DNA from: a virus
Taxonomy: Duplodnaviria > Caudoviricetes
IMG/VR virus record: IMGVR_UViG_3300021255_000062
Span: 1 to 64,000 of that record
Strand: one strand, 5' to 3'
DNA: 64,000 nucleotides
How positions within the stretch are numbered: position 1 is the first letter of the stretch; the number at the start of each line of letters is the position of its first letter. The position numbers were made by a program, and so were the translations under genes. The notes under the pieces were generated by a model, which had not been told where the DNA came from, searched no databases, and saw only the letters and a program-made list of their open reading frames with translations. Positions 1-64,000 of this stretch are shown here, one piece after another.

Positions 1-159
1 TCCACATGGATCTAGTGGCAACCATTTTAAGACTTTATTTCTGAGTTCTTTCCCATCTATCAGTCTCGCGCCGTCTGGAATCTGTACCGCTTTACCAACT
101 ACAATCTTTCTGCTGACATCAAAAACTTTGCCGTCATCACTAATATAATATCCATTCAT
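1..159 (-). CDS. hypothetical phage protein (partial, runs off window start)
   Basis: ATG at 159, open to position 1 (MNGYIISDDGK...ARLIDGKELR); RLID motif common in small Clostridial phage proteins; not in ORF track. Confidence 0.5.
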   Translation of the reverse strand, partial: MNGYYISDDGKVFDVSRKIVVGKAVQIPDGARLIDGKELRNKVLKWLPLDPCG

Positions 160-209
160 ATAATGTTTTTTCGGAATATCAATTCCTTGTATGATTACTG
201 CCATCCTGT

Positions 210-464
210 TTACCTCCTCATCTTGAATCCACAGTTAGGACAAAAATTAAAATCTGAAGCATCGCTCCAAAATGTCCTATATCCACACTCGGAGCATACC
301 GCCGTGTATTCAACGCCACCACAATCTTGTTTAATCCATTCGCCTTCTTTTTGCTTCATCAAACATCTCTTTATAATTTCCGCAGTAGAAGCATTACAAT
401 AAATATCATGTCCATCTTGTCGAATAGCAATATTCAGCTCTTCAATAAAATCAGATAATGTCAT
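210..464 (-). CDS. small zinc-ribbon protein
   Basis: GEWI...CSECG...CPNCG motif; GAGG RBS upstream. Confidence 0.7.
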   Translation of the reverse strand: MTLSDFIEELNIAIRQDGHDIYCNASTAEIIKRCLMKQKEGEWIKQDCGGVEYTAVCSECGYRTFWSDASDFNFCPNCGFKMRR

Positions 465-539
465 CCTTCTTTACCTCTCTGATTATTTATTAATTCAAAC
501 ATTGCATAGCTTAAGCATAAACCGCAATTATTTGGAACT

Positions 540-842
540 TCAAATTTCATTCTGTCTCCTTTCCCCGTTTGGGCAAAACCATTCATACCCGTGATATTCT
601 GGCGATGTATTTGTGTTCATCCAACACTCAATATTTCCACAGGCTTCCCTTCCCCAATGGCAGTCCTTACACCGCACCAACTCGGGTTGTACAGAGGGCA
701 ACATCTCTAACGCTTTTTCGATTTCTATATATGGTTTGTATTTTTTCTCCCACCGTTTTCTATTTATTCGTATGATTGGTGCGCTCGGATATAAACTGCG
801 GATAAGTTCAATCGCATCCTGCCGATAAATCAAATCATTCAT
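540..842 (-). CDS. hypothetical phage protein (DLIxRQDAI / VRCKDC family)
   Basis: ATGA overlap with upstream ORF; Cys-rich C-terminus. Confidence 0.7.
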   Translation of the reverse strand: MNDLIYRQDAIELIRSLYPSAPIIRINRKRWEKKYKPYIEIEKALEMLPSVQPELVRCKDCHWGREACGNIECWMNTNTSPEYHGYEWFCPNGERRQNEI

Positions 843-1054
843 TCATCCAATTCTCCCTTCAACATTTCAATACATTCCAGGATGTCATCCATTGTTAAAC
901 ATGGCTCAAATAACTCCAAAATATCTTTAATAGTTCTTATATGTTTCTTTGGCTTAGACGACGGAAGCTCTAATAATATTTTATTGACTTGTCTCCCAGT
1001 AAAAATCTTTTCTGTGCCGTCTATCTCGCTTCTACTTGCTTCATCAAGTATCAT
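839..1054 (-). CDS. hypothetical protein
   Basis: GGAGA RBS before ATG at 1054 (shorter than ORF track call). Confidence 0.55.
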   Translation of the reverse strand: MILDEASRSEIDGTEKIFTGRQVNKILLELPSSKPKKHIRTIKDILELFEPCLTMDDILECIEMLKGELDE

Positions 1055-1076
1055 GCAATATCTCCATAATATAATC

Positions 1077-1565
1077 TTAACCAATCTTATGGTAAAAATA
1101 AATTGGCTCACCTATATATTCAAAGTCATCATAGATCCAATTATATTCTTCACAGGTTGTTACTTGCGTATATCCACACTTTTCTTTCCACACGCCATCT
1201 CTAAAAACCTTAAAATGAAAGTCATAATCTGGACCATCATCATCATCATAAGTACAATATGTATTCAGAGCAATCAACTCTGTTCCAGCTTTTAATACCT
1301 CTCTGTCTCTACAAATTTCTAACTCTCCTTCAAATTCTTTTAAAAGATACTCAGTTAAAACGTCTCCATAAAGACAAGAAATTTCAAAGTCAGAAAATCC
1401 CTCTTCCCACTTTTCCTCTATCCATTCGGAAACTACTAAACCAGTAATCTTAGCAAACGCATAAAATGGATCGAACCACTCCTTTAAACGGAGCGCATAA
1501 CTTCCGCAATTAGTGGCTTTAGGAAAATCCAAATAATAATTAAGGTCTGAATTATGAGTATACAT
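1077..1565 (-). CDS. hypothetical protein, possible Cys-His (papain-like) hydrolase
   Basis: AAAGGAG RBS; NCGSYAL...DFHF...WKEKCG pattern. Confidence 0.6.
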   Translation of the reverse strand: MYTHNSDLNYYLDFPKATNCGSYALRLKEWFDPFYAFAKITGLVVSEWIEEKWEEGFSDFEISCLYGDVLTEYLLKEFEGELEICRDREVLKAGTELIALNTYCTYDDDDGPDYDFHFKVFRDGVWKEKCGYTQVTTCEEYNWIYDDFEYIGEPIYFYHKIG

Positions 1566-1591
1566 ACTTTCTCCTTTCTTTTTCTGTTATA

Positions 1592-1620
1592 ATTATATAA
1601 AAATTTTCTAAAAAAATCAA
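1592..1620 (-). promoter_or_regulatory. sigmaA-type promoter
   Basis: TTGATT-17-TATAAT on minus strand upstream of gene starting at 1565. Confidence 0.7.
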
Positions 1621-1752
1621 TTTCTTTTTTAATTTGTGCTGTACGTTGATTGCGCCGGCGCCATCGAAGTAAGAAAAAAGGAAAATCTACATTATTTTAA
1701 CGCATGCGCGTATGTGTATGATTTTACTATATTTTTCTTATAAAATCAAATT

Positions 1753-1781
1753 TTGAATTTTTTCTTAAAATTTGTTATAAT
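1753..1781 (+). promoter_or_regulatory. sigmaA-type promoter (extended -10)
   Basis: TTGAAT-17-TATAAT with TG; divergent from 1592-1620. Confidence 0.75.
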
Positions 1782-1812
1782 ATTAATAAGAAAAGAAAAG
1801 GAGAGTTATAAA

Positions 1813-2208
1813 ATGGATAACAAGTATGTATTATACGATTCCGTTGTATCAACTATTATGACTAATGTTATGGTTGAGCACACACGATGTGGGAAATTTC
1901 TTTTATATGATTTTAAACCAGAATTAGACATGGATAAGCTTTATTTTAATGTAGCTGCTATTGCGGCCGATATGATGAGAGAAAAGCTTTATCTTCATAT
2001 GTCTTTTTTAAATTATATTAAATTTCGTATAAAATTTTGGAAAAAGCGAACAAATTTAAAATGGTTCTCACCCTGGTCTGAAAAGAAACTCGACAATGAA
2101 TACAAAACAAGCGTTGGTGTATTAATGTCCTTTATTGAAGAACAGTTAAAACTTTCTAAAGGACTGTTTAAAGAAATTAATGATGCATACTATGGATGGG
2201 TAGATTAA
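1813..2208 (+). CDS. hypothetical protein
   Basis: AAAAGGAG RBS before ATG 1813. Confidence 0.7.
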   Translation: MDNKYVLYDSVVSTIMTNVMVEHTRCGKFLLYDFKPELDMDKLYFNVAAIAADMMREKLYLHMSFLNYIKFRIKFWKKRTNLKWFSPWSEKKLDNEYKTSVGVLMSFIEEQLKLSKGLFKEINDAYYGWVD

Positions 2209-2741
2209 TGAAGATAATTTGCATTAATGGACAAGGCGGGGTTGGTAAAGATACTTTCGTAGATTACTGCGGCAGCCAAAAGAATGGAATTTTTAACATC
2301 TCAATGGTGGACGGAATTAAAAAAGTAGCCTCATTAATAGGCTGGACTGGTTCTAAAGAGCCTAAAGATAGGAAGTTTCTTAGTGACTTGAAAGACCTAA
2401 TCGCAGAATATAATGATTATCCCTTCCAAGATGTTTTAAACGAAATTAACTTAGCTGAATGGTATCATTGGGCGGAAAAACTGACCGATGAATTAATTTG
2501 TTTTGTCCATGCAAGGGAACCAGAAGATATACAACGGTGGAAAGACGAATATGGCGCCCGAGCGCTATTAATTAGAAGAGAAGAGGTAGAAAAAACCTAT
2601 GGAAATCACTCTGATGATCAGGTTTTTGACATTGACTATGATTATGTTATTAATAATGATGGAAAACTAGAGGATCTTAAAGACAAAGCTAACTCTTTTA
2701 TTACAGATGTTAGAAAGGAGAAATGGAGTTCAAATATATGA
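2208..2741 (+). CDS. P-loop deoxynucleoside monophosphate kinase-like protein
   Basis: N-terminal NGQGGVGKDT Walker A; DYDYVINNDG C-terminal motif; TAATG coupling. Confidence 0.75.
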   Translation: MKIICINGQGGVGKDTFVDYCGSQKNGIFNISMVDGIKKVASLIGWTGSKEPKDRKFLSDLKDLIAEYNDYPFQDVLNEINLAEWYHWAEKLTDELICFVHAREPEDIQRWKDEYGARALLIRREEVEKTYGNHSDDQVFDIDYDYVINNDGKLEDLKDKANSFITDVRKEKWSSNI

Positions 2742-3877
2742 AAGTAATTATTGAAGGAATAAATTTTTATGAATTAGAAGCGATGAAATATTACAGCCCC
2801 TCAACCTCATGGAGCGCAGAAAAAAAGAAACAAAATGCCGAGCAAAAAATCTTTAGCGGCGATTGGCTAGGGAGTATGAAAAAGGACGGAACTTTTTGTA
2901 TGTGTGGGCGTAGTTTAGAAGGAGAAATTTTTCTTCGACCGCGCGCCCGCAACGTAAAAAAAGAGTTTGTTAATAAGGTTGATTGGGTTCCGCAATTTCA
3001 CAACTTCCTCAACTCAATTAACCCCGGAACAGTATTTCTTGGAGAAGTCTATCTCCCAAACAACGAGCAGGCAAAAGCAACTACATCTATTTTAAATTGC
3101 CTTCTTCCGAAATCTTTAAAACGTCAAGAAAAAGAAGAAAACAGACTTTATCTTTATATTTTTGACGTTTTGGCAGAAAATGGAAAGTCTTATTTGAATA
3201 AAAGGGCAGAAGAAAGATTCAATCTATTGGATGGTTTTAGCAAGGCCTATTCAGATGAATATGTATCCTGGGCAAAGTATTATGAGGGTAAAGAGCTTTG
3301 GAATAAACTTCAAGAATATCTTGCCGAGGGTCGTGAAGGTATGGTAATTACTCATAAAGATTCTCCCTATGATCCCGGGAAACGTAGTGCAAAAAGAACT
3401 CTTAAAATTAAAAAAGAACTTCAAGAAACTATTGATTGCGTAATTATGGGAGCGAATGGTCCCTCTCGCGAATATAATGGGAAGGAAATTGAGTCTTGGC
3501 CTTATTGGTTTGACGAGTCAACTAATCAATTTATTACATCCAAAGACTATCTTGATACTTATCATACTAATGTTTATGCTGCTTACGTCGATGGCGCGCC
3601 AGTGAGGCCAGTAACTAAAAACTGGTTCTATGGCTGGGCTGGCTCACTTAAACTTGGATTGTACGATGGAGATAAGTTAGTTCATGTGGGTGATTTAAGC
3701 GGCGTGACTGATGAAATGAAAGAAAATTGGAAAGACTATATAGGTACTGTTGTTGAGATTAGTTGTATGGAAATTACCGAAAACCAGCAAGGCGGAAAGG
3801 GTTTTCGTCACCCCAAACTCATTAATATTCGAAAAGATAAAGAGGCTAAAGACTGTACTATTGATCAAATTTTATAG
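2738..3877 (+). CDS. ATP-dependent DNA ligase
   Basis: KKDG motif I, LGEVY, FDVL, EGMVI, KIKK, OB-fold RHP...IRKDK; ATGA overlap start. Confidence 0.85.
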   Translation: MKVIIEGINFYELEAMKYYSPSTSWSAEKKKQNAEQKIFSGDWLGSMKKDGTFCMCGRSLEGEIFLRPRARNVKKEFVNKVDWVPQFHNFLNSINPGTVFLGEVYLPNNEQAKATTSILNCLLPKSLKRQEKEENRLYLYIFDVLAENGKSYLNKRAEERFNLLDGFSKAYSDEYVSWAKYYEGKELWNKLQEYLAEGREGMVITHKDSPYDPGKRSAKRTLKIKKELQETIDCVIMGANGPSREYNGKEIESWPYWFDESTNQFITSKDYLDTYHTNVYAAYVDGAPVRPVTKNWFYGWAGSLKLGLYDGDKLVHVGDLSGVTDEMKENWKDYIGTVVEISCMEITENQQGGKGFRHPKLINIRKDKEAKDCTIDQIL

Positions 3878-3890
3878 AAAGGAGAACACT

Positions 3891-4430
3891 ATGGAAGTCA
3901 TCAAAAATAATTGTAGTCAAACACAAATGTTTGAAGTAACTTGTCCTCATTGTGGTTCTATATTAAGGTGTACACTAGAGGAAAAAGAAAATAGTTCTTG
4001 TCCAGTCTGCGGCCGCTCGCTAAGTCATACAGAAGATTCAACAAATACACATTCACCTAAAGAATTACATTGTGACAAATGTAATCATAATTTTTTTGTT
4101 ACTGATTACGAAGGTATAGGTATGTATGGTGGATACTATTCTTACTGCCCTGAGTGTTGTGCTATTGTCTATGCCGATGATGGGATAGAAGTAACCACAG
4201 AAAATCTTGCGCTGGAATATTTCTCTCCTTTAGGTGAAGACGTAAAAAAAATCAGTTTCCCCGAAATTAAAAAATGGATTAAAACGGGGGTAGATTATCT
4301 TAAGAGCCATCCAGGTGAATACATGTGGTATATATGTAGCGGTGATAGTTTTGTTCTTGTAAGTAGAGACGATAATGAATTTTATGTAATGTGGACAAAT
4401 AATTATAGAGATGTGTGGGTAACTAAATAG
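3891..4430 (+). CDS. multi zinc-ribbon hypothetical protein
   Basis: AAAGGAG RBS at ATG 3891; CPHC, CPVC, CDKC, CPEC. Confidence 0.7.
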   Translation: MEVIKNNCSQTQMFEVTCPHCGSILRCTLEEKENSSCPVCGRSLSHTEDSTNTHSPKELHCDKCNHNFFVTDYEGIGMYGGYYSYCPECCAIVYADDGIEVTTENLALEYFSPLGEDVKKISFPEIKKWIKTGVDYLKSHPGEYMWYICSGDSFVLVSRDDNEFYVMWTNNYRDVWVTK

Positions 4431-4446
4431 AAATAATGCAAATAAT

Positions 4447-4470
4447 AAGGCGAGGTCTTTCCTCGCCTTA
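4447..4470. terminator. bidirectional intrinsic terminator between convergent units
   Basis: AAGGCGAGG-TCTTT-CCTCGCCTT hairpin. Confidence 0.75.
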
Positions 4471-4487
4471 AATTTTTATTGGGCTAT

Positions 4488-4715
4488 TTACTTAAATTTA
4501 TAAGACAGGATGTGCTTATCATTCCTGTCATAATTAACGTGTAATTCACGTATCTCATCTTGTAATAATAAGTCTTCTAATACTTCAACAATATAGTAAT
4601 CACTCTTATTATATTTATTCTTAAGTTGTATCATATCCCAATTACCAGACATTATATAGCCCTTTTGAGGGGCTAGTTTGGCCATACGGGTTAATTCAGT
4701 TCGCAAGTCTTCCAT
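4488..4715 (-). CDS. hypothetical protein
   Basis: GAGGTG RBS. Confidence 0.6.
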   Translation of the reverse strand: MEDLRTELTRMAKLAPQKGYIMSGNWDMIQLKNKYNKSDYYIVEVLEDLLLQDEIRELHVNYDRNDKHILSYKFK

Positions 4716-4749
4716 TATAACACCTCAAATATAGCTATGCTAGTTAATA

Positions 4750-5160
4750 TTATTCATTATTGGTTATTTCTGTCCATCCATATACGCCAGGTTCCCAAAC
4801 ATTATTATCAACATCTGACTCCCAAGTCTTTTCATTATGTTTAACCTTATCACCCTTCATATACGGATTCGTGCTGTCAGGCTGTTCCCACTCTGGGATA
4901 ACGTCGGGGTCTGGAATCAGCACTTTCGTCCACAGCGATGGCGCCGCATCAGGCGTCCAAGTAGCCTGTGATGTGTGTGCTTGTAAACATTTATATAAAG
5001 TTCCTTCGTAAGAGACCCTATCATCAACTTTATATTCTTTGTCGGTTTTCCACTTGGGGAAAAGTTCAACTGCTTCAAGTGCGGTTTCGTCATCAAGATT
5101 TACAGATAGTTGTTCAATCAATGCTCGTAACTGTCTTGCTCTATCTAAAATATTACTCAT
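4750..5160 (-). CDS. carbohydrate-binding (CBM5/12, ChtBD3-like) tail-associated protein
   Basis: WKTDKEYKVDDRVSYEGTLYKCLQAHTSQ...W and second YMKGDKVKHNEKTW...WEPG repeat. Confidence 0.8.
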   Translation of the reverse strand: MSNILDRARQLRALIEQLSVNLDDETALEAVELFPKWKTDKEYKVDDRVSYEGTLYKCLQAHTSQATWTPDAAPSLWTKVLIPDPDVIPEWEQPDSTNPYMKGDKVKHNEKTWESDVDNNVWEPGVYGWTEITNNE

Positions 5161-5381
5161 TCTTCCACCCCCATAAGAATTTTATATGCGTTTAGATATT
5201 CATTTCTCATTTCTTCTGTTTCTATAATCTCACCTTCGGTGTAAACTCTGTCGGAATCGGCGGGAGCATAGGCATGTTCGAAAATATCTCCGTTGTAAAC
5301 CACATAGCGGTTATCATCAGAATAAATATGTAAAATTTCCCTGTTATCACTTAATATGATTTTTTCTCTTATAATACCCAT
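5157..5381 (-). CDS. small tail-fibre-associated protein (paralogue of 5395-5622)
   Basis: YS..RYVV..G....AY.P....R.YTEG shared with neighbour; C-terminal AYxILMG. Confidence 0.7.
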   Translation of the reverse strand: MGIIREKIILSDNREILHIYSDDNRYVVYNGDIFEHAYAPADSDRVYTEGEIIETEEMRNEYLNAYKILMGVEE

Positions 5382-5394
5382 TTAGTACCTCCCG

Positions 5395-5622
5395 TTATTC
5401 CTTTTCACCAATCAAAATTTCATATGCTTCTGCATACTTAGATTCGATGTCTTCGCTTTCTTCTGGGATTAAGTCGCCTTCCGTATATGTTCTCCCAAAT
5501 TGAGATGGGTCATATGCTTCTGCATAGGCGATACCGTCACGAACAACATAGCGCCCAGAATTGGAATATGTGCGCGTAAAATCTCTGTCACCTATATGAA
5601 GTGTTTTTGTAACAATCGCCAT
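5395..5622 (-). CDS. small tail-fibre-associated protein
   Basis: paralogue of 5157-5381; C-terminal AYEILIG. Confidence 0.7.
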   Translation of the reverse strand: MAIVTKTLHIGDRDFTRTYSNSGRYVVRDGIAYAEAYDPSQFGRTYTEGDLIPEESEDIESKYAEAYEILIGEKE

Positions 5623-5639
5623 TTAATATCACCTTCCCG

Positions 5640-5879
5640 CTATTCCTTTAATCCCATTAGTATATCGTATGCATCAAGGCGTTCTTCATCGGTTGGTTGA
5701 GTATCTTCTTGCAATTTAACAAGTTCCCATGTCATTTCTGGATAACGAAGTTTATAAATATATCCTTCAGGGTCTTGTGGTTTGTTTCTGAAAAATGTAA
5801 GAAACTCAAAGTATTCTAAATCATTTTCTCCTTCTTTTTGAACATAGACTATATAATTATCTTTTTTATTTATTATCAT
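5640..5879 (-). CDS. small tail-fibre-associated protein
   Basis: C-terminal AYDILMG motif; GAGGTGA RBS. Confidence 0.65.
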   Translation of the reverse strand: MIINKKDNYIVYVQKEGENDLEYFEFLTFFRNKPQDPEGYIYKLRYPEMTWELVKLQEDTQPTDEERLDAYDILMGLKE

Positions 5880-5883
5880 ATAA

Positions 5884-6819
5884 TCACCTCAATGCAAGTT
5901 TATACTCGCCCGCTAAGAGTTTGGTGTCATTTCTTGTGCCACCTCTGAATGTAGCGGTCGTACTGGTTGGCTCCGATTGGGTAAAGTTATAATCAGTAAC
6001 CGTAAAGCCCCCTAACAATGATGTTAAATTTTTTGCAGTTGGATACCAAATTAGCGTAGTATCATTGGGGCTATAGCCAGTTTTTACCATAATTGTTCTA
6101 TTTCCCATGTTGTCTTTTGCCCAAAAACCATTTGTCACCCATCCAATTTGATACCCGCCACCATTGCGTACAATATTTTTTGGATACAACAATGCTTCAA
6201 CAGGAACTTTTCCCAACGAGTGATTAATGGTAAAGTTTTCGGTCTGGTCACTCGTGAAAGTAAGTTCCATGACTTCCATATCATTTTCTTCGGCATACTG
6301 ATCAAAAAGAGTAACAAGGTTGCCTGAGTTAATATCATAACCACTGCTATAACTTCCCACTTCCACAACATTAGCCTCATATATTTCATAATTCGCCACT
6401 ACAGAACTAGCTCCCGACATTCTAATGTAAGACGTATTTGAAGTCGTTTTTATCAGTACAACTGGGTCGGTTGTTGTTGATTGCGGTACCACAATACCAC
6501 CTTTTGCAACGGTCTTATCTGATTTATAGAAAGCGTTATAGTTATTTCCCGGGGTATTTGCCACTTTATAATATGTATCTGGCTTCACAGGTATATATCC
6601 AGTTGATGTCCATCCATTATAAGAAGTTTCTGTTGAACCATTGATATATGTATTTGCCACATCCTCCGAAGAATCGTGTAAATTTTCAGATAAAACAATA
6701 ATTTCAACGTCTTCATCAATGCTTTTTTGAAACAACAGATTTAGTCCATCCGTATCTTTTACCTGGATCCCAGTAACCCCACTATAAGTTTTTCCAAAAA
6801 CTTTTAAATCCTCGCTCAT
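5884..6819 (-). CDS. putative tail fibre/receptor-binding protein
   Basis: TGYIPVKPDTYY...AFY...YIRMS beta-sandwich motif typical of phage fibre proteins; INHSLGKVP motif. Confidence 0.6.
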   Translation of the reverse strand: MSEDLKVFGKTYSGVTGIQVKDTDGLNLLFQKSIDEDVEIIVLSENLHDSSEDVANTYINGSTETSYNGWTSTGYIPVKPDTYYKVANTPGNNYNAFYKSDKTVAKGGIVVPQSTTTDPVVLIKTTSNTSYIRMSGASSVVANYEIYEANVVEVGSYSSGYDINSGNLVTLFDQYAEENDMEVMELTFTSDQTENFTINHSLGKVPVEALLYPKNIVRNGGGYQIGWVTNGFWAKDNMGNRTIMVKTGYSPNDTTLIWYPTAKNLTSLLGGFTVTDYNFTQSEPTSTTATFRGGTRNDTKLLAGEYKLALR

Positions 6820-7052
6820 AACAATTCACCCATAAGAATTTTTCCCACATCTGCATATTCATCTTTAGATGTAGTATCAGCAGTTGTCTGTTCACCCATT
6901 TCTTCAGGAACATCAGAGTCGGGAATTTCCTGCCAGTTCTCTACACTATCAAGAGAGCTAAGATACACCTTTTTACTATATGTTTCTCCGTTTGTTAATG
7001 TCATCCCATCTGAAGCTTCGATGACTTGTATATTAATGCTTGTTTGTATCAT
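6816..7052 (-). CDS. small tail-fibre-associated protein
   Basis: ASDGMTLTNGETY...WQEI motif; C-terminal KILMG; ATGA overlap start at 7052. Confidence 0.65.
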   Translation of the reverse strand: MIQTSINIQVIEASDGMTLTNGETYSKKVYLSSLDSVENWQEIPDSDVPEEMGEQTTADTTSKDEYADVGKILMGELL

Positions 7053-8659
7053 GCGACCGTCCACCCCTTTTCTGTTGCTATTGCTATTTGTTCAGCAGTG
7101 AGTTTGTTTTTATTTGTAGTTCCAAGTGTTATTGTTTTTGCAGATCCTACGGTTGGAAGATTAGTAAGGACTTCTACGAGATTTTCTGCGGGCATAAGAG
7201 TTGATTGAGGGAGTTTAAAAGATTGATAATATACAAAACCCTTGAGTTCAACGAGTGAATAGCAGTTACTAAACATATCTGTATTTGTATTTGTAACCGC
7301 ACTAAAGTCGCATCCCGTAAAATCAGCAGATTGTAAAGAGCAACAATTATTGGCAAAATTCGCCATTATGGTTACTGCACTAGTATCTTTTCCACGTAAA
7401 TCAATTCTTTTTAACATATAGTTATTTAGGAATTCTGAATTCATATTACTTGTTGATGTTATAATGCTGGGCGATGTCGTATCAATATTTAACGAATTGC
7501 AACCATTAAAAGTGTATGAAGCTAACCGTATTATGCTTCCATTAAAATCTATGTCTTTTAAACAATGGCAGTCTCTAAACATATCCGATTGATTTTCTGT
7601 ACCAATTAAACCACTTGGGAGAATTACTTTTTTAAAAGCTGACCCTCTAAATAAATATGATATTATAGGAGTTTGTGATAATATCCAATTTCCTAGGTTT
7701 AAATCTTTTATTTTTCCTAAATTTGAAAAAGTGTATGTTAAATTTTGCACATTAATTACATCAAAATTTTCAATTCCTTCTAAAGATGTAAGAGAAAAAC
7801 AATCTGCAAACATATATTCCATATTTACTACAGCGCTAGTATCCCAAGTTTCCATTCCATCTATTTTTTCAAGCATATAACAATACCTAAACATACATGT
7901 CAATTTTGTCAATGAGGTCATATCAAGTAAATATACGTGCTTCAAATTATAGTTTTGAAATCTACCCTCATAATCGGCATTTGTATAGTATGGCAATCTA
8001 CCATACAACTCTACACATGGCTGATATTGTATATTGCTTCCCGGAGAATTTAAACTGGCACCGCTATACTTTTCAGCATATTGAGAGTTATTTAAATATG
8101 AAAAGCTTACATTCAAAAGATGCCCCGTTGTTGGCGTGATTCTCACCACATAATATCGTTCATTTAAAGTAATACCATCCCAAATAGGTAGAAAACCGCC
8201 AGTTCGGTTGCCACCATTTACGCTATATGTTTCATCTACAGTAAAGACACCACTTTCATCAACATATCCACAATCCACTGTGAATTGTCCTGTGTCGGTT
8301 CTTCCATATAACGCCCACCACTGTGGATACTCCAAATCACTGGTATTATCAATCAAATCATAAACAAAATAACATCCGTCAAAATCATCATCGTCCCAAC
8401 CATCCGCATACGGCATCCAGTTAAGCGGGCGCTTCCATTCACCAACTTCTGTTGATTCTGAGTCAAGGATAAGAACGCCATTCTCATCTTGATAAATATT
8501 GGGAACGCCACCAGAATTCGTAGCAGTGCCAATAATTTGAACACCAGAAGAGTCATGTGCTGTATATCCTTGCATAAGATGTTCTGCGTCTACTGTATCG
8601 GAGGATATATCTATAAGCGTTTTTCCATTTACCGTAATTTTATTATATATTGTATCCAT
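7049..8659 (-). CDS. BspA/DUF285-type leucine-rich-repeat receptor-binding protein
   Basis: repeats WDTSAVVNMEYMFADCFSLTSL; C-terminal LTAEQIAIATEKGWTV. Confidence 0.75.
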   Translation of the reverse strand: MDTIYNKITVNGKTLIDISSDTVDAEHLMQGYTAHDSSGVQIIGTATNSGGVPNIYQDENGVLILDSESTEVGEWKRPLNWMPYADGWDDDDFDGCYFVYDLIDNTSDLEYPQWWALYGRTDTGQFTVDCGYVDESGVFTVDETYSVNGGNRTGGFLPIWDGITLNERYYVVRITPTTGHLLNVSFSYLNNSQYAEKYSGASLNSPGSNIQYQPCVELYGRLPYYTNADYEGRFQNYNLKHVYLLDMTSLTKLTCMFRYCYMLEKIDGMETWDTSAVVNMEYMFADCFSLTSLEGIENFDVINVQNLTYTFSNLGKIKDLNLGNWILSQTPIISYLFRGSAFKKVILPSGLIGTENQSDMFRDCHCLKDIDFNGSIIRLASYTFNGCNSLNIDTTSPSIITSTSNMNSEFLNNYMLKRIDLRGKDTSAVTIMANFANNCCSLQSADFTGCDFSAVTNTNTDMFSNCYSLVELKGFVYYQSFKLPQSTLMPAENLVEVLTNLPTVGSAKTITLGTTNKNKLTAEQIAIATEKGWTVA

Positions 8660-8672
8660 AATATCCTCCTTC

Positions 8673-10070
8673 CTATAAATCTCCTACCATATAACTAGCA
8701 TACGTACTCCAATTAGTAGCCTCTTGATACGCCGTTAAACTAGCCGCAGGTACATGTATTCTCAAAAATGAATGAGCATCAATAGACGCATACTCTAAAG
8801 TTGGTGGAGTTTCGGGATATAGATATAAATCTTCCAAGGAATAAGCATTGGTTAAAAATGTGCTACCCACTACAGCTGTACAATCTGCCCTAACCGTAAA
8901 TCTTTTTAATCCGTATAAATTATTAAAGCTACTTAGAGAGCCAGTTCCAGAGTAATAACCTGGACCACTTATTTCTTCTAACGAATAACAGTTAAGAAAA
9001 GATCCTCTTGGCTCATGAAAACCGCATTGTAATCTTAACCGTTTTAAAGCGGGTGCATTTTGAATCATATAAGTTCCTGCAAATTCAATGTCTTCTTCTG
9101 AATACGGAAAAGATAGATGTTCTAAAACATAAGCATAAGATAAAAATTCATAATTAACATTTATAAAATTTAAATTTAAATGTTTAAGAAATTTTGTTTT
9201 TTCGAACATATTATTTCCTGTTGGTGGTGTATTGTATGGAATAACAACATACTCAATTCTAGTATTTTTAAATAATAATGGATTCCAAGTCATTATCCAT
9301 CTATGATTTATGTCTTTACCGAAATATATAGTACCAACAACCGCCTCTTTTGGACTAAACACATCTCCACCGCTTGACTTGTTCCACAGTGTATTCCCAA
9401 CCTTCAAATGATATTTTCCATATTCACTATATGTATGAGAAAAAGTTCCAGTTTCAGTTGTTGTTTCAACATTTCCATCTCCCCAGTCAATAGTAGAGGC
9501 ATTATACTGTCCCACTGAAAAATCTAATCCCGTTTTCTCATCTAATTCAATAAAAAAATGTGTCTTACCATCTGTTGGATAATATATAGCTCCAATATCT
9601 GCGGGATATTTTATAGAATGTAATTGTTCCAAAGTCCAATTCCAACACAGTGGTGTCAATGGAACAATATCATTGCTGTGATCTGGAAAGTCAGGCATTG
9701 CCGTCATGGTTTTTGCCTCAGCCATAGAACATGAATATAATAGAGTCCCCTCATAATCCCAAAAACAAACCTCATCGCTTTCTTTTGGCGTTCTAATATT
9801 AACAGATACACTTGAATATCCATCTAAACTGTCATCAGAAGGGTCGTATTCGCCGTTCTTAGTAATTACTTTGCTTGCAAGTAATGTACCTCCACCAGTA
9901 ATATTACCTGTAATACCTGTGGCATTAGCTTCATCTTTTACAATAACGCTGCCACCCTCATCAATAATCTCAATATCATCCTCTAACCAAGTTCCCTTAG
10001 TAGTCAGCTTCTTCGTCTCATTCTCAAGAGTCGCTATTGTATTACCTTTATAATTTACTGTTGTACTCAT
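8673..10070 (-). CDS. LRR (BspA-like) protein with PKD-like IDWGDG motif, putative fibre/adhesin
   Basis: ITKNGEY...DGYSSVSVNI; IDWGDG; PETPPTL...IHVPAASLTAYQEATNWS LRR cap. Confidence 0.7.
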   Translation of the reverse strand: MSTTVNYKGNTIATLENETKKLTTKGTWLEDDIEIIDEGGSVIVKDEANATGITGNITGGGTLLASKVITKNGEYDPSDDSLDGYSSVSVNIRTPKESDEVCFWDYEGTLLYSCSMAEAKTMTAMPDFPDHSNDIVPLTPLCWNWTLEQLHSIKYPADIGAIYYPTDGKTHFFIELDEKTGLDFSVGQYNASTIDWGDGNVETTTETGTFSHTYSEYGKYHLKVGNTLWNKSSGGDVFSPKEAVVGTIYFGKDINHRWIMTWNPLLFKNTRIEYVVIPYNTPPTGNNMFEKTKFLKHLNLNFINVNYEFLSYAYVLEHLSFPYSEEDIEFAGTYMIQNAPALKRLRLQCGFHEPRGSFLNCYSLEEISGPGYYSGTGSLSSFNNLYGLKRFTVRADCTAVVGSTFLTNAYSLEDLYLYPETPPTLEYASIDAHSFLRIHVPAASLTAYQEATNWSTYASYMVGDL

Positions 10071-11299
10071 GAACTAACACCTCCGTTATAAACTGGGAGT
10101 GTTACGGAAGAAGTCGTACCGTCAGAACCCGTAAGTGTGATTACATTAGAGGAAATTGAAAGGGATTGTGTAATTTTTGGATGCACATGGTCTGCTCTGG
10201 CATAAGCCGTTGATACACCTACTGCGCCCGTACCATCGGATGATGGGGTTGTTGACGATGCAGTTGGAATTGAAGGTAAATCTGAATTAACCCACATACT
10301 GTTTGTATCGTCATAAGTTAGTATCTGTCCATCGATAGCGCTATCTATATCATTAGGAATTCCTATATATGTATATTCACAGCTATATTTACCCCCTATT
10401 TCAGCTACTGCCGCAGGAATTTGGGTTTCAGTAACTTTAATTTCACAGAACCCGTTATTAAAAACTACGGCGGACTCTGTTGGAGAATCTATAATATCTG
10501 AAAGTTGATACTGCCCAGTTGGTACAGTAGAAGCATCAATGAATGCGAATACTGGCTTTTCAGAATAATAAACATCTGAAATTTCACTAGGACTCTTGTC
10601 GCTAACTAAAGTTGTCGCAGAATTTCTATCTGTAATATTGATGGTATAAGGGGTGGGTTTTACAGTTTTCGTCCATTCGTTGACGCTTGAATCGGTGTTG
10701 GTGAAGATTATTGTGTCGCTAGTTTTTGGGTCGATATAATAAATATATTTTTTTCTGCGTTCAGTGAGTATTTGAATATTAGAATAATCATAATCTTCAA
10801 TAGTGGGATTATATATCGATGCGTTTAAGTTACAATATACGTCAGACAATAAGTTAAAATTTTCAAACGGGGTTATCACCCATTTATTACTATTATTATC
10901 TATCCATATATGTCTACTAACAACAGTTACAGTATCGTTAGTGTTTACAGCCAATAAATAATCAGTGTTTTCAAAAAATATTTCCGAAATAGAACCTTCA
11001 CCAATATAGTATAAGGAACCTCCAGACAATGTAGCCGTTACACAACATGTTTTGCCGTTGCGAATAGCGGTTGCAATTTCCTCATAGGTTGCACTTAATG
11101 TGTAATTTTCAACAGAAGCATAGCTCATAGTAATAACAAAAACTTCCTTATCATTCCGAAGTTCTTCAATTGCCCCATTAATATCACTCACATCATTTTC
11201 AACATTACTTACACTATTCTCAACACCAACAATCCTCTGAGTAATGGCGGCAACAACTTTTCTAAGATGGGAGAGGGTTAAATAATCTTGAACTGCCAT
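10067..11299 (-). CDS. putative tail fibre protein
   Basis: GQILTYD...WVN and AVGVSTAYARADHVHP fibre motifs. Confidence 0.65.
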   Translation of the reverse strand: MAVQDYLTLSHLRKVVAAITQRIVGVENSVSNVENDVSDINGAIEELRNDKEVFVITMSYASVENYTLSATYEEIATAIRNGKTCCVTATLSGGSLYYIGEGSISEIFFENTDYLLAVNTNDTVTVVSRHIWIDNNSNKWVITPFENFNLLSDVYCNLNASIYNPTIEDYDYSNIQILTERRKKYIYYIDPKTSDTIIFTNTDSSVNEWTKTVKPTPYTINITDRNSATTLVSDKSPSEISDVYYSEKPVFAFIDASTVPTGQYQLSDIIDSPTESAVVFNNGFCEIKVTETQIPAAVAEIGGKYSCEYTYIGIPNDIDSAIDGQILTYDDTNSMWVNSDLPSIPTASSTTPSSDGTGAVGVSTAYARADHVHPKITQSLSISSNVITLTGSDGTTSSVTLPVYNGGVSS

Positions 11300-11320
11300 T
11301 ATTTAATCACCTTCCTTTTA

Positions 11321-11611
11321 TTACTTTCCTGCCGAGTCTTCATTTTCAGAATAAAAACTAATATTTTTTGGCACATACAGATCTACCGAGGTTGTAGTTT
11401 CCGAAGGATAAATATAGGTTTGATGAAAGCTATCACCAACAGCGATACTAAATTCACCGCTAGTATTTTTCAAAAACGCATTCGTAACAGAAAATGTCTG
11501 TATGGCTCCATTGTTTTCTAAAAGCAAAATAGGTTTAAAATTATCCATTGCCTCTAAAACTACATTAAATAATTCTGTATTATAAATATTATTATTTATT
11601 GGACTTGCCAT
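11321..11611 (-). CDS. hypothetical protein
   Basis: ORF in co-directional operon. Confidence 0.55.
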   Translation of the reverse strand: MASPINNNIYNTELFNVVLEAMDNFKPILLLENNGAIQTFSVTNAFLKNTSGEFSIAVGDSFHQTYIYPSETTTSVDLYVPKNISFYSENEDSAGK

Positions 11612-11612
11612 A

Positions 11613-11807
11613 TTACTTCACACCCCCTCCAGATTCTCCGCCTTCATTCTCATAATCATCCAAATTAACAACGCACACTCCACCGCCGCCAACTTCGCCA
11701 GTAAACCTCTTAATTCTGCCGCCCCTCTCAACGAGAATTGTATCAGTATCTTGTAAAGAGTCAACTTCTTCTAACTCACCTAAAGTAATTGTACTTAATT
11801 CAGCCAT
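11613..11807 (-). CDS. hypothetical acidic Gly-rich protein
   Basis: GAGGTGA RBS. Confidence 0.6.
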   Translation of the reverse strand: MAELSTITLGELEEVDSLQDTDTILVERGGRIKRFTGEVGGGGVCVVNLDDYENEGGESGGGVK

Positions 11808-11819
11808 TCTATCACCTCT

Positions 11820-12011
11820 TTATCCTAAAACAATATTGTTATCTGCATCAGTTATAATTTTGTTATCTGCATCAGCAACGGGCGCAGAATAACCAAATTC
11901 GGTTAATAGGTTTAGTACGTTTATATCGTCTTCAGGTTGGGGAATTAATGCTTTTATTTTTTCCCAAACTTGCCCCAATCCAATTTTATCTAAATATTTA
12001 TAGGTAGCCAT
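11820..12011 (-). CDS. hypothetical structural protein (YLDxxGL motif)
   Basis: GGGGGT RBS; KYLDKIGLGQVWEKIK N-terminus typical of fibre-associated proteins. Confidence 0.6.
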   Translation of the reverse strand: MATYKYLDKIGLGQVWEKIKALIPQPEDDINVLNLLTEFGYSAPVADADNKIITDADNNIVLG

Positions 12012-12023
12012 CTAAATTACCCC

Positions 12024-13049
12024 CTATACACATATAGCGTCAATTTCAGATAATGTAATCGCTACCATGTCACTATCCTCAATATATCCACTCAAATCAA
12101 TATCCGTATTTCCGATTTTCTCCCAACCACTACTAACATAAATATACTCATCATAAATATCCCGATCACCATGAGTATGAGCAATTAAATAAATTGTTCC
12201 TTTCTCGCCTGTAGCTGGCAGACTCTCTACAATAGAATATTCAAATCCACTTATATTAGCTAGCGCGCTCTCAATTGCGGCTGTAACATCAGACGCCGTC
12301 TGGAATCCCGCGCCATTGGTCAACTCATTGGTATTCGTAGGAACAGTAATATTCGCAATTTTATTCGTAATCTCTACATCAATTCCATTTTTTTGAATAC
12401 CTTCGAGAACATTCACTTGCGCGCCATCGGCAACATTCGCAAGTTTTGTCTTTTCATTTGACGTATAATCGTTTGTCGATAAGCCCTTACCGTCTACTTT
12501 ATCTACTTTTTCAGATAACGTATCTTTAATTTCTTTTGATACTAAAGCCACCCCTTTCGATGTAACTGGCTTATTATTATCTTCAGCAACATCGTCAGTA
12601 GAATCCACAGAAACTTGTCCTGTTTGTGCGTCAACTTTTAATCCATCACCGACCGCAAAGGTGGCTACAATACCAGAATCAATATATTCATCCCTACTGT
12701 CATCATATACGAACCAATTATTATTTTGCCCCACATAAGGAGAGTGTCCATCTCTACCCTTCAGTGAAATAGGTGTAGTATAAGAATCACCATTGGTATA
12801 TATAATTGTAAGAAAGCCATCCGGATTCATAGACATTGAGTCAATACCGTTACCGACTAACGATTGTAACCACTCTTCCTCAGTACCAACGAATCCGCTT
12901 TTTACAGCTACTTCGTAAGCAGATAAACCCTTAAGAACTGTAGCCATAATATTCCCAGATATTTGACTTTTATCCGAAACTGTACCAGTTATATTCCCAC
13001 TAATATCTTTATAATTATTAACAGTTCCAGCTATATTATTCTTACTCAT
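12024..13049 (-). CDS. virion fibre/structural protein
   Basis: GLSAYEVAV..GFVGTEEEWLQSL, DKVDGKGLSTNDYT, LPATGEKGTIYLI...WEKIG motifs. Confidence 0.7.
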   Translation of the reverse strand: MSKNNIAGTVNNYKDISGNITGTVSDKSQISGNIMATVLKGLSAYEVAVKSGFVGTEEEWLQSLVGNGIDSMSMNPDGFLTIIYTNGDSYTTPISLKGRDGHSPYVGQNNNWFVYDDSRDEYIDSGIVATFAVGDGLKVDAQTGQVSVDSTDDVAEDNNKPVTSKGVALVSKEIKDTLSEKVDKVDGKGLSTNDYTSNEKTKLANVADGAQVNVLEGIQKNGIDVEITNKIANITVPTNTNELTNGAGFQTASDVTAAIESALANISGFEYSIVESLPATGEKGTIYLIAHTHGDRDIYDEYIYVSSGWEKIGNTDIDLSGYIEDSDMVAITLSEIDAICV

Positions 13050-13398
13050 TTGGCATCGTCACCTCATCAAGGAGCTTAAATGGGCTCGACGGAATAAATG
13101 TAAAAATGTCACCGTTGGCAGTCTCTAATTGTGCATCCCAATAATATGTTTTAACTTCCAAATCTGAAGTTTGGGATGGAATAATGTGCCAAATAATTTC
13201 ATCATTTTGTATCTCTATATTTCCTTCGAAAATTAGTTCTCCTGTATTAGGAACATCCCTAACCTGTACTCTAACTTTATCTTCTTCTTGTAAAGGATAA
13301 GTACCATTTTCTGTATTAATTGTTAAAGTAATATAGGCGGAATCTCCTCTAGTAAGCAAAATTTTAGTAGTATCCTTGCTTTTAGTTATTTTTAGCAC
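13042..13398 (-). CDS. BppU-like N-terminal (baseplate adaptor) domain protein
   Basis: AGGAGG RBS before GTG 13398; LTRGDS...T..L....Y.WD.QL motif. Confidence 0.65.
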   Translation of the reverse strand: MLKITKSKDTTKILLTRGDSAYITLTINTENGTYPLQEEDKVRVQVRDVPNTGELIFEGNIEIQNDEIIWHIIPSQTSDLEVKTYYWDAQLETANGDIFTFIPSSPFKLLDEVTMPNE

Positions 13399-13479
13399 TA
13401 TAGACACCTCCTTTAAAAACTTGTTCACTATTTTATAAGTAACAAAACCTTTTACATAGTTCGTCTTTTTCAAACAAAA

Positions 13480-13504
13480 AAACGGACGCACTTGGCGCCC
13501 GTTT
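13480..13504 (-). terminator. intrinsic terminator after six-gene module
   Basis: AAACGGGCGC-CAA-GTGCGTCCGTTT hairpin followed by a T run on minus strand. Confidence 0.65.
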
Positions 13505-13515
13505 CATCAATTAAC

Positions 13516-14049
13516 CTATTTGTTCATTTCTGCTATTGTCTTTTGAATAGATTCCTTAACTTTTACGTCTTGGGTTTTATTCATAAGCTCTTGTAATTCT
13601 TCAATTACTTCTTGTTTTCCAGTACGTGAATACCCACGATTATAGCCATTTCGTTCATACATAGGTAAGTCATATCCGGGATGATACATATATGAATTAC
13701 CATCATCCATATAACTATTTCGACCCATGCGGCCGCCATCGTAGCCCCTATCCATAGAATATCCATAAGGACCTCCTTGACCACCTCGGCTGCCACGCAT
13801 GTAAGAGTTCATCCCAGGCTGATAGTCAGCATCAATATAATATTTCCTCTGACTATAACCTCTATCCATACCCATTTCGCTTTCTTCTTTCTCTTTTTGA
13901 TAATGCTCAATTTTCTCTAAATTTTTTGCAGAATCTAATAAGTCCTTCAAAATATCTAAAGTTTCATGAGAAAGTTTACCTTCTTTAGCAATATCGTCTA
14001 ACTCTCCACAAATCATCGTACGGAGAGTATCCATTGTTTTCCTTTCCAT
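13516..14049 (-). CDS. hypothetical protein with central G/Y/M/R/S-rich low-complexity region
   Basis: GGAGG RBS; MDRGY repeats. Confidence 0.75.
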   Translation of the reverse strand: MERKTMDTLRTMICGELDDIAKEGKLSHETLDILKDLLDSAKNLEKIEHYQKEKEESEMGMDRGYSQRKYYIDADYQPGMNSYMRGSRGGQGGPYGYSMDRGYDGGRMGRNSYMDDGNSYMYHPGYDLPMYERNGYNRGYSRTGKQEVIEELQELMNKTQDVKVKESIQKTIAEMNK

Positions 14050-14059
14050 TTCAATCCTC

Positions 14060-14512
14060 CTATGCGATTCTTGTGATTACCAAGTTAGAATTTGTTACGT
14101 TAATTGATGGTGCAGGAGTCCCCGCAGCATCATCAACTAATCCACTTACTGCTCTAACACCAATACTGAAACAACAACCTCTTGGTACTGTAACAATCGC
14201 TGTACTAGTAACATTATTATACTCTTCCACTGCCGCTGGAGTAACAATTGCTCTACTTGTAGGCCTAGCTTCGCCATTAACAGTAATGGCTACAGCAATA
14301 GGACCGACAGTTCCACCAGTGGGTACTGCAATATTTCCGTTAAAAGTAACTTGGTATCTTGCAAAACATCCGGTGGTATTACTGCGCAGAATAAAAATTC
14401 CAGTTTCATCTTCGTGGATTACATTTCCACGATTACACGGAATAGAAGCGGTAAAAACAATTGGCTGATTAAGTTCAACCAGCTGGGTTGCATTTGCTAA
14501 ATATTCTGCCAT
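14060..14512 (-). CDS. hypothetical beta-sandwich protein (BclA-CTD/C1q-like by pattern)
   Basis: AGGAGG RBS; PIVF...G.F.L...YQVTFNGNI...NSNLVITRI pattern. Confidence 0.65.
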   Translation of the reverse strand: MAEYLANATQLVELNQPIVFTASIPCNRGNVIHEDETGIFILRSNTTGCFARYQVTFNGNIAVPTGGTVGPIAVAITVNGEARPTSRAIVTPAAVEEYNNVTSTAIVTVPRGCCFSIGVRAVSGLVDDAAGTPAPSINVTNSNLVITRIA

Positions 14513-14524
14513 AGTTACTACCTC

Positions 14525-15331
14525 CTAAAAAGCACAACCGCATCCACATCCAGTTGTGGTACCGCAATTACATCCATTAGGATTCTGAACAATATAAGCG
14601 GGACGAGGTACCGGTGCAAGATACTGCTCCAGAGCAGAAGTCTGAGCTTCGTTATTTGCGATAATCGCAGCTGTCTGCGCGCCCTGAGAAGCGGCAAGAT
14701 TAGCCATTGTGAGTTGTCTTTCAAGATCTGCAATTCTCTCATTTTTTGCATCAATTTTATCTTGACACATTGTATCGAGAATTCTTTGGATTCCAGCATT
14801 TTGATTAGTGAGAATGTCACGAATGCCGTCACTAAGTGCTGTTCTGTCAGCACAATTTTCTGTAGCAATTGTGTATTTGAGGTCTGCAGAAGCTAATCTG
14901 TTTTCGCAGCAACAATCAGCGAATTGAGATTGAAGTGCAAAATTCTGTTGCATATTAGCCATTTGACGTGCATTACTAGCAATTTCAGCTTGAGCAAAAC
15001 CATTAGAAATTGCGCTATTTGCTCCCGCAAATCCATTGCACAGTGCGGCCGCAGTATCAACGAAACCGTTAGTTACAGCACTTTGTACTCCGTTAATTCC
15101 ACCCATAACTGCGGACTGGTCAAATCCTCTTTGAACTTCGTTACCTACGCCTCCACCGTAGCCGTAGCCACCGAATCCATTACCCCAGTTACCGTTAAAC
15201 ATGAAAAGGAATAAAATAATAAGCCACCAGGCGCCATCTCCGCCCCAGCCGAAACCATTGTTTCCGTTATTTCCATTTCCAACTACAGCAGCCACGTCAG
15301 CAGCACTTAATTCTCCACTTGTTAAAGACAT
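14525..15331 (-). CDS. Gly/Asn-rich, hydrophobic-segment plus coiled-coil protein with CCC and Cys-rich tail
   Basis: AGGAGG RBS before ATG 15331; GFGWGGDGAWWLIILFLF, DCCCEN, GCNCG...CGCGC. Confidence 0.8.
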   Translation of the reverse strand: MSLTSGELSAADVAAVVGNGNNGNNGFGWGGDGAWWLIILFLFMFNGNWGNGFGGYGYGGGVGNEVQRGFDQSAVMGGINGVQSAVTNGFVDTAAALCNGFAGANSAISNGFAQAEIASNARQMANMQQNFALQSQFADCCCENRLASADLKYTIATENCADRTALSDGIRDILTNQNAGIQRILDTMCQDKIDAKNERIADLERQLTMANLAASQGAQTAAIIANNEAQTSALEQYLAPVPRPAYIVQNPNGCNCGTTTGCGCGCAF

Positions 15332-15387
15332 ATATCGTCTACCTCCTATGTAAGAAAAACAATATAAGATAGACACAAGACTGAATT

Positions 15388-15603
15388 TTACTTAATAAGT
15401 TGTCGCAACTGATTAGCGGTTTGAGCAAATTGATTAAATTGTTCTTGGCTCATTTTCCCAGAGCTAAGAAGTTGTTTGACTTGTTGTTCTGGGTTGCCAT
15501 TAAAAATTGATTTGAACTGATTAAATCGAGTTAAAAAATTATTCATTGAGTTATTCTGTTGAGGAATAGGTGAAGACTGAAAAAAATTATATAATGAACT
15601 CAT
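15388..15603 (-). CDS. small Gln/Asn-rich protein
   Basis: AGGAGGAG RBS before ATG 15603; NPEQQVKQLLSSGKMSQEQFNQ. Confidence 0.75.
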   Translation of the reverse strand: MSSLYNFFQSSPIPQQNNSMNNFLTRFNQFKSIFNGNPEQQVKQLLSSGKMSQEQFNQFAQTANQLRQLIK

Positions 15604-15997
15604 TAGGTTTCTCCTCCTTCTTCGGTGCAAGGCTTTGTTTCAAGTCATTTAATATTTGTTTAAGTTCTTCGTGCGTAACATATTCACCCTGCGCCGGTGC
15701 CTTATTTTCTTCAACTCCAACTTCTTTATATTCAAAAATACGTAAGGGAAGTGGCATACCGGTTGCATCAGAAGATTTTACATAGAATACGTTGTTCTCG
15801 CTATCCATTAGTAAAACTTTTTGCCCCGGTGATACAGGAACTGATCTCGCGCCAGCCTCACCCTGAACCCAATTAATAGCGCCTAACTGATTTGTTGGTG
15901 CCACTTGCGCGCCTATTGATTGGTTCGGCGCCATATTATTATATCCATACATTGTATTTGAATATGATTGCGGAAAATAATTATTATAACCTGCCAT
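15587..15997 (-). CDS. hypothetical protein with Y/N/Q-rich N-terminus
   Basis: AAGGAG RBS; WVQGEAGA...LLMDSE...FYVKS.D..G motif. Confidence 0.75.
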   Translation of the reverse strand: MAGYNNYFPQSYSNTMYGYNNMAPNQSIGAQVAPTNQLGAINWVQGEAGARSVPVSPGQKVLLMDSENNVFYVKSSDATGMPLPLRIFEYKEVGVEENKAPAQGEYVTHEELKQILNDLKQSLAPKKEEKPNEFII

Positions 15998-15999
15998 TT

Positions 16000-16377
16000 T
16001 TAACTCCTTTTAAAATAATAAATAGGTATTTCATTACCGGAATCCCATGAATCGAAGTAGTTTCCATTAATAACACATACTACATGTTCTCCAGTACCTA
16101 CTATGAAGGTTCCGTATGGAAAATCATAACAAAAATCTTTAATTGTATAACAGTCTGGACACGTATCGGGTAATTGATATTTTTTAAATCCATTTATTTT
16201 TAAGAATTGTCCCCAAACTCTATTAGCCGATGGCATATCATACATTTTAAACCCCAAATCTGCTAGTGCGTAGTAGGTCTGATCCCATGAAATATTTAAT
16301 GCGCATGAGATCGCTCTTATAGTACAATCTCCTACTGATAATTTTAATGGATTTGGATTATAATATATATAAGACAT
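16000..16377 (-). CDS. putative Cys-His-Asp peptidase-like protein
   Basis: NPNP...GDCTIRAI, GEHVVCV, YFDSWDSG; AAGGAG RBS. Confidence 0.6.
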   Translation of the reverse strand: MSYIYYNPNPLKLSVGDCTIRAISCALNISWDQTYYALADLGFKMYDMPSANRVWGQFLKINGFKKYQLPDTCPDCYTIKDFCYDFPYGTFIVGTGEHVVCVINGNYFDSWDSGNEIPIYYFKRS

Positions 16378-16407
16378 ATTTACTTCTCCTTTTAATATAA
16401 AAAGAAA

Positions 16408-16433
16408 AGCCTAGAAGCAAACGCCTCTAGGCT
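16408..16433 (-). terminator. hairpin/terminator between lysis genes and six-gene module
   Basis: AGCCTAGA...TCTAGGCT inverted repeat with T-rich tail on minus strand. Confidence 0.55.
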
Positions 16434-16580
16434 TGAATAAAAAGTCTTGTGCCTATCGGCTACCAAATGAAGAAAATATTACATTTTCCTCATCCATATA
16501 TTAAGTAGACTTCTTTATTAAACAATATACAATTTTGGGTTAAATTGCCATTTTAAACAATTTTTATAGCAAAATGCCTT

Positions 16581-17315
16581 TTACTTCCATCTTAAAATGT
16601 AAGATATTTTCTTCTTCTTATAATAGTTGGTATTATAATCAACTATAATACCATCATATCCATTCTTTTTAGCTGCCGCGCGACCGCCATCGAAGAAGAG
16701 ATAACCCTTACCTGTATAGACAAAAGTATGGGTTAAACCGCTGAAACAACAAATATCTCCAGGTTTTAAATATTTCTTATCTACTGCTTCTTTAACAGTA
16801 TATTTTTTCCCGGATATTTTTTTAAGTTTCTTTTTCATAGATTCGGTGATATTAACAAATTTTCCATCTTTGGAATAAAAATTATCGCCTTTCGCGCCAA
16901 GTACGGCCAATCCCCACTTAATTGGAACAACACAGGTACTATGTATCTTTTTCCCCGAAGCCAGTTTCTTTTTGGCATCGTTATATGTTTTCGGAGTATT
17001 AGAAACACCATAGGAGATTTTTTTACCATACTTTTTAAATAGCTTATCTGCTTCCTCAAGTTGATGCACAAACTTTTGAGCATTGGTTTCAACAATTTTA
17101 ATAGTAATACTTTTAATTAATTTTCCCTTTTTGAGCAAATCAAGCATCTTTTTATTCTGCGCGCCAGTACCGGTATAATTTTTAATACCGTTTAAAGTAG
17201 CTATCTTTTTTCTATTCTCCATAGAAGAAGAAGCACCTATTTTTTTAAGTGCATCTACTATTGAATTGGATTTGCCCGTGTATCTTTTGTAATATGTGAT
17301 TATTTTCATAAGCAC
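16581..17315 (-). CDS. cell-wall-binding (DUF3597-like) plus NlpC/P60-like domain protein
   Basis: N-terminus repeats the endolysin C-terminal domain; TC...LKPGDI..F...H.FVY motif. Confidence 0.6.
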   Translation of the reverse strand: MLMKIITYYKRYTGKSNSIVDALKKIGASSSMENRKKIATLNGIKNYTGTGAQNKKMLDLLKKGKLIKSITIKIVETNAQKFVHQLEEADKLFKKYGKKISYGVSNTPKTYNDAKKKLASGKKIHSTCVVPIKWGLAVLGAKGDNFYSKDGKFVNITESMKKKLKKISGKKYTVKEAVDKKYLKPGDICCFSGLTHTFVYTGKGYLFFDGGRAAAKKNGYDGIIVDYNTNYYKKKKISYILRWK

Positions 17316-17318
17316 TCC

Positions 17319-18713
17319 TTACTTTTTTAATTTTCCATTTTTTAAAAGTTCAAATAATTTAGTATTTTGTGTTGCAGTACCTTGATAGTTTTTGATCCCA
17401 TTTTCGGCTGCAATTTTTGAACGATTTGAAAAACTAGAATTAATTTTTAAAGAATTTAAAGCGTCTACTAAAGATTTGGATTTACCCGTATACTTTGGAT
17501 AATAGGTTGTGGTTGTAGTCTTAGTTGGAGTTGTAGATTTCTTTCCTCCAACTATAGTGTAGTCTGGTCTACCATAACCAAGGATTTTAGAATAGGTTAC
17601 AGCATAAGATTTTTTAGCCACTCCTCCACCATTATCTATAACACCGCTCGCGCCAGAGGTATTTCCCTCAATAGTATAAACTTTACCGTCTGCAACTTTA
17701 TAAACAAAGCCGATATGATTAGCGCCGCTATGTCGTGTGCCTTTAAAGAAGATAACGTCACCTGCTTTTGGAGAGATTTTATATTGTCCTTTCTTTTTAA
17801 AATTTTGCCTAATTGTTTCACAGGCCGCAGAGTAAGAACCACACAGAAGTTTCTTACCATTGGTAGTTCCAAAAGTTTTATAGAAAATCCAACTCAGAAA
17901 AGAAGCACACCAATAATCACCGTTCGTACCGATCCATTTACCATATTTGGTATAGTTACGATCACCCGCATTTGCCAGTTTATTGTCAAGATTTTTATTG
18001 GATTTTTTCTCCAAATATCCAACTTCATCTTTTGCTATTTTTGTAATTTTTTCGATTGGATCAGTGGTAGTGGCCACATCAACCGCTTTCTTTACAGCTG
18101 CCACAGCAGTTTTCTTTACTACAGGAGTTAAAAACCAATCTAAATCTCTTTTTCCAGTCAACCTATTCGCATCATTATTTCCACTTAAGTAAGATGCGGT
18201 ATAAGATTCTGTAAATTGGTGTAATTCTACTCCACTATGCGGCGGATAATTGGAACTGTATGAATTACCTCCTCCTTTAGTATATCGAGGCTCCCACCAC
18301 GCGCAGTTATCTCCACGAGCATTGATTAATCTTTTAAATCTATCGTACTTGTGGTGAGCCGTATAAATCATTGTTTTTGTAGATTGTTTTTGAATATATT
18401 GTAATGCTTTAATAGAGTTATCAACGTTGTTGTCTCTTTCAAAGTCTAAAACATATCCAACAAAATATTTTCCTATTTTGGGTTTACAAGTCTTTACGAG
18501 AAACTTAGCTTGCGCCAGCTCGTTACCAGCATTCATAAAAGCATAAAGCCAATATGGTATTTTTAATGCTTCACATTTTTTAATTACAGTATCCATATAA
18601 CTGTCTATGAATGTGGTTCCTTGAGTTGCTTTTGTTATAATGAAGGGGGAAACGGATTTAATTTTACTCCAATCTTTAACAGGATGGTAGTGTGATAAAT
18701 CAAAAATAACCAT
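17319..18713 (-). CDS. endolysin: GH25 muramidase + CHAP + C-terminal binding domain
   Basis: DLSHYH, KATQG, VLDFE, LHQFT (GH25); WCASF, HIGFV, IEGN (CHAP). Confidence 0.88.
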   Translation of the reverse strand: MVIFDLSHYHPVKDWSKIKSVSPFIITKATQGTTFIDSYMDTVIKKCEALKIPYWLYAFMNAGNELAQAKFLVKTCKPKIGKYFVGYVLDFERDNNVDNSIKALQYIQKQSTKTMIYTAHHKYDRFKRLINARGDNCAWWEPRYTKGGGNSYSSNYPPHSGVELHQFTESYTASYLSGNNDANRLTGKRDLDWFLTPVVKKTAVAAVKKAVDVATTTDPIEKITKIAKDEVGYLEKKSNKNLDNKLANAGDRNYTKYGKWIGTNGDYWCASFLSWIFYKTFGTTNGKKLLCGSYSAACETIRQNFKKKGQYKISPKAGDVIFFKGTRHSGANHIGFVYKVADGKVYTIEGNTSGASGVIDNGGGVAKKSYAVTYSKILGYGRPDYTIVGGKKSTTPTKTTTTTYYPKYTGKSKSLVDALNSLKINSSFSNRSKIAAENGIKNYQGTATQNTKLFELLKNGKLKK

Positions 18714-19015
18714 TATTCCTCAACTCCTTCTTCAATATCATCCTCTTCATTTTTTTCAATTACGCCTGGCGCTGTATATTGTAATCCATAGAAGCCATCA
18801 GAGAATCCCGCAGTAGTTGGGTCTACTACAATTCCAAGAGTTACTAATACAGCAAATAAAGCTTCAACTACTTGAATCAAATTTTCCTCGACTCCATCTA
18901 AAGAAAGATTAACTCCGAATAAAATACCAATAGCTTTGATTAAAATTATTACAGAAGGGATAAACCCAAGCCAAAATGCTTTGTTTTTGAAACGTACTTT
19001 CCAATTAATGTTCAT
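18713..19015 (-). CDS. holin, phi LC3 family
   Basis: INWKVRFKNKAFW...GIVVDPTT.G.SD; two TM segments. Confidence 0.9.
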   Translation of the reverse strand: MNINWKVRFKNKAFWLGFIPSVIILIKAIGILFGVNLSLDGVEENLIQVVEALFAVLVTLGIVVDPTTAGFSDGFYGLQYTAPGVIEKNEEDDIEEGVEE

Positions 19016-19038
19016 AGTTTTTACCTCCTTTAAAAATA

Positions 19039-21534
19039 CTAACTTACTGTAAAAGTATATTCTGCAAGTACACCACAGGCGTCATTATTAATTGGTGTAT
19101 TTCCTTTATTCTTCATAACTATATTACAGTCAATACCATTGATTGTTTTTGTAACAGTACTTGTACTATCTGCATAAAAATCTTCTCTTGCTCCGTTATA
19201 CCAACAGAAAAAGCCCTCATCCGCGTCTCCGAAAATATACTTGTTATTTTGCCGAACTGTAATACTTAGCTGAACCACATTCAGCGTTCCAATTATTGGT
19301 TTTGTAATGGGTATACAAAATCTTAGCCGACTACCAGATGTTGTTATGTATCCACCGCCAGACCAATCTCCCGAAATCTGATCTCCAGCAACGTAAGCAA
19401 TATTTTCACCTTTTATTTGCAAGTTATTATTTGAATTAATTACTCCGTTCCCACTTAATTTTCCAGAACTTTCGACTGCTAAAATATGTTTAGGAGTATC
19501 AGTATCTGTATTATTATAATAAAAATAAATTGCTTTTCCAATTTTTGTCATTCCGTTAACATCTGTTATCGGAATATTAGTAAAACGACTTCCTGGTGAA
19601 GTTATAGGATAAGTTCCCAATTTATTCGAATTCGTAGCCGTTGTCGCATTGGTCGCAGACCCCGCATTAAGTGCATAACTTATACTGCCCGCTAAAGTAG
19701 CTTTAGTATATCCGCTCGGAAGCGATGATACCTGCGTAGAACCATCGAGCTCAAAAGATGCTCTTTTGGCGAAATAAGGTACACTATTGATTGACAATAT
19801 ACTAATATGACCATTTGGTCCGGATTTTGTAATGTACACATCCCATTTGCTAGTATCTGCTTTGACAATATAAACTTCTTGTGTATGTCCAAATGTTCTA
19901 ATATACGACAAAGTAGGGTCGGTTCCAGAACTAGCATTAAATCTTATTATTGCTGTCGTTGAACAGTAATCGAGTCTTCGAATAAATGTAAATACTAGTG
20001 GCATATCGATATTACTACCGCTAATTGTTATTCTACCAACTCGAATATACCCATTTGTATTTTCGGTCCCAAACATTTCTACTCCATAGGTACTTCCTTT
20101 GATAATAGCATTACCATCTACTTGAACATTGCCATCAAATTCAGAGTCCCAACCGACATTGAATCCTGCTTGCTGACAAATCTTACCTATAGATAGACCA
20201 GTACCGTCTTTTCTAATAGACAAAGGTCTAATAGCAGTCGATATTGTACTTGAAAATGTTGTGCTAGAACCAACCGTGTCAGTAAGAACAACTTTAACAT
20301 TAAAGATAGATTGATTGGAATAAGTACCATTTAAAGTTACTACCTTCTGGGTGGCATCTTTATTAGTTGTATTACCATCGGTTGCCACCAATGTATCATC
20401 CACATAGATTTCACGCTTTACAAAGTTTTTGTTGTTAATAGAAGTTTTAGTGTACGGTGTAAGAATTGATATTCTTTGCCCTTCCGAGTCCAACGCTCCA
20501 GTACTAGTTGAGCGGAATATCTGAGGATTAGACATTGTAGGCGGAGTATACGCAAGCACATTAATAGCAACTGTACCAGATCCCGTTCTTCCTCGCCTAT
20601 CAGTTATTGTCATAGTTGCGTTGCCAGAAAACGGAAGGGTTGATAAATTGAAAACTCCGACGCTATTTGTATTAAAAGTCTTATCTCCGATGGTTACGCT
20701 TCTACTAGCAATTGCCGAACCATAAGAAGGGGTTTCTGTTCCTGAAAATGTTACATTACTTTTGTTGGCTAATAGTACTCCAAATTTTGTTAATGCTCCA
20801 GATGAGTCGGTTACCTTTACATTAGAAATACTAGGCTTATAACTCGCGGGCACATTCAATGTAAATGTTTTTGTTGTAGTCCCAGTTTGGGACGTACCAT
20901 CAACTGTATAATTTGTCACACACTCTAAAGTACAAGTCGCACTAGTTGAAGTAGTAATAGAATTAGCCGCTGATGCAGGTATTGTAACTGAAGCAGATTC
21001 TCCTACATTATTTACAGTATGAACCGTAGTTGACCCTACTTTAAATCGCAATGTATGTGTGTAAGAAGAGTGTTTGCGATTTGTTGTAACTGTAAATGCG
21101 GTTCCAATAGTAGCTGAAGCAGGTACTGTTGGAGTAGATATAGGAGCCAATGCATCTAATTGCACATCTCCTAAAGTAACAACCGAACCCGCATGGAATG
21201 AACCTATATGAAGATAATTATTTGAAACCGTAAAATCCTCAACTGTTAAGGTACTAATACTAGGAGCTTTTGTAACAGTTGCACCACCTTTAACTGTCGG
21301 ACCTTCACATAATTGTGTTGACCCAACCCACGTATCATCATACTCAACAGAGGAATGATCTACCATTCCTACAATATCTACTATAGAAACAGATGCAGAA
21401 GTTGTATTTTTAAAAGTTATTGTACCAATTTTTACCACACCAGTGCCGGCTGTAAAATCTGCAATAGAATAACTCCATGGGACAGATATTGTAACGCCTC
21501 GAAAATCTTTGGTTATTGTTCCACTTGTTGCCAA
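19039..21534 (-). CDS. minor tail protein (DUF859-like)
   Basis: TTG start after AAAGGAGG; YTHTL, VPASYKPSIS, TDRRGRT, VLAYTPP motifs. Confidence 0.7.
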   Translation of the reverse strand: MATSGTITKDFRGVTISVPWSYSIADFTAGTGVVKIGTITFKNTTSASVSIVDIVGMVDHSSVEYDDTWVGSTQLCEGPTVKGGATVTKAPSISTLTVEDFTVSNNYLHIGSFHAGSVVTLGDVQLDALAPISTPTVPASATIGTAFTVTTNRKHSSYTHTLRFKVGSTTVHTVNNVGESASVTIPASAANSITTSTSATCTLECVTNYTVDGTSQTGTTTKTFTLNVPASYKPSISNVKVTDSSGALTKFGVLLANKSNVTFSGTETPSYGSAIASRSVTIGDKTFNTNSVGVFNLSTLPFSGNATMTITDRRGRTGSGTVAINVLAYTPPTMSNPQIFRSTSTGALDSEGQRISILTPYTKTSINNKNFVKREIYVDDTLVATDGNTTNKDATQKVVTLNGTYSNQSIFNVKVVLTDTVGSSTTFSSTISTAIRPLSIRKDGTGLSIGKICQQAGFNVGWDSEFDGNVQVDGNAIIKGSTYGVEMFGTENTNGYIRVGRITISGSNIDMPLVFTFIRRLDYCSTTAIIRFNASSGTDPTLSYIRTFGHTQEVYIVKADTSKWDVYITKSGPNGHISILSINSVPYFAKRASFELDGSTQVSSLPSGYTKATLAGSISYALNAGSATNATTATNSNKLGTYPITSPGSRFTNIPITDVNGMTKIGKAIYFYYNNTDTDTPKHILAVESSGKLSGNGVINSNNNLQIKGENIAYVAGDQISGDWSGGGYITTSGSRLRFCIPITKPIIGTLNVVQLSITVRQNNKYIFGDADEGFFCWYNGAREDFYADSTSTVTKTINGIDCNIVMKNKGNTPINNDACGVLAEYTFTVS

Positions 21535-21553
21535 TTAATTACCTCCTTTTATG

Positions 21554-24500
21554 TCACGAAAGGGGAGCATATTTAATATTCAATGCCCCATCTTCATCGA
21601 ATATAACGAAATTACCAACTCTTAATTCAGATTCTATTACGCCTTGGCTAATGTTTAATTGGTTCGAATTAATCCAAGCAACTTTATTACCACCCTGCAA
21701 AAAAGCCAATTCATTATTAGTAATCTGTGTCTTAAATGCGTTGTCGCTACCGTCTGTATTCCTTGCTCCTATGGTTAATCCAGCATTTTCGTCGTCGGGA
21801 TTTGTGTTGAAATCTAAGTAATAATTTCTAAGATTATTATAGTCATCAACTATGTTGGATAATTCATCATATTTTTGATTAATTTTTACTACCTCTCCCG
21901 CAGTTTCGGAAGCGGTCTTAGAAACTTTGGCTACTTTATCATCTATTTCGTCAACAGCACTGTCTACTTTAGACAAGTCTCCTTGGGTAATTGTTAAATC
22001 TTCTCGAACACCTGCTATGATACTATTGGTATTACTGATATCCGTCTGCACATCTTCGGGAGCAGGTGCCCAAGTAGTAGCTTTGTCACCTTTTTCCACC
22101 ATAACCCTTCGAACAGACACCGTTCCACTGTAATAATCAAATCGTATATTAGACATGAGCTGGCCAGAGTATGTTCCATCAATCATATCTTGAGTTATCA
22201 GAAACCAAGTATTAATATAACCTTCTTTGGATTCAGACGCCATGATCGCTTCAATTTCCGACTGCTTTTGTCCTCCCCATTCGGAGGTGGCAAAATTCAT
22301 GGATGCCCAAGGTGACCCATTATGATTTTTATTTCCTTGAATATACGATCTTTTAGTTCCTGTCCCAGTAGCCACCCAGTCAGAAGAAAATTTAATGTCG
22401 AAACTTATTTGAATCTTGTCACCGACTTTTGCATCTTGAATGTCTGAAATATAAAGTGGTTCTAAGACGGTAGTACCAGACGAAACTAAACCGAATAAGT
22501 ACGCAGTTTTATTAGTGCCGTCCGTGATTGTATATGAGCGCCATTCATCAGATGTTCCTTTAGCGAGGTTTCTTCCGCCAATTTTAATATTGCTATTTAA
22601 CGCAGCATCCGGCAGGTACCCTACTGATATCGTCCCAGCTTTAATATTAGAAGCATTGATATTAGTCACAGTTACTTTAGAAGCATCAATCGTACCCGTA
22701 GTAATATGCCCACCATCGATGATTGTCGTAGTATCGTCTTTCAGCGGAGTGGTACAAGTAACCGTTCCACTAACCACCTTTTTCTGTTTAGCCACAAATA
22801 ACACTGGATAACTTGAATCATATGCTGGTCTTTTTGTTGTCCAAGTGTCCGGCTTGTAGCCAGTTTCAGTCACCCACGTGTTATTTTCATCAACCGACGA
22901 AGTGCCTGAAGCTTTAGAAATATAAATGTACTGTTCCTCAGATACAGCTGATGTCTTAGGCGCCGCTGCATTTGCGGTGGCCTGAGCTGATGCTGCGGTA
23001 GTTGTAATGCTGCTTATAGCCTTAAAACTTCTTGGTGGATTGTATGTCTCACATTCTGTGAAAACTGCCTCAGATGCGGTTTCCACGCATTTACCAAGCA
23101 CCATATCAGTTGCTTCTACCCATGTCCAATCCGCAGTATCTGCGGCAGCTGGCGCTGAGAGCTTTGTGTTATATTTCCATCCACTTGCATACCATACGGG
23201 ATATATTGTTCCTGTGGTAGACGTTGCAGACGAGAGCCTTAGTACGAGGTAAACCGGAATGTTGTACGGAAGAGCCGAATTCGGATTGTATTCTACATTC
23301 GGCACTGTTCTTTTGACACCATTCCACATCGCCCAACCTGCTGCCTGTGTTACTGTGCCAGTCTCAGGATCTAGTTTGCAGATCTTTGCCTCTCCACCAG
23401 CATAAGTAGTTCCTGCATTTGAATCCCATAGAATAGTAAAACCACCTACTGCATTTTGAACTGCGCTGCTTGCAGCTCCCTTCGCATCATATGCGGCATC
23501 GGCGCTAGACTTGATAGCATTGAATGTTGCTGTTCCGTCTATTTCTATCTTATTTGCGGCAATCTTTATCCCTTCCGGAGCAACATTAATAAGCGATTGA
23601 ATAAGATGCTGACCACCTTGTGCCGCAGTTGTATCATCTTTAGTCGCCTTAATAAGAACATTATCATTCGTAATTTTTAATTCAGCTTCTGACGCATAAA
23701 GTTGTGTTCCAGAGTATGGCTTATATGGACCAGCATATTCACCTTCATATATAGAAATACGAAGCTCATAGTCAATAGTGTCTCCAACTGCACATCTCTG
23801 TACAATGGCGCCCAGTCCATCAACTGTACCCGTCCAATGAGAAGAATCCTCTGGTTCAGATGTTTTGACAAATCTCTTTATATAAGGAGTGTTAGAATCT
23901 TGAGGTAAGTTCTTTATTACAATATAAGTATCGCTTCGATCTCCCTCTAAATTTTTCTTGCAATTTCCACCCCAAAATTGGCTGTTATTATTTTGTACAA
24001 CATAAATATTGCTATCTGTTGTACTACCTATAGTACTGTGATTATTCCTAACTTCATATAAAAACGTATAGTCTGAATTTGGCTGTATAGATTCACACCT
24101 AATAGGTCTTGGATCCGATCGCACTACAGCAGATGTATTATTAGTACACTGGACTCGCACCCAACCATCGCCCATGTCAGTATAGGTAAATAACGAATTA
24201 AAACTACCGGTTGTCCAGTAGTCGTTTATTTTATATGGAGAATATGAAAACCACGGACTGAGATTTGGTTGTGCTAGTTGATATGCTTCGGTTTTGGTAG
24301 CTCTTAAAATAATGGCATCAGCATTATTAGATATGCTTGTCTCAGCAGAATTCATCCTTACTGAAGCTGTGCCATCCTGCATTAACCAATTAGTACCATT
24401 ATATGTAAATGTGAATGTTGAACCGGCCGCCCACTTATACTCCGCTTCTGTCAGATTGCCGTTAGCGTAGGTCTTAATAGGCTTTGCACCTTTAGAATTA

Positions 24501-26395
24501 ACATTCAGCGTTGGAGAAGCTGTGGTATTGGCGTTAGTGAATTTGACAGTGATAGTCGTGCCTGTACTAAGTTCCCAATTTGTTCCACTCGGAATGGCCG
24601 GTGTAATCGTGGCAACCTTTGCCGCAGTACCCGCCGCAGTTGACGATGTGGCATACATCCCAATAAGATGGGCTTCTGTCTTATCTACTCTAGAAGCTAC
24701 AGAATCCAAACCAGATGAATACAAAGTACCATCACTAGCAACTCCAAACTTACTTCCAATTGCAAAACGCAAATCATTATGACTTGTTCCATTAATAGAC
24801 CTGGTAAAATTCTTATTAGAAAGAGTTACATTACCTGCGGCAGTACCACCGGTAGTACCTAAAACTACAGAACCATTTGTAATTTGTAGTCCATCTGAAG
24901 CTAATGTCGCTGCCGCTGAGTTACTACTCCCTATATTATAAAAAGTTAATCCTGTTCCATTAAGTGAAACTGATTTCTGTCCTTTATAGGTACCGGTAGG
25001 TACTAAAAAAGTTAATCCATTACCTTGTAAAGTAGCTAATTTATCAACCCCATTTCTAATCCATATACCATCAGAACGAGTCAATACATTACCTTTCGTT
25101 GGCCCCGCCTTAAAAGTTTCTTCGTTTTCTTCTGCTATATAAGCGCCCGATGGTACATTAGTACTTACATCTTCCGGAAGCCAAAAGAAATGTTGACGCA
25201 CTCCTTTTGCAATCTCAATTGCCTGCGTTGCATTTGCGTTAGCGTCGGTTAATCCCTTATTTTCAATTGGCGCGCCCCATACAGTACCATTATCTAATTT
25301 TGTTTCAATACAAGTATAATATTTACCACTACCTATATAAGTAGGTACCACAGAAGTCCATTGATTTACATCATCTGTTGTGTGAATTTGATCGGCATTA
25401 GTAATTTGCACAGGATCAGTGGAATTAGTTTTTAAATAATATAATTCTCTAGTACTTACAACAGAAACCCCTTGCACACCACGAGGACCTTGCTCACCGG
25501 GTTTACCATCAGCCCCTACATATTTACTCCAAGTCCAACCACTATCATTATAAGCAGGAGGACTATTTTTTGTACCAGAATAAACTCCAATGTAAATTGT
25601 TTCAGAGGTTGGAGTTGCCACGTATCCTGAACCATTAGCATTTTTTGAATATCGTACAAAAGTATAGTATGAGGTTCCATTTGCACCATTAGTGATATAA
25701 GTTTCATTGCCTTCGCTATCTACAATTTTAACTCCATTTTCTGTAGCAGTAACAACAGGACTAATTCCATTTTTACCGTTGCTACCATCTTCAACCAATA
25801 CAGAGGGAGCTGCCCAATTTAGCTCTGCAGTTGCTTCTGCTCCGATAGCAATAGCTGAAGTTACCCAGCATGGTTTACCTTTTGGCTCTGTTGGAATAGT
25901 TTTGCTCCATCCGGAAGGAGTGGTAAAATCACCAGTGACAAAAGTATAAGTTGTTTTGGATGGAGTAGTAGCACTATCATCTCTTTTATAAATAAAAATT
26001 GTAGCCTGATTTAAGCCGTTCGCTCCAGGCGCGCCGGGAGTACCGGGTGTACCGGGTGTACCAGGTGCGCCGGGCTGCCCGTCCTGTCCATTCTGAGCCA
26101 TCTTAATCGGCCCAGCCCATTCGCTTGACTCAATAATATCTGTTTTTCCATTTGAACTTGCTACAGCCGCAATCATCCAAATTGGATCCGAACCACTTAA
26201 GTCATCAATACTCTGTGTCCAGCCCTCCAAAGCTCCTGTAATTGAAGCTGTAGCAAATGTATAGGTCAAATTACCTGTTGGTTTATCTGGCGCGCTTGCG
26301 GCACGTTGATATAAAAAAACAGTAGTATTATTAAGACCAGCGGCACCATCCGTTACATCAACTATTGTCAATGAACCAGAAGTAATTTGTGCCAT
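21554..26395 (-). CDS. large mosaic tail fibre/host-specificity protein with collagen-like repeats and CBM-like inserts
   Basis: GXX repeats; YTFVRYS...YIGVY...WTWSK; GGRNL...EKGDKATTWAPAPED; C-terminal ITNNELAFLQGGNKVAWI. Confidence 0.8.
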   Translation of the reverse strand: MAQITSGSLTIVDVTDGAAGLNNTTVFLYQRAASAPDKPTGNLTYTFATASITGALEGWTQSIDDLSGSDPIWMIAAVASSNGKTDIIESSEWAGPIKMAQNGQDGQPGAPGTPGTPGTPGAPGANGLNQATIFIYKRDDSATTPSKTTYTFVTGDFTTPSGWSKTIPTEPKGKPCWVTSAIAIGAEATAELNWAAPSVLVEDGSNGKNGISPVVTATENGVKIVDSEGNETYITNGANGTSYYTFVRYSKNANGSGYVATPTSETIYIGVYSGTKNSPPAYNDSGWTWSKYVGADGKPGEQGPRGVQGVSVVSTRELYYLKTNSTDPVQITNADQIHTTDDVNQWTSVVPTYIGSGKYYTCIETKLDNGTVWGAPIENKGLTDANANATQAIEIAKGVRQHFFWLPEDVSTNVPSGAYIAEENEETFKAGPTKGNVLTRSDGIWIRNGVDKLATLQGNGLTFLVPTGTYKGQKSVSLNGTGLTFYNIGSSNSAAATLASDGLQITNGSVVLGTTGGTAAGNVTLSNKNFTRSINGTSHNDLRFAIGSKFGVASDGTLYSSGLDSVASRVDKTEAHLIGMYATSSTAAGTAAKVATITPAIPSGTNWELSTGTTITVKFTNANTTASPTLNVNSKGAKPIKTYANGNLTEAEYKWAAGSTFTFTYNGTNWLMQDGTASVRMNSAETSISNNADAIILRATKTEAYQLAQPNLSPWFSYSPYKINDYWTTGSFNSLFTYTDMGDGWVRVQCTNNTSAVVRSDPRPIRCESIQPNSDYTFLYEVRNNHSTIGSTTDSNIYVVQNNNSQFWGGNCKKNLEGDRSDTYIVIKNLPQDSNTPYIKRFVKTSEPEDSSHWTGTVDGLGAIVQRCAVGDTIDYELRISIYEGEYAGPYKPYSGTQLYASEAELKITNDNVLIKATKDDTTAAQGGQHLIQSLINVAPEGIKIAANKIEIDGTATFNAIKSSADAAYDAKGAASSAVQNAVGGFTILWDSNAGTTYAGGEAKICKLDPETGTVTQAAGWAMWNGVKRTVPNVEYNPNSALPYNIPVYLVLRLSSATSTTGTIYPVWYASGWKYNTKLSAPAAADTADWTWVEATDMVLGKCVETASEAVFTECETYNPPRSFKAISSITTTAASAQATANAAAPKTSAVSEEQYIYISKASGTSSVDENNTWVTETGYKPDTWTTKRPAYDSSYPVLFVAKQKKVVSGTVTCTTPLKDDTTTIIDGGHITTGTIDASKVTVTNINASNIKAGTISVGYLPDAALNSNIKIGGRNLAKGTSDEWRSYTITDGTNKTAYLFGLVSSGTTVLEPLYISDIQDAKVGDKIQISFDIKFSSDWVATGTGTKRSYIQGNKNHNGSPWASMNFATSEWGGQKQSEIEAIMASESKEGYINTWFLITQDMIDGTYSGQLMSNIRFDYYSGTVSVRRVMVEKGDKATTWAPAPEDVQTDISNTNSIIAGVREDLTITQGDLSKVDSAVDEIDDKVAKVSKTASETAGEVVKINQKYDELSNIVDDYNNLRNYYLDFNTNPDDENAGLTIGARNTDGSDNAFKTQITNNELAFLQGGNKVAWINSNQLNISQGVIESELRVGNFVIFDEDGALNIKYAPLS
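26028..26090 (-). repeat. 9-nt tandem repeat encoding collagen-like (GTP/GAP)n
   Basis: gtaccgggt repeated; GQPGAPGTPGTPGTPGAPG. Confidence 0.8.
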
Positions 26396-26467
26396 AAGCC
26401 TTTTCCTCCTTAAATAAAATATTTTTATCTATTTAAACTATTGTAATAATTTCTATCGTTTAAATAT

Positions 26468-29400
26468 TTATGAAAAATCATTTACATCACACTGTAATAC
26501 AATTTTATTATTAACTATATCTCCATCTATATAAATTGCTTTACCTGTAATTGAATCGTGTCCATTGTACTGAATTGGTTGGCCACTTTCGTCGCGGAAA
26601 GTCCAAACATAATTATATTTTGGCTGATCTTCGCTTGGAGCATCGATCCATACTCCGTTGACTTTTTTCTTTAGTGTACAAGTTTTATTAATAGCATCTA
26701 AGTGATAATAGTAACTGCCGGAGTCTGGCGGAGTGGCTGTAAATACAAAAGTTTTTAATGAATCTTCTTCCTTTTTGCCCATATATAATCTTGCGTATAC
26801 TGCTCCTTGGCCAACTCCATCAACTAATTGATCACCGATTGTAGAAGTTAAAACTACTTGCGCAGCATCTGATCCCTGTGTAGCATCATTAATTTTGTCT
26901 TCCCAAGTAATTTCTTCTCCGGTATCTTCGTCATAACCAAAAACCATTTCTTTCGCACTAATTTTTAGGTGTTTATTCCCGTTGTTATCGGTGTAAAATG
27001 CAAGATACTGATTTTTGTCACCAATATACATATTATCAGTATAAATACCTTGAGTTCCAGCCATTTGATTATTATAAATCGTATCAGACACTTCAGTAGC
27101 AGGTAGTGTGGGTAATGTTCCTAAAATCCCCCTATAATTATATGTAACTTTTGGATTTTTCGTCTCATCAATTACTGTTTCAAATAAACTAATAGCTCGA
27201 CGTGGTAAGTTAACAGTGTTATCTGAACTATTAACACCAATTCCATAATTAGAAGTGCCAACTTTTCCATCACCATTAGCCTTATTTCCCATATCGACAA
27301 GGGCGCCGCCTTCTAAACTAGCCAAATCAGTTATCGCATTTGGACCAGTAACCATAGCTGCGGCATTTTTCAGAGTAATAACCCTTCCATTACCGCTAAC
27401 GGCTGCAACCTCATAAACATGAGTTAATCCATTTGTTAATAAAATATTTGTTGCATTAGGCTCACTACCATCCGTAGTATAATTACTAACTTTACACCAA
27501 TCTCCGACTTGGAATAAATATGGTTTTTCAACGGTAATATCTAAATTTGTTGAAGTTGTTTCATTAATTGCAGCTGAACGTATGGTTGATGAAGGACGGA
27601 ATATAAAGATACCACCAACTGCTTGAATTTCCGCATATTCGAATACAGCAGTTTTAATAGCCCCTCGCGCAGTAATGTTATTAAATACCGCATCTCCATC
27701 TTTATTAATCATCCAACCGTATCCTGCACCATCTTGATAATTGGAAGACTTAATAAGAGAGTTCTGCCCATCAATTGTTATATAAGGTTTGCTGTTGTCA
27801 TTTTCATCTTTACCGACAGTGACCAACCCCGAAAAATCTCCGCCATTGGCATAAATAGTTCCCGTAATTTCCAAGTTACCGTCGTCGCCAGTTTTCATTA
27901 CGGTATCGCCGTTATTATTCTTTATTCTGATACCATATAACGTTGGGGCATACGTTGCGCCCGGAGCATCGGGAGTAGTGATCGGATTACCCTGCCCATC
28001 TTTACCCCACTCAAGAGCACCGATTTTAATTTTTTCTTGTTCGGTATTCTGACTTTCAGGAATATTCATGACTCTAAAGTCGTTATCCGAAGTAATTTCC
28101 ACTCGGCCGCCACCAGGATAAGAATTCTTAATAAAAAAACCATCCCAAGTAACTGCAAAATGAGCATTGTCTAATACATCTTGTAAATTATTGGCCTTAA
28201 AAGTTTCGTTGTTTTTAATTCCATAAAGTCCATATTGATCGTAACGAACGAAAGTTTGTAAATCGTACGGCGCACTTGTATCAGCTTCATCTAATTTAAA
28301 AGCGCTGATACCAGATTTATCCCAACGAAAACTGGGATTTTGACTACTTCCTATAATAATTTCATTGGTATTAAAAGTGCCAGTATAAGCAGGCCCAATA
28401 TTGAGACCTTGCCCATCAATAACGGTGGTATAAGTTTCTCCACCATCGGAAGAAACCCGTATACCCTCATTATTTATTATAACACGATTAGACAGATTGG
28501 TCAAATTTTGCGCTAAGATTACGTCATCTTTAATAGCAACAGAACCATCACTGGTTAATGCGTACTCTTTTCCACTTATATTACTTAAAGAATCGAGTAA
28601 CACATTTTGGTTAATCGTACCATTGGTATCTAGTAAAGAGCTTGTTTTAGCATAAGTAGCTTCATTATATTCAACAGTCTGAACAGTAGCGCTTATTCTT
28701 TGGAAAAAATCTTCAAAACGAGTTTTATAATTTTGAACAACTATAGTATTTTTATCCGGTTCTTCCAAATGCCACTCAACTTCAGAAACAATAACTTCTT
28801 CTCTTGCTGGAGTCAAAATTCCATTAACGTCAGCCCAGCCAAAAAATTCGGTATCTTCAATATAAGTTTTTTCACCAGCATCAAATGAATACCATTCAAG
28901 CCCCTCTAATTCACTAACTTCAACTACATTAATCGTATATGAAATTTTTGGTTGCGCCGAAGTATTACTTACTTGAAGTGCATCCAAATAATATAGTTCA
29001 GAGTCTATATAATCAGTAGAACTCCATGTGCCTTCTTGAATGAAACGGCTATACTTATTATTAAATTTTTTTATTATTTCTTCCTTTTGACTAATAAGCT
29101 TATCTACCTGTGTAGCTATACCATCTCTTTCTTCCTTAGGAGTAATTGAAAAAACTACAACTTTACTATCAACTATCTCATATGTTGATTGTTCTATTGT
29201 ATAGTCCTGTGGTACAAAAAAACTTATATTATGGCTGTCCGATTCTACATCAAAGAATTTTTTAGAAACTGTCGATTCATAGGTTGAACCATCTATTTCA
29301 AAACTAAAACCAGGTAAGTAATCGTTCAACTCTACAAATACGTGGCGCCGCTCTAGGTCATCAACCCCTACCCAAATTTTAACATTGTATGTTTCTAAAC

Positions 29401-32320
29401 CACGTAATTCTTTTCTAATCTTCCAGTATTCTTTTTCTATATTAGTTAAAATACCTGAATAGTTATTTATAATCGCAGATGCAACATATATTTGACCGAC
29501 TAAATCAGCAATTGTTTCTTCTTTAGTGTAATCTGGTAGTAACTCATAATATCCCAAAGCTTTGGGATTAATATTGGCAGTAATATCTACCAAACTCATC
29601 TCTTCATTTTCATAAATATAATATGATTTTTTATCTTCAACACTTGTGTCTTCGGTGGGAATATAAAAGTTATTTTGATATTCTATTGTTGTAGAATTTG
29701 TTTGTAGCTGTTGGTAGTCTTCATACGTTCTATTCGTTAATTTTTCAAACCTGCCTAATGCATCTGTTTTATTGTCCCTTGCTGTATCAACTAAATCTGT
29801 ATAGGTATTTCTTTTACTGCCAATTCCGATTAAAGAATTTTCTAAATCCCTACGCATCTTCTCTTTTTCTTCCAGCTGTCGATTAATTTTAACTATTTCA
29901 TTAATAAAATTTAGTTTATCCGCTTCAGTTTCTTCCCTATTTAATAAATTTTGATTGTAATAATAGTCAAAATTTAAAATATAGCTTTCCCCACTAATAT
30001 TTGAGCGCGCAGAGGCTATAGAAACAAATCCCTCATCTACATAATCCGATTGAGATTGCTCTACTATTAATTTAGTAACAAATTCAGTTGAATCAACTTC
30101 TCTTTCAATAGAGTTTAAATTAATACCATATTTAAATCCTGCCCAGTTGTCTCCTCCGGCAAACTCCCTCAAGAAAACATATTTTTCAGGATTTCCGTTC
30201 TCATCATAAGTAATGTAGCCTTTTTCGTCGTGATCTACTACTAAATCTATCCAACACTCAAAAGTTTCAGCAATAGTTTGTAAAATATCAAAACAATTAG
30301 ATTTAGATACACTAATGGATAAATTTTTTTCTGAATTTTTATTATATATTGGATATATATCGTCCTCATTAACTCCAAATTCAGAGGCTAATTCTTTTAA
30401 GTCAACGTATTTTACAACGTCTTCAGCGGCCGTGCCATCCTTTGGTTTTATATAGTAATAATCAGTTGACTGAGAAGTAGCGGTCGGTACATTACCTATT
30501 AAAACCGGTGTCTCTCCGGTGGGATCAGCAACAAAGCGAGTAAGCTGTATATCTTCTATATAATAAGTACCCTCTCCGGTTGTATTATAAATAAAGATAC
30601 CTATTTTTTCAGACGTATCTTCAAGAACAGTATTGGGGAGCCCTTGTTTTGCTTCAGCCACCAAGTAATAATAAGGCAAATAATTATTTTCGGTTCTTTG
30701 TTCAAAAGTTCCACTCAATCCATTCCAAACATATTCTTTATCATCTGTACTATTAATATAAATATATTTAACTGAAGGGGTTTGCACCACATCATCAATA
30801 ACATAGTTATACTTACCGGCTGTTTCGCTTTCTCTTAAGATCCCTCCAGTAATATAATTATTATACTCCTTTGGTGTACCAGTGTTAAAATCGATAATTA
30901 TATCGTCTGGTCTTATATGCTTATAATATCTACCAAAGGTTGGGGTGTCTTGATTGTATTTAGCAACCAATACACGTAGATCGGTTGCTGGAGTTAAAGA
31001 ATCTAATTCTCCTTGGCCCGCGCGCCACCTAAATACAAACTTCTCTTTAACCGATACAGATTTTATAAAGGAAGCATTATTTTCAAATCCGCTATTGAAA
31101 ATGGTATTCTGATATTTTGAATTTAAAGCACCGGGGAAATAAGCCTTCAAAAAGCCTTCTATTTGTGAAAGAGAGGCTGTATTAACTAGTGCTTTTCCTT
31201 CGCCTATTTCTGGTCTAGTTATTAGCTCTAACTTCTTAACATCTTTCCCTTCTTCAAATTCTACATACGGATTCCAACCCTGTAACGAACCATCTTCTAA
31301 CGCGTTGAAATTATCACCGTTAGTAAAATAATTCATAATTACATTAGAAGTAGTATAAACGTAATCAGTATATTTATATACTTCGGTTTCTGGATGATTC
31401 GTTATGCCAAAACGATCTACCGTACGCTCCATCACTGGATCATAAGTAGTCAATTGCCCATAAGCCAAACGATTTGCTTGATATTTTGTCTCTGCTTCAC
31501 CGAAAGAGATTATAGTAACCCCAGCTTCATTTTCAAAATGATCATTTTTAAAAAATAATTCAGTAGTAATTCTAAAATTAGTATCTGTAATTACATTTGT
31601 ATCATCAATCGTATATTTCCTATTGTTATCCCTAATAATAAACTGAACATTTTTCCCATTTTGATTTTTAACATAGGTATAAAAAAGATAAATATTACTA
31701 CCAGCGCTAGGTATTGGTTCATCAGTATTACTAGCATTAATAATTTCTACATCACTAGTAGATACCAAAGTAGCCTTATATATAGGTTCAGATATTAATT
31801 GAATAAGGCTATCTGAATCATCGCTGACCTTCCAATTAGTATCTTTTAATGTCTTTTTAGCTAATTCAATTGCAGTTCCTTGATTGTTATTTAACTCTGT
31901 ATCAAAAGTCAAATTATACCCGTTTTTAGATAATTCAAGAACAAAAGCATCATCACAAGTATAAGTCCATTCAAAATCTTCACTTGACTCCGTATGCTCT
32001 TTTACTATAAATTCATACCATTTATTATCATAATGTAATTTTACCTTTCGTTCATTAGTTAAAAGAGACACAAAAGGATTTATAATCTCATCGTTTCCAA
32101 TATATGGGTCAAAATATTTATATTTTAAAGAAAAAGTTAATGTTCTTTCTCCATTAGCCTTCTTATTAAAAACTGGATCATATACCCTATTTAATCCAGT
32201 CATTTCATTTGAACCAATAACTGCTAATTTATTTTCTATAAACTTATATTCATTTCCGTTTTGAATGAGTCTATCTTCCCAAACGGAAATCTCGTATGGT
32301 TTTATTAACTTTTCACTCAT
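26468..32320 (-). CDS. Tal-like baseplate hub/tail spike protein (1950 aa)
   Basis: follows Dit; NGERTLTFSL, coiled coil, GWMINKDGDAVFNNITARGAI motif. Confidence 0.7.
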   Translation of the reverse strand: MSEKLIKPYEISVWEDRLIQNGNEYKFIENKLAVIGSNEMTGLNRVYDPVFNKKANGERTLTFSLKYKYFDPYIGNDEIINPFVSLLTNERKVKLHYDNKWYEFIVKEHTESSEDFEWTYTCDDAFVLELSKNGYNLTFDTELNNNQGTAIELAKKTLKDTNWKVSDDSDSLIQLISEPIYKATLVSTSDVEIINASNTDEPIPSAGSNIYLFYTYVKNQNGKNVQFIIRDNNRKYTIDDTNVITDTNFRITTELFFKNDHFENEAGVTIISFGEAETKYQANRLAYGQLTTYDPVMERTVDRFGITNHPETEVYKYTDYVYTTSNVIMNYFTNGDNFNALEDGSLQGWNPYVEFEEGKDVKKLELITRPEIGEGKALVNTASLSQIEGFLKAYFPGALNSKYQNTIFNSGFENNASFIKSVSVKEKFVFRWRAGQGELDSLTPATDLRVLVAKYNQDTPTFGRYYKHIRPDDIIIDFNTGTPKEYNNYITGGILRESETAGKYNYVIDDVVQTPSVKYIYINSTDDKEYVWNGLSGTFEQRTENNYLPYYYLVAEAKQGLPNTVLEDTSEKIGIFIYNTTGEGTYYIEDIQLTRFVADPTGETPVLIGNVPTATSQSTDYYYIKPKDGTAAEDVVKYVDLKELASEFGVNEDDIYPIYNKNSEKNLSISVSKSNCFDILQTIAETFECWIDLVVDHDEKGYITYDENGNPEKYVFLREFAGGDNWAGFKYGINLNSIEREVDSTEFVTKLIVEQSQSDYVDEGFVSIASARSNISGESYILNFDYYYNQNLLNREETEADKLNFINEIVKINRQLEEKEKMRRDLENSLIGIGSKRNTYTDLVDTARDNKTDALGRFEKLTNRTYEDYQQLQTNSTTIEYQNNFYIPTEDTSVEDKKSYYIYENEEMSLVDITANINPKALGYYELLPDYTKEETIADLVGQIYVASAIINNYSGILTNIEKEYWKIRKELRGLETYNVKIWVGVDDLERRHVFVELNDYLPGFSFEIDGSTYESTVSKKFFDVESDSHNISFFVPQDYTIEQSTYEIVDSKVVVFSITPKEERDGIATQVDKLISQKEEIIKKFNNKYSRFIQEGTWSSTDYIDSELYYLDALQVSNTSAQPKISYTINVVEVSELEGLEWYSFDAGEKTYIEDTEFFGWADVNGILTPAREEVIVSEVEWHLEEPDKNTIVVQNYKTRFEDFFQRISATVQTVEYNEATYAKTSSLLDTNGTINQNVLLDSLSNISGKEYALTSDGSVAIKDDVILAQNLTNLSNRVIINNEGIRVSSDGGETYTTVIDGQGLNIGPAYTGTFNTNEIIIGSSQNPSFRWDKSGISAFKLDEADTSAPYDLQTFVRYDQYGLYGIKNNETFKANNLQDVLDNAHFAVTWDGFFIKNSYPGGGRVEITSDNDFRVMNIPESQNTEQEKIKIGALEWGKDGQGNPITTPDAPGATYAPTLYGIRIKNNNGDTVMKTGDDGNLEITGTIYANGGDFSGLVTVGKDENDNSKPYITIDGQNSLIKSSNYQDGAGYGWMINKDGDAVFNNITARGAIKTAVFEYAEIQAVGGIFIFRPSSTIRSAAINETTSTNLDITVEKPYLFQVGDWCKVSNYTTDGSEPNATNILLTNGLTHVYEVAAVSGNGRVITLKNAAAMVTGPNAITDLASLEGGALVDMGNKANGDGKVGTSNYGIGVNSSDNTVNLPRRAISLFETVIDETKNPKVTYNYRGILGTLPTLPATEVSDTIYNNQMAGTQGIYTDNMYIGDKNQYLAFYTDNNGNKHLKISAKEMVFGYDEDTGEEITWEDKINDATQGSDAAQVVLTSTIGDQLVDGVGQGAVYARLYMGKKEEDSLKTFVFTATPPDSGSYYYHLDAINKTCTLKKKVNGVWIDAPSEDQPKYNYVWTFRDESGQPIQYNGHDSITGKAIYIDGDIVNNKIVLQCDVNDFS

Positions 32321-32329
32321 TCCTTCCTC

Positions 32330-33352
32330 CTAGAAATAAAGATAATCATAAAAAATTTCTATTCCTTCGATGCCGCCATTAATTTGTAAAGTAGCTCCAT
32401 CATTTTTGCTATTTGGTTCTAAATGGAAAAAATAACCAGAATCAACGTATTTATTATAAAGATTCTTAGAGGTTTTATAAGAAGCATTACCGTCAGAATC
32501 AATGTCAAATTCTTTTACTCCTACTACTAAGGCATTAGTAGTATCAATTAAAAAACCTATATCGTCCCCTTCTAAGGCAAAAGAATTTATTACTAACGAT
32601 GCAGTATTACCATTTTCAAAACTATCTTTTTTATAAAATAGGGATAACTGCTCACTTGGCGCGCCAGGTATATATAAACGAAAACCGGTTTCTAAATCTC
32701 CGCCATTGTAAATATTAATTATTCCGGTTTCAGAATCATACTTATCAATATTTTGATACTCACTAGCTGTCAAAATTCCACTAGAAGCAACCCACTCGCT
32801 TTCTTCCTCTTCTATAGGTACACTTTTATAGACAGATTTGGCAAAAGGAAAATAACAAATAAAAGTTATAGTTCCTTCCCCTTTATAAATCCGCTCTTTT
32901 TCATTGAGAACTTTATATGGAGTTACTTGCTCCCAAGAAACTTCGTTTCCTTCTCTAATGCGCCTAACGCCATCTCGAGCAGCATCTACTACTTTTTTAA
33001 ATGCATCAAAACAAACAAAAGAAAGTTCAACTGGACTTTCGATTTTTGCTATATATTTTTTATACGGCCACTCATCAAAAATAAGCTCACCGACTTTTTT
33101 TAAATTAAAAGTTTGCCTTAACTCTCTAAATTGATTTTCTTTAAGAGAATCAAAAGCTATTTTAACATTAATAGTTTTTGGTTTATAGTTAGAACCAAAA
33201 TAATAACCCCCGTCCAGCCCAGGTATTTCAACCGTTCTATCTTCTGTTTCTGGGTGTAACTCCATTTCATATCTATCGCCATCAGAAACCCTAATAATTC
33301 CTAATTCAGAGCTATGCTTATTACCAAATTTAAATCCAGTAAAATCTCCCAT
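32330..33352 (-). CDS. distal tail protein (Dit-like)
   Basis: GFKFGNKHSSELGI...EIPGLDGGYYFG, GELIFDE.P.K.Y.AK, C-terminal YLY. Confidence 0.75.
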   Translation of the reverse strand: MGDFTGFKFGNKHSSELGIIRVSDGDRYEMELHPETEDRTVEIPGLDGGYYFGSNYKPKTINVKIAFDSLKENQFRELRQTFNLKKVGELIFDEWPYKKYIAKIESPVELSFVCFDAFKKVVDAARDGVRRIREGNEVSWEQVTPYKVLNEKERIYKGEGTITFICYFPFAKSVYKSVPIEEEESEWVASSGILTASEYQNIDKYDSETGIINIYNGGDLETGFRLYIPGAPSEQLSLFYKKDSFENGNTASLVINSFALEGDDIGFLIDTTNALVVGVKEFDIDSDGNASYKTSKNLYNKYVDSGYFFHLEPNSKNDGATLQINGGIEGIEIFYDYLYF

Positions 33353-33381
33353 CTCCTTTTCACTCCTAGTTAATCACTAAT

Positions 33382-33825
33382 CTATTTCTGAGCATGATCT
33401 AAAAAGTCATGCGTTGTTAAACATTGCTTATATACATCTCGAATAGTTGAAATTGCCAGTTCTGCCCTATTGTTTTCATAGTCCTTATGTTCTCTACAAT
33501 ATTTTTCATATAAATCTATATCTTCCAAAATCTCATCGAAATGCTCTTTAGAGTGGCGTTGTTTAAAAAGTATCTCGTCACAGAAGCGTAGAACGCGTTG
33601 CCTAGCACCTCGCACATTTTCTAATTCTTGTTGTTCTTTAAAACTATCCAATTCATTAGCTAAGTCGTCAACCTTCTTTAAAACTTCGCCATTAATTGTT
33701 CTACCAATTATTTTTCCTAACCATCCCCAAAGGTTAATTTGTAACGGGGGAATTTTTATTAAACCAATAAAAACCACCAGCAGGCTAGTAACTCCTGCTT
33801 GAATCATACCATTTATTTCTGTCAT
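33382..33825 (-). CDS. membrane-anchored hypothetical protein common near lysis/tail genes
   Basis: AGGGAGG RBS before ATG 33825; N-terminal TM; RVLRFCDE...SKEHFD..L.DID.YE.YC. Confidence 0.7.
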   Translation of the reverse strand: MTEINGMIQAGVTSLLVVFIGLIKIPPLQINLWGWLGKIIGRTINGEVLKKVDDLANELDSFKEQQELENVRGARQRVLRFCDEILFKQRHSKEHFDEILEDIDLYEKYCREHKDYENNRAELAISTIRDVYKQCLTTHDFLDHAQK

Positions 33826-33917
33826 AAGCCCTCCCTTTCCTATAGAACATCCTTTCTTCTGTATTAAGTAAAGTTTACCCATCAAAACTCTACTTTTTTA
33901 AAAGGAGGTATGTACTG

Positions 33918-34322
33918 ATGAGTAAAGGAGAAGAAAAGATTGCAGCCTTATTAAGAAAAGGGAAGTATAAGTTTGAAAGAGAGAAGAGATTTAGTGATTT
34001 AAAACATGGAACTTATCGTTTTGACTTCTACGTATACGGCGGCCGCGCCAAACCTTGTTCGATAGAGTTACAAGGACAGCAGCACTACCAATATATATCA
34101 AAATTCTATCAATCTCGCGCCGACTTCAAAAAAGCACAAGAAAGAGATAGACAAAAAATAAGTTATTGCCTCGCCCACAATATACCCATATATATAATCC
34201 CCTATTGGGAACTAGATGGAATAAAATCTGCCGCAGACTTATTTCAGACTAAATTTTTAGCCTACTCTCGTTGGAAAAACGATAAAGATTGGCAACGATA
34301 TAAAAATTTGACTTTTAGGTAA
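33918..34322 (+). CDS. PD-(D/E)XK / Vsr-DUF559-like endonuclease
   Basis: SKGE..I, RFDFY, IELQGQQH, D..K..YC....I....IPYW. Confidence 0.75.
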   Translation: MSKGEEKIAALLRKGKYKFEREKRFSDLKHGTYRFDFYVYGGRAKPCSIELQGQQHYQYISKFYQSRADFKKAQERDRQKISYCLAHNIPIYIIPYWELDGIKSAADLFQTKFLAYSRWKNDKDWQRYKNLTFR

Positions 34323-34337
34323 AAAATTTGCTATAAT
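34308..34337 (+). promoter_or_regulatory. sigmaA-type promoter
   Basis: TTGACT-18-TATAAT with TG. Confidence 0.65.
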
Positions 34338-34369
34338 AAAAGAGAAGAAAGAGAATTGAGGTAATTGAT

Positions 34370-35386
34370 ATGGATATGAATGTTATATTAATTGTATTAA
34401 TTATCCTTCTTTCTATAATATTAATAATATGTATTAAAAATATTAAAAAACAAAATCAAATAATTAATAGAATTAGAAGTGTTAAAAATGAAGAATTAAA
34501 AGATATATTTAAAGAAAGTTGGGATAATGAAGAAAAAAAGTTTAGTTTAAAAAAGGCAGATTTATTAATCCAAGAAGAAGAAATTGAGAATAAAATCGCC
34601 CAATTAAACACTATTTTCAGCGAAAAGGAAAATCAATATAAGGCAATCAATCAAGATTTAGATTTCTATCGAGAAGGTAAAATTGAAGAAATTGATAGGG
34701 CGGCCGCAGAGTACAAGAAGCGAAAGTTGTTACTTACGGACACAGAGCTTATTGATTATACTAAAAGCAAAACTAAAGAAATTAACAATTATTTAGATAC
34801 CTTAGAAGAAAAACAAAAAAAGAAAGAGTGGGAAATAAAACAAATACAGGAAGAATTAGAGGTTGAACGTAGTAAGCGCGCCGCTATAAATGAAGAGATA
34901 AGGAAGTCTGAGGAAAAAGAAAAATATAACGAAATTCACTCTGTTCAATTAACAGATAATGAAAAAGAAGATATTCACTTTCTTTTATCTTTAGAAGATA
35001 GGTTGCATAATAAGCAGCCGCTTTACAAATTGATTTGGTCCACATACTTACAACAAGCATATAAAAATACGTTTAATAATATATTAGGAAATCGAAGTCC
35101 CAAAAATGTGATTTACTGTATTGAAAATATTAATACTGGTAAAAAATATATAGGTAAAACCTCAGCAGAGGTTTCAAAAAGATGGACAGAACACATTAAA
35201 ACATCTTTAAATATAGGAACAATTAAAACCACTAATATACATAAAGCATTATATAACCATTGGGATGAATTTATCTTTTATATTTTAACTGAAACTGAAA
35301 AAGATAAATTATCTGAAATGGAAAAGTATTATATAAATTTTTATGAAAGTGACAAATATGGTTATAATATCAAAGCGGGCGGTTGA
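34370..35386 (+). CDS. membrane-anchored coiled-coil GIY-YIG nuclease
   Basis: N-terminal TM; VIYCIEN..TGKKYIGKT...RW.EH...E..YI...GYN. Confidence 0.75.
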   Translation: MDMNVILIVLIILLSIILIICIKNIKKQNQIINRIRSVKNEELKDIFKESWDNEEKKFSLKKADLLIQEEEIENKIAQLNTIFSEKENQYKAINQDLDFYREGKIEEIDRAAAEYKKRKLLLTDTELIDYTKSKTKEINNYLDTLEEKQKKKEWEIKQIQEELEVERSKRAAINEEIRKSEEKEKYNEIHSVQLTDNEKEDIHFLLSLEDRLHNKQPLYKLIWSTYLQQAYKNTFNNILGNRSPKNVIYCIENINTGKKYIGKTSAEVSKRWTEHIKTSLNIGTIKTTNIHKALYNHWDEFIFYILTETEKDKLSEMEKYYINFYESDKYGYNIKAGG

Positions 35387-35463
35387 TAACTCCGCGGCAG
35401 AAGCCGGGTATAAAAAATAAAAATAAACTTACGACAGTAAGGCCCGACAGGGTAAGGAGGATT

Positions 35464-36543
35464 ATGGAATTAACAAATATTCAAAAACGAATTATTGAAA
35501 CAGAAGAACCTAAGGTGGTTGTACTTAGTAGCGCGGCAAGTGGTAAAAGTAGAGTAATAGTTGAACGTATTCGTTATTTACTTGAAAAAGGGGTTGACCC
35601 TTCAAAAATTGTAGCAATTACCTTTACAAATAACGCAGCCTCGGTAATGTATGAACGTTTAGGTTCTCCAAACGGACTCTTCATCGGTACTGTACATTCA
35701 TACGCTAACTATTTACTTCGTGGCAGCGCCATTGATACAACTGATATTATAAAACAAGAAAGATTTGATGATTTATTTGAGGAAATTAAACATAATACAA
35801 ATTGTTTAAAAGAAGTGGAATATTTACTGCTCGATGAGGCACAAGATAGTACCAAAGTGCAATTTGAATTCTTTGAACTTATTAATCCGAAAAACTTTAT
35901 GTATGTGGGAGATGTAAAACAGACGATTTTTACGTTTAACGGTTCTGACCCAGACTATTTAATTAGACTATGGAATCAACCAGACGTAACCGTTTATAGA
36001 ATGTCGCAAAATTTTAGGAATCTTCCCGATATATTACACTTTGCAAAGAAGTTTCTATATAGACTCGGACCAGATTACAACGATGATTCTATTGCTATGC
36101 GGCGTCCGAATGGTGGGGATATAGTTCATGTATTAGAAGGCAGTTATACACCAACTGAAGCAGTTGAGTCGCTTATTCATACAAATAACCGCTTAGGCGC
36201 CAGGTGGGGAGACTGGTTCGTACTTTGTAGAACAAATAAAGATATAGAACTTTTCCAATTTTTATTTAATAAAAAGGATATACCAACAGATACATTTAAA
36301 CAATCAGATCTAACTAATTCACAGATTGAAAAGAAACTAAAAGAGAATACTGTTAAGGTGCTTACTGCACATAGCGCAAAAGGCATGGAAGCGCCGTGTG
36401 TGTTATCATATAATATACGAGCTTACAATGATGATGAAGCGCGCCTGTGCTATGTAGCAGCCACTCGTGCGAAAGACTTTCTAATCTGGGCAAAAATGCC
36501 ACCTAAAAGAAAGAGAAAAAGTAAAATTATAAATTGGGAATAA
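35464..36543 (+). CDS. compact UvrD/Rep-family (SF1) helicase
   Basis: AAGGAGG RBS at ATG 35464; AASGKS, ITFTN.AA, DEAQD, GD.KQ.IF, LTAHSAKGME, YVAATRAK. Confidence 0.85.
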   Translation: MELTNIQKRIIETEEPKVVVLSSAASGKSRVIVERIRYLLEKGVDPSKIVAITFTNNAASVMYERLGSPNGLFIGTVHSYANYLLRGSAIDTTDIIKQERFDDLFEEIKHNTNCLKEVEYLLLDEAQDSTKVQFEFFELINPKNFMYVGDVKQTIFTFNGSDPDYLIRLWNQPDVTVYRMSQNFRNLPDILHFAKKFLYRLGPDYNDDSIAMRRPNGGDIVHVLEGSYTPTEAVESLIHTNNRLGARWGDWFVLCRTNKDIELFQFLFNKKDIPTDTFKQSDLTNSQIEKKLKENTVKVLTAHSAKGMEAPCVLSYNIRAYNDDEARLCYVAATRAKDFLIWAKMPPKRKRKSKIINWE

Positions 36544-36588
36544 GTAAAACCTACTTGTAAATAGAATGAATTTACAGGAGGTATTTAT

Positions 36589-36867
36589 ATGGATATTAGT
36601 AGGCAAAGTGAAGATAGGATTAAGGATTTTCTGTGGATGCAAGAAGAAGTAGGACCAGGAGCATTAGCGACGAAAATTGCTATGAATCTGAAAAATCCAT
36701 ACTTATTTAAGGAGTTTATGAGTGGCGAAGGCGTAGACCCCAATCGAACAATATATTATGCATACGCCGCTGGATTAATTAGTAGAGCTGAAGCAGATTA
36801 TCTAAAAAATCCGCTTGGATTTGACGATAATGGAAATGATGATGAAAATGGCGGAGGAGTGCTATAA
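36589..36867 (+). CDS. hypothetical protein
   Basis: AGGAGGT RBS. Confidence 0.65.
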   Translation: MDISRQSEDRIKDFLWMQEEVGPGALATKIAMNLKNPYLFKEFMSGEGVDPNRTIYYAYAAGLISRAEADYLKNPLGFDDNGNDDENGGGVL

Positions 36868-36868
36868 T

Positions 36869-36898
36869 AAAAGACGGGTTTTAAACCCGTCTTTTTTT
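36869..36898. terminator. bidirectional intrinsic terminator
   Basis: AAAAGACGGGTTT-T-AAACCCGTCTTTTTTT. Confidence 0.85.
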
Positions 36899-36942
36899 AA
36901 TTAATAGACTACTAAATATCATGATTCATCACTGTTAAAACC

Positions 36943-37374
36943 TCAATCTGCATACTCCCAAGTAATTGTCATTGTTCCCTCACCAATAATAGTGGCAGAT
37001 ATAGTGTTGGCATCCCAACTAACACTTCCAGTAGCTACAACACCACTTGGAATACAATATCCACTATCTACATAACATACCATGTTGTCAAGCTTGCAAT
37101 ATCCATCGACAACTACTGCATATAATGTATCGTCAAACGCAGCTCCATCAGCTGTTTTGTAATCTGTATTATTAAGAGTTACATGTAAATCACCATAGGC
37201 ATTTTGAAAGACAGAACCATCGGGGACTATATGAGTAACAGGGATGGCAACAACAGAGATATCAGAACCTCCACTGCTACCACCACTCATTTGATCTAAC
37301 ATACTACCTAAAACGGCTTTATTAGTATTATGTGGTGTCTTTACCACGTAATCAATTATATCTTGTTTTGTCAT
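36943..37374 (-). CDS. TPHNTN-family protein 1
   Basis: MTKQDIIDYVVKTPHNTNKAVL; GGAGG RBS. Confidence 0.75.
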   Translation of the reverse strand: MTKQDIIDYVVKTPHNTNKAVLGSMLDQMSGGSSGGSDISVVAIPVTHIVPDGSVFQNAYGDLHVTLNNTDYKTADGAAFDDTLYAVVVDGYCKLDNMVCYVDSGYCIPSGVVATGSVSWDANTISATIIGEGTMTITWEYAD

Positions 37375-37407
37375 TAAATTACCTCCAATAAATTATATAG
37401 TTTCTCT

Positions 37408-37830
37408 TTATCTTGAGTCTGAGAATGTGATTTCACAATCTCCACAAATAACTACTATGTCATATTCTCCTTCATGGATAACTTCTGCATTTCCACTTTC
37501 AACAGTGGTATTGACTTCACTTGTTAACAAACCCGAATACAGTATTGACTTGCCTTTATACAATGGGACCTTAGCACTATATGGAGATGTAGCATCAAAT
37601 GGAATGTATGGATTTATAATTTCTTCATACGACTCATAATCATAAATGTTAGGCACATTGATTCCTCTATCAAAAACAGATTGACTGGATGTATCTGTCA
37701 ATGTCACATTTGCAATTGCGAAATCACTATCTTCGCCACCTGCTAACTGATCTAACATTTCATTTAAAATCGCCTTATTTGTATTATGTGGCGTTGTCGT
37801 TACATAATTAATTATATCTTGTTTTGTCAT
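37408..37830 (-). CDS. TPHNTN-family protein 2
   Basis: MTKQDIINYVTTTPHNTNKAIL; GGAGG RBS. Confidence 0.75.
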   Translation of the reverse strand: MTKQDIINYVTTTPHNTNKAILNEMLDQLAGGEDSDFAIANVTLTDTSSQSVFDRGINVPNIYDYESYEEIINPYIPFDATSPYSAKVPLYKGKSILYSGLLTSEVNTTVESGNAEVIHEGEYDIVVICGDCEITFSDSR

Positions 37831-37847
37831 TAATTATATCCTCCATA

Positions 37848-38303
37848 TTAATTGTCATAGGAATGAAATATGCTGTCGCTATAAACCCAAACAAATTCAC
37901 TAGAACCATCATGAGCTTCCCAAAGATAACCATTATTTTTTTGTGAAAAGCTACCAAAATCCATCGGTTTCGCGCCATTACCATCGGCAGAATAAAATTC
38001 TATATCTTGTCCCTCATGCTCAAAAACCCAATTACTAATATCTTGTTCTGTTTTTAATGACGTTCTAGTTGTGTCAAAACCATTTTCATAACCACTTAAA
38101 AAATAAATTTTGTGGGGTAATTCAAACTTGTCACTACTCTCACCAATTATTTTTAATACATTCCAATTCGTATTTTTAGGCGTCTCTTTTAAATATGCCC
38201 TAATCTCCTCTGTTAGCTCAACTTCATTTTCTTCAAAAATTTGAGGTAAGATATTCCAGTTAAGATTAGGAAGACTTCTATTTATATATTCTTTTAAATT
38301 CAT
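37848..38303 (-). CDS. TPHNTN-family protein 3 (motif duplicated)
   Basis: YINRSLPNLNWNIL and YLKETPKNTNWNVL. Confidence 0.7.
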   Translation of the reverse strand: MNLKEYINRSLPNLNWNILPQIFEENEVELTEEIRAYLKETPKNTNWNVLKIIGESSDKFELPHKIYFLSGYENGFDTTRTSLKTEQDISNWVFEHEGQDIEFYSADGNGAKPMDFGSFSQKNNGYLWEAHDGSSEFVWVYSDSIFHSYDN

Positions 38304-38305
38304 CT

Positions 38306-38776
38306 TTATTTCTCCACATGTGCCTCAGGTATAATTGTTATTCTAACTGAATATGTTCCTTCTTCTTTAGTATATAGAGCATCTTCCGTATTACCCCCTT
38401 CGTGACAGCTTATACCACAAGGATAATCAGAATTTGAAAAGTCTGGATGGCCGCTATTAAATTTCTCATCTGGGCCATAAAATGCTACACCAACACCCGA
38501 TGATGAAGCCAATGGTAAAATATAATCTTTTCCATCAAAAGTTATATGAACTTTTGGAATAAATGGTGATATCAATACAGCACTAGGAATTGAAGCGCTG
38601 TAAGCCACTCCACTCATTGAAGAATAAGTTTGTTTAGTTGTTAATTCACCTTCATAAATTAAAATTGTTCCATCTGAAGACCCTGAACCAGCATCTCCTA
38701 ACATAGTTTTAACCACATTAACATTAGTATTATGTGGTGTTTCTCTTAAATATTGTAATATATCTTTATTTGCCAT
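38306..38776 (-). CDS. TPHNTN-family protein 4
   Basis: MANKDILQYLRETPHNTNVNVV; AGGAGG RBS. Confidence 0.75.
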   Translation of the reverse strand: MANKDILQYLRETPHNTNVNVVKTMLGDAGSGSSDGTILIYEGELTTKQTYSSMSGVAYSASIPSAVLISPFIPKVHITFDGKDYILPLASSSGVGVAFYGPDEKFNSGHPDFSNSDYPCGISCHEGGNTEDALYTKEEGTYSVRITIIPEAHVEK

Positions 38777-38890
38777 TTTAATTTCCTCCTAAAATCATTT
38801 TTACATAATCCTTCTTATATAAGTAGTTTTCCCGCAAATACTCTACGTACATCGCGGCCGAGTCATAAAATTATCGAACAAATTGTAAAT

Positions 38891-38919
38891 TTGCAATTTT
38901 CTTAAAAATTTGATATAAT
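38891..38919 (+). promoter_or_regulatory. sigmaA-type promoter of replication block
   Basis: TTGCAA-17-TATAAT with TG. Confidence 0.75.
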
Positions 38920-38947
38920 TATAACAAAATAGAAAAGGAGAAAACCT

Positions 38948-39133
38948 ATGATACCAATAGCAACAGGGGATAAAATTAAAATTATACGAATGATAGGAGA
39001 ACCGCAATATTCTGAAAAAGAGGGAATAGTAACTAACATTGATTCAATGGACCGAATCCGTGGAACTTGGGGTGAATATGCGTTAATTCCAGGAATAGAT
39101 CAATTTGTAGTAATAGAAAAGAGGGAGGAATAG
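38948..39133 (+). CDS. DUF4314-like small SH3-type protein
   Basis: GDKI.IIRM.GEP....GIV..IDS......W....LIPG.D. Confidence 0.65.
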   Translation: MIPIATGDKIKIIRMIGEPQYSEKEGIVTNIDSMDRIRGTWGEYALIPGIDQFVVIEKREE

Positions 39134-39136
39134 ATA

Positions 39137-39340
39137 ATGACGGTACGGCCAAAATTCACATGGTCAGATGAGGTTGATGATTATATATATGATAGTGTCG
39201 ATATAAAATGCTCTGTTGAAGAAATTTTAATAATTAACAAAGCATTGTCTATAATTGCTAATTATAATGGGGCAAACCCATATGATAGAACGAAAGCTAG
39301 AGAATTAATGGAAGTAATAAAAAAAGGAGTGAGTGAATAA
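39137..39340 (+). CDS. hypothetical protein
   Basis: GGAGG RBS. Confidence 0.6.
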   Translation: MTVRPKFTWSDEVDDYIYDSVDIKCSVEEILIINKALSIIANYNGANPYDRTKARELMEVIKKGVSE

Positions 39341-39536
39341 AATGCTTAGAGATAGAGTTTCAAAAATTGAATTTCACATTACTTATAATCAATTAGAAGA
39401 TTTCATACTGCGGGCCGCAGAATTAATAAAAGACAACTATGAAATAGAGCAAATTGACGTAAACTCTATGAGTATTGGCTGTCTTACAGAGCCAGAACCA
39501 CCTTATCACATCACTTTTATAAAACGGAGTAAATAA
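39333..39536 (+). CDS. hypothetical protein
   Basis: AAAGGAG RBS, GTG start. Confidence 0.55.
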   Translation: MNKMLRDRVSKIEFHITYNQLEDFILRAAELIKDNYEIEQIDVNSMSIGCLTEPEPPYHITFIKRSK

Positions 39537-39728
39537 ATGATTACAATTACAATAGATAACTATAAAGGGAAAAAATATACTTGTACAATGCCAGATACCG
39601 CAACAATAGAAATAACATCAGAAAATGTTTTTCTAACAAATGGTGAGTTACTTAAAACTGGTCTTACTATTGACGCAAATTGCGCGGCTGGCATTAGATT
39701 AAAAAAAGAGGATATAATAAATGACTAA
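39537..39728 (+). CDS. hypothetical protein
   Basis: GGAG RBS; coupled to gyrB. Confidence 0.55.
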   Translation: MITITIDNYKGKKYTCTMPDTATIEITSENVFLTNGELLKTGLTIDANCAAGIRLKKEDIIND

Positions 39729-41577
39729 ATATGGAGCAGAAAGTGTTCAACAATTAAACTTCGTCGAAGCTTGTCGAAAACGTATCGGTATTTATCTTGG
39801 CTCCGCAGACCATACTGGAGTAATTGCGGGGCTTTTAGAGTTAGTAAATAATGCTACCGATGAGGCGTTGGTTTGTCCCACTGCAACAAAAATAGAAATA
39901 GAAATTGGTCCGGATTGGGCAAGTTGTCGTGATTATGGTCGTGGTATGCCGCATGGTCCAAATGATTTCTCCAATGAGGTAATGATAAATCTTCTAACTG
40001 AAAACCATTCTGGTGCAAAATTCGATGACAACGCATATGGTGGCAAGTCGCGTGGACTCAATGGAACCGGCAGCGCCGCAACATGCTGTTCGTCTGATTG
40101 GTTTAAAATATCAAGTTACCGTGATGGCGCCGAGTGGTATATGGAGTTTGAAAAAGGAATTCCTAAGTGGAATAGATGTCAGAAGAAACCTTTGAACGGC
40201 CGCGCGCAAGGTACGTATATCGTATACAAACCAAGTCAGGATGTTTTTAATGCTGAATCGATACATTTTGATTTTAATGAAATTTGTAGTATAATAGAAG
40301 AATATTCATATTTTAATAAAGGTGTTGAATTTATTGTTACTAATGCAGAAACTAAGGAGAAGAAGTCTTATATTAGTAATAATGGTCTTATGGATTTTGC
40401 CGACACGAAAGTGCCAAAACGAATTCATAAACACCCAATCCATATTCAAACTACCGAAGATGATATTGATATAGAAATTATACTCAATTGGACCACTGGC
40501 AGAGAAAAGTTTTATTTATTCTCTAATGGTGGCGAAAATGAAAATGGCGGCACTCCAATAACAGGTATTAAAACCGCATTAACCAACTTCTTTAAAAAGA
40601 AAGTTAAAAATTTGGGTTCTGGTGATGTAGTACGTGCAGGCCTGGTCTATATATGTTCGGTCAACCTTAAGAACCCAATATACGATGGCCAAACCAAAAA
40701 CAAAATTACAAATCCAGAACTTAGGGGTCTAGCGCAAAGATGTACAACTCAAATGCTTGAGGATTTTAATCGACGCTTTCCAAATGAGTTTGATCAAATA
40801 GTTGAATTGCTTACTAAAGAACTTAAAGCTGAGCGTGCCGCAGAACGAGCACGTAAACAAGTTCTTGAAGCATCAAAAGAAATTGAAAAAAATCAAAAGA
40901 AAAAAGTTTTTGCTTCTGACAAACTTAAAGATGCGGAATTTCTCGGACAAAATTCAACGCTTTTATTAGTTGAGGGTCTATCCGCCGCTTCTTCAATTGC
41001 TATGGCGCGAGACGAAAAGAAGTACGGTATTCTTGCACTTAGGGGAAAAATGATAAATTGTTTCTCTAATCCTGAAGAAAAAATTTATCAGAATGAAGAG
41101 GTCAAACTCTTTCTTAGTGCCATGAATATTGTGCCTGGCAAATACGATGCTAAAAAACTTCGCTATGGACGCGTGGGTATATGTACTGACGCCGATGCCG
41201 ATGGCTACTCGATAGGTTTACTTATAATGTGTGCTATTTATACCTTTGCACCACAATTCATCGAAGAAGGTCGCTTATATTGGCTGCGTTCACCACTATA
41301 CGTAGTCAAAAATAAAAAAAGTGAGTCCTACTACTTTACCGATGAAGAATTTAATAAGGCTAAGCCCAAGGGTGAAATCAACCGTGCCAAAGGATTAGGA
41401 GCTTTATCTGCAGACCAAGCGCGCCGCTCCATGTTTACAGAAGAGTTTCAGAGAATGGATCAGCTTCTTCCAGATGAAGACTCTTTGTATCTACTTTCAC
41501 AATTAATGGGAAAAGATAGTGAACCCAAAAGAAACTTTGTTTTTGAAAATGTGGATTTTTCGGAGATAAGAGAATAA
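39721..41577 (+). CDS. gyrB: type IIA topoisomerase (DNA gyrase) subunit B
   Basis: ELVNNATDE, DYGRGMP, GLNGTG GHKL motifs; EGLSA, LRGK, TDADADG TOPRIM, KGLG. Confidence 0.92.
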   Translation: MTKYGAESVQQLNFVEACRKRIGIYLGSADHTGVIAGLLELVNNATDEALVCPTATKIEIEIGPDWASCRDYGRGMPHGPNDFSNEVMINLLTENHSGAKFDDNAYGGKSRGLNGTGSAATCCSSDWFKISSYRDGAEWYMEFEKGIPKWNRCQKKPLNGRAQGTYIVYKPSQDVFNAESIHFDFNEICSIIEEYSYFNKGVEFIVTNAETKEKKSYISNNGLMDFADTKVPKRIHKHPIHIQTTEDDIDIEIILNWTTGREKFYLFSNGGENENGGTPITGIKTALTNFFKKKVKNLGSGDVVRAGLVYICSVNLKNPIYDGQTKNKITNPELRGLAQRCTTQMLEDFNRRFPNEFDQIVELLTKELKAERAAERARKQVLEASKEIEKNQKKKVFASDKLKDAEFLGQNSTLLLVEGLSAASSIAMARDEKKYGILALRGKMINCFSNPEEKIYQNEEVKLFLSAMNIVPGKYDAKKLRYGRVGICTDADADGYSIGLLIMCAIYTFAPQFIEEGRLYWLRSPLYVVKNKKSESYYFTDEEFNKAKPKGEINRAKGLGALSADQARRSMFTEEFQRMDQLLPDEDSLYLLSQLMGKDSEPKRNFVFENVDFSEIRE

Positions 41578-41579
41578 CA

Positions 41580-41849
41580 ATGAAAATTAAAAAAGATTGT
41601 AATAATTGTAAGTATTATTCAAAGTTAGGTAGATGCTTACATTCTGAAATATGTAGGCTTAAAACCCTTGAATACTGGGAACCGAAAGAACCATTTGATA
41701 GATATGATATTACTGGCATGATCATAGACCCATGCCCTTTAAAATCTTGGTGTCCAAACAAAACAGCTCCTTGCAGTATAATGCCACCTGACGAAGGGTG
41801 CTATTGGTATAGATATTTTAAAAATTTAATAGAGAATAAAGATTCTTAA
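41580..41849 (+). CDS. Cys-rich hypothetical protein
   Basis: CNNC...C...C and C...C...C...C; inserted between gyrB and gyrA. Confidence 0.6.
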   Translation: MKIKKDCNNCKYYSKLGRCLHSEICRLKTLEYWEPKEPFDRYDITGMIIDPCPLKSWCPNKTAPCSIMPPDEGCYWYRYFKNLIENKDS

Positions 41850-41852
41850 AAT

Positions 41853-41881
41853 TTTACTTTTCTTCAAAATTTTATTATAAT
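41853..41881 (+). promoter_or_regulatory. sigmaA-type promoter
   Basis: TTTACT-17-TATAAT. Confidence 0.55.
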
Positions 41882-41911
41882 ATAAATATAAAACGAAAGG
41901 AGAAAACTGAT

Positions 41912-42334
41912 ATGAATATTGTACAAGTAAAATTCGAAGGAACTCCGCATAAAACCTATGCCTTTAATACTGATCTTTATCTAATGAAAGATGGTATTTA
42001 TGAAATTATTGCAGATAATCGAACAAACTATGATAATAAGATTAAAGTAACAGGAATTTATCCAAATCAAAAGGATAATAGACTTAGAACTATTACTTCT
42101 GCAAAGCTTATTCAGGCACCCAAAAAACCTGAAAAGCTCTATAAAAAAATTATCGCCAACATTGATAAAGAAACAATTTGTGTTCTTTGGAGAGATGGAA
42201 CTAAGACGGTAATGAGACCCCAACCGGAAGATACCTTTGATTTAGAAAAAGGAGTTGCCATGTGTTTTATGAAGAGGTGGTATGATAATCGAGGATGTTT
42301 TAACGATGTCTTCAAAGATGTTGAGGTGGTATAA
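41912..42334 (+). CDS. hypothetical phage protein
   Basis: AAAGGAG RBS; T.VLW.DGTKTV.....D.FD.EKG.AMC motif. Confidence 0.7.
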   Translation: MNIVQVKFEGTPHKTYAFNTDLYLMKDGIYEIIADNRTNYDNKIKVTGIYPNQKDNRLRTITSAKLIQAPKKPEKLYKKIIANIDKETICVLWRDGTKTVMRPQPEDTFDLEKGVAMCFMKRWYDNRGCFNDVFKDVEVV

Positions 42335-44682
42335 TGTCCAATTTAACAGAAGTAATTAACGACAGTTTCATACAATTTAGTGGCGCGGTTCTTCAGAGTC
42401 GCGCCCTAGTAGACGTTAGAGACTGTATTAAGCCCTCCACACGTCAAGTATTATATTGTATGTATACTGATAAATTTATACATTCAAAACCTTTTCAAAA
42501 AACACTTAAAGCAATTGGTAGTGCTTTTCGCATCTATATTCATGGTGATTCTTCAGTAGAAGGAATTATAATGCGCGCGGGCCAACCTTTTGCTTATCGT
42601 TATCCATTAGTAGAAGTGGAGGGTTCATATGGAACACTTATTGAATCGGGAAGCTGGTCTGCCCCTCGATACACTGCAGCAAGACTTAGCCCACTCGCAG
42701 AGTATCTCTTCAAAGACCTTGCAAAAGATACTATTAACGAGTGGCGACTTAATTATGATGATACCGAAAAATATCCAGCAGTCCTTCCATCAAAAGGATT
42801 CTACAATCTCGTCAATGGGACTTTCGGACTCGGAGTGGGTGCAGCGAGTTCAATCCCACAGTACAATCTCAGAGAACTTAATAGAGCGTTACAACGATTA
42901 TTACTTAATCCCGATGCAGGGTTTGATGAAATATATTGTCCACCAGATTTTGCTACCGGAGGAATATTATTAAATGCTGACGAGGTAAAAGAGAGTCATA
43001 AAAAAGGAACTGGATTCGCTTGCAAGTTGCGCGCGGTTGTAGAATACGATAAAAAAGAGAAAGTTTTCACCGTTACGCAACTTCCTTTCATGCTGTATAC
43101 AAATACTATTTGTAAAGAATTGGAAGAAATTATCAATAGTGAGGAAAATCCAGGTGTTGAACGTTTTAATGACTTAACAGGAGAAAATGTAAATTTAAAA
43201 ATTTATCTATCTAAAAAAGCAAATCCTGATAAAGTGTTAAAGTATCTTTATAAGAATACCTCACTTCAAACTCATTATGGTATTAATTTTACTATATTAG
43301 AAGATGGACGTTTTCCCAAAGTATACGGATGGAGAGAGCTTCTTCAAGCCCATATCAACCACGAAAAAGAAATATATAGACGAGGATATGAGTTTGATCT
43401 TCGAAAAATTGAAAATCGTCTTCACATAATAGAAGGTCTTCTTAAGGTAATTGAAAATATTGATGAAGTAGTTCATTTAATTAAAACGTCTGAGTCGCCA
43501 GCTGTAGCAAAAAAACGATTAGCAGAAAAATATGAATTGGATGATGAGCAGACTAAAGCTATTCTTGATATGAAACTGTCAAGACTTGCTCACCTAGAGG
43601 TTGAAAAATTAATCACAGAGCAAGAAAAGTTGCATACTCAAAAAGCAATTATAGTTTCAATCTTATCAACTCCAGAATTATTCAATGAAGAATTAGTCAA
43701 GGGGTGGCAAGAAGTTGCCGACAAATTTGGGGACAATCGTAGAACTCAAATCCTCAATATTTTAAAAGATGAAGAAGAACCTACTGAAGAACAGGAGCTT
43801 CTTGTAAATTTATCTAATCAAAATAATATTTATGTTACAACAACTTCTACCTTATATACTCAGCGCCGAGGTGGTGTTGGTAATAAGTTTAAGATGAGTA
43901 AAGGTGAATATGTAATAGCTACTGCATCGGGAACTAATTTAGACACAATATTATTATTTTCTAATAATGGAAATTGCTTTCATCTTAAAGCTTCTGAGCT
44001 ACCCTTTGAAGAAGTAATTCCAATTGAAAGTCTAGTAGAAATTGGAGCAAATGAGTCTATTAAGCAACTTGTTTTCCTTAATAAAAAGAAACAAAAAGAA
44101 CATATCGTTTTCTTTACTAAAAATGGTATATTAAAGAAAAGTAAACTCTCCGACTACAATATTAAACGTAGAGGTGGAGTAAAAGCCTTAAATTTAGATA
44201 GTGATGACGAAATAATTTCAATTCTTTTTATGGATGAAGAACAAGTAGGTATGATGACTGCGCGCGGTCAGTTCGTAGTCTGTGAAACTAAAGACATACG
44301 TGCAATAGGACGTGTAGCTAGGGGAGTTAAAGGAATTACTTTAAATAAAGGCGACGAATTAGTAGCTGCTAAAGCGATTCCTCCTTCTACGAAAGAATAT
44401 CTTAGTGTAAGCGAAAAAGGATATATTAAGAGAACATCTGCCAAAGAATTTACTATTACGGGTAGAGGAACAAAAGGCGGAAAAATTCATGCTCTCAAAG
44501 ATGCTGATGATAAATTAATAAATTTTGTTCCTTTGACAAATGAAAGAGAAGTTATAGTTGTGTCTTCTCACTCTCAAATTAAGATTAACTTAAACGAAAT
44601 TAACCTTTTATCTAAAGGGGCGCAAGGTACAAAATCAATGAAACTTCAAAATTCCAAAATTATTGGTTTATTAGCATTTTAG
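42334..44682 (+). CDS. gyrA: DNA gyrase subunit A
   Basis: RAL.DVRD..KP, HGDSS, APRYT catalytic Tyr, PDFATGG, GyrA-box-like QRRGGVG, pinwheel repeats. Confidence 0.92.
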   Translation: MSNLTEVINDSFIQFSGAVLQSRALVDVRDCIKPSTRQVLYCMYTDKFIHSKPFQKTLKAIGSAFRIYIHGDSSVEGIIMRAGQPFAYRYPLVEVEGSYGTLIESGSWSAPRYTAARLSPLAEYLFKDLAKDTINEWRLNYDDTEKYPAVLPSKGFYNLVNGTFGLGVGAASSIPQYNLRELNRALQRLLLNPDAGFDEIYCPPDFATGGILLNADEVKESHKKGTGFACKLRAVVEYDKKEKVFTVTQLPFMLYTNTICKELEEIINSEENPGVERFNDLTGENVNLKIYLSKKANPDKVLKYLYKNTSLQTHYGINFTILEDGRFPKVYGWRELLQAHINHEKEIYRRGYEFDLRKIENRLHIIEGLLKVIENIDEVVHLIKTSESPAVAKKRLAEKYELDDEQTKAILDMKLSRLAHLEVEKLITEQEKLHTQKAIIVSILSTPELFNEELVKGWQEVADKFGDNRRTQILNILKDEEEPTEEQELLVNLSNQNNIYVTTTSTLYTQRRGGVGNKFKMSKGEYVIATASGTNLDTILLFSNNGNCFHLKASELPFEEVIPIESLVEIGANESIKQLVFLNKKKQKEHIVFFTKNGILKKSKLSDYNIKRRGGVKALNLDSDDEIISILFMDEEQVGMMTARGQFVVCETKDIRAIGRVARGVKGITLNKGDELVAAKAIPPSTKEYLSVSEKGYIKRTSAKEFTITGRGTKGGKIHALKDADDKLINFVPLTNEREVIVVSSHSQIKINLNEINLLSKGAQGTKSMKLQNSKIIGLLAF

Positions 44683-44695
44683 AGCAAGTGAAAAT

Positions 44696-44724
44696 TTGAA
44701 AATGTTTTCAAAATATAGTATAAT
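44696..44724 (+). promoter_or_regulatory. sigmaA-type promoter
   Basis: TTGAAA-17-TATAAT. Confidence 0.7.
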
Positions 44725-44802
44725 AATTATAGAAAGTTAAGGAAAGGCTTTCTAAGTATACAATATAACATCAATAAATTTAAAAAAAAGGAGAAAAGAA
44801 TT

Positions 44803-45048
44803 ATGAAACTTACAGAAAAATCAAATGAAGTATTCGAGTATGTGAAAGCAAATGGTGGCAAGGTATCTATCCCGGAGTTAGCTCAGGCGCTTGATAGAAC
44901 AGAGAGATCTGTAGGCGCAAATGTTACAGATTTAACGAAGAAGGGACTGGCAGAGAGAGAAAAGGTAGAAGTTGAGGGTGAAGATAAGCCCATTACTTAT
45001 GTAGTTCTGACAGATGAAGGTCATAACTTTGTTCCGACAGAGGAGTAA
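44803..45048 (+). CDS. small winged-helix DNA-binding protein
   Basis: SIPELAQALDRTERSVGANVTDLTKKGL...YVVLTDEG MarR-like wHTH pattern. Confidence 0.7.
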   Translation: MKLTEKSNEVFEYVKANGGKVSIPELAQALDRTERSVGANVTDLTKKGLAEREKVEVEGEDKPITYVVLTDEGHNFVPTEE

Positions 45049-45062
45049 GTAAACAAAAATAG

Positions 45063-45094
45063 AAGGTGGAGGAAAATATTATAACCTCCTCCTT
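45063..45094 (+). terminator. hairpin/possible attenuator after wHTH gene
   Basis: GAAGGTGGAGG...CCTCCTCCTTC inverted repeat. Confidence 0.5.
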
Positions 45095-45151
45095 CATTGT
45101 TTAGTTTAAATGAACATAGGATATAAAACAAACAAACAAAAGGGGAAAAAT

Positions 45152-46069
45152 ATGTTAAGACAAGCAGAAAACAAGGTTAAAATTGAAGGAACTTTAGCAG
45201 AAATTGATATTAGACCAGGTTCATTTAATAAGAACGGACAGATGATGGAATCTATTGGTGGTTCCATTATTGTAAAAGTGGTTCAGAAAATTAGTGGAGT
45301 AGAAAAAGAATTATCTATTCCTGTTCATATGTTTGCCTCTAAACTTACAAATAGAGGAACACCAAATCCAGCATATGAATCTATTAAAAAAATTGCAGAT
45401 GAATATGTAAGTATTGCAGCTTCTGAGAATGGAGAAGAAGGAGCAGATAGAATTCGTATTACAAGCGGTAACGTAAGAATGAATGAGTATTACAGTCAGG
45501 ATGGAAGATTAATTTCTTTTCCGAGGATTAATGCATCATTTGTTACTCGAATTAACAAGGCTGACTGTAAACCAGAAGCAACCTATACAGCAGAGTTTGT
45601 AGTAGCAAACAAAAGCGAAGAAGTCGATAGAAACGACGAGCCGACAGGAAGGTATAGAATTGATGCTATTCTTCCGCAGTATGGCGGTAGAGTAGATGTA
45701 ATTCCTATGTACGCTCAGAGCGCGGGTGTCATTGATGCAATTTCTACATATTGGAATATTGGTGATACTGTAAAAGCTAATGGTAGGCTTGATTTTTCTG
45801 CGACAACAGAAACAACTATTGAAGAAGTTGATTTTGGAGAACCGATTGAAAGAACTAGGACTATCAATAGGAGCGATTTAATTATTACTGGTGGTTCTCA
45901 GGAGCCGCTTGAAGGAGATTTTGCTTTTGATAGTGGTGAAATTCAGTCTGCATTAGCAGATAGAAAAAATAGACTTGAAGCCCAGAAGGATAGAGATATG
46001 TCAAAGGCTGCTTCTCGAAAAGCTCCCGCAAAAAACGTTAGTAATGGTTTTGCAGATTTAGGGTTTTAA
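45152..46069 (+). CDS. putative single-stranded DNA-binding protein (two OB folds; SPbeta YorF-like position)
   Basis: ENKVKIEGTL.E N-terminus; GDTVKANG; acidic/aromatic C-terminal FADLGF. Confidence 0.6.
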   Translation: MLRQAENKVKIEGTLAEIDIRPGSFNKNGQMMESIGGSIIVKVVQKISGVEKELSIPVHMFASKLTNRGTPNPAYESIKKIADEYVSIAASENGEEGADRIRITSGNVRMNEYYSQDGRLISFPRINASFVTRINKADCKPEATYTAEFVVANKSEEVDRNDEPTGRYRIDAILPQYGGRVDVIPMYAQSAGVIDAISTYWNIGDTVKANGRLDFSATTETTIEEVDFGEPIERTRTINRSDLIITGGSQEPLEGDFAFDSGEIQSALADRKNRLEAQKDRDMSKAASRKAPAKNVSNGFADLGF

Positions 46070-46085
46070 ACAAGGAGAATAACTT

Positions 46086-47060
46086 ATGGCTGGAATTGAT
46101 ATTCTTAATTTAGAGCCATCAGTTATTTCAAGAGATTTGCGTGGGAAGTTTGTTTGCCTTTATAGTTTACCTAAGGTAGGCAAGACTTCCCTTGCTTGCC
46201 AATTTCCTAAAAATTTACTTTTGGGATTTGAGCACGGTTGGAACGCAATCTCTGGAGCTATGGCTATTGACATAAAAAAATGGGCAGATTTTCGATTGGT
46301 TCTTCGACAGCTTGAAAAACCAGAAGCACAAGCAAAATATAATACGATTACCATTGATACTGTTGGAATTGCATGGGATTTGTGTGAACAATATATTTGC
46401 GCACAACACGCGGTCCAGTCCATTTCAGATATTCCTTGGGGTGGAGGATATGCAGCAGCAAAACGAGAATTTGAATCTTGTTTAAGAAAAATTACTCAGT
46501 TAGGTTATGGACTTGTTATCATCGCTCATGTAGAAAAAAGAATTGAAAAAAGGGCTGATGATTCAGAAGTAGAGATCCTCGGTCCCGCCATTCCAAAAAG
46601 AGCTTATGATATTGTAAATCAATTAGTGGATATTATAGGATATATTGATATTACATGGGATGAAGATGGTAATGCTGAACGTTGGCTTTATACAAGAAAA
46701 ACTCCTACAGTTATGGCGGGCAGTCGATTTAAATATCTTGCACCAAAGATTAAATTTGGTTATCAAGAATTAGTAGATGCTATTATAAAAGCTATTGAAA
46801 AAAGTGAACAAATAGATGGTGCTACGGTTGTAGATAAACAAGAGGTCGAAGTAGAAGAAGAACTTAATTTTGATGCTATCAGAGATGAAGCTTCTAAATT
46901 ATGGGCAAAACTTGTTAATGCTGATACGTCAAATGCAGAACGTATTCTGAAAAAAGTTGAAATGATTTTTGGTAGAAAAATTAAATTATCTGAAATTACT
47001 GAAGATCAAAAAGATTTATTTAATCTTGTTCTTCTTGAAATGAAAGATATGGCTCAATAA
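46086..47060 (+). CDS. AAA_24/Sak4-like ATPase (SPbeta YorG-like)
   Basis: YSLPKVGKTS Walker A, ITIDT Walker B, IIAH, DIIGY. Confidence 0.8.
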   Translation: MAGIDILNLEPSVISRDLRGKFVCLYSLPKVGKTSLACQFPKNLLLGFEHGWNAISGAMAIDIKKWADFRLVLRQLEKPEAQAKYNTITIDTVGIAWDLCEQYICAQHAVQSISDIPWGGGYAAAKREFESCLRKITQLGYGLVIIAHVEKRIEKRADDSEVEILGPAIPKRAYDIVNQLVDIIGYIDITWDEDGNAERWLYTRKTPTVMAGSRFKYLAPKIKFGYQELVDAIIKAIEKSEQIDGATVVDKQEVEVEEELNFDAIRDEASKLWAKLVNADTSNAERILKKVEMIFGRKIKLSEITEDQKDLFNLVLLEMKDMAQ

Positions 47061-47072
47061 AAATAAGGTAAA

Positions 47073-47103
47073 AAGGAGTAGGCAGGATCTGTCTACTCTT
47101 TTT
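47073..47103 (+). terminator. intrinsic terminator
   Basis: GGAGTAGGCAG-GAT-CTGTCTACTCT followed by T run. Confidence 0.75.
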
Positions 47104-47107
47104 AAAT

Positions 47108-47136
47108 TTGACTTTTTCTTATAATTATGATATAAT
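47108..47136 (+). promoter_or_regulatory. sigmaA-type promoter
   Basis: TTGACT-17-TATAAT with TG. Confidence 0.8.
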
Positions 47137-47165
47137 ATAATAAATAGGAAAGAAAGGAGTTTAAT

Positions 47166-47687
47166 ATGGCTAAATGTAGATTATGTGAAGCTATTATTGA
47201 TAAAGAAAAAGACGATTGGGTTATGCCAAGTAAAAATTATTATTATCATAGACAATGCTATAATAATTGGAAAAAAGCCCAACCAAAAAATGATGAAGGT
47301 TATATTGATTTAATTTATGACTTTATTGCAAGAGATTTGAAGGCATCTTATGATTGGCACATTTGTGAAGCCCAAAGAAAAAAATTTATAAAAGAAAATA
47401 AAATGACCAATAAGGGTATTTTATTTGCGTTGAAATATTTTTATGAAATTAAACATGGCAATTGGGAAAAGGGACATGGCGGAATTGGTATCGTTCCTTT
47501 TATATATAGTGATTCTTGTGCTTATTGGGCGGCAAGAGAAAGACAATCTGCTGGGACAATTGCAGTAATTGAGCGTCAAATGCGCGAAGCCGCAAATAGA
47601 AAAACGATTTCGATAAAAAAGAAAGAAACAAAATCAAAATATGAGATTGATTTTAGTGTGTTGGATGATTTGGAGGATGAAGAGTGA
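47166..47687 (+). CDS. Zn-finger replication protein (SPbeta YorH-like position)
   Basis: CRLC...HRQC; GIGIVPFIY; directly precedes helicase. Confidence 0.65.
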   Translation: MAKCRLCEAIIDKEKDDWVMPSKNYYYHRQCYNNWKKAQPKNDEGYIDLIYDFIARDLKASYDWHICEAQRKKFIKENKMTNKGILFALKYFYEIKHGNWEKGHGGIGIVPFIYSDSCAYWAARERQSAGTIAVIERQMREAANRKTISIKKKETKSKYEIDFSVLDDLEDEE

Positions 47688-50323
47688 TAGATAAACGAGA
47701 TACTCAACAAATACTCGGCTGTCTAATGAAGAAACCGCAGTTATTAAGTGAGATTGATAAATATTCATTTATCTTAACTGATTTTCCTACCAGGTTTGAA
47801 CGGTCGATATTTATGGCAATAAATGGGCTGTATAGGAATGGAGCCACGAAAATACAGCCTATTGATATAGAAAATTTTATAGAACCAGACCAAGTATCAG
47901 CGAAATTATTTAAAGATAAAAATGGAATTGAATATCTACAGGATATAATAGAATTATCAGAAATTGATAATTTTGACTTCTATTATAACAGATTTAAAAT
48001 GTTTAACCTGTTGAAAGATTTAAAAAAACAGGGATTTGATACAACTGAGTTTTATTGTGAGGATTTAACAAACCCAAAAGCTGAAGAAATTAATCAGGCT
48101 TTTAATATGTTAAGTCCGAAGATAATAACTGATGCGGTTAGAAAAAAATTATTAGGTGTTGAAGCAAAATATGAAACAACTGATGAGATAGAAATTGAAG
48201 AAGCCGCAAAAGGAATGAAAAAGCTAATCAATGAACTTGGCGCGGCATATGAAATTGGTATGCCAATACAAGGTGAAATTTTTAATCAAGTTATTGATGG
48301 AGCAAAGAAAGGGACTCTGACAATTAGGTCTGCCGCATCTGGGGTAGGAAAGGCATTACCAAATAGTACAATTATACCTACGCCAAGCGGAAAAAGAAAA
48401 GTTTCCGATATAAAAGTTGGAGATTATCTTTTTGATGCTTTTGGAAAACCGACCAGAGTATTAGGAGTATATCCGCAGGGTCGAAAGGAAGTTTTATATA
48501 TTCGTTTTAAAGACGGACGAGTGGCTAGATGTTGTGAAGATCATCTTTGGAGCTATTGTACTAGAGGGCAAAAAGAATATAGTAAAAAAGAACGCAAATT
48601 CTATACAAAAACATTAAAGGAAATTAGACAATTATCACTTCAAGATTCGCGTGGTGCTTATAATATTTTAGTACCAATGAATTATGCAGTTGAATATGAA
48701 GAACAGTATTATTATATTCCACCATATATAATGGGATTAGCTCTTGGTGATGGAAGTTTTAGACAAAATGAATCTAATAAAGCTTTTCAATTCTCAAGTG
48801 AAGATGAATTTTTACCAAATTATATTGGTTTTCATATGAATTGGGAAGTAAAGAAAAATAAAGCTAATTTTGGATGGTATTTTAGTTTTAATGAAAAAAC
48901 ACCACATAAAAATGTTTGGGTTCAAGATTTTCTAAAACAATATCCGAAACTGTTAAACACTAAATCTGAGACAAAGTTTATTCCGGAAGAATATTTATAT
49001 GGAAGTGTAGAGCAGCGTTTTGATTTACTAAGTGGTTTATTAGACACTGATGGCAGTGTAGATTCAAAGGGTCGAATTAGTTATTATACAATTAGTCCTT
49101 TCTTGCGCGATAATGTAGTAGAATTATGTCATAGTTTAGGTTTTAAAACAACTGTTTTAGTTGACAGCCATAAAGATACAAATATCGGATTTGTTATTCG
49201 AATAACAGGTAGACCAGAGGATAAGATAAAATTATTTAAATTACCTCGTAAAAAAGAAATAATTCAAACGTGGTACAATAACAATACAAGAAAAGAATCT
49301 AACGAATTTAATCCAATAATTGAAATCGGTAGCTGTGGTTATACAGAAGAAATGACTTGCTTTATGGTTGATAATAAAGAACATCTTTTCTTAACTGAAG
49401 ATTATATTGTAACTCACAATACGAGGAACGCAGTAGCCGATGCTTGTTATTTAGCTTATCCAATTAGATATAATAGCACAACTTGCGAATGGGAACAGGT
49501 TGGAAACTGCGAAAGAGTTTTATTCATTGTGACAGAGCAAAGATTTAAAGAAGTCAGAACTATGATTTTAGCTTATTTAACAGATATAAATGCAACAAGA
49601 TTTAAATACGCAGATTTTTCTGACAGAGAACGCGCGGTTATAACACAAGCGATTGCATTGATGGAGAAGTATAATAATTTAATTCTTGTAAAAATGCCTA
49701 ATCCGACAATTGAGTCGGTTAAAGCGATTGTGAGAGAAAATTGTATTGTATATGATATAGGTTATGTTTTTTACGATTATATATTTATTGGACCGTCATT
49801 GTTAAGCGAATTTAAAGGTTTTGCTTTAAGAAATGATGAGGTGCTGCTGATGTTTGCAACAGCGCTGAAAGATTTAGCAGTTGAATTGAACGTAGCAATG
49901 TTTACGTCAACCCAGCTTAATGCAAAAGGTGATGATAATAAAGACATAAGAAATGAAGGTTCATTAGCGGGCGGCCGCAGTACGATTAATAAGGCTGATA
50001 ATGGCGCAATTATGGCAAGACCAACAAAAGAAGAGTTAGAAGTTCTTGCACCGCTATATGAAAATCACCCAGAGAATAAACCGAATTTGGTTACTGATAT
50101 TTTTAAGGTTAGAAGTGGCGAATGGACTCAAGTAAGAATTTGGTCTGATATGAATTTGGGAACCTTAAAGAAAAGAGATTTATTTATAACGGATTCGCGG
50201 ATGGACCCAGTTGAAGATTTCTATACAAGAACTGATTATAATATTAAAAGTTGGGAAGATTCGGAAGATGAATATTTAAAGATAATAGTAGAAAGGTTAA
50301 ATAATGGTGAGATAATTGATTGA
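47684..50323 (+). CDS. dnaB: DnaB-like replicative helicase interrupted by an intein
   Basis: AASGVGK|intein|TR Walker A; FYDYI Walker B; TSTQLN; KVRSG. Confidence 0.85.
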   Translation: MIDKRDTQQILGCLMKKPQLLSEIDKYSFILTDFPTRFERSIFMAINGLYRNGATKIQPIDIENFIEPDQVSAKLFKDKNGIEYLQDIIELSEIDNFDFYYNRFKMFNLLKDLKKQGFDTTEFYCEDLTNPKAEEINQAFNMLSPKIITDAVRKKLLGVEAKYETTDEIEIEEAAKGMKKLINELGAAYEIGMPIQGEIFNQVIDGAKKGTLTIRSAASGVGKALPNSTIIPTPSGKRKVSDIKVGDYLFDAFGKPTRVLGVYPQGRKEVLYIRFKDGRVARCCEDHLWSYCTRGQKEYSKKERKFYTKTLKEIRQLSLQDSRGAYNILVPMNYAVEYEEQYYYIPPYIMGLALGDGSFRQNESNKAFQFSSEDEFLPNYIGFHMNWEVKKNKANFGWYFSFNEKTPHKNVWVQDFLKQYPKLLNTKSETKFIPEEYLYGSVEQRFDLLSGLLDTDGSVDSKGRISYYTISPFLRDNVVELCHSLGFKTTVLVDSHKDTNIGFVIRITGRPEDKIKLFKLPRKKEIIQTWYNNNTRKESNEFNPIIEIGSCGYTEEMTCFMVDNKEHLFLTEDYIVTHNTRNAVADACYLAYPIRYNSTTCEWEQVGNCERVLFIVTEQRFKEVRTMILAYLTDINATRFKYADFSDRERAVITQAIALMEKYNNLILVKMPNPTIESVKAIVRENCIVYDIGYVFYDYIFIGPSLLSEFKGFALRNDEVLLMFATALKDLAVELNVAMFTSTQLNAKGDDNKDIRNEGSLAGGRSTINKADNGAIMARPTKEELEVLAPLYENHPENKPNLVTDIFKVRSGEWTQVRIWSDMNLGTLKKRDLFITDSRMDPVEDFYTRTDYNIKSWEDSEDEYLKIIVERLNNGEIID
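48353..49420 (+). mobile_element. intein (356 aa, Ala1, class-3 signature) with LAGLIDADG homing endonuclease
   Basis: starts ALPNSTIIPTP; block B CCEDHLW; GLALGDG and GLLDTDG; block F MTCFMV; ends IVTHN followed by Thr. Confidence 0.92.
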
Positions 50324-51368
50324 TTATAAAGGTATAATTGAACAATTAGATACACAAAAAGTTATTCAACTAATGGAAACATTAGGCGTGGATAATTATA
50401 TAGAAAAACCAGGATACATAATTTTCCCCACTATATGTCATAATGAAGATTCGGAAGAAGCATCAATGAAATTATATTACTATGAAAATAGTCATATATT
50501 TCAATGCTACACTGAATGTAGTTCAATGTCTATTTTTCAATTTCTCAAAAATTATTATGAAGCTCGATCTTATGATTATGATTGGTATGAAGATATTTAT
50601 AAAGTAATACTCAATTGTAGTAATTATCGACAACTGAATGGTTTCGCACCAAAGAAGTATAAAAGCGTACGTTCTATTTATATGACCCATCAGGAAGTAA
50701 AACTACCAACTTACTCCAATGGAATTATAGACTGTTTTACTAAATTTTATCCACCCGAATGGCTGAATGATGGAATTACTAAACAATCGATGGATAATTT
50801 TAATATACGCTACTCAGTCCCTCAGAATAAAATAATTATTCCTCATTATAATGCTAAGGGTGAATTAGTAGGAATACGAGGGCGCGCCCTCAATGAATGG
50901 GAAGTTGAAAATGTAGGCAAATATATGCCTGTTCAAATAGAGGGTAAGTGGTATAGTCATCCACTTTCACTAAATCTTTATGGATTAAATAAAACAAAAG
51001 AAAATATTAAAAGAATTGGAGTGTGTTTTCTTTGTGAAGGAGAAAAATCTGTTTTACAAATGGAAGGGTGGGACTTTGCCAATTGCGGAGTTGCAGTATG
51101 TGGTAGTCAATTTAATAAGCATGCCCTTAAGCTTCTATTAAAAGAAGCACGACCACGAGAAATTGTAATTTGTTTCGACAAAGAAGAAGAACCGGGTAGT
51201 GAAAAATATTTTAATAAACTTTATTCTATAGGAGAAAAATACAAAAATTATTGTGATTTTTCTTTTATATATGATAGAGAAAAATTATTAGATATGAAGG
51301 ATTCACCAACAGATAAGGGAAGCGAAATCTTTTGGAAACTATATAAAAAAAGAGTGAGGGTTAAATAA
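50316..51368 (+). CDS. DNA primase
   Basis: TICHN...CYTEC zinc site; IIIPHYN..GELVGIRGR; EGEKSV and ICFD TOPRIM. Confidence 0.85.
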   Translation: MIDYKGIIEQLDTQKVIQLMETLGVDNYIEKPGYIIFPTICHNEDSEEASMKLYYYENSHIFQCYTECSSMSIFQFLKNYYEARSYDYDWYEDIYKVILNCSNYRQLNGFAPKKYKSVRSIYMTHQEVKLPTYSNGIIDCFTKFYPPEWLNDGITKQSMDNFNIRYSVPQNKIIIPHYNAKGELVGIRGRALNEWEVENVGKYMPVQIEGKWYSHPLSLNLYGLNKTKENIKRIGVCFLCEGEKSVLQMEGWDFANCGVAVCGSQFNKHALKLLLKEARPREIVICFDKEEEPGSEKYFNKLYSIGEKYKNYCDFSFIYDREKLLDMKDSPTDKGSEIFWKLYKKRVRVK

Positions 51369-51547
51369 TGCCAAACAAAGACAAAATAGAAATTTTAAAT
51401 AAAATAATGAAATCTTTAAATAATTTAGATAAACTAGTGGTAATTAATGGATATGAAGATCTTTGGACAGCAAAACAATTAACGGCCACTTTAATTACAA
51501 TTTTAACTATTGAGGAGAAGATGGATGAAAACACGATTAGTAAATAA
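51368..51547 (+). CDS. hypothetical protein (59 aa, below ORF-track cutoff)
   Basis: TAATG coupling to primase, GAGGG RBS; fills the gap to recJ. Confidence 0.5.
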   Translation: MPNKDKIEILNKIMKSLNNLDKLVVINGYEDLWTAKQLTATLITILTIEEKMDENTISK

Positions 51548-53279
51548 AGATATTAGAAATAATTATACCAAAGAATTACTTATTGAGCGGGGATTAACCC
51601 AAGAGGAAATTGAATACTTTTTTAATGTACCAAATGATTCGTACCTCCAGAGCCCCTCAATGTTATATAATATTACTTCAGGTTTTATTGACTTTCAAGT
51701 AATGTCGAATCTTTCTGAAGAAGATAGGATTGTGGTGGTTGTTGATAGTGACTGTGATGGGTTTGCTTCTGCCGCGATCTTCATACAATATCTACGGAAA
51801 TTCAATCAAAAAGTACAAATTGAATATGTGCTCCATGAAGGAAAAGGACATGGATTAAGTGATACCATTGATGTAATATTAGAAAAGCAAGATAAAAACC
51901 CTAATATTCGATGGGTTGTTTTACCCGATTCTTCAAGCAATGACTACGAATATCATGAAGAACTTGGTGCAGAAGGAATGAGAGTCTTAGTCCTTGACCA
52001 TCATCTTGTAGAGCCAGATACAAAATTTTCAAAAAACGCGGTTATTATAAACAATCAACTTTCCCCAGACTATATAAATAAAGACCTGTGTGGCGCCGGA
52101 GTAGTATGGCAATTTTGTAGATGGTGTGATCAGATGTTTAATACTAACTATGCAGATGAGTTTATTGATTTAGCCGCATTTGCAGAAATTAGTGATATGA
52201 TGTCGATGCTATCACTTGAAAATCGCTATATTGTACATACTGGATTAAGTAGAATTACTAATTATTTTCTCCGCGCGATGTGCGAAAAACAAGCCTATTC
52301 AATGGGAGGAAAAATCACTCCAATTACAATTGCCTTTTATATAACTCCTTTAGTTAATGCTATGATTAGAGCTGGTACAATGGAAGAAAAGCGACGTTGT
52401 TTTGAAGCTTTTATTGATGGTCATAAAATGGTCGAATCACATAAGCGTGGAGCAAAAGGTACTTTTGAAGAACTTGCAATAGAATCAGCAAGAGAATGTA
52501 CAAATGCAAGAGCGAAACAAAATAGAATTTTAGATAAAGTAGTTGAGCAGCTTGAAATTAAAATTCATAAATATAATTTATTAGAAAACAAAATTTTATT
52601 TATTCGACTAGACGATGAAGATTTTCCGCCTGAATTAAATGGACTTTGCGCAATGAAGCTTGCAGCCAAATATCAACGCCCAACTATTGTAGCAAGATTG
52701 AATGACGACGGAGAAATCAAGGGTTCATTAAGAGGATTAAATGAATCTGAGCTTACTTCATTTAAAGATTTTTTAGACCAAAGTGGATTTTTTACCTTTA
52801 CTGCAGGCCATCCAAATGCTGCTGGATGCGGAATTCTTGATAAAAATTTAGATAGTTTCCATAAATATGCTAATGAAAAACTTGCTAATATTGATTTTGG
52901 TGAAAGCTGGTATGAAGTTAATTTTGAACGTATCGCTGCAGATCCAGACATTCGAGATTTAATTGTAGATATTACTTCTCACGAAGATATTTGGGGACAA
53001 CACAATAATGAACCTCTTATTTACATTAAAGATATTAATATTACTAATAAAGATATTAGAATAATGGGGCGAAATCTTGATACGGTTAAGATAGAAAAAT
53101 TTGGAGTTGCTTATATGAAATTTCACGCTAAAGACTTTATTAAAGAATTAAATCAGTATAAAGGAGAAATAAAACTAGAAATAGTGGGTAGAGCTAATCT
53201 CAACGAGTGGAATGGTACTTATACACCACAAATTTTTATTACAAACTATCAAATTAGTGATAATACCCTAGGGTTTTAG
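51525..53279 (+). CDS. recJ: RecJ-like ssDNA exonuclease (DHH family)
   Basis: DSDCDG, LDHH, LCGAGV, GSLRG, GHPNAAG. Confidence 0.88.
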   Translation: MKTRLVNKDIRNNYTKELLIERGLTQEEIEYFFNVPNDSYLQSPSMLYNITSGFIDFQVMSNLSEEDRIVVVVDSDCDGFASAAIFIQYLRKFNQKVQIEYVLHEGKGHGLSDTIDVILEKQDKNPNIRWVVLPDSSSNDYEYHEELGAEGMRVLVLDHHLVEPDTKFSKNAVIINNQLSPDYINKDLCGAGVVWQFCRWCDQMFNTNYADEFIDLAAFAEISDMMSMLSLENRYIVHTGLSRITNYFLRAMCEKQAYSMGGKITPITIAFYITPLVNAMIRAGTMEEKRRCFEAFIDGHKMVESHKRGAKGTFEELAIESARECTNARAKQNRILDKVVEQLEIKIHKYNLLENKILFIRLDDEDFPPELNGLCAMKLAAKYQRPTIVARLNDDGEIKGSLRGLNESELTSFKDFLDQSGFFTFTAGHPNAAGCGILDKNLDSFHKYANEKLANIDFGESWYEVNFERIAADPDIRDLIVDITSHEDIWGQHNNEPLIYIKDINITNKDIRIMGRNLDTVKIEKFGVAYMKFHAKDFIKELNQYKGEIKLEIVGRANLNEWNGTYTPQIFITNYQISDNTLGF

Positions 53280-53285
53280 GAGAAA

Positions 53286-53489
53286 ATGATTATGGAATGG
53301 GAAGAATATAAAAACCAAGAAAAAGATAAGTTTAAAATATCTGGTTCAAACGACTGGGTGAAAACCGAAATAACATGCCCCAAATGTGGAAGCTCTGTAT
53401 ATAAAAACATAGAGGTAGTTTTAACCAGCTATCCTCCGCACTATCAGTATAAATGTATTAGCTGTGATTGGGTAGGCACGTGGTATTAA
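53286..53489 (+). CDS. zinc-ribbon protein
   Basis: CPKC...LTSYPP.YQYKC..C. Confidence 0.7.
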   Translation: MIMEWEEYKNQEKDKFKISGSNDWVKTEITCPKCGSSVYKNIEVVLTSYPPHYQYKCISCDWVGTWY

Positions 53490-53490
53490 T

Positions 53491-53519
53491 TTGTTTTTTT
53501 AATAAAATTTTGATATAAT
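53491..53519 (+). promoter_or_regulatory. sigmaA-type promoter for HNH-dnaE unit
   Basis: TTGTTT-17-TATAAT with TG. Confidence 0.65.
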
Positions 53520-53555
53520 ATATATAGAATAAATAGAGGAGGCGTGTGAAAACTT

Positions 53556-54188
53556 ATGCAAGGAATTGATATAACTGGACAACGCTTTGGTCATTTAGTT
53601 GCTTTAAAGTTAATACCCAAAGAAGAACGTACTTGGAGTAATAAAGAAAGGGCTTGGTTATGTAAGTGTGATTGTGGTAATGAAGTCATAGTGCGACAAA
53701 GAAATTTATTAAGCAGTAGACCAACCCGTTCTTGTGGATGTTTGCGTAAAAAAGAAGCGTTCAAGTCAACTAATATGATAAAAGGGTTAGAAGATGAATT
53801 TTTAGATAGTTTTAATGATTTTGATAAATTTCTTTTTATTCATAGAACTATTCGCACTGCAATAGGAAATTTTAGTAGTTTAGAAAAGGATAAATATAAA
53901 GAACTAATAAACCACTTTTATAATCAAAAACAATTTAATGATATATATAATTTTTGGTTATCTCAAGAAAAAACTGATACTTTTTATGATTGGGCAAAAC
54001 CTTCTATTGACCATATTATTCCCAAAGCAAAGGGAGGCACTAATGATTTAAACAACTTACAATATCTTACAGTTTTTGAGAATTTAAACAAACGAGATAT
54101 GACAATGAATGAGTGGAATAATTTTAAAAAACTAACTCACACAAGTAGTGATTATTTTTATGAGTCAATTAAGGAGGTGATGCAATGA
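53556..54188 (+). CDS. free-standing HNH homing endonuclease
   Basis: N-terminal DITGQRFG.L...WLCKCDCGN...SCGC domain; C-terminal PSIDHIIP..KGG.N...NLQ.L...EN..K. Confidence 0.85.
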   Translation: MQGIDITGQRFGHLVALKLIPKEERTWSNKERAWLCKCDCGNEVIVRQRNLLSSRPTRSCGCLRKKEAFKSTNMIKGLEDEFLDSFNDFDKFLFIHRTIRTAIGNFSSLEKDKYKELINHFYNQKQFNDIYNFWLSQEKTDTFYDWAKPSIDHIIPKAKGGTNDLNNLQYLTVFENLNKRDMTMNEWNNFKKLTHTSSDYFYESIKEVMQ

Positions 54189-57100
54189 AAAATCAGTTAA
54201 GATACCCAGGATCGCTCCATAATCATACTGATTTTTCTTAGGTGATCCAATTTTCGTTTGCGTGACAGTATTAACACTGTCGAGTCATTAATAGATTATG
54301 CAATAGAACTTGGTCATGAAGTAGTAGCGATTACTGAACATGATACAATAGCTAGTGCTATCAGAGCGGAAAAATATTATAGCAAAATTAAAAAGAATAA
54401 TCCGGACTTTAAACTTATTAGAGGTAATGAGATTTATCTTGTAAGAAATGGATTAAATAATGATAACTTTAAAAAAGAAACAGATAGATATTTTCATTTT
54501 ATTCTGTTAGCAAAGGATCTCGAAGGTCATAGACAGATTCGCGAGATTTCTTCGCGTGCTTGGATGAGAAGTTACATGGCGCGCCGTATGAGAAGGGTCC
54601 CAACTTATTATCAAGATTTAATTGATGTAATTGGAAAGAATCCTGGCCATGTGGTTGGGTGTACGGCATGTTTAGGTGGGTGTCTTCCAACTCAACTTAT
54701 CCGTAATAGAGATACTGGCGCACCGAGTATGGACTTGATTAAACGATGGATTGTTCAGATGCAAGGTATTTTTGGAATAGATGACTTTTATTTCGAAATG
54801 CAACCATCATTTAATAAAGACCAGATTTATGTAAACAAAAAATTAGTTGAACTTAGTGAAGAAATGGGTATCAAATATATTATAACTAACGATGCTCATT
54901 ATTTAAAAAAAGAAGATAGACCAATTCATAAGGCTTTTCTTAATGCTCAGCAAGGAGATAGAGAAGTTGACGATTTCTATGCAACGACCTATTTAATGAG
55001 TGATGAAGAAATTTATCACTATATGGAAGAATCATTAGGAGAAACAGTTTTACAAAAAGCATATCAAACAATAGAAGAAATTAAAGATAAGTGTGAAGAC
55101 TATTCATTAATGAAACCGCTAAAGATTCCAAGATTGAATTGGAAGACTTTTGATGTCAAATCAGATGCGGTAAAATTTTTAAGTGATAAAATCCCTTATT
55201 TAAAAAGATTTCTCGAATCAGAATATGCAGAGGACAGACATTTAGCATATGCAATTATTGATAGATTAACCAATAGTAAAGCAGAAGATGAATTATGGAA
55301 CAAAGAAACTTATGAAGAAATTAATGCATGTCTTAAAGATACGTGGGTATCATCAGAAGTAAACGGAAGTAGATGGAGTGCTTATTTCTTAAATCTTCAA
55401 AATATAATTGATGCTTGTTGGGACGCAGGAACTCTTGTTGGCTGCGGCCGAGGCTCTGGAGTTGGTTTTATTTTGTTATATCTATTAGGTATAACTCAGA
55501 TAAATCCACTAAGAGAAAAAAGTCAAACCAAAAGATGGAGATTTCTTAATCCAGAGCGTGTGTCAGTCCTTGATGTAGATATTGATATCGAGGGCGGACG
55601 GCGTGCAGACGTATTAAAAAAGTTTCGTAAAATTTATGGAGAAGATAGGGTCGCTAATGTATTAACATTAAAAACAGAAAAATCTAAGTCTGCAATTCAA
55701 ACAGCTTGTCGTGGATTGGGAGTAGACAGTGATATATCTGCATATCTTTCTTCATTCATTCAAGCTGATAGAGGACAGCTTCGAACTCTTAAACAAACTT
55801 TTTACGGAGATCCCGATAATGGGATTAGTGCCTCCCATCAGTTCAAATTAGAAATGGAAGAGAACTATCCAGAAGTCTGGGAAGTGGCGCAAAGAATTGA
55901 AGGATTAATCAATGGCTGTGGGGTTCACGCGGGTGGAGTTATCTTTGTAGATGAGCCTTTCACAAAGTCAACCGCATTAATGCGAGCGCCAAAAGGAGAA
56001 ATTATAACTCAATTTGATCTCCATGATGCGGAAGATACAGGACTTATTAAATATGATATCCTATCCGTTGAAGCATTGGATAAAATTCACAATTGTATTG
56101 ATTTGATTTGTAAATATGGCTATGAAAAAAGAGAAGAAACATTAAAAGATACCTATGAAAAAATTATTGGTATATATAATCTTGAACGTGAAGCGCCAGA
56201 GATGTGGCAGATGTGTTGGAATCATGAGGTAATGAGTTTGTTCCAAATGGAAAAACAATCTGGAGTAAACGGAATTGCAGCAATGAAACCAACTTCTGTA
56301 GATGACTTGGCAATTCTCAATTCAGCAATTCGTCTTATGGCGACAGAAAAAGGTGGAGAAATGCCAGTTAATAAATTAGCTAGATTTAAAGCGCATCCAT
56401 CTGATTGGGATTATGAATTACAAAAATATGGACTTGGCGCTGAAGCAAAAGAAATTCTTGAACCAGTTCTTAATGTATCTTACGGTTTATGTATTGCTCA
56501 GGAACAATTTATGCAACTTGTACAGCTACCTGAATTAGGTGGATTCAACCTAACCTGGGCAGACAAGTTAAGAAAGTCAATTGCAAAAAAGAATCCGGCA
56601 CAGTATGAAGAGTTAACCAAAGAATATTTCAAGGTTATAAAAGAAAAAGGTTTAGATGAGCGACTTTGTACTTATGTATGGAATGTACTTATTGCAATGA
56701 GTAAAGGTTATGGATTTAACTTATCTCATACGTTGGCTTATTCATTAATCGGATTGCAAGAGTTAAATCTTGCATATCGTTATCCAACAATTTTATGGGA
56801 TTGCGCTTGTCTTATCTCTGATAGCGGCGGTGTCGATAAAGAAGAAGAGGAAGAAGATGGAAATAACGAAGAAACAACTAGAGGAAATGTTTGGGATTCG
56901 TTTGATGACATATCAATGGGTGTTTTTACAGATGATGAAGATGGAGAAGTGGGAGACATTGATTTATCTCCCACCAAGAAGAAATCGTCAAACAGAACTG
57001 CTAACTATGGCAAAATTGCTACAGCAATTGGAAAAATAAGTCAAGAAGGTGTAGAAATTATAGCCACAAATATAAATAAGTCTGAATACACCTTTGCACC

Positions 57101-58205
57101 AGATGTAGATAATAATAGAATTATTTATGGTTTAAGTGGTATAACTAGAGTTGGTGATGATTTAATTCGTTTAATTATGAATAATAGACCGTATGAGTCA
57201 ATAGAAGATTTTATTGGTAAAGTTAAAGTTAATAAACCACAAATGATTAATTTGATTAAGTCAGGCGCATTTGATGAGTTATATGGCGGCGATCGTGTAG
57301 TTGCAATGAATAAGTATATTGATTTAATTGCCGACAAAAAGAAAAGAATGACATTACAAAATATGCAAATGTTAATTAATTTTGGTTTCATTCCAGAGGA
57401 ATATGATTTTCAATGTAGGGTTTACAACTTTAACAAATATTTGAAAAAACATAAAATTGATAATTCATATGGTATTGATAATGTTGCTCTAACTTTTTAT
57501 TCAAACAATTTTGATATGGATTTATTAACTCCTTCTGATGAATATGTATTTACTATAAAGCAAACTGATTGGGATAAAATTTACAAAAAGCAAATGGATA
57601 TTATTCGTCCATTTATTAAAGAGAACAATCAAGAGTTGTTAGATAAAGTAAATAATAAACTTAGACAAGATTTATGGGATAAATATTGCTCTGGAACTTT
57701 AAGTCAATGGGAAATGGATTCTATTTCTTGCTATATTCATGACCATGAATTAAAGAATCTTAAAAATGGATTTTATGGATTTGCAGAATATAGTAAACTA
57801 CCAGAGAATCCGATAGTAAGTTATGAATTTCGTTCTAAAGAAACTGGTCAAAAGATTCCATTATTTAAAATTTGTCGTATTGCTGGAACAGTATTAGACA
57901 AAGATAAAAATAAGAAAATGATTACTTTGTTAACCAATGATAGTGTTGTAACTGTAAAAATATTTGGTGATGCTTTTACTCATTATGATAGACAAATATC
58001 AGAAAAGCAACCAAATGGAACTAAAAAGGTAGTAGAAAAGTCTTGGTTATCAAGAGGAAATAAAATTATAGTAACGGGGATTAGAAGAGAAAATAATTTT
58101 ATAGCGAAAAAATATAAAAATACTCCATATCATTTAGTTGAATTAATAACTTCAATTAGTGATGATGGTTATATTACAACTCAAAAGGAGCGAGTTGAAG
58201 TATGA
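54185..58205 (+). CDS. dnaE: DNA polymerase III alpha (DnaE-type), reading frame interrupted by a 10-nt insert at 54239-54248
   Basis: AAGGAGGTGA RBS and ATG 54185 give MKNQLRYPGSLHNHTDFS*, continuing in +1 frame as SNFRLRDS; AITEH, TNDAHY, GRGS, LDVDID, HAGG, KYDILS motifs. Confidence 0.9.
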
Positions 58206-58375
58206 TAAAAACAATTGGTGATTTAATAGAAGAATTAAAAAAGTATCCTCAAGATGCTTTAATATTTGATTTAAATGGAGAACGTCTTGAAGGTCTAAAA
58301 TATTGTGAAGAAATTTATTTGGGAGATCCAGCGAATCCCCGAGTTGAAATTACCGAAGGATATAAACTAGTATGA
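58202..58375 (+). CDS. hypothetical protein (57 aa, below ORF-track cutoff)
   Basis: ATGA overlaps at both ends; TIGDLIEELKKYPQD motif. Confidence 0.6.
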   Translation: MIKTIGDLIEELKKYPQDALIFDLNGERLEGLKYCEEIYLGDPANPRVEITEGYKLV

Positions 58376-59490
58376 GTTATGGACTTTATGATGCTGATTT
58401 ACAATTTTATCCAATTCCATTCTACAACTTGGAATTAATGAAGCTATCCTCCTATTATAAACACAAAAGAGAAATAGTCGGGTTATCTCCCGACTTTTCT
58501 CCCCAAAGATATAGTAATTTTATTGTACGCCAAGATTTTTATAATCCACATACCCAAATCTATAGGGGAAATAATATCACCTATGGCGGCCGCGCATTCG
58601 ACGGTGAAAAATATAAGCCTCTTCCCCTAGAGATAGAAATGATGCAACCAGATATTTCTATATATGAAAGAATAAAACTACGTAATATCAAATGGAATAA
58701 TAAATCAGCAATAAATACAATGCGGCGAGCTGAACATATTCGTCTTTCCCTAGATGAAAAAACCATATGGAAAAACTTTGAAAAACAACTTTCTCATAAC
58801 CCGAAGTGCTTTGGAATTATATTTCATGATTATAACTTAAATCAAATTGACGGTGCATATGAGTTAATAAAAAAAGAATTACCAAATTGGATACCAAATC
58901 AAATCGGACGAAGGATTGGTATGAAATTTCCAGTTCAAGTAAATAATAAAACCGATCTATGTAAGTGGCTGTCTTTAAAATCACTAAACAAATATTTTTC
59001 TTTAAACCATAATGGATTAATTACTAATGATTACATACCAGAATTAGATGAAATCAGAAAACAAAGTCTTAGTTTTAAACAAGCCACTATGGATATATCC
59101 AAGACTTATACTCAAGAAGAACTCATAAATGGAGGAATTCAACGTATTTTCCGCACTATTATAAATTTACGTAGTTATCGATTAGTTTTTCCACTTATAT
59201 ATGATGAGAATCTTTTTGTTGATGAAGAGTGGAAAAAAGTAATGCAATTGATTAATCGTTATAATATTCATTTAATTAAAAGCTATGATAACGATTTTTT
59301 TAGAAGAGTAGAACCTTTTGAAACTCTTTTTAGTTACTGTTATGCAATCATTAGACAACCAAAAATTAAAGAATCTTTACTTAGTAAAGAATCAATAGAA
59401 TCAATTTTTCAATTCGTAAGAGAAAATAATTATGAATTATTTAAAGACTTCTATGAATATAGAGGAGGAGAGGTAAGAAATGACAGGTAA
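58372..59490 (+). CDS. degenerate radical-SAM-associated family protein (no CxxxCxxC)
   Basis: GLYDAD....NLELMKLSSYYK...GG..F....LP.EIE...PD.SIY N-terminus. Confidence 0.55.
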   Translation: MSYGLYDADLQFYPIPFYNLELMKLSSYYKHKREIVGLSPDFSPQRYSNFIVRQDFYNPHTQIYRGNNITYGGRAFDGEKYKPLPLEIEMMQPDISIYERIKLRNIKWNNKSAINTMRRAEHIRLSLDEKTIWKNFEKQLSHNPKCFGIIFHDYNLNQIDGAYELIKKELPNWIPNQIGRRIGMKFPVQVNNKTDLCKWLSLKSLNKYFSLNHNGLITNDYIPELDEIRKQSLSFKQATMDISKTYTQEELINGGIQRIFRTIINLRSYRLVFPLIYDENLFVDEEWKKVMQLINRYNIHLIKSYDNDFFRRVEPFETLFSYCYAIIRQPKIKESLLSKESIESIFQFVRENNYELFKDFYEYRGGEVRNDR

Positions 59491-59674
59491 AGAAATTAAA
59501 GAAAAAATTAATTTCAATAACAAGAAGATTCAATCCATATTGGATCCGACAGTATTTATTTTACAACCAGAAGTTCAAAAATACATGGAAGAAAACGAAT
59601 ATTTAAAAAGTATTTGTGAACATGAATATGAAAACGGAGTTTGTATCTACTGTGGTAAGCCAATAAATCCTTAA
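59480..59674 (+). CDS. small Zn-binding protein
   Basis: CEH...CIYCG; GAGGAGG RBS. Confidence 0.65.
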   Translation: MTGKEIKEKINFNNKKIQSILDPTVFILQPEVQKYMEENEYLKSICEHEYENGVCIYCGKPINP

Positions 59675-59703
59675 AATAATTTATATATCTAGGAGGCGTT
59701 ATC

Positions 59704-61962
59704 ATGCAACACGTTAAAAAAAGAGATGGCAGAATCGTTAAATTTAATAAGAATAAAATTGTAGATGCTATATTAAAAGCTTTTAAACAAGTAGACGGTG
59801 AAATTTCCGACTACGCTTTAGAAAAAGCAAATAATATAGCTGATTTTATTAAAAACACAGACGATGAAATTTTAAATGTAGAAGAGATTCAAGACCTTGT
59901 AGAAAATGGATTGATGAGTCTAAAGAAAAAAGATGTAGCAAGGGCATATATTCTTTATCGTCAAGAAAGAGCTAGAATAAGAAATTGGAATACCGCTACA
60001 ATGGGTAAAATGGCAGAAAAACTAAATGCCTTAAACGTTCAAAATCAAAATGCTAATGTCGATGAATATTCATTTGGCGGCCGCAGAGGTGAGGCGGATT
60101 CAGTTATTTTTAAACAATATGCTCTTGATAATTTAATGAGTGAAACATCTCGCAATAACCATTTAAACAATGAAATTTATATTCATGATTTAGATAGTTA
60201 TGCACTTGGTATGCATAACTGTTTATCAATTCCTTTTGATGATTTATTAGCAAATGGTTTTAATACAAGGCAAACTGATGTACGACCAGCCAATTCTATT
60301 AATACAGCCTTTCAATTAGTTGCGGTTATTTTTCAGCTTCAATCACTTCAACAGTTTGGAGGTTGTTCTGCTACACATTTGGATTGGACTATGGTTCCAT
60401 ATGTAAGAAAAAGTTTTAGAAAACATTATATTGATGGTTTAAAATATATAGAGAACTTTAATGATGAAGAATATTTTAACCATATTCCTGAAAATGCATG
60501 CATTGAAGATGCAGAATACAAAAGTCGACCAAAAGCATATCGCTATGCCATGGATATGACCGAAAAAGAACTGCGCCAGGCGGTTGAGGGTATGTATCAT
60601 AATCTAAATACACTTCAATCTCGCAGTGGCAATCAATTACCATTCACTTCTATCAACTACGGTACTTGTACTTTACCAGAGGGGCGCATGGTAATTAAAG
60701 CTTTATTAGAGGGCAGTATCAATGGTGTAGGTAAACTTCATAAAACCCCAATTTTCCCATGTGGAATTTTTCAATGTATGAAAGGAGTAAATCGTGAACC
60801 TAGAGATCCCAATTATGACCTTTATAAACTCGCTCTCAAATCAACTGCCAAACGACTTTATCCTAACTATGCCAACGTGGACTGGTCAGGAAATGCAGGA
60901 TATGATCGTAACGATCCATGCACCTATTTCTCTACAATGGGATGCCGCACGGCAAACGGTTTTGATATCAATGGGTTTGGACAACTCAAAGATGGCAGGG
61001 GAAATATCTGTCCAGTAACAATTATTCTACCAACATTGGCTATGGAAGCTAGAGAGAAAGTTGAACAAGATAATAAGTATACTCCTTTTGCAATTACTAC
61101 AGCAGAAGATTGGGGAATAGAACATGATAGTTATGTGGAAGAATTTATAAATCTTCTTGATGAAAAAATTCATGAAGCTAAAGATATGTTAATTGAACGT
61201 TTCGAATATATTTGTTCCCAAGACGCATCGAGTGCAAAGTTCATGTATGAAAATGGGACAATGTTGGGATATAAACCAGAAGAAGGAATTAGAAGTGCAT
61301 TAAAGCATGGTACATTAGTAATTGGACAATTAGGACTTGCCGAAACATTGCAAATTCTTATTGGTAAAGATCATACGACTCCAGAAGGAATGGAAATTGC
61401 TAAACGTATTGAACAACTTTTTAAAGATAGGTGCGCTGAATTTAAGCAAAAATATAAACTAAATTTTGGCGTATACTACACACCAGCTGAAAATCTTTGC
61501 TATACAGCTATGAAAAAATTTAAAGAAACTTATGGTGAAATTCCTAATGTAAGCGATAGAGAATATTTTACTAACTCAATGCATGTACCTGTATGGAAAG
61601 AAATTTCTCCATTTGATAAAATTGACATAGAAGCAGAATTAACTGGTTACTCTAGTGCTGGATGTATTACTTATATAGAATTAGAGGGCGCAGTATTGAA
61701 GAATCTACCCGCCCTTGAACAAATTGTTAATTATGCCATGGATAAAGATATCCCATATTTTGCAATTAACGTTCCTAATGATACTTGTCTTGAATGTGGA
61801 TGGACTGGTGAAATAGGAGAACAATGTCCGGAATGTGGTTCTAAATCTATACAAAGACTTAGAAGAGTAACCGGATACTTAACTGGTGACTATAAAACTG
61901 CTTTTAATTATGGAAAACAGAAAGAAGTCGAAGAAAGATTCAGACATAGTGATAAATTATGA
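59704..61962 (+). CDS. nrdD: anaerobic (class III) ribonucleoside-triphosphate reductase with ATP cone
   Basis: VKKRDG ATP cone; IYIHDLD, HNC, MGCR, TPAENL, YFTNS, CLEC/CPEC, RRVTGYL glycyl-radical motif. Confidence 0.95.
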   Translation: MQHVKKRDGRIVKFNKNKIVDAILKAFKQVDGEISDYALEKANNIADFIKNTDDEILNVEEIQDLVENGLMSLKKKDVARAYILYRQERARIRNWNTATMGKMAEKLNALNVQNQNANVDEYSFGGRRGEADSVIFKQYALDNLMSETSRNNHLNNEIYIHDLDSYALGMHNCLSIPFDDLLANGFNTRQTDVRPANSINTAFQLVAVIFQLQSLQQFGGCSATHLDWTMVPYVRKSFRKHYIDGLKYIENFNDEEYFNHIPENACIEDAEYKSRPKAYRYAMDMTEKELRQAVEGMYHNLNTLQSRSGNQLPFTSINYGTCTLPEGRMVIKALLEGSINGVGKLHKTPIFPCGIFQCMKGVNREPRDPNYDLYKLALKSTAKRLYPNYANVDWSGNAGYDRNDPCTYFSTMGCRTANGFDINGFGQLKDGRGNICPVTIILPTLAMEAREKVEQDNKYTPFAITTAEDWGIEHDSYVEEFINLLDEKIHEAKDMLIERFEYICSQDASSAKFMYENGTMLGYKPEEGIRSALKHGTLVIGQLGLAETLQILIGKDHTTPEGMEIAKRIEQLFKDRCAEFKQKYKLNFGVYYTPAENLCYTAMKKFKETYGEIPNVSDREYFTNSMHVPVWKEISPFDKIDIEAELTGYSSAGCITYIELEGAVLKNLPALEQIVNYAMDKDIPYFAINVPNDTCLECGWTGEIGEQCPECGSKSIQRLRRVTGYLTGDYKTAFNYGKQKEVEERFRHSDKL

Positions 61963-62447
61963 ATAGATATAATACAATAATTAAAAATGACATCGTAAAC
62001 GGAGAGGGAGTTTGTGTCTCCTTCTTCGTTCAGGGGTGTCCACATAGGTGCAAGGGATGTTTCAATCCCGAAACATGGAATTTTGAAAGCGGAAAACCAT
62101 ATACTGAAGAGACAAAGAAAGAAATTATTGAAGCTATCTCAGCAAATGGCATACAACGAAATTTTTCGGTCCTTGGCGGTGAACCATTAACATTATATAA
62201 TTTAGAAATGACTGAAGATATTGTCCGTTCAGTGCGCGCGGCCTATCCAGACATTAAAATTTATTTATGGACGGGATATTCTTTTGAAAATGTATCACAT
62301 CCAGATATTTTTAAATATATAGATGTAATAATAGATGGAAAATTTGTTAAAGATTTAAAAAATTTAAATTTAAAACTACGTGGAAGCTCTAACCAAAGAA
62401 TTTGGACTAAAGACGAGGATGGATTTTGGAAGGTACAAAATGATTGA
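61959..62447 (+). CDS. nrdG: anaerobic RNR activating protein
   Basis: NGEG...FVQGCPHRCKGCFN, GGEP, WTGY, DG.F, RGSSNQ. Confidence 0.95.
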   Translation: MNRYNTIIKNDIVNGEGVCVSFFVQGCPHRCKGCFNPETWNFESGKPYTEETKKEIIEAISANGIQRNFSVLGGEPLTLYNLEMTEDIVRSVRAAYPDIKIYLWTGYSFENVSHPDIFKYIDVIIDGKFVKDLKNLNLKLRGSSNQRIWTKDEDGFWKVQND

Positions 62448-62646
62448 AGATATTACTAAAGTTAAAGTTACGAAAATAGAAAAGATTTGCGAGATCCTTA
62501 AAGATAATAAAGTTGAAGAAACTTCTTTTGAATTTGTTATTGGAAGCTTGTTTCCTAAGGTCTATGAAAATATAAAAGAAGAACTTAGACGGCAATATAC
62601 TCTTGGATATACTGCTGGGTTAAAAAATATTAAAACGCCGAATTAA
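62440..62646 (+). CDS. hypothetical protein
   Basis: GGAAGG RBS before ATG 62440. Confidence 0.55.
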   Translation: MIEDITKVKVTKIEKICEILKDNKVEETSFEFVIGSLFPKVYENIKEELRRQYTLGYTAGLKNIKTPN

Positions 62647-62660
62647 TTTTCGGCGTTTTA
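62632..62660 (+). terminator. intrinsic terminator
   Basis: AAAACGCCGAA...TTCGGCGTTTT. Confidence 0.75.
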
Positions 62661-62664
62661 AATT

Positions 62665-62693
62665 TTGACAAAAAAATTTTTTTGTGATATAAT
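62665..62693 (+). promoter_or_regulatory. consensus sigmaA promoter
   Basis: TTGACA-17-TATAAT with TG. Confidence 0.85.
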
Positions 62694-62737
62694 ATATATA
62701 GAAAGTAAGAAATAGGATATAAGGCTAAGGAGATTAT

Positions 62738-63481
62738 ATGAATTTTAAAAGTACTGAGGTTTTTAACTTTGAAGGAGCGATAAGAGGGATGAGAAATCCT
62801 CTTAATTCATGGAACAAAAGTGATAGTTTTCAATGTAATGGTAAAGAATGTCACTTTGAACAATGCTCGGAATACAGCAAGGCAATAGAAAAAGGTTGCG
62901 ACAAAATAAGTAAATACATTATAGGTAAAAAAGATTTAGGATTGGCTCAAAAATTGATTAAGTCAGGACCAGAACACGCAAAATTTCTACGACAAATTTT
63001 TGTAAGTGTTGATATAACTGCACCACTTTATTGGTGGAAGGAAGCAGATACTTACAAAGTAGGCACAACTGCAAACTCAACTTCTACAATGCACAAATTA
63101 ACATCTTATCCAATTACAAAAGAGATGTTTGAATTAGATGATTTCTCCAATATGGACTTTTATGTTGATGATAGTGGAGATGGAAAGCCAATTATGTGGT
63201 ATATAAATGATGATATAGAAGATTTTATTTGGTTTTTAGAAAGTTTACGTCAAAGATATTTAGAAACAAAGAATAAAACTTACTGGCGCGCACTTGTACA
63301 GTTGCTTCCACAAGGTTGGTTGCAAACTCGGACATGGACGGCTAATTATGCAATATTAAGAAATATATACTTTCAACGTAAAAATCATAAATTAAAAGAA
63401 TGGCATCAATTTTGTGACTGGATTAAAACACTTCCATATAGCAAAGAGCTAATCACTCTAGGAGATGAAAATGAAAGTTAA
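62738..63481 (+). CDS. ThyX/Thy1-like protein (divergent)
   Basis: H.KFLRQI.V..DITAPLYWWKE.DTY, NSTSTMH, LLPQG.LQ.RT...NY..L..IY.QR..H.L.EW. Confidence 0.6.
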   Translation: MNFKSTEVFNFEGAIRGMRNPLNSWNKSDSFQCNGKECHFEQCSEYSKAIEKGCDKISKYIIGKKDLGLAQKLIKSGPEHAKFLRQIFVSVDITAPLYWWKEADTYKVGTTANSTSTMHKLTSYPITKEMFELDDFSNMDFYVDDSGDGKPIMWYINDDIEDFIWFLESLRQRYLETKNKTYWRALVQLLPQGWLQTRTWTANYAILRNIYFQRKNHKLKEWHQFCDWIKTLPYSKELITLGDENES

Positions 63482-63722
63482 AGTTTTTACTAAAAATCAA
63501 AATGATAAAATTGAATTCACAGAAGATGAATTACGAAAATTACTTGATGAAATTTATAACGAGGGGTATTTAGATGGAAGAAAAAATAATTATATTTATA
63601 CTACCCCATATACTCATACATATCCATATACCGTTCGTTCAACTTCTACATCTGCTACTTCAGTAGATTGTTCAAATGAATTAAAAGCTACACTTAATAC
63701 CGAAGGAGAAATAAATAAATGA
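63465..63722 (+). CDS. hypothetical protein
   Basis: coupled ORF with AGGAG RBS. Confidence 0.6.
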   Translation: MKMKVKVFTKNQNDKIEFTEDELRKLLDEIYNEGYLDGRKNNYIYTTPYTHTYPYTVRSTSTSATSVDCSNELKATLNTEGEINK

Positions 63723-63940
63723 GATTAATTGAAAAAACAGAAAAATATGTCGTAGACAGCGAAAATGAAGCTATTGAGTTAATAAAGACATCAAAAAAAG
63801 ATGCTGAGGAAAAAAATTATACCCTTGGTTCTAGCGGTTATACTTATAAAACTAAAAAAGCAAAAGGCGAAATTATCGGAGAAGCTTGGGTAGTTTCAAT
63901 TAAAAAAATACTTGGCGGAGTGTGGGATGATTATGAATAA
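63719..63940 (+). CDS. hypothetical protein
   Basis: AAGGAG RBS; ATGA overlap. Confidence 0.65.
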   Translation: MRLIEKTEKYVVDSENEAIELIKTSKKDAEEKNYTLGSSGYTYKTKKAKGEIIGEAWVVSIKKILGGVWDDYE

Positions 63941-64000
63941 TGAATTAAATAACAAAGAAAAATCCATGGAGCAATTAGAAGAACTTTATAAAAACAATCC
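63933..64000 (+). CDS. partial ORF running off window end
   Basis: ATG 63933 overlapping previous stop, open to end. Confidence 0.4.
   Translation, partial: MNNELNNKEKSMEQLEELYKNN

Follow-up and report, generated by a model that had tools for sequence, protein, structure and literature searches.

Cooperative G/C-only runs in the genomes of an AT-rich ruminant-gut phage and its relatives

The genome of this AT-rich, ruminant-gut phage carries an excess of uninterrupted G/C-only runs beyond what its codons, proteins or base composition allow, and the NotI- and AscI-type palindromes that it contains are the most visible members of this wider tendency. The tendency is cooperative, that is, the more contiguous G/C lies on both sides of a position, the likelier the position itself is to be G/C, and it is clade-wide, occurring in most relatives of the phage.

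Distribution and size of the excess

In the window, that is, the whole 64,000-nucleotide stretch of DNA analysed (1..64000), 92 G/C-only runs of at least 7 bases were counted on both strands, about one per 700 bp, mostly intragenic and in all codon phases. A preliminary description of this DNA had drawn attention to two palindromes, and all 14 sites were found exactly where it had placed them (GCGGCCGC, n = 8; GGCGCGCC, n = 6), every one inside an ORF and with both strands used. The CGGCCG and GCGCGC cores were also found near 1963, 24423, 28104, 38853, 40197 and 55444, and the GC content, given previously as 32%, was corrected to about 34.5% for the window and 35.2% for the whole genome.

In (+) strand genes, the sites are GGCGCGCC at 3593..3600 in the DNA ligase gene (2723-3877), GCGGCCGC at 4009..4016 in ORF 3750-4430, CGGCGGCCGCGCC, which includes GCGGCCGC, at 34037..34049 within ORF 33918-34322, GGGCGGCCGC at 34698..34707 in the gene for a GIY-YIG-domain protein (34370-35386), GCGGGCGGCCGC at 49967..49978 in the DnaB-like helicase gene (47684-50323), GGGCGCGCCC at 50880..50889 in the primase gene (50316-51368), GGCGCGCCG at 54578..54586 in the DnaE polymerase gene (54258-58205), GGCGGCCGCGC at 58585..58595 in ORF 58372-59490, and GGCGGCCGC at 60076..60084 in the gene for the anaerobic ribonucleotide reductase NrdD (59704-61962). 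Those in (-) strand genes are GCGGCCGCC at 13729..13737 (ORF 13516-14049), GCGGCCGC at 15045..15052 (ORF 14525-15376), GGCGCGCCCC at 25269..25278 and GGCGCGCCGGG at 26028..26038, both in the tail gene encoding 1613 aa (21554-26395), and GGCGCGCC at 32658..32665 in the gene for a Dit-like distal tail protein (32330-33352).

Dinucleotide shuffling gave expected counts of 0.07 for GCGGCCGC and 0.06 for GGCGCGCC against the observed 8 and 6, which none of 100 shuffles reached. With synonymous codons shuffled within genes, the expectations were 1.2 and 0.19, respectively, and 42 for runs of at least 7 bases, of which there are 92. In a stricter within-gene synonymous shuffle (n = 300), where the protein, the codon families and all dinucleotides were held fixed, 1.6, 1.1 and 58 were expected, respectively, and GCGCGC was observed 24 times versus 7.9; 0 of the 300 shuffles matched the observed count for any measure. 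The enrichment thus persists under codon- and dinucleotide-preserving shuffling, the control under which, according to the preliminary description, a spurious excess should vanish. By run length, the ratio was 1.0 at 1–5, 1.15 at 6, about 2 at 7–9 and 4–13 at 10–12 bases, with a sharp onset at length 7. The runs span 7–17 bp, and most are 7–9 bp long and imperfectly alternating, so that Z-DNA-forming tracts, which are perfect purine-pyrimidine alternations of at least about 10–12 bp with CA/TG favoured, were rejected as an identity for them. Among alternating neighbour words, ACGCGC and GCACGC had ratios of 0.62–0.66 and GTGCGC one of 1.44.

The distribution over reading frames, previously suggested as a check, places the excess at the DNA level. 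GCGCGC occurred 8, 14 and 10 times in codon phases 0, 1 and 2, where 1.0, 1.5 and 1.7 were expected; because this is a 6–9-fold enrichment in each phase, the excess acts on DNA rather than on codons. Moreover, the bases within runs are spread evenly over the three codon positions (359/338/320), and runs are no less dense in non-coding DNA (7 runs in 3.2 kb) than in coding DNA. A translation-level origin, by which clusters of particular codons or a codon-pair bias would create the runs, could draw on the codons found in them (GCG, CGC, GGC and GCC) and on the 16 tRNAs of the phage, which all serve A/U-ending codons and imply that the codon supplies of phage and host differ. However, the even counts over phases, codon positions and non-coding DNA, and the persistence of the excess when protein, codons and dinucleotides are preserved, make such an origin scarcely credible, and phase independence has already largely refuted it. 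GGCGCGC was enriched in both orientations (sense strand, 17 versus 12), and at four-fold degenerate sites G and C rise equally, strand asymmetry being absent; an oriented motif resembling Chi or an uptake sequence was rejected on these grounds.

Word content and the palindrome model

Non-palindromic G/C-only words were as enriched as the palindromes, with GGCGCGC/GCGCGCC found 30 times versus 3.5 expected and GCGCGG/CCGCGC 25 times versus 5.6, and the top words included the non-palindromes GGCGCGC, TGCGCGC, GCGCGG and GGGCGC. The palindromes CCGCGG, GCCGGC, GGGCCC and CCCGGG showed no enrichment in this genome, where GATC, CTAG and CATG are depleted alongside the excess of runs. The enriched class comprises any G/C-only run of at least 7 bases rich in alternating GC/CG steps. 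In six genomes, the enrichment of hexamers follows their stacking and alternation (rho, -0.76 to -0.92), and the more alternating steps a word has, and hence the more stable its duplex by nearest-neighbour rules, the more abundant it is. When G/C-only runs were simulated by a Markov model, palindromic 6- and 8-mers numbered 20 observed versus 12 expected in this genome (G000; p ~0.03–0.045), 32 versus 31 in the relative G003 and 57 versus 71–76 in the relative G001. Once the runs are taken as given, palindromes occur at roughly the frequency expected by chance and are incidental.

The preliminary description had likened the sites to the cyanobacterial HIP1 and proposed methylation-linked biased repair, naming a Vsr-like nuclease at 33918 as a candidate driver. 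An iterated palindrome of the HIP type was rejected, since no word dominates, relatives have different words and palindrome counts approximate to what the composition of the runs gives. The corresponding mechanism, in which a C5 methyltransferase acting on G/C-only palindromes and T:G repair of the Vsr type, by the host or by ORF 33918, would raise the methylated words, shares frame independence with HIP1, and work on cyanobacteria has proposed that HIPs and methyltransferases are linked (PMC4390886). Nevertheless, we regard this mechanism as improbable. No C5 methyltransferase (PF00145) was found in the whole genome or those of nine relatives (10 phage genomes), and the Vsr family PF03852 had no match in G000. 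Transition (T-for-C) neighbours of GCGCGC, CGGCCG and GGCGCC showed no clear depletion (ratios, 0.62–1.44), many different words are enriched, some of them non-palindromic, and the same cooperativity is seen across lineages whose differing restriction-avoidance profiles indicate different hosts. Furthermore, the best candidate-host metagenome-assembled genome (MAG) is poor in GCGCGC (68 in 2.9 Mb).

The ORF at 33918..34322 (+) is conserved and encodes 134 aa with a putative PD-(D/E)XK-type nuclease motif, RFDFYV...IELQGQQHY (D...ExQ), and it adjoins the genes for the GIY-YIG-domain protein and a UvrD-like helicase; the motif, this setting and the best structural neighbours named below speak for the methylation model. 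It had no match in a Pfam search, its PHROG matches are homing/HNH endonuclease families, and it has more than 500 homologues, with 62–99% identity among the 120 listed. The predicted fold (pLDDT 66) gave I-Bth0305I (E 1.1) and E. coli Vsr (E 1.7) as best PDB matches, both non-significant, so that the protein may be called weakly Vsr/I-Bth0305I-like at best. A homologue is absent, even by HMM search, from the run-rich relative G010 (run ratio, 3.7) and present in G004, which carries only non-palindromic words; a link between this ORF and the runs is not supported.

Cooperativity and turnover among relatives

At four-fold degenerate sites, the probability of G/C rose with lengthening G/C flanks from 0.17 to 0.47 in G000, from 0.18 to 0.67 in G001 and from 0.21 to 0.63 in G003, and it reached 0.73–0.79 with at least four G/C on each side. 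The odds ratio for this cooperativity was 3.0–7.2 in seven genomes of the clade (this one and six complete relatives), compared with 0.3 in the distant genome G002, 0.9 in Enterococcus phage VRE9_4 and 1.3–1.6 in 36 Clostridia loci; neither the best candidate-host MAG nor one cultured relative shows the effect. A DnaE homologue is shared by G002 (47% identity), where the trend is nonetheless reversed, so the polymerase is not in itself a predictor of the effect. GyrA/GyrB, Sak4, RecJ and RuvC-like proteins are encoded in every cooperative genome; G002 has homologues of Sak4 and RecJ but no gyrase. When four-fold substitutions were polarised by parsimony, at sites that are saturated (rates, 0.1–0.47) and with few events in the class of long flanks (63 and 66), the rate from A/T to G/C (W→S) increased with flanking G/C from 0.11 through 0.18 and 0.27 to 0.275, whereas the reverse (S→W) rate was flat at 0.31–0.47; the implied equilibrium G/C of 0.44 agreed with the observed 0.45.

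The runs turn over rapidly. Those still G/C-only numbered 24 of 68 in G003, 12 of 29 in G001 and 2 of 24 in G004, and they lie at protein positions of average conservation. New runs at aligned positions arise through several W→S changes, mostly point substitutions at aligned codons without insertion, and at some positions different relatives have different G/C-only runs, as they do near 50683 and 52371. Similarly, relatives read GCTGGTGGTCGA or GCAGGCGGCCGA in place of the GCGGGCGGCCGC in the helicase gene, and the GGGCGCGCCC in the primase gene is retained in L002 and L006, the other relatives reading GGGCGCGCAC. The set of words also shifts: G001 and G011 have mainly GCGCGC-type words, and L014 and L047 favour CGGCCG and CCGCGG. 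G004 and G002 show depletion of GCGC, CGCG, GGCC or CCGG; G004 avoids GCGC (0.21), CGCG (0.05) and GGCC (0.28), and despite this avoidance GCCGCA, CGCCGC and CCGCCG are enriched in it and its odds ratio is 3.0.

The spacing of runs is approximately Poisson (CV, 0.83–1.15 across genomes); it is slightly more even than random in this genome (CV, 0.83; p ~0.02), and in relatives the CV is 0.90–1.15. Neither flanking consensus, orientation, regular spacing nor positional conservation was found for the runs, so the previous suggestion that the words are selected as sites for a phage protein was not borne out. Binding or cleavage by gyrase, a winged-helix protein, a terminase or a nickase might be considered, since GyrA/GyrB and a small wHTH protein are among the gene products of the phage and there is a modest flank preference (AGT after runs, 8.5% versus 3.9%). 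However, a fixed core and an extended, oriented consensus are lacking, close relatives with the same proteins differ in their word sets, and unconserved positions with Poisson spacing are not those of a recognition site, all of which makes this explanation very improbable.

Possible origin and comparison with known systems

In our view, the runs result neither from a recognition site nor from a methylation system, nor from any process specific to palindromes. Tentatively, and with slightly less than even confidence, we attribute the cooperative runs to a duplex-level, stacking-dependent bias in W→S substitution that would increase with flanking G/C, as a non-adaptive by-product of replication or repair. 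The runs are strand-symmetric, frame-independent, present in spacers, Poisson-spread and fast in turnover between relatives. The most probable source of the bias, in our judgement, would be the clade's own replication and repair chemistry, with a host-encoded process as a less probable one. As candidate routes, G/C mispairs stacked on G/C neighbours would evade proofreading, or mismatch correction in heteroduplexes would be GC-biased in stable contexts. Lineage-specific restriction-site avoidance then prunes which words persist.

The data cannot tell a bias in mutation from one in fixation, whether by selection or by biased gene conversion, and the threshold-like onset at length 7 would be expected as well if the runs had to reach a certain length to function. 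The main rival, which we hold to be unlikely, is that selection favours the runs for how they behave physically as duplex, each being a short G/C segment of maximal stability within AT-rich DNA that a phage gyrase supercoils. Such segments could limit stress-induced melting as clamps, or nucleate Sak4/RecJ-type single-strand annealing and recombination-dependent replication, and the target of selection would be run density rather than position or exact sequence. This agrees with the dependence of abundance on nearest-neighbour stability, with the abrupt excess from about 7 bp, with density being held while positions turn over and different runs occupy aligned positions, with the presence of gyrase in all cooperative genomes, and with the slightly even spacing in this genome. 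Against it, the even spacing is not repeated in relatives, the gyrase correlation is based on one distant negative genome (G002), the runs lie at averagely conserved protein positions, and a neutral cooperative bias accounts for the same statistics. A broader proposal, possible though on the doubtful side, is that the clade either carries a process that senses at least about 6 contiguous G:C pairs and converts neighbouring A:T to G:C, or actively selects runs as duplex clamps or annealing nuclei. Such a process would amount to GC-biased gene conversion or short-patch repair in a phage-encoded form, and it might involve the conserved PD-(D/E)XK ORF, the GIY-YIG protein, the UvrD-like helicase, RecJ and DnaQ-like proteins.

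Phage genomes are usually read through host codon use and restriction-site avoidance, whereas here a positive, cooperative force builds G/C-only runs against a strong AT background and changes synonymous sites, as well as certain amino-acid sites, in the clade genomes covered by the analysis. If the favoured mutation or repair bias is true, the clade would offer a clear natural example, in a virus, of biased gene conversion or of fidelity that depends on context, with a bearing on models of phage evolution and on composition-based host prediction. Selection would instead imply that AT-rich phage DNA has a physical need so far unrecognised, and either a clade-borne process or clamp selection would mean a new rule of genome composition set by the virus, not the host. 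In practice, sites for the rare cutters NotI, AscI, BssHII and EagI are unexpectedly common in clade genomes, and k-mer-based binning and host prediction of these genomes may be affected.

Among known systems are HIP1 (GCGATCGC) and the alternate HIPs of cyanobacteria (Elhai 2015, PMC4390886), a HIP being a single defined palindromic octamer tied to cognate orphan methyltransferases. The phage runs resemble HIPs as a genome-wide, DNA-level excess of GC-rich words that lies in genes in every frame, is clade-specific and has an unexplained origin. They differ in having no single word, incidental palindromy, a word set that shifts between relatives and no phage methyltransferase in the 10 genomes. 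In E. coli, very-short-patch (VSP) repair by Dcm/Vsr leads to over-representation of CCWGG; this repair depends on Vsr together with a C5 methylase and a defined site, and T-containing neighbour words become depleted. Its directional T:G to C:G-type drive, which raises G/C in context, has a likeness in the phage W→S rate that rises with G/C context, whereas in the phage no defined site, C5 methylase, Pfam Vsr match or clear depletion of T neighbours was found. Restriction-site avoidance acts in the same genomes and shapes which G/C words survive, but it removes words, whereas the feature here is an excess. The mobile GC clusters of yeast mitochondria, inserted elements of 30–50 bp, are likewise GC-only islands in an AT-rich genome, in contrast to which the phage runs are 7–17 bp long and arise mostly by point substitution. 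Finally, stacking of neighbours lowers proofreading by polymerases, and such context-dependent fidelity, like GC-biased gene conversion, shifts regional GC content; neither is known to make sharply bounded, 7–17-bp G/C-only runs in a phage. The likeness to both lies in a stability-dependent, strand-symmetric and sequence-non-specific bias towards G/C for which no function is needed.

Excess and form of GC-only words

Every site of two GC-only palindromic 8-mers that the preliminary description had located in the window was found at exactly that position, giving eight copies of GCGGCCGC and six of GGCGCGCC, whereas dinucleotide shuffles expect 0.07 and 0.06, respectively. The CGGCCG and GCGCGC cores it had listed were also present, and its placement of the sites inside genes on both strands was borne out, as all 14 lay in ORFs, on both strands. 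Whether the enrichment vanishes under a shuffle preserving codons and dinucleotides was tested in two forms, and the excess persisted in both. When synonymous codons were permuted inside each gene, the observed and expected numbers were 8 and 1.2 for GCGGCCGC, 6 and 0.19 for GGCGCGCC, 24 and 2.6 for GCGCGC, and 92 and 42 for GC-only runs (contiguous stretches of G and C) of at least 7 bp. In the second form, third bases were swapped only among codons sharing the first two bases, the amino acid, and the next base, which preserves the protein, the codon families, and all dinucleotides; the expected numbers were then 1.6, 1.1, 7.9, and 58, respectively, and the observed values were reached in 0 of 300 shuffles. 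The excess of GC-only words is real. No description of an excess of GCGCGC or GC-rich words in phages was found in the literature, including that on Z-DNA in phage genomes. Homopolymers of A8/T8 were nearly missing from the present genome (2 vs 51 expected).

When all k-mers were scanned without prior choice against the synonymous shuffle, the top words were GCGC (1.9-fold), GCGCG (3.4-fold), GCGCGC (6.5-fold), and GGCGCGC/GCGCGCC (8.7-fold, 30 copies), followed by GCGGCCG, GCGCGG, and GGGCGC. GCGCGC was enriched 6–9-fold in each codon phase and GGCGCGC in both orientations, indicating that the effect acts on DNA and not on codon pairs. Run bases were shared evenly by the three codon positions, and run density in spacers was at least that in genes. 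The ratio of observed to shuffled runs was about 1.0 for lengths of 1–5, 1.15 for 6, about 2 for 7–9, and 4–13 for 10–12. An excess that sets in at 7 bp, much as at a threshold, is at least as compatible with selection for short duplex segments of very high stability, the main rival explanation and one that we consider rather unlikely, as with a substitution bias.

At four-fold degenerate third positions, the probability of G or C climbed with the length of contiguous flanking G/C, from 0.17 to 0.47 in the present phage, from 0.18 to 0.67 in its relative G001, and from 0.21 to 0.63 in another, G003, reaching 0.73–0.79 with at least four G/C on each side. G and C increased equally, without strand asymmetry at these sites. 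Among the 36 classes of GC-only hexamers, the degree of enrichment correlated with nearest-neighbour stability (rho −0.76 to −0.92 in six genomes; SantaLucia energies), which here amounts to the number of alternating GC/CG steps in the hexamer. No extended consensus or logo was seen around GCGCGC in G001, and the flanks of runs had only a weak AGT/ACT preference. The spacing of runs was near Poisson; a regular spacing was considered and dropped, as it was not reproduced across genomes. Collectively, these data show a duplex-level, strand-symmetric, stability-graded, and cooperative preference for G/C beside G/C.

Relatives, turnover, and source of the preference

A Sak4-based search gave 80 loci, and seven whole genomes were then retrieved. 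Runs of at least 7 bp occurred at 3.5–6.6 times the base-composition expectation in the present phage and in relatives G001, G003, G010, G011, and G012, with 183 copies of GCGCGC within 121 kb of G001, and word preference varied from lineage to lineage. The cooperativity, measured as an odds ratio, was not seen in the more distant G002 clade (0.3), in Enterococcus phage VRE9_4 (0.9), or in 36 Clostridia loci (1.3–1.6), and the best candidate-host metagenome-assembled genome (MAG) contained just 68 copies of GCGCGC in 2.9 Mb. The preference is clade-specific, and it is filtered by restriction avoidance. Correlating gene content with run richness picked out only two small ORFs, at genome positions 65554–65940 (phrog_1401) and 97013–97474, in a comparison made uninformative by there being only two run-poor genomes.

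Runs turn over between relatives. Aligned runs were still GC-only in 24 of 68 cases in G003, 12 of 29 in G001, and 2 of 24 in G004; conserved residues underlie the retained runs, and the remaining ones lie at positions of average conservation. Alignments show runs arising via several A/T-to-G/C changes, mainly synonymous (e.g., AGA GCT GGT to CGC GCC GGC), and at some aligned positions the relatives carry GC-only runs of different sequence. When four-fold-site substitutions were polarised in nine sister-plus-outgroup triplets, the A/T-to-G/C rate climbed with flanking G/C, from 0.11 to 0.275, with no drop in the reverse rate (0.31–0.47), and the implied equilibrium was 0.44, against 0.45 observed. 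The numbers behind these rates are small, and there is partial saturation at the sites. As the source of the preference, we tentatively infer, with confidence a little short of even, a substitution bias intrinsic to the replication and repair chemistry of the clade. Mispairs stacked on G/C neighbours might escape proofreading, or heteroduplex mismatches might be corrected with a GC bias. The present data cannot separate this bias from selection for duplex stability.

A different source, methylation-linked repair involving a Vsr-like nuclease at 33918, had been proposed in the preliminary description. It found no support: neither this genome nor any of nine relatives yielded a C5 methyltransferase domain, Pfam gave no match to Vsr in this genome, and the transition neighbours of the enriched words showed no clear depletion. 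The ORF at 33918 codes for a conserved 134-aa protein that shows, as PD-(D/E)XK nucleases typically do, a D...ExQ motif, and PHROGs group it with homing-endonuclease families. It has more than 500 homologues (62–99% identity among the 120 listed) and is unusually conserved across metagenomes. A PDB sequence search gave nothing relevant; the best PDB neighbours of its low-confidence model were I-Bth0305I and E. coli Vsr, by Foldseek matches that were not significant. A homologue is present in G004 and missing, even by profile search, from run-rich G010. Thus, "Vsr-like" is plausible as a fold class, whereas the link to the runs is unsupported. In the window, three adjacent genes at 33918–36543 (+ strand) possibly make up a repair or homing module: this ORF, the gene for a 338-aa protein whose C-terminal part holds a GIY-YIG domain, and that for a UvrD-like helicase.

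Phage genome, host, and neighbouring elements

The IMG/VR genome is complete (125.9 kb, direct terminal repeats, 35.2% GC), the window being its first 64 kb. It codes for GyrB/GyrA, a UvrD-like helicase, a GIY-YIG-domain protein, a Sak4-like ATPase, a DnaB-like helicase, primase, RecJ, DnaE polymerase, NrdD/NrdG, an ATP-dependent ligase, dUTPase-like and RuvC-like proteins, siphovirus tail proteins, and an endolysin. The closest cultured relatives, Enterococcus phages VRE9/EF1 and SPbeta-like phages, are distant (Sak4 identity 30–38%). The tape-measure-like gene had no megablast match among cultured phages, and no cultured phage with a close GyrA, sought as a test of a gyrase link, was present in the collection searched. 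Assembled contigs from public sequencing runs place diverged relatives in samples of goat and bovine gut. The phage endolysin shares 67% identity with one from a goat Eubacterium MAG; this similarity was the only pointer to a host and is not proof of one. A cluster of 16 tRNA genes lies at genome positions 115468–119149 (11468–15149 of locus L138, − strand); all of their anticodons serve A/U-ending or AT-rich codons and none serves GCG, CGC, GGC, or CCG, suggesting a host richer in GC than the phage.

Two paralogues matching the PHROG DNA polymerase exonuclease subunit (DnaQ-like) lie at 101389–102027 (17389–18027 of locus L137) and 104837–105541 (837–1541 of L138), and occur in 7 of 7 genomes with G/C cooperativity and not in G002. 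In the window, the similarity of the DnaB-like helicase ORF at 47684–50323 (+ strand, 879 aa) to phage helicases falls into two pieces. The middle part of the ORF also matches records labelled homing endonuclease or (presumably intein-bearing) terminase, and an intein insertion is likely from these matches. A free-standing HNH endonuclease gene (53556–54188, + strand) lies immediately upstream of dnaE, and public contigs of relatives diverge or break nearby, at about 53490–53530. Outside the window, a small-ORF region of about 14 kb (94174–107830; L137 and L138) contains all 22 copies of GGCCGGCC that the genome has. Of these, about 16 are unaffected by the gene shuffle and hence lie between called genes, and several adjoin CGAAC-N4-GTTC-like boxes; these repeats are a system separate from the intragenic G/C runs.

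Avoidance of restriction-type words contrasts sharply among the relatives. GATC stands at 0.41 of expectation in the present genome, 0.09 in G003, and 0.00 in both G004 and G002; ACGT, CATG, and CGCG are almost missing from G004, and no CCGG or CTAG is present in the G002 clade. Reading through TAG raised long-ORF coverage from 0.62 to 0.90 in G001 (L081–L087) and from 0.74 to 0.89 in G012 (L157–L163), with no comparable rise in the present genome, which suggests that TAG is reassigned in those two relatives.

Palindromes within GC-only runs

The sites had been likened to an iterated, HIP-like palindrome. In the k-mer scan against the synonymous shuffle, the palindromes CCGCGG, GCCGGC, GGGCCC, and CCCGGG showed no enrichment. 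When run interiors were simulated by a strand-symmetric Markov chain with the GC-only runs held as given, palindromic 6-mers and 8-mers numbered 20 vs about 12 expected in the present phage (p about 0.03–0.045), 32 vs 31 in G003, and 57 vs 71–76 in G001. A palindrome-specific model was therefore rejected, the simulation reproducing the palindrome counts. Relative G004 lends further support, in our view, to palindromy being incidental and to restriction avoidance acting as a filter on the word set. It avoids GCGC (0.21), CGCG (0.05), GGCC (0.28), ACGT, and GATC, and despite this avoidance the non-palindromic GCCGCA, CGCCGC, and CCGCCG are enriched and the four-fold-site cooperativity is retained (odds ratio 3.0); thus, the drive to cluster G/C persists where palindromic tetramers are forbidden. 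Since 1/16 of all 8-mers are palindromic in a two-letter alphabet, the runs yield NotI and AscI sites as a by-product. The feature is not an iterated palindrome of the HIP type: non-palindromic words are enriched as well, and the palindrome counts are about those given by run composition.

Follow-up and report, generated by a model that had tools for sequence, protein, structure and literature searches.

Nuclease-tied translational bypass has so far rested on one example, the mobA/gene 60 cassette of phage T4, and the latest survey still calls the gene 60 bypass cassette unique (bioRxiv 10.1101/2022.08.31.505936). A free-standing HNH-type nuclease is linked there to a non-coding gap of 50 nt in the conserved, metal-binding part of an essential replication gene, a topoisomerase gene split in two genes. 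The gap is found wherever the nuclease is and outlasts nuclease loss. Take-off and landing codons are matched, a stop follows the take-off codon, the 3' strand of an upstream helix lies inside the ribosome at take-off, and filled and empty alleles exist. Shorter matched-codon counterparts have 'long been presumed' (PMC5009743). Synthetic stop-hops in E. coli use matched codons around a stop (Weiss et al. 1987, reviewed in PMC5009743) and have been described as low-level events (PMC10732093). No natural in-frame stop-hop is known according to the review (PMC5009743). In the Streptomyces phage Hau3, 10-nt inserts in an essential phage gene, the terminase gene, are read by bypass, and mass spectrometry in E. 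coli revealed the junction peptide (PMC10732093). The mitochondria of Magnusiomyces have many short mobile 'byp' inserts that are corrected in translation (PMC5009743).

The sequence analysed here comes from a gut phage with an HNH gene tied to a stop-containing insert in a DNA polymerase gene. The window, the whole stretch of 64,000 nt that was analysed (IMG/VR record IMGVR_UViG_3300021255_000062, positions 1 to 64,000), belongs to a complete 125.9-kb genome with terminal repeats. Coordinates refer to the window and all features lie on the + strand. Apart from gap length and target gene, the locus is like T4 mobA/gene 60 in the traits named above, including the reported asymmetry between gap and nuclease (bioRxiv 10.1101/2022.08.31.505936). 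Unlike T4, the target is dnaE, which is not split in two genes, and the gap consists of 3-8 nt plus the repeated codon (a move of 6-11 nt) instead of 50 nt and varies in length among alleles. MobA is not a relative of the HNH protein; only the 21-residue HNH core aligns. A second cassette with a GIY-YIG nuclease, located at a neighbouring codon, also has no T4 equivalent. The nascent chain has 13-18 residues at take-off. A long nascent peptide is thus impossible and the gene 60 peptide signal cannot act likewise. From the sequences, a ribosome jump over the insert is most likely, and the locus would be a second and much smaller natural cassette of the gene 60 type.

Two relatives, L045 and L048 (gap TCT TAG TCA/TCT), have the same architecture as the synthetic stop-hops, 9 nt for one residue, and the window has a 10-nt version of it. 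The synthetic sites were engineered, whereas those described here are natural, conserved and linked to a mobile element, with a covarying helix. Hau3 differs by a rare UUA in the A site, which was proposed to sense the host state; it has no nuclease, and a stop is not the trigger (PMC10732093). The Magnusiomyces inserts differ in their length of 27-55 nt, their mitochondrial location and an unused A-site codon; they often lack matched codons and have no nuclease (PMC5009743).

Structure of the cassette

Positions 53520-54248 can be read as a homing-endonuclease cassette placed between the dnaE promoter and dnaE Ser18. It would comprise the HNH gene, a replacement 5' end of dnaE from the start to Ser18 and a short non-coding gap, which would split the HxH...S motif of the polymerase PHP domain.

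The HNH gene is a free-standing ORF (53556..54188) for 210 aa, with a Cys-rich N-terminal domain and the HNH core in the C-terminal part. It encodes an HNH endonuclease, with both a profile match above cutoff (Pfam HNH, PF01844, 24.6 bits vs cutoff 21.4) and the conserved catalytic core: the DH...N...N..K residues are at least 98% conserved among 97 homologues. PHROG 374 (HNH endonuclease) matched with 4e-21. A first-pass annotation, made from the letters alone, had seen a free-standing HNH gene directly upstream of dnaE, with a stop that overlaps the dnaE ATG, and with the dnaE ribosome binding site inside it. All three observations were borne out. The HNH TGA (54186-88) overlaps the dnaE ATG (54185-87) in the sequence ATGA (54185-88), and the Shine-Dalgarno sequence AAGGAGGTGAT (54171..54181), as read from the sequence, lies within the 3' end of the HNH ORF. 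This stretch is kept as an HNH remnant in L025, a relative whose HNH gene is lost.

The promoter that now serves the HNH gene and dnaE (53491..53519) was recognised by reading the sequence: a -35 element TTGTTT (53491-96), a 17-nt spacer and an extended -10 element TGATATAAT (53511-19). A consensus promoter scan did not flag 53491-53519. Relatives with an empty site have the same promoter directly upstream of dnaE. Judged by these relatives, it is the resident dnaE promoter, with the cassette inserted downstream. The first-pass annotation had given the HNH gene a promoter of its own; a promoter does precede the gene, but it is that of dnaE.

Frame 0 of dnaE encodes MKNQLRYPGSLHNHTDFS up to codon 18 (TCT) and then meets TAG (54239-41). 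The long dnaE frame is open only from TCC (54246), right after TGA (54243-45), and ends at 58205. Deletion of 10 nt (54239-48, equivalently 54236-45) restores the motif HNHTDFSNFRLRDS of 54 distinct gapless relatives, which confirms an earlier claim of a 10-nt insert shortly inside dnaE in a conserved motif. Sequence and relatives define a 5' mini-exon of 18 codons (54185..54238) as part of the cassette. It encodes PHP profile positions 2-5 and the HxH of the PHP domain, which is encoded only there, upstream of the gap. Among gap alleles, its H-N-H codons show synonymous variation only. The mini-exon ends with the take-off codon TCT (Ser18, 54236..54238), present in every broken Ser-site allele seen. 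The non-coding gap TAGGTGA (54239..54245) follows, with TAG in frame 0 and the TGA in the resume frame. At the landing codon TCC (Ser, 54246..54248) the main body begins, and decoding would resume at AAT (54249).

The main body (54246..58205, 1319 codons) covers PHP, the Pol III alpha core, fingers and HhH, as supported by Pfam, PDB matches to Pol III alpha and dN/dS. When both dnaE pieces were joined, the Pfam PHP match reached profile position 2 (81.3 vs 75.2 bits), and the protein could be aligned to the HxH at the N-terminus of Pol III alpha from Taq (3e0d). Pfam and PDB matches to PHP, the Pol III alpha core, fingers and HhH, with the HxH at the N-terminus, confirmed the DnaE type.

Gaps and nucleases in relatives

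About 34 distinct natural gap alleles were found; their lengths are graded, they use one of two take-off codons, and they involve two families of nuclease. Ser-site gaps follow the rule TCT + TAG/TGA + 0-4 nt + TCN, with moves of 6, 8, 9 and 10 nt. Asn-site gaps, located 12 nt upstream of the Ser gap, follow AAY + TAG/TGA + 1-5 nt + AAY, with moves of 7-11 nt. The moves span all three frames. The stop is TAG or TGA in all variants, and the codons are matched (TCT...TCN, AAY...AAY) in all but one: L204/L226 lands on AGC, not AAC. None of 14 distinct gap strings begins with TAA, the codon that closes 55% of the long ORFs of this genome. All 20/20 Ser-gap alleles land on TCN, whereas the 57 gapless alleles have TCN at this position in 32 cases and AGY in 25 (Fisher p = 1.5e-4). 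By decoding, the hop product of the gap alleles is the consensus protein LHNHTDFSNFRL in every variant. Among the variants, only a peptidyl-tRNA stop-hop would decode all of them to this consensus. The phage encodes tRNA-Ser(UGA) and tRNA-Asn(GUU). When IMG/VR was scanned with a DNA pattern for more gaps of the Asp-Phe-Ser type, all hits were known loci, and the exact 10-nt gap string of the window occurred in this record alone.

Each HNH homologue with genomic context directly precedes a dnaE whose break lies at this Ser codon (10 distinct alleles on 13 contigs; the count refers to contigs with context and is separate from the set of 220 HNH homologues). A GIY-YIG nuclease, unrelated to the HNH protein, pairs 9/9 with the Asn-site gap. 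Ten distinct Ser-gap alleles and five Asn-gap alleles have kept the gap after nuclease loss. Distinct gapless alleles comprised 54 without and 0 with a nuclease, and an uninterrupted reading frame was verified at all 64 gapless loci. Because the alleles share descent, these counts and the p-values make them look more independent than they are. The check for co-occurrence of HNH gene and insert across relatives, set beforehand, thus gave a gap in 10/10 HNH alleles and an HNH gene in 0/54 gapless alleles. This asymmetry, with the nuclease never without the gap and the gap often without the nuclease, is the pattern that self-immunity by the gap would produce, and it supports the first-pass interpretation. 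The helix, the range of gap lengths and the parallel GIY-YIG cassette go beyond what that annotation had noticed.

Filled, decayed and empty sites

The L049 clade (DnaE 97-100% identical) has three states at one site with sharp borders. L255 and L262 carry the HNH gene and the gap. L256 and L263 have two different HNH deletions; the gap is kept and 3' remnants of the HNH gene are retained. L257 and L261 are empty, with TAT AGT AAT. The flanks are alike in this clade, on the left from the promoter and on the right from the first base after the gap. The gap itself is the right border of the cassette.

On the DnaE tree, the distribution of HNH gene plus gap requires at least five changes, with the carriers interspersed among gapless sister lineages. 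The gapless L005 is the sister of the window with 99% support, and the comparison of both reveals a clean insertion of about 650 nt. With one exception, the carriers have a dnaE ORF that is intact over about 1300 codons. The dN/dS between gap-bearing dnaE alleles is 0.04-0.22, a value that partly represents time without the gap, because the cassette moves.

A helix between start and take-off codon

Both cassettes have a helix in which the dnaE start pairs with the stretch ending at the take-off codon. In the window, fold and duplex results placed the 5' arm (GAAAAAUCAGU) at 54187..54197. The 3' arm (ACUGAUUUUUC, 54227..54237) ends inside the take-off codon and is supported by the duplex and by compensatory changes. 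The helix has 11 bp and a duplex energy of -13.0 kcal/mol. When the start region is paired with a 13-nt segment that ends at the Ser codon, the median duplex energy is -11.5 kcal/mol for Ser-gap alleles, -5.2 for gapless and -6.6 for Asn-gap alleles (p = 2e-10). For a 13-nt segment that ends at the Asn codon, it is -11.6 for Asn-gap, -4.9 for gapless and -6.5 for Ser-gap alleles (p = 2e-8). Four helix positions have changed on both strands among the Ser-gap alleles. RNAalifold found only an 8-bp core of the helix because of indels in the loop, and the pairs were counted by script. A second hairpin, which spans gap and landing codon, occurs in L007, L025, L045, L048 and L124, not in the window. 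SD-like sequences occur in the gaps of the window, L007 and some Asn-site alleles; they were rejected as a general feature, being absent from the TAG, TAGCG and TGAATG gaps.

The compensatory helix changes and the conserved matched codons imply that translation across the gap is under selection. The helix may serve translational coupling only, and the matched flanking codons could partly be a duplication from DNA repair rather than a selected feature.

Proposed mechanism and alternatives

An HNH cassette with gap immunity and a ribosomal stop-hop probably explains the locus. The nuclease would cut or nick the unbroken dnaE of co-infecting relatives at the conserved motif, near the HTDFS codons in the first-pass proposal, and repair would copy the cassette into the cut allele. 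The gap would break the target of the carrier's own nuclease and make the carrier immune; this would account for a nuclease that always comes with the gap and a gap that outlives the nuclease. In translation, the ribosome would stand at UCU (Ser18) with UAG in the A site. Peptidyl-tRNA-Ser would release, the mRNA would slide by 10 nt, the tRNA would re-pair with UCC and reading would resume at AAU. The product of such a 'stop-hop' would be a normal polymerase with no residue gained or lost, and the hop would give the tryptic peptide YPGSLHNHTDFSNFR. Once the ribosome has passed, the helix probably forms again at its rear and favours forward movement of the mRNA. The helix would also hide the dnaE AUG, so that initiation would depend on ribosomes coming from the HNH gene. 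Low-level stop-hopping, as in the synthetic constructs, is awkward for a replicative polymerase. We incline slightly to the wider view that these are the first natural stop-hop sites (6-11 nt), read by re-pairing of peptidyl-tRNA, which would have arisen twice in one polymerase motif as immunity devices of the unrelated HNH and GIY-YIG nucleases, with convergent start-to-take-off helices driving the mRNA forward.

A split or truncated polymerase is an unlikely explanation. Translation would end at TAG 54239 and the body would start separately, e.g., at TTG 54258 by means of AGGTGATCC (54240-48), a sequence complementary to the 16S 3' end; the 18-residue HxH peptide would be dispensable or act in trans. 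The T4 topoisomerase functions as a split protein (bioRxiv 10.1101/2022.08.31.505936), the window combines the SD-like sequence in the gap with a TTG four codons after the landing codon, and L124 has an ATG right after the stop. However, the spacing between AGG and TTG is 15 nt, and in most variants neither an SD nor a start codon lies close to the gap. In many alleles the first 60 codons past the landing codon contain no start codon; this holds for eight variants. The matched codons, the TCN-only landing and the synonymous-only variation of the mini-exon H-N-H codons are left unexplained by separate starts. We know of no precedent for an 18-residue peptide that supplies metal ligands in trans. 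Conventional recoding would mean a +1/-1 frameshift in alleles with overlapping frames and readthrough in those with an in-frame gap, and it would add 1-3 residues to the motif. Its appeal is that in many 7, 8, 10 and 11 nt variants the resume frame stays open over the take-off codon and that some gaps contain an SD-like GAGG or AGGTGA, as at the prfB/dnaX frameshift sites (PMC5009743). It is impossible in the window because a stop blocks each frame at the gap: the frame-0 TAG precedes the resume-frame TGA, old and new frames do not overlap, and a +/-1 frameshift of the prfB/dnaX type is therefore blocked. Four variants are in frame, with an in-frame stop. In the 8-nt Asn variants, a resume-frame TAA overlaps the take-off codon, and the tRNA would have to re-pair with a non-cognate codon. 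The added residues would be located between or beside metal-binding His residues, three different mechanisms would be required for one architecture, and readthrough meets a genome with no suppressor tRNA. Overall, we consider recoding of this kind improbable. The frames and start codons across variants led us to reject both reinitiation and +/-1 frameshifting as a general mechanism. Stop-codon reassignment was also rejected: reading of TAG meets a TGA eight codons later in the window, and a suppressor tRNA is absent.

Two further explanations question the function of the gap. The cassette may kill dnaE, with carriers that are defective or use another polymerase and a gap that is a repair scar. 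The additional nonsense codon of the Asn-gap allele L205 and the mismatched landing codon of L204/L226 would fit a dead gene. The long intact ORFs, the low dN/dS, the complete genome with terminal repeats and the recurrence of alleles across samples speak against it, as do the compensatory helix changes and conserved matched codons, and we consider a killed dnaE very unlikely. The link of nuclease and gap could also be shared ancestry only, with the gap as a translational attenuator of dnaE and not an immunity device. The alleles are indeed related and belong to few lineages, and a helix that hides the dnaE start has a regulatory look. Little credence is left for this account by two unrelated nuclease families, each tied to a gap site of its own (10/10 and 9/9) and absent from unbroken sites, by the gap as the right border of the cassette and by the scattered carriers on the tree.

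If the stop-hop cassette is real, homing nucleases can invade the most conserved coding sequences without an intron or intein, using a few bases and the ribosome. The natural series of graded gaps and near-identical filled, decayed and empty genomes is a ready mutational set. It bears on what makes a ribosome hop, on whether mRNA pairing at the exit side is the driver and on whether a few bases suffice against a nuclease. Such genes resemble frameshifted or N-terminally truncated polymerases, a warning for annotation.

Occurrence

Close relatives of the HNH protein, the GIY-YIG protein or DnaE were not found in GenBank phage isolates (best identities 42%, 36% and 43%), and for this reason no cultured carrier is known. 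The only hits in a scan of genome contigs were dnaE fragments from rumen MAGs, and a host was not assigned. Gap alleles recurred between samples (L007/L008 and L046/L047). The Staphylococcus phage S-CoN_Ph11 has a dnaE that is split elsewhere, with an intact N-terminus.

Structure of the dnaE locus

The source phage is uncultured. Its complete genome has 125.9 kb with terminal repeats and a GC content of 35%; the window covers the first 64 kb and carries replication genes of the SPbeta/YorL type. An extended -10 promoter (53491-53519) precedes an ORF for a 210-aa protein (53556-54188) whose N-terminal domain is Cys-rich and whose C-terminal part is an HNH core. The assignment is based on Pfam (24.6 bits, cutoff 21.4) and PHROG ('HNH endonuclease', 4e-21), and the catalytic residues DH...N...N..K are kept at ≥98% across 97 homologues. 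The ORF contains the ribosome binding site of dnaE, and its stop overlaps the dnaE start codon as ATGA (54185-88). A dnaE mini-exon of 18 codons (MKNQLRYPGSLHNHTDFS) ends at a TAG at 54239. The body of 1319 codons is open only from TCC at 54246, with a TGA in the same frame immediately before. Joining the two pieces moves the start of the Pfam PHP match from profile position 6 to 2 and raises its score from 75.2 to 81.3 bits; the HxH of Taq Pol III alpha can then be aligned with the N-terminus. The break is located within the metal-binding motif. ORFs, stops and the joined PHP/HxH alignment agree with the first-pass annotation of an HNH gene beside a broken dnaE. Within the gap, AGGTGATCC (54240-54248) is a perfect 9-nt complement to the 16S rRNA 3' end, and GGAUCGC at 54209-15 is a second potential pairing partner; AGGTGATCC is absent from other gap variants.

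Gap alleles and their nucleases

About 100 related dnaE loci (L numbers) were collected by IMG/VR scans and one metagenome scan. Gapless dnaE comprised 54 distinct alleles, continuous through an HNHTDFSNFRL-type sequence; the unbroken reading was verified at 64 loci. Another 20 distinct alleles have a break after the Ser codon. The shortest move, 6 nt, is found in L045 (TCT TAG TCA) and L048 (TCT TAG TCT). Moves of 8 nt occur in L007 and L008 (TCT TGAGG TCT), L025 (TCT TGAAG TCT) and the L046 clade (TCT TAGCG TCA), and a move of 9 nt in L124 (TCT TGAATG TCT). The L049 clade (TCT TAGTGGG TCT/TCC) and the window (TCT TAGGTGA TCC) have 10-nt moves; the exact gap string of the window occurs once, in this record. 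A second group of 14 alleles has its break behind the Asn codon of HNH, 12 nt before the Ser site; the order there is AAY, TGA or TAG, 1-5 nt and AAY, and the moves measure 7-11 nt. Both groups follow one rule: a codon, a stop, a few bases, a codon for the same tRNA and the next consensus codon. The sole variant with unmatched flanking codons is AAC TAGGGTG AGC in L204 and L226, in which the Asn-gap lands on AGC and not AAC; both have the nuclease gene of this group and an otherwise intact dnaE ORF.

All full-length HNH homologues (50-84% identity) with known dnaE context are directly upstream of a Ser-gap dnaE, a count that leaves out 220 further homologues. The pairing holds even where DnaE is only 38-60% identical to that of the window. 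In Asn-gap alleles with a nuclease, the place of the HNH gene is taken by a GIY-YIG endonuclease gene (Pfam 5e-8; PHROG 'homing endonuclease' 7e-24), in L020 (2153-2872), L026 (2156-2881), L133, L134, L135, L139, L204, L208 and L212. L205, an Asn-gap locus that has lost the GIY-YIG gene, has an in-frame TAG for a conserved TGG (Trp) at codon 38 after landing. This extra nonsense codon may reflect ongoing decay of dnaE or an error in sequencing.

The first-pass annotation had proposed a mobile cassette of HNH gene and insert. The co-occurrence supports this: the HNH gene accompanied 10 distinct alleles, all Ser-gap, and none of the 54 gapless alleles carried a nuclease. Ten Ser-gap alleles were without nuclease; Asn-gap alleles were found with GIY-YIG (nine) and without (five). 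The alleles share descent, so statistics overstate their independence. A nuclease never without its gap and a gap often without nuclease is the asymmetry that self-immunity would predict.

Mobility of the cassette

On the DnaE tree, well-supported branches force at least five changes of HNH gene and gap. The window is sister to the gapless L005 (99% support), from which it differs by a clean insertion of ~650 nt. Within the L049 clade (DnaE 97-100% identical), L255 and L262 have HNH gene and gap, L256 and L263 show two different internal deletions that left the last 43-65 nt of the HNH gene and the gap, and L257 and L261 have empty sites (TAT AGT AAT). Because the flanks in this clade match from the promoter on the left and from the first post-gap base on the right, the cassette comprises the gap, the HNH gene and a substitute for the 5' end of dnaE; the resident dnaE promoter lies upstream of all three. 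The promoter had been read as the HNH gene's own; the flanks of the L049 clade assign it to dnaE. Its region (TTGATATAAT...TATAGAA) is repeated at three further sites of the genome (G000 contig C1: 108320-108344, 111529-111560 and 122649-122689) and probably marks a common early or middle promoter class.

Probable decoding of the interrupted dnaE

A +/-1 frameshift was ruled out in the window, where each frame is blocked by a stop. Four gap variants have an in-frame stop, and the moves of all variants together span three frames. No suppressor tRNA was found among the 16 tRNAs of the genome. Many gap alleles have no start codon in the first 60 codons past the gap. Only re-pairing of the peptidyl-tRNA from the take-off to the matched landing codon would decode every variant; the predicted product is the exact consensus protein in each. 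Selection for such re-pairing is supported by four sequence features. Ser-gap alleles land on TCN in 20/20 cases, although 25/57 gapless alleles use AGY for this Ser. No gap opens with TAA, which ends 55% of the long ORFs of this genome. The mini-exon retains H-N-H with synonymous changes only. The dN/dS of the dnaE body between carriers is 0.04-0.22, partly a record of pre-gap history as the cassette is mobile. The phage tRNA cluster of 16 genes beyond the window (G000 contig C1, 115468-119149) includes tRNA-Ser(UGA) and tRNA-Asn(GUU), the predicted carriers of the hops at the Ser and Asn sites.

All Ser-gap alleles share a helix between the start region of dnaE and bases ending in the take-off codon. 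The window helix joins 54187-97 and 54227-37 (11 bp, -13.0 kcal/mol). Four helix positions show changes on both strands among Ser-gap alleles, e.g., CAGU/ACUG to CGGU/ACCG, and another two-strand change is GAAAAAUC/GAUUUUUC to GAAUAAUC/GAUUAUUC. The Asn-gap helix is different (AUGAAGAC/GUCUUCAU) and ends at the Asn take-off codon. When the 13-nt 3' arm ended at the Ser codon, median duplex energies were -11.5 (Ser-gap), -6.6 (Asn-gap) and -5.2 kcal/mol (gapless; p = 2e-10 for Ser-gap vs gapless). When it ended at the Asn codon, the medians were -6.5, -11.6 and -4.9 kcal/mol, respectively (p = 2e-8 for Asn-gap vs gapless). The start-to-take-off design is common to two unrelated cassettes. In analogy to the 5' stem-loop of gene 60 (bioRxiv 10.1101/2024.12.09.627546), the helix may re-pair behind the ribosome and bias the mRNA forward. 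In addition, the AUG of dnaE is hidden in the helix, as would fit dnaE translation being coupled to that of the HNH gene; these data do not separate one role from the other.

Comparison with known systems

The cassette has the same logic as T4 mobA/gene 60, but falls outside that family: the alignment to MobA is confined to an HNH core of 21 residues, and target gene, gap size and signals are all different. The gaps of L045 and L048 have the exact layout of the synthetic 'stop-hop', for which a 2016 review knew no natural case (PMC5009743). The Hau3 terminase carries 10-nt inserts that, unlike the dnaE gaps, have a rare UUA codon and lack a nuclease (PMC10732093). Literature searches found no description of a dnaE nuclease-gap system.

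Other mobile DNA and domains around dnaE

In this phage group, dnaE is a hot spot for mobile DNA. Bodies are interrupted by a stop after 447 codons in L049 and L255, after 816 in L213 and L244 and after ~810 in L240 and L241, the last two with a GIY-YIG gene inside; L248, L252, L258 and L264 are interrupted as well. The interrupting stretches measure several hundred to >1000 nt, in some cases include GIY-YIG genes, and resemble introns or homing elements of another kind. In the isolate Staphylococcus phage S-CoN_Ph11 (L268, OR354834.1), dnaE is annotated as two CDS (1162-1950 and 1984 onward), split ~260 codons in by a 33-nt spacer; the N-terminal HxH is intact.

The recJ-dnaE interval of relatives encodes proteins of 2-6 tandem copies of a small Cys-rich domain (L017:1273-2643, L025:562-1932, L006:1516-2400 and L026:40-1233). 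Residues 1-65 of the HNH protein, its N-terminus, consist of this same domain, which is also widespread as a short stand-alone phage ORF, with >560 hits in IMG/VR.

Follow-up and report, generated by a model that had tools for sequence, protein, structure and literature searches.

To our knowledge, ribosome hopping is a very rare way of reading genes, and programmed bypassing has so far one example in bacterial viruses (gene 60 and its homologues) and one in a yeast mitochondrion. The gene 60 bypass lies within a MobA homing-endonuclease element of phage T4, according to Bonocora et al. 2011 as cited in PMC5009743 and to Manning & Atkins (bioRxiv 10.1101/2022.08.31.505936). The same preprint summarises the byp elements of Magnusiomyces capitatus mitochondria. 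Synthetic 'stop-hops' and +5/+6 hops in E. coli were described by Weiss et al. 1987 and in later work (reviewed in PMC5009743), and according to that review in-frame stop hopping is not known to occur in nature.

Here we analysed a window of 64,000 nt (positions 1 to 64,000) from the Caudoviricetes record IMGVR_UViG_3300021255_000062 of an uncultured gut phage, where dnaE is interrupted near its 5' end by 10 non-coding bases. dnaE is the only polymerase gene in this complete 125.9-kb genome with direct terminal repeats. The allele comparisons below suggest, with a probability of about 0.78, that the phage obtains full-length DnaE through a short programmed translational bypass on a homing-endonuclease cassette. 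We found no published report of such a hop in dnaE.

Like T4 gene 60, the dnaE break has take-off and landing codons that match and a stop immediately 3' of the former, and it falls within a strongly conserved metal-binding motif of a replication enzyme. Directly upstream is an HNH endonuclease gene, some alleles retain the gap after losing the nuclease, GIY-YIG or Vsr-like genes take the place of the nuclease, and a 5' stem-loop is built from the mRNA leaving the ribosome. Unlike gene 60, the interrupted gene is dnaE instead of topoisomerase II, and it is unsplit. Its gap measures 4-12 nt (10 nt in the window) rather than 50 nt, which is too short for the layout of a take-off/A-site hairpin and mini-Shine-Dalgarno (SD) sequence. 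The nascent chain has 12-18 residues without a dedicated peptide signal, and there are three insertion sites with many gap lengths. Conservation within the dnaE series is highest for the 5' stem-loop, an element that gene 60 homologues do not conserve. The proposed dnaE hop is an analogue of the T4 gene 60/MobA element, not a member of it.

As in the E. coli stop-hops, the peptidyl-tRNA would pass over a stop and re-pair with a matched codon a few bases further along. This layout is exact in +6 alleles (TCT TAG TCT, AAC TGA AAC) and in a +5 allele (AAC TG AAC). However, the stop-hops are laboratory constructs with ~1% efficiency and no stimulators, while the dnaE layout is natural and conserved, lies in an essential gene and has a conserved stem-loop. 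The byps, as far as they are summarised, likewise are short mobile inserts bypassed in essential genes, with wobble and near-cognate take-off/landing pairs tolerated. They differ in their length (27-55 nt), in having an unassigned sense codon rather than a stop and in their eukaryotic organelle setting, and the summary links them to no endonuclease. In the +1 frameshift of prfB, which encodes RF2, the tRNA re-pairs on an overlapping codon, with an SD sequence 5' of the shift site. An A-site stop and a nearby SD-like sequence favour loss of P-site pairing there, as they may in the window, but the +1 frame of dnaE is closed by TGA 54243-45 and re-pairing would occur 10 nt away.

The interrupted 5' end of dnaE

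The features of the break are as follows.

54171..54180, + strand: extended Shine-Dalgarno sequence AAGGAGGTGA for the dnaE leader, read in the sequence
54185..54241, + strand: leader ORF of 18 codons (MKNQLRYPGSLHNHTDFS) followed by TAG, encoding the first PHP strand, in which the HxH metal motif lies
54236..54238, + strand: putative take-off codon TCT (Ser18)
54239..54248, + strand: 10 non-coding bases, comprising the stop TAG (54239-41), GTGA and the putative landing codon TCC (54246-48)
54249..58205, + strand: main dnaE reading frame, resuming at AAT (Asn) and encoding the PHP remainder and the Pol III alpha, finger and HhH domains (Pfam)

Re-reading the sequence confirmed all coordinates of the original prediction, which had placed the leader start at ATG 54185, take-off at TCT-TAG and the restart at TCC 54246. 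TCC is the sole TCN triplet inside the gap. The dnaE frame is shut by TGA 54243-45, reopens at TCC 54246-48 and continues with AAT TTT CGT TTG CGT GAC. The two dead ends described for ordinary decoding were also found as predicted: the +1 frame meets TGA 54243-45 and read-through of TAG stops at TGA 54263-65.

The leader aligns with LHQHTQFS of Taq DnaE (2hpi), and the long ORF is matched by the Pfam PHP profile only from profile position 6, against position 2 for a contiguous relative with 92% identity. An unbroken HNHTD(F/V)SN(F/Y)RLRD is found in Staphylococcus, Geobacillus, Arcanobacterium and SPbeta phage homologues and in 75 of the 120 closest database relatives. Since homologues are contiguous at the break, dnaE contains exactly 10 extra nt, and their removal restores the gene as had been claimed. 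The remaining 45 of these 120 database proteins begin downstream, and gene callers truncate or split such genes.

Assembly error had been named as a possible flaw. Positions 54185-54311 are covered without any indel by contigs from three studies, which independently carry the insert. One of these contigs is identical, one (2025) differs by 15 substitutions in 738 nt, and one (2021) carries T54243C inside the gap. The 10-nt insert is real, and chance is excluded, since breaks of this kind recur in dozens of diverged relatives.

The phage genome has 16 tRNAs, with no suppressor tRNA among them, and TAG, TGA and TAA each terminate genes; there are no tRNA genes within the 64-kb window. Of the proposal that TCT and TCC form a matched pair read by tRNA-Ser(GGA), the matched pair stands, whereas the reader was an assumption, the phage's own tRNA-Ser being tRNA-Ser(UGA).

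Broken alleles and their endonuclease neighbours

Aligning dnaE 5' ends had been suggested as a check, and related phages do include both contiguous and broken alleles. Breaks were found in 35 of 126 distinct related loci (28%), all inside the same 8-codon LHNHTDFS motif and at three sites within it (His, Asn and Ser). Three relatives (P0062, P0085 and P0105) were decoded solely from their frame-shifted N-termini. An IMG/VR pattern scan for Ser-site alleles yielded a single new locus (L200), and a genome collection search returned MAG bins only, adding one His-site allele (L286). No match to cultured phages was obtained by megablast, and no close cultured relative by tblastn with the HNH protein.

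The broken loci contain 27 insert types of 4-12 nt. In all 27, a stop codon lies directly 3' of the last sense codon (TAG in 19, TGA in seven, TAA in one). The final triplet shares its first two bases with the take-off codon in 23 of the 27 types, with 1/16 expected by chance. The remaining four are near-cognate, namely AGC for Asn (three types) and ACA for Ser (one type), and these triplets can still form two or three base pairs with the anticodon. Eight types are in-frame inserts (6, 9 or 12 nt) and all of them retain the stop, suggesting that the insert is not meant to be read. At Ser-site loci the take-off codon is TCT in 15 of 15, compared to 2 of 62 contiguous alleles, and AGY never occurs at landing, compared to 29 of 62 contiguous alleles.

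The broken lineages span 43-100% identity and are broken only at LHNHTDFS. The rest of the 1,300-codon dnaE frame is open, save for intron-like inserts that are also found in contiguous alleles. The leader of 12-18 residues is the conserved PHP N-terminus, with no peptide signal separable from PHP sequence. Its GSLHNHTD(F/Y)S is maintained despite many synonymous changes, and judged from these alignments the leader is under purifying selection. Ribosome-binding sites are of the GGAGGTGATG type in broken alleles, and AAAGGAGTAA behind a TATAAT-like box in contiguous alleles.

The gene directly upstream of dnaE is a candidate source of the insert.

53556..54188, + strand: free-standing HNH homing-endonuclease gene, 210 aa (Pfam HNH PF01844, E-value of 2.8e-5)

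The TGA of this gene overlaps the dnaE start (ATGA). Orthologues with 54-81% identity lie directly upstream of dnaE in seven other loci, all of which are broken at the Ser site. Overall, 21 of the 35 broken alleles have an adjacent endonuclease gene; among the 91 contiguous alleles the number is 4 (p = 4e-11, odds ratio 33), and through this linkage the parallel drawn earlier with T4 mobA and gene 60 holds statistically. Endonuclease type tracks the site, HNH occurring only with Ser and GIY-YIG only with Asn or His. In 14 of the 35 broken alleles the endonuclease is gone. As in intronless homing, a nuclease gene with its catalytic motif lies beside its presumed target gene, and nuclease-bearing and nuclease-free genomes differ there. 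On the best reading of these sequences, the 10 nt came with the selfish nuclease gene and would be a scar or immunity mark of the upstream HNH endonuclease. Separately, we observed this region to be a selfish-element hot spot. A Vsr/PD-(D/E)xK identity for zinc-finger-repeat proteins was considered, but Pfam did not confirm it.

RNA structure around the gap

The most conserved signal is a 5' stem-loop that the original prediction did not include.

54188..54197, + strand: AAAAATCAGT, 5' arm of the stem-loop, forming 10 perfect base pairs with 54227-36
54227..54236, + strand: 3' arm ACTGATTTTT of the 5' stem-loop, ending on the first base of the take-off codon

This stem-loop is the predicted minimum free energy structure of 54183-54252 (-14.6 kcal/mol) and pairs the opening codons of the leader with the bases immediately upstream of the take-off codon. 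Its length is 7-10 bp in 38 of 40 broken alleles versus about 5 bp in contiguous ones, among which such a stem is rare (Mann-Whitney p = 2e-13; 2e-11 in an independent set), and its 3' arm shifts along with the take-off site. Compensatory changes occur in three of seven pairs; none of 500 shuffles reached the covariation score, and slid controls collapsed. For the freed 5' part, the computed folding gain is -2.0 kcal/mol at the outset and -8.2 kcal/mol once the mRNA has slid 10 nt. Re-forming of the stem-loop as the mRNA leaves the ribosome probably drives the slide, a role that is a model because the 3' arm sits inside the ribosome at take-off.

Two further structures were predicted in the window.

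54209..54216, + strand: GGATCGCT, which could pair with 54241-48 (GGTGATCC) in an alternative helix that crosses the 5' stem-loop (z -3.1)
54260..54285, + strand: predicted hairpin whose start lies 14 nt 3' of the first landing-codon base

In 54 chimeric backgrounds the fold is never as good as in the window, and T54243C turns the G54214.U pair of the alternative helix into G:C. The hairpin at 54260-54285 may act as a forward barrier. A take-off stem-loop of the gene 60 type is clear in two loci (L119 and L021), where the stem has 12 bp and shows a change of G.U to A-U, and is weaker in three others (L132, L143 and L144); it is absent from the window allele. Co-adaptation of the whole local fold with its flanks was rejected as a general rule: it is strong in the window, L119 and L021, and the overall median rank was 0.31. 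An Rfam search of 53400-54600 returned no match to known RNA families.

Complementarity to the 16S 3' end was considered as a feature of the family. An SD-like element is present in the gap of the window and TGAGG alleles, but most alleles, including TAG-TCA, TAGCG, TAGTT, TGACC and others, are without one, and the natural T54243C of the window allele weakens the match. These observations rule out anti-SD complementarity as a family rule.

Decoding models for the interrupted gene

In the proposed hop, a ribosome starting at ATG 54185 would reach TCT (Ser18) while the stop TAG occupies its A site. The peptidyl-tRNA-Ser would then release TCT, the mRNA would move forward 10 nt, and the same tRNA would pair again at TCC 54246-48. 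Decoding would restart at AAT 54249 to give ...LHNHTDFS-NFRLRDS..., and the product would contain the tryptic junction peptide YPGSLHNHTDFSNFR. The 10 nt would interrupt the presumed target of the HNH enzyme, which is the most highly conserved DNA in dnaE, just as the 50-nt gap in gene 60 interrupts the target of MobA. We infer the decoding steps from comparison of alleles, and the origin of the insert from the endonuclease linkage. The original prediction of a hop thus draws comparative support from the matched codons, the stop 3' of take-off, the in-frame variants that keep their stop, the lack of a conserved restart and the purifying selection on the leader.

If the gene is split, translation would stop at TAG and initiate a second time at TTG 54258 behind the SD-like AGGTGATCC, the 18-mer acting in trans or being dispensable. 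The window gap matches the anti-SD over 9 nt with TTG 9 nt further, TTG overlaps the stop as TTGA in TGAGG and TGAAG alleles, and gene callers annotate such downstream starts. We also counted for this reading that T4 topoisomerase functions as split subunits (bioRxiv 10.1101/2022.08.31.505936). However, no restart codon is conserved after the break, and five alleles have none within 40 codons. TTG 54258 is the usual Leu codon of RLRD, present in contiguous alleles too, and T54243C weakens the SD match. His-site alleles would need one His of HxH from a 12-residue peptide, and the matched codons, the TCT rule and the take-off-tracking stem-loop would be left unexplained. We consider a split gene unlikely. 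A dead or dispensable dnaE, in which endonuclease attack left the insert as an unrepaired scar and the host polymerase replicates the phage, appears very unlikely. The phage is known from metagenome assemblies only, the endonuclease has been lost in 14 of 35 broken alleles, and the region attracts selfish elements, all of which would fit decay. Yet 28% of alleles are affected, in lineages of 43-100% identity that are broken only at this motif with the remaining frame open, the leader is under purifying selection, and no other polymerase gene occurs in the genome, which is complete and has direct terminal repeats. A dead gene would not preserve the rules for the stop, the landing codon and the stem-loop.

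Slightly less probable again is an ordinary +1 or -1 frameshift, or stop read-through, adding a few residues. An alternative frame is open across the gap in some alleles (+4, +7, +8), the X5 variant (TAGGCGATCC) opens the +1 frame, and read-through is in principle possible for in-frame alleles. In the window allele, however, both shifted routes hit TGA 54243-45 and read-through hits TGA 54263-65. A slippery overlap is absent, the phage is without a suppressor tRNA, the added residues would land inside the HxH strand, and neither event predicts a matched end triplet. Removal of the 10 nt from DNA or RNA before translation, by micro-splicing or editing, or an assembly error, is hardly credible: the insert was assembled in three studies, no joint skipping the 10 nt occurs among the contigs compared, and Rfam gave no match. 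We know of no intron 4-12 nt long. A sheep-gut RNA-library contig retains a relative's Asn-site insert (CAT AAC TGAGG AAT CAC), which is weak evidence as DNA carry-over is possible.

Going beyond the hop itself, we tentatively propose, at slightly below even odds, a minimal 'zipper-driven' module. It would consist of a stop, a matched codon 4-12 nt on and a stem-loop with its 3' arm in the exit channel at take-off, which on re-forming would pull the mRNA forward about its own length. HNH and GIY-YIG enzymes would each have placed such a module in this one motif as immunity against their own cutting.

The dnaE series comprises 27 insert types (4-12 nt) at three sites of one essential gene and includes near-cognate landings. 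As a large natural set, it would provide a ready-made mutational scan of what the ribosome needs for hopping. It offers one simple conserved candidate stimulator, which bears on what drives forward movement in bypassing. Gene callers mis-annotate such genes by truncating or splitting them. Homing endonucleases may be able to impose recoding on their hosts repeatedly. If the zipper-driven module is true, efficient short bypassing would be a general, portable trick rather than a T4 oddity.

The dnaE break in the window

The source record is 125.9 kb long, carries direct terminal repeats and is rated complete; the window is its first 64 kb. The 5' end of dnaE is arranged as follows.

Features at the 5' end of dnaE
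53556-54188, + strand: HNH endonuclease gene (Pfam HNH), ending in ATGA that overlaps the start codon of the short frame
ATG 54185 to TCT 54236-38, then TAG 54239-41, + strand: leader frame, encoding MKNQLRYPGSLHNHTDFS
TCC 54246 onwards, + strand: main dnaE frame, 1,319 codons, closed by TGA 54243-45

The original prediction held that exactly 10 nt interrupt dnaE, that removing them restores the first metal-binding strand, and that neither a +1 shift nor TAG read-through rescues the gene; all three points were borne out. Cultured-phage homologues carry HNHTDxSNxRLRD ungapped, so exactly 10 nt are extra in the window. Contigs of three studies cover the site without an indel, one being identical, one (2025) having 15 substitutions and one (2021) having T54243C within the gap. 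The insert is real. The Pfam PHP profile is matched by the window's long frame only from position 6 and by a contiguous relative (92% identity) from position 2. In the solved Thermus DnaE, the aligned counterpart of this relative's LHNHTDFS is LHQHTQFS, which forms the first metal-binding motif. For the window allele a +1 shift offers no way through, since TGA 54243-45 closes that frame, and read-through of TAG 54239-41 runs to TGA 54263-65.

Short inserts in related dnaE genes

Gut and rumen metagenomes contain hundreds of proteins closely related to the window's DnaE. Among the best 120, 75 open with M..L.(F/Y)P.SLHNHTDFSNFRLRDS and 45 are called from a later start. Related loci (L-numbers) were taken as DNA from IMG/VR, metagenome contigs and genome bins, giving 126 distinct loci, all with enough upstream sequence. 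Alleles with and without short inserts both exist: 35 of the 126 loci are interrupted, every time within the eight codons L-H-N-H-T-D-F-S, at three sites named by the residue before the break.

Inserts by site (hyphens separate take-off codon, where written, gap and landing codon)
Ser site, window: TCT-TAGGTGA-TCC
Ser site, other loci: TCT-TGAGG-TCT; TGAAG-TCT; TAG-TCA; TAG-TCT; TAGT-TCT; TAGCG-TCA; TAGTGGG-TCT; TAGCGCG-TCT; TAGCGAAA-TCT; TAACAA-TCT; TAGG-ACA
Asn site: AAC-TGAGG-AAC; TGAGGA-AAC; TG-AAC; TGA-AAC; AAT-TAGGG-AAC; AAC-TAGG-AAT; AAT-TAGGG-AGC; AAT-T-AGC; AAC-TAGGGTG-AGC
First His site: CAT-TAGTT-CAA; TGACC-CAA; TAGTG-CAA; CAT-TAGTT(T/G/A)ATT-CAT

Every length from 4 to 12 nt is represented. 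A stop codon lies immediately 3' of the last sense codon in all 27 insert types, and the end triplet shares its first two bases with that codon in 23 (chance 1 in 16); in the other four, two to three positions can pair with the same anticodon, G.U allowed. Eight types keep the frame (6, 9 or 12 nt added) and all retain the stop, so the insert is not meant for translation. The Ser-site take-off codon is TCT in 15 of 15 loci; contiguous alleles write the same serine as TCA (25), AGT (19), AGC (10), TCG (4), TCT (2) or TCC (2), and AGY is never seen as a Ser-site landing codon. Since the leader residues G-S-L-H-N-H-T-D are kept despite abundant synonymous change (TCG/AGT/AGC/TCT, CTC/CTT/TTA, CAT/CAC, AAT/AAC), the leader is translated and selected as protein.

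Taken together, the series bears the marks of peptidyl-tRNA re-pairing, or hopping; it does not look like frameshifting, read-through, gene splitting or decay. The predicted bypass finds support in the stops, the matched codons, the in-frame inserts and the lack of a conserved restart. We put the probability that a programmed short hop yields full-length DnaE at roughly 0.78; the rest goes to four rivals, in which the gene is split, the gene is dead, the gap is crossed by frameshift or read-through, or the insert is removed before translation. As to a split gene, the alleles share no restart codon, in five of them ATG, GTG and TTG are all absent within 40 codons, and TTG 54258 is merely the common Leu codon of RLRD. 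As to read-through, long phage ORFs end in TAA (47), TAG (17) or TGA (16), and neither a suppressor nor tRNA-His occurs among the phage's 16 tRNA genes. These cluster outside the window (G000:C1:115468-119149 of the same genome, minus strand) and include Ser(UGA), Ser(GCU) and Asn(GUU), the isoacceptors that would matter for hops at the Ser and Asn sites. As to a dead gene, PolA and PolB were not found in the genome, where dnaE is the only recognisable replicative polymerase gene. The case for a hop is wholly comparative, and its diagnostic junction peptide would be YPGSLHNHTDFSNFR.

A conserved 5' stem-loop and allele-specific signals

In all classes, the leader's opening codons can pair with the 8-10 nt ending 0-3 nt 5' of the take-off codon.

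Helices of the 5' stem-loop
Ser site, window: AAAAATCAGT with ACTGATTTTT (54188-97 with 54227-36)
Ser site, other alleles: AAAAATCGGT with ACCGATTTTT; AATAGTCG with CGACTATT; AATAATCG with CGATTATT; AATAATGGG with CCCATTATT
Asn site: (A/G)TGAAGAC(T) with (A)GTCTTCAT
His site: AAACTAC(T) with (G)GTAGTTT

In each of the 21 broken IMG/VR alleles the helix is 7-10 bp long and contains no more than two G.U pairs, whereas 54 contiguous backgrounds average 5.3 bp and reach 7 bp in only 2-6% (Mann-Whitney p = 2 × 10−13). The rule holds in 17 of 19 new alleles from metagenome contigs, a second, independent set (p = 2 × 10−11). Across nine aligned Ser-site alleles, 93.7% of cells pair, three of seven pairs show compensatory double changes, the covariation score is matched by 0 of 500 shuffles, and pairing collapses when the partner is slid by one base. 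It is because of this helix that broken alleles open with MKNQ, MKT or MKTT, not MDKL or MEKL.

The stem-loop is the minimum-energy fold of 54183-54252 (−14.6 kcal/mol). At take-off, its 5' arm and loop would lie outside the ribosome and its 3' arm in the exit path; over the 10-nt slide, the computed folding energy of the freed 5' part goes from −2.0 to −8.2 kcal/mol. Such a gain would fit the 'driver' role proposed for the 5' stem-loop of T4 gene 60, the bypassed topoisomerase gene (bioRxiv 10.1101/2024.12.09.627546).

Other signals are not common to all alleles. The window allele lacks the 12-bp hairpin that starts on the take-off codon in TGAGG and TGAAG alleles, where a change from G.U to A-U is seen. 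The window's gap has a 9-nt match to the 16S 3' end, with nothing like it in most other alleles. The whole gap can also pair with the leader's Gly-Ser-Leu codons (54209-54216 with 54241-54248; 8 bp, z −3.1), in a helix that crosses the 5' stem-loop like a pseudoknot; the natural variant T54243C turns a G.U of this helix into G:C and weakens the 16S match.

Homing endonucleases and the dnaE locus

Of the 35 interrupted loci, 21 have an endonuclease gene whose end is no more than ~190 nt from the break; for contiguous loci the figure is 4 of 91 (odds ratio 33, p = 4 × 10−11). The window-type HNH accompanies the Ser site in all of its 8 loci, and one GIY-YIG family (Pfam) the Asn or His site in all of its 11. 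Fourteen interrupted loci have no nuclease and retain leader and stem-loop, matching the 'hit and run' pattern of elements of MobA, the T4 homing endonuclease adjoining gene 60 (bioRxiv 10.1101/2022.08.31.505936). By analogy with that pair, the insert may protect against cutting.

T4 gene 60 with MobA comes closest among known systems: it too has matched codons, a stop, an upstream nuclease and a target that falls within a conserved metal-binding motif. The dnaE element stands outside that family: the host gene is a different one and is not split, the gap is 4-12 nt versus 50, there is no dedicated nascent-peptide region, and the conserved stimulator differs. In layout, the +5 and +6 alleles are identical to the synthetic hops made in the 1980s. 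A 2016 recoding review knew of no natural in-frame stop hopping (PMC5009743), a 2022 survey found gene 60-like bypasses in topoisomerase genes only (bioRxiv 10.1101/2022.08.31.505936), and no published dnaE hop turned up in our full-text literature search.

In several alleles the insert is almost the reverse complement of codons directly preceding or following it (L119:2493-2520; L021:2043-2070; L011 and L134, TCTTCA TAAC TGAGGA; L043, ACCCATTA TTCT TAGTGGGT). This may originate in break repair as much as in any function, and could be a trace of snap-back synthesis while an endonuclease cut was repaired.

The HNH N-terminus (53556-53760) consists of a Cys-rich module of 60 residues (W.C.C.CG...SCGC), of which larger proteins adjoining recJ carry 2-5 copies (L021:562-1932, L015:1273-2643, L011:1516-2400, L006:1515-2432). 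These proteins adjoin broken and contiguous dnaE alike and end in a conserved ...IPLIRIPYWHY..ITIDDL domain, without a Pfam name and possibly a nuclease. One relative (L026:49-2354, also L135) has a GIY-YIG gene (1054-1752) that splits the recJ-like gene preceding dnaE. In L164, L172 and L180, a second, distant GIY-YIG/NUMOD1 endonuclease (1603-2457) overlaps the start of contiguous dnaE; here synonymous differences, and not an insert, may confer protection.

Three dnaE genes that are otherwise intact each have a single in-frame TAG where a sense codon is conserved: L166 (codon 669), L231 (codon 111) and L267 (codon 317). This suggests that amber may be reassigned or suppressed in some relatives; in the window's phage it is not. 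In many related dnaE genes, N-terminally broken or not, long stretches also interrupt the frame in two more conserved regions: codons 409-446 (L164, L172, L185-L187, L148, L278, L043, L182), including after ...RFLNPxRVSVLD at about codon 440 (L189, L191, L193, L234, L265), and codons 753-839 (L145, L147, L151, L158, L168, L176-L178, L184, L188, L144). The window's dnaE has none of these, which by sequence resemble group I introns or nuclease inserts. In this phage group, dnaE is a hot spot for selfish elements.
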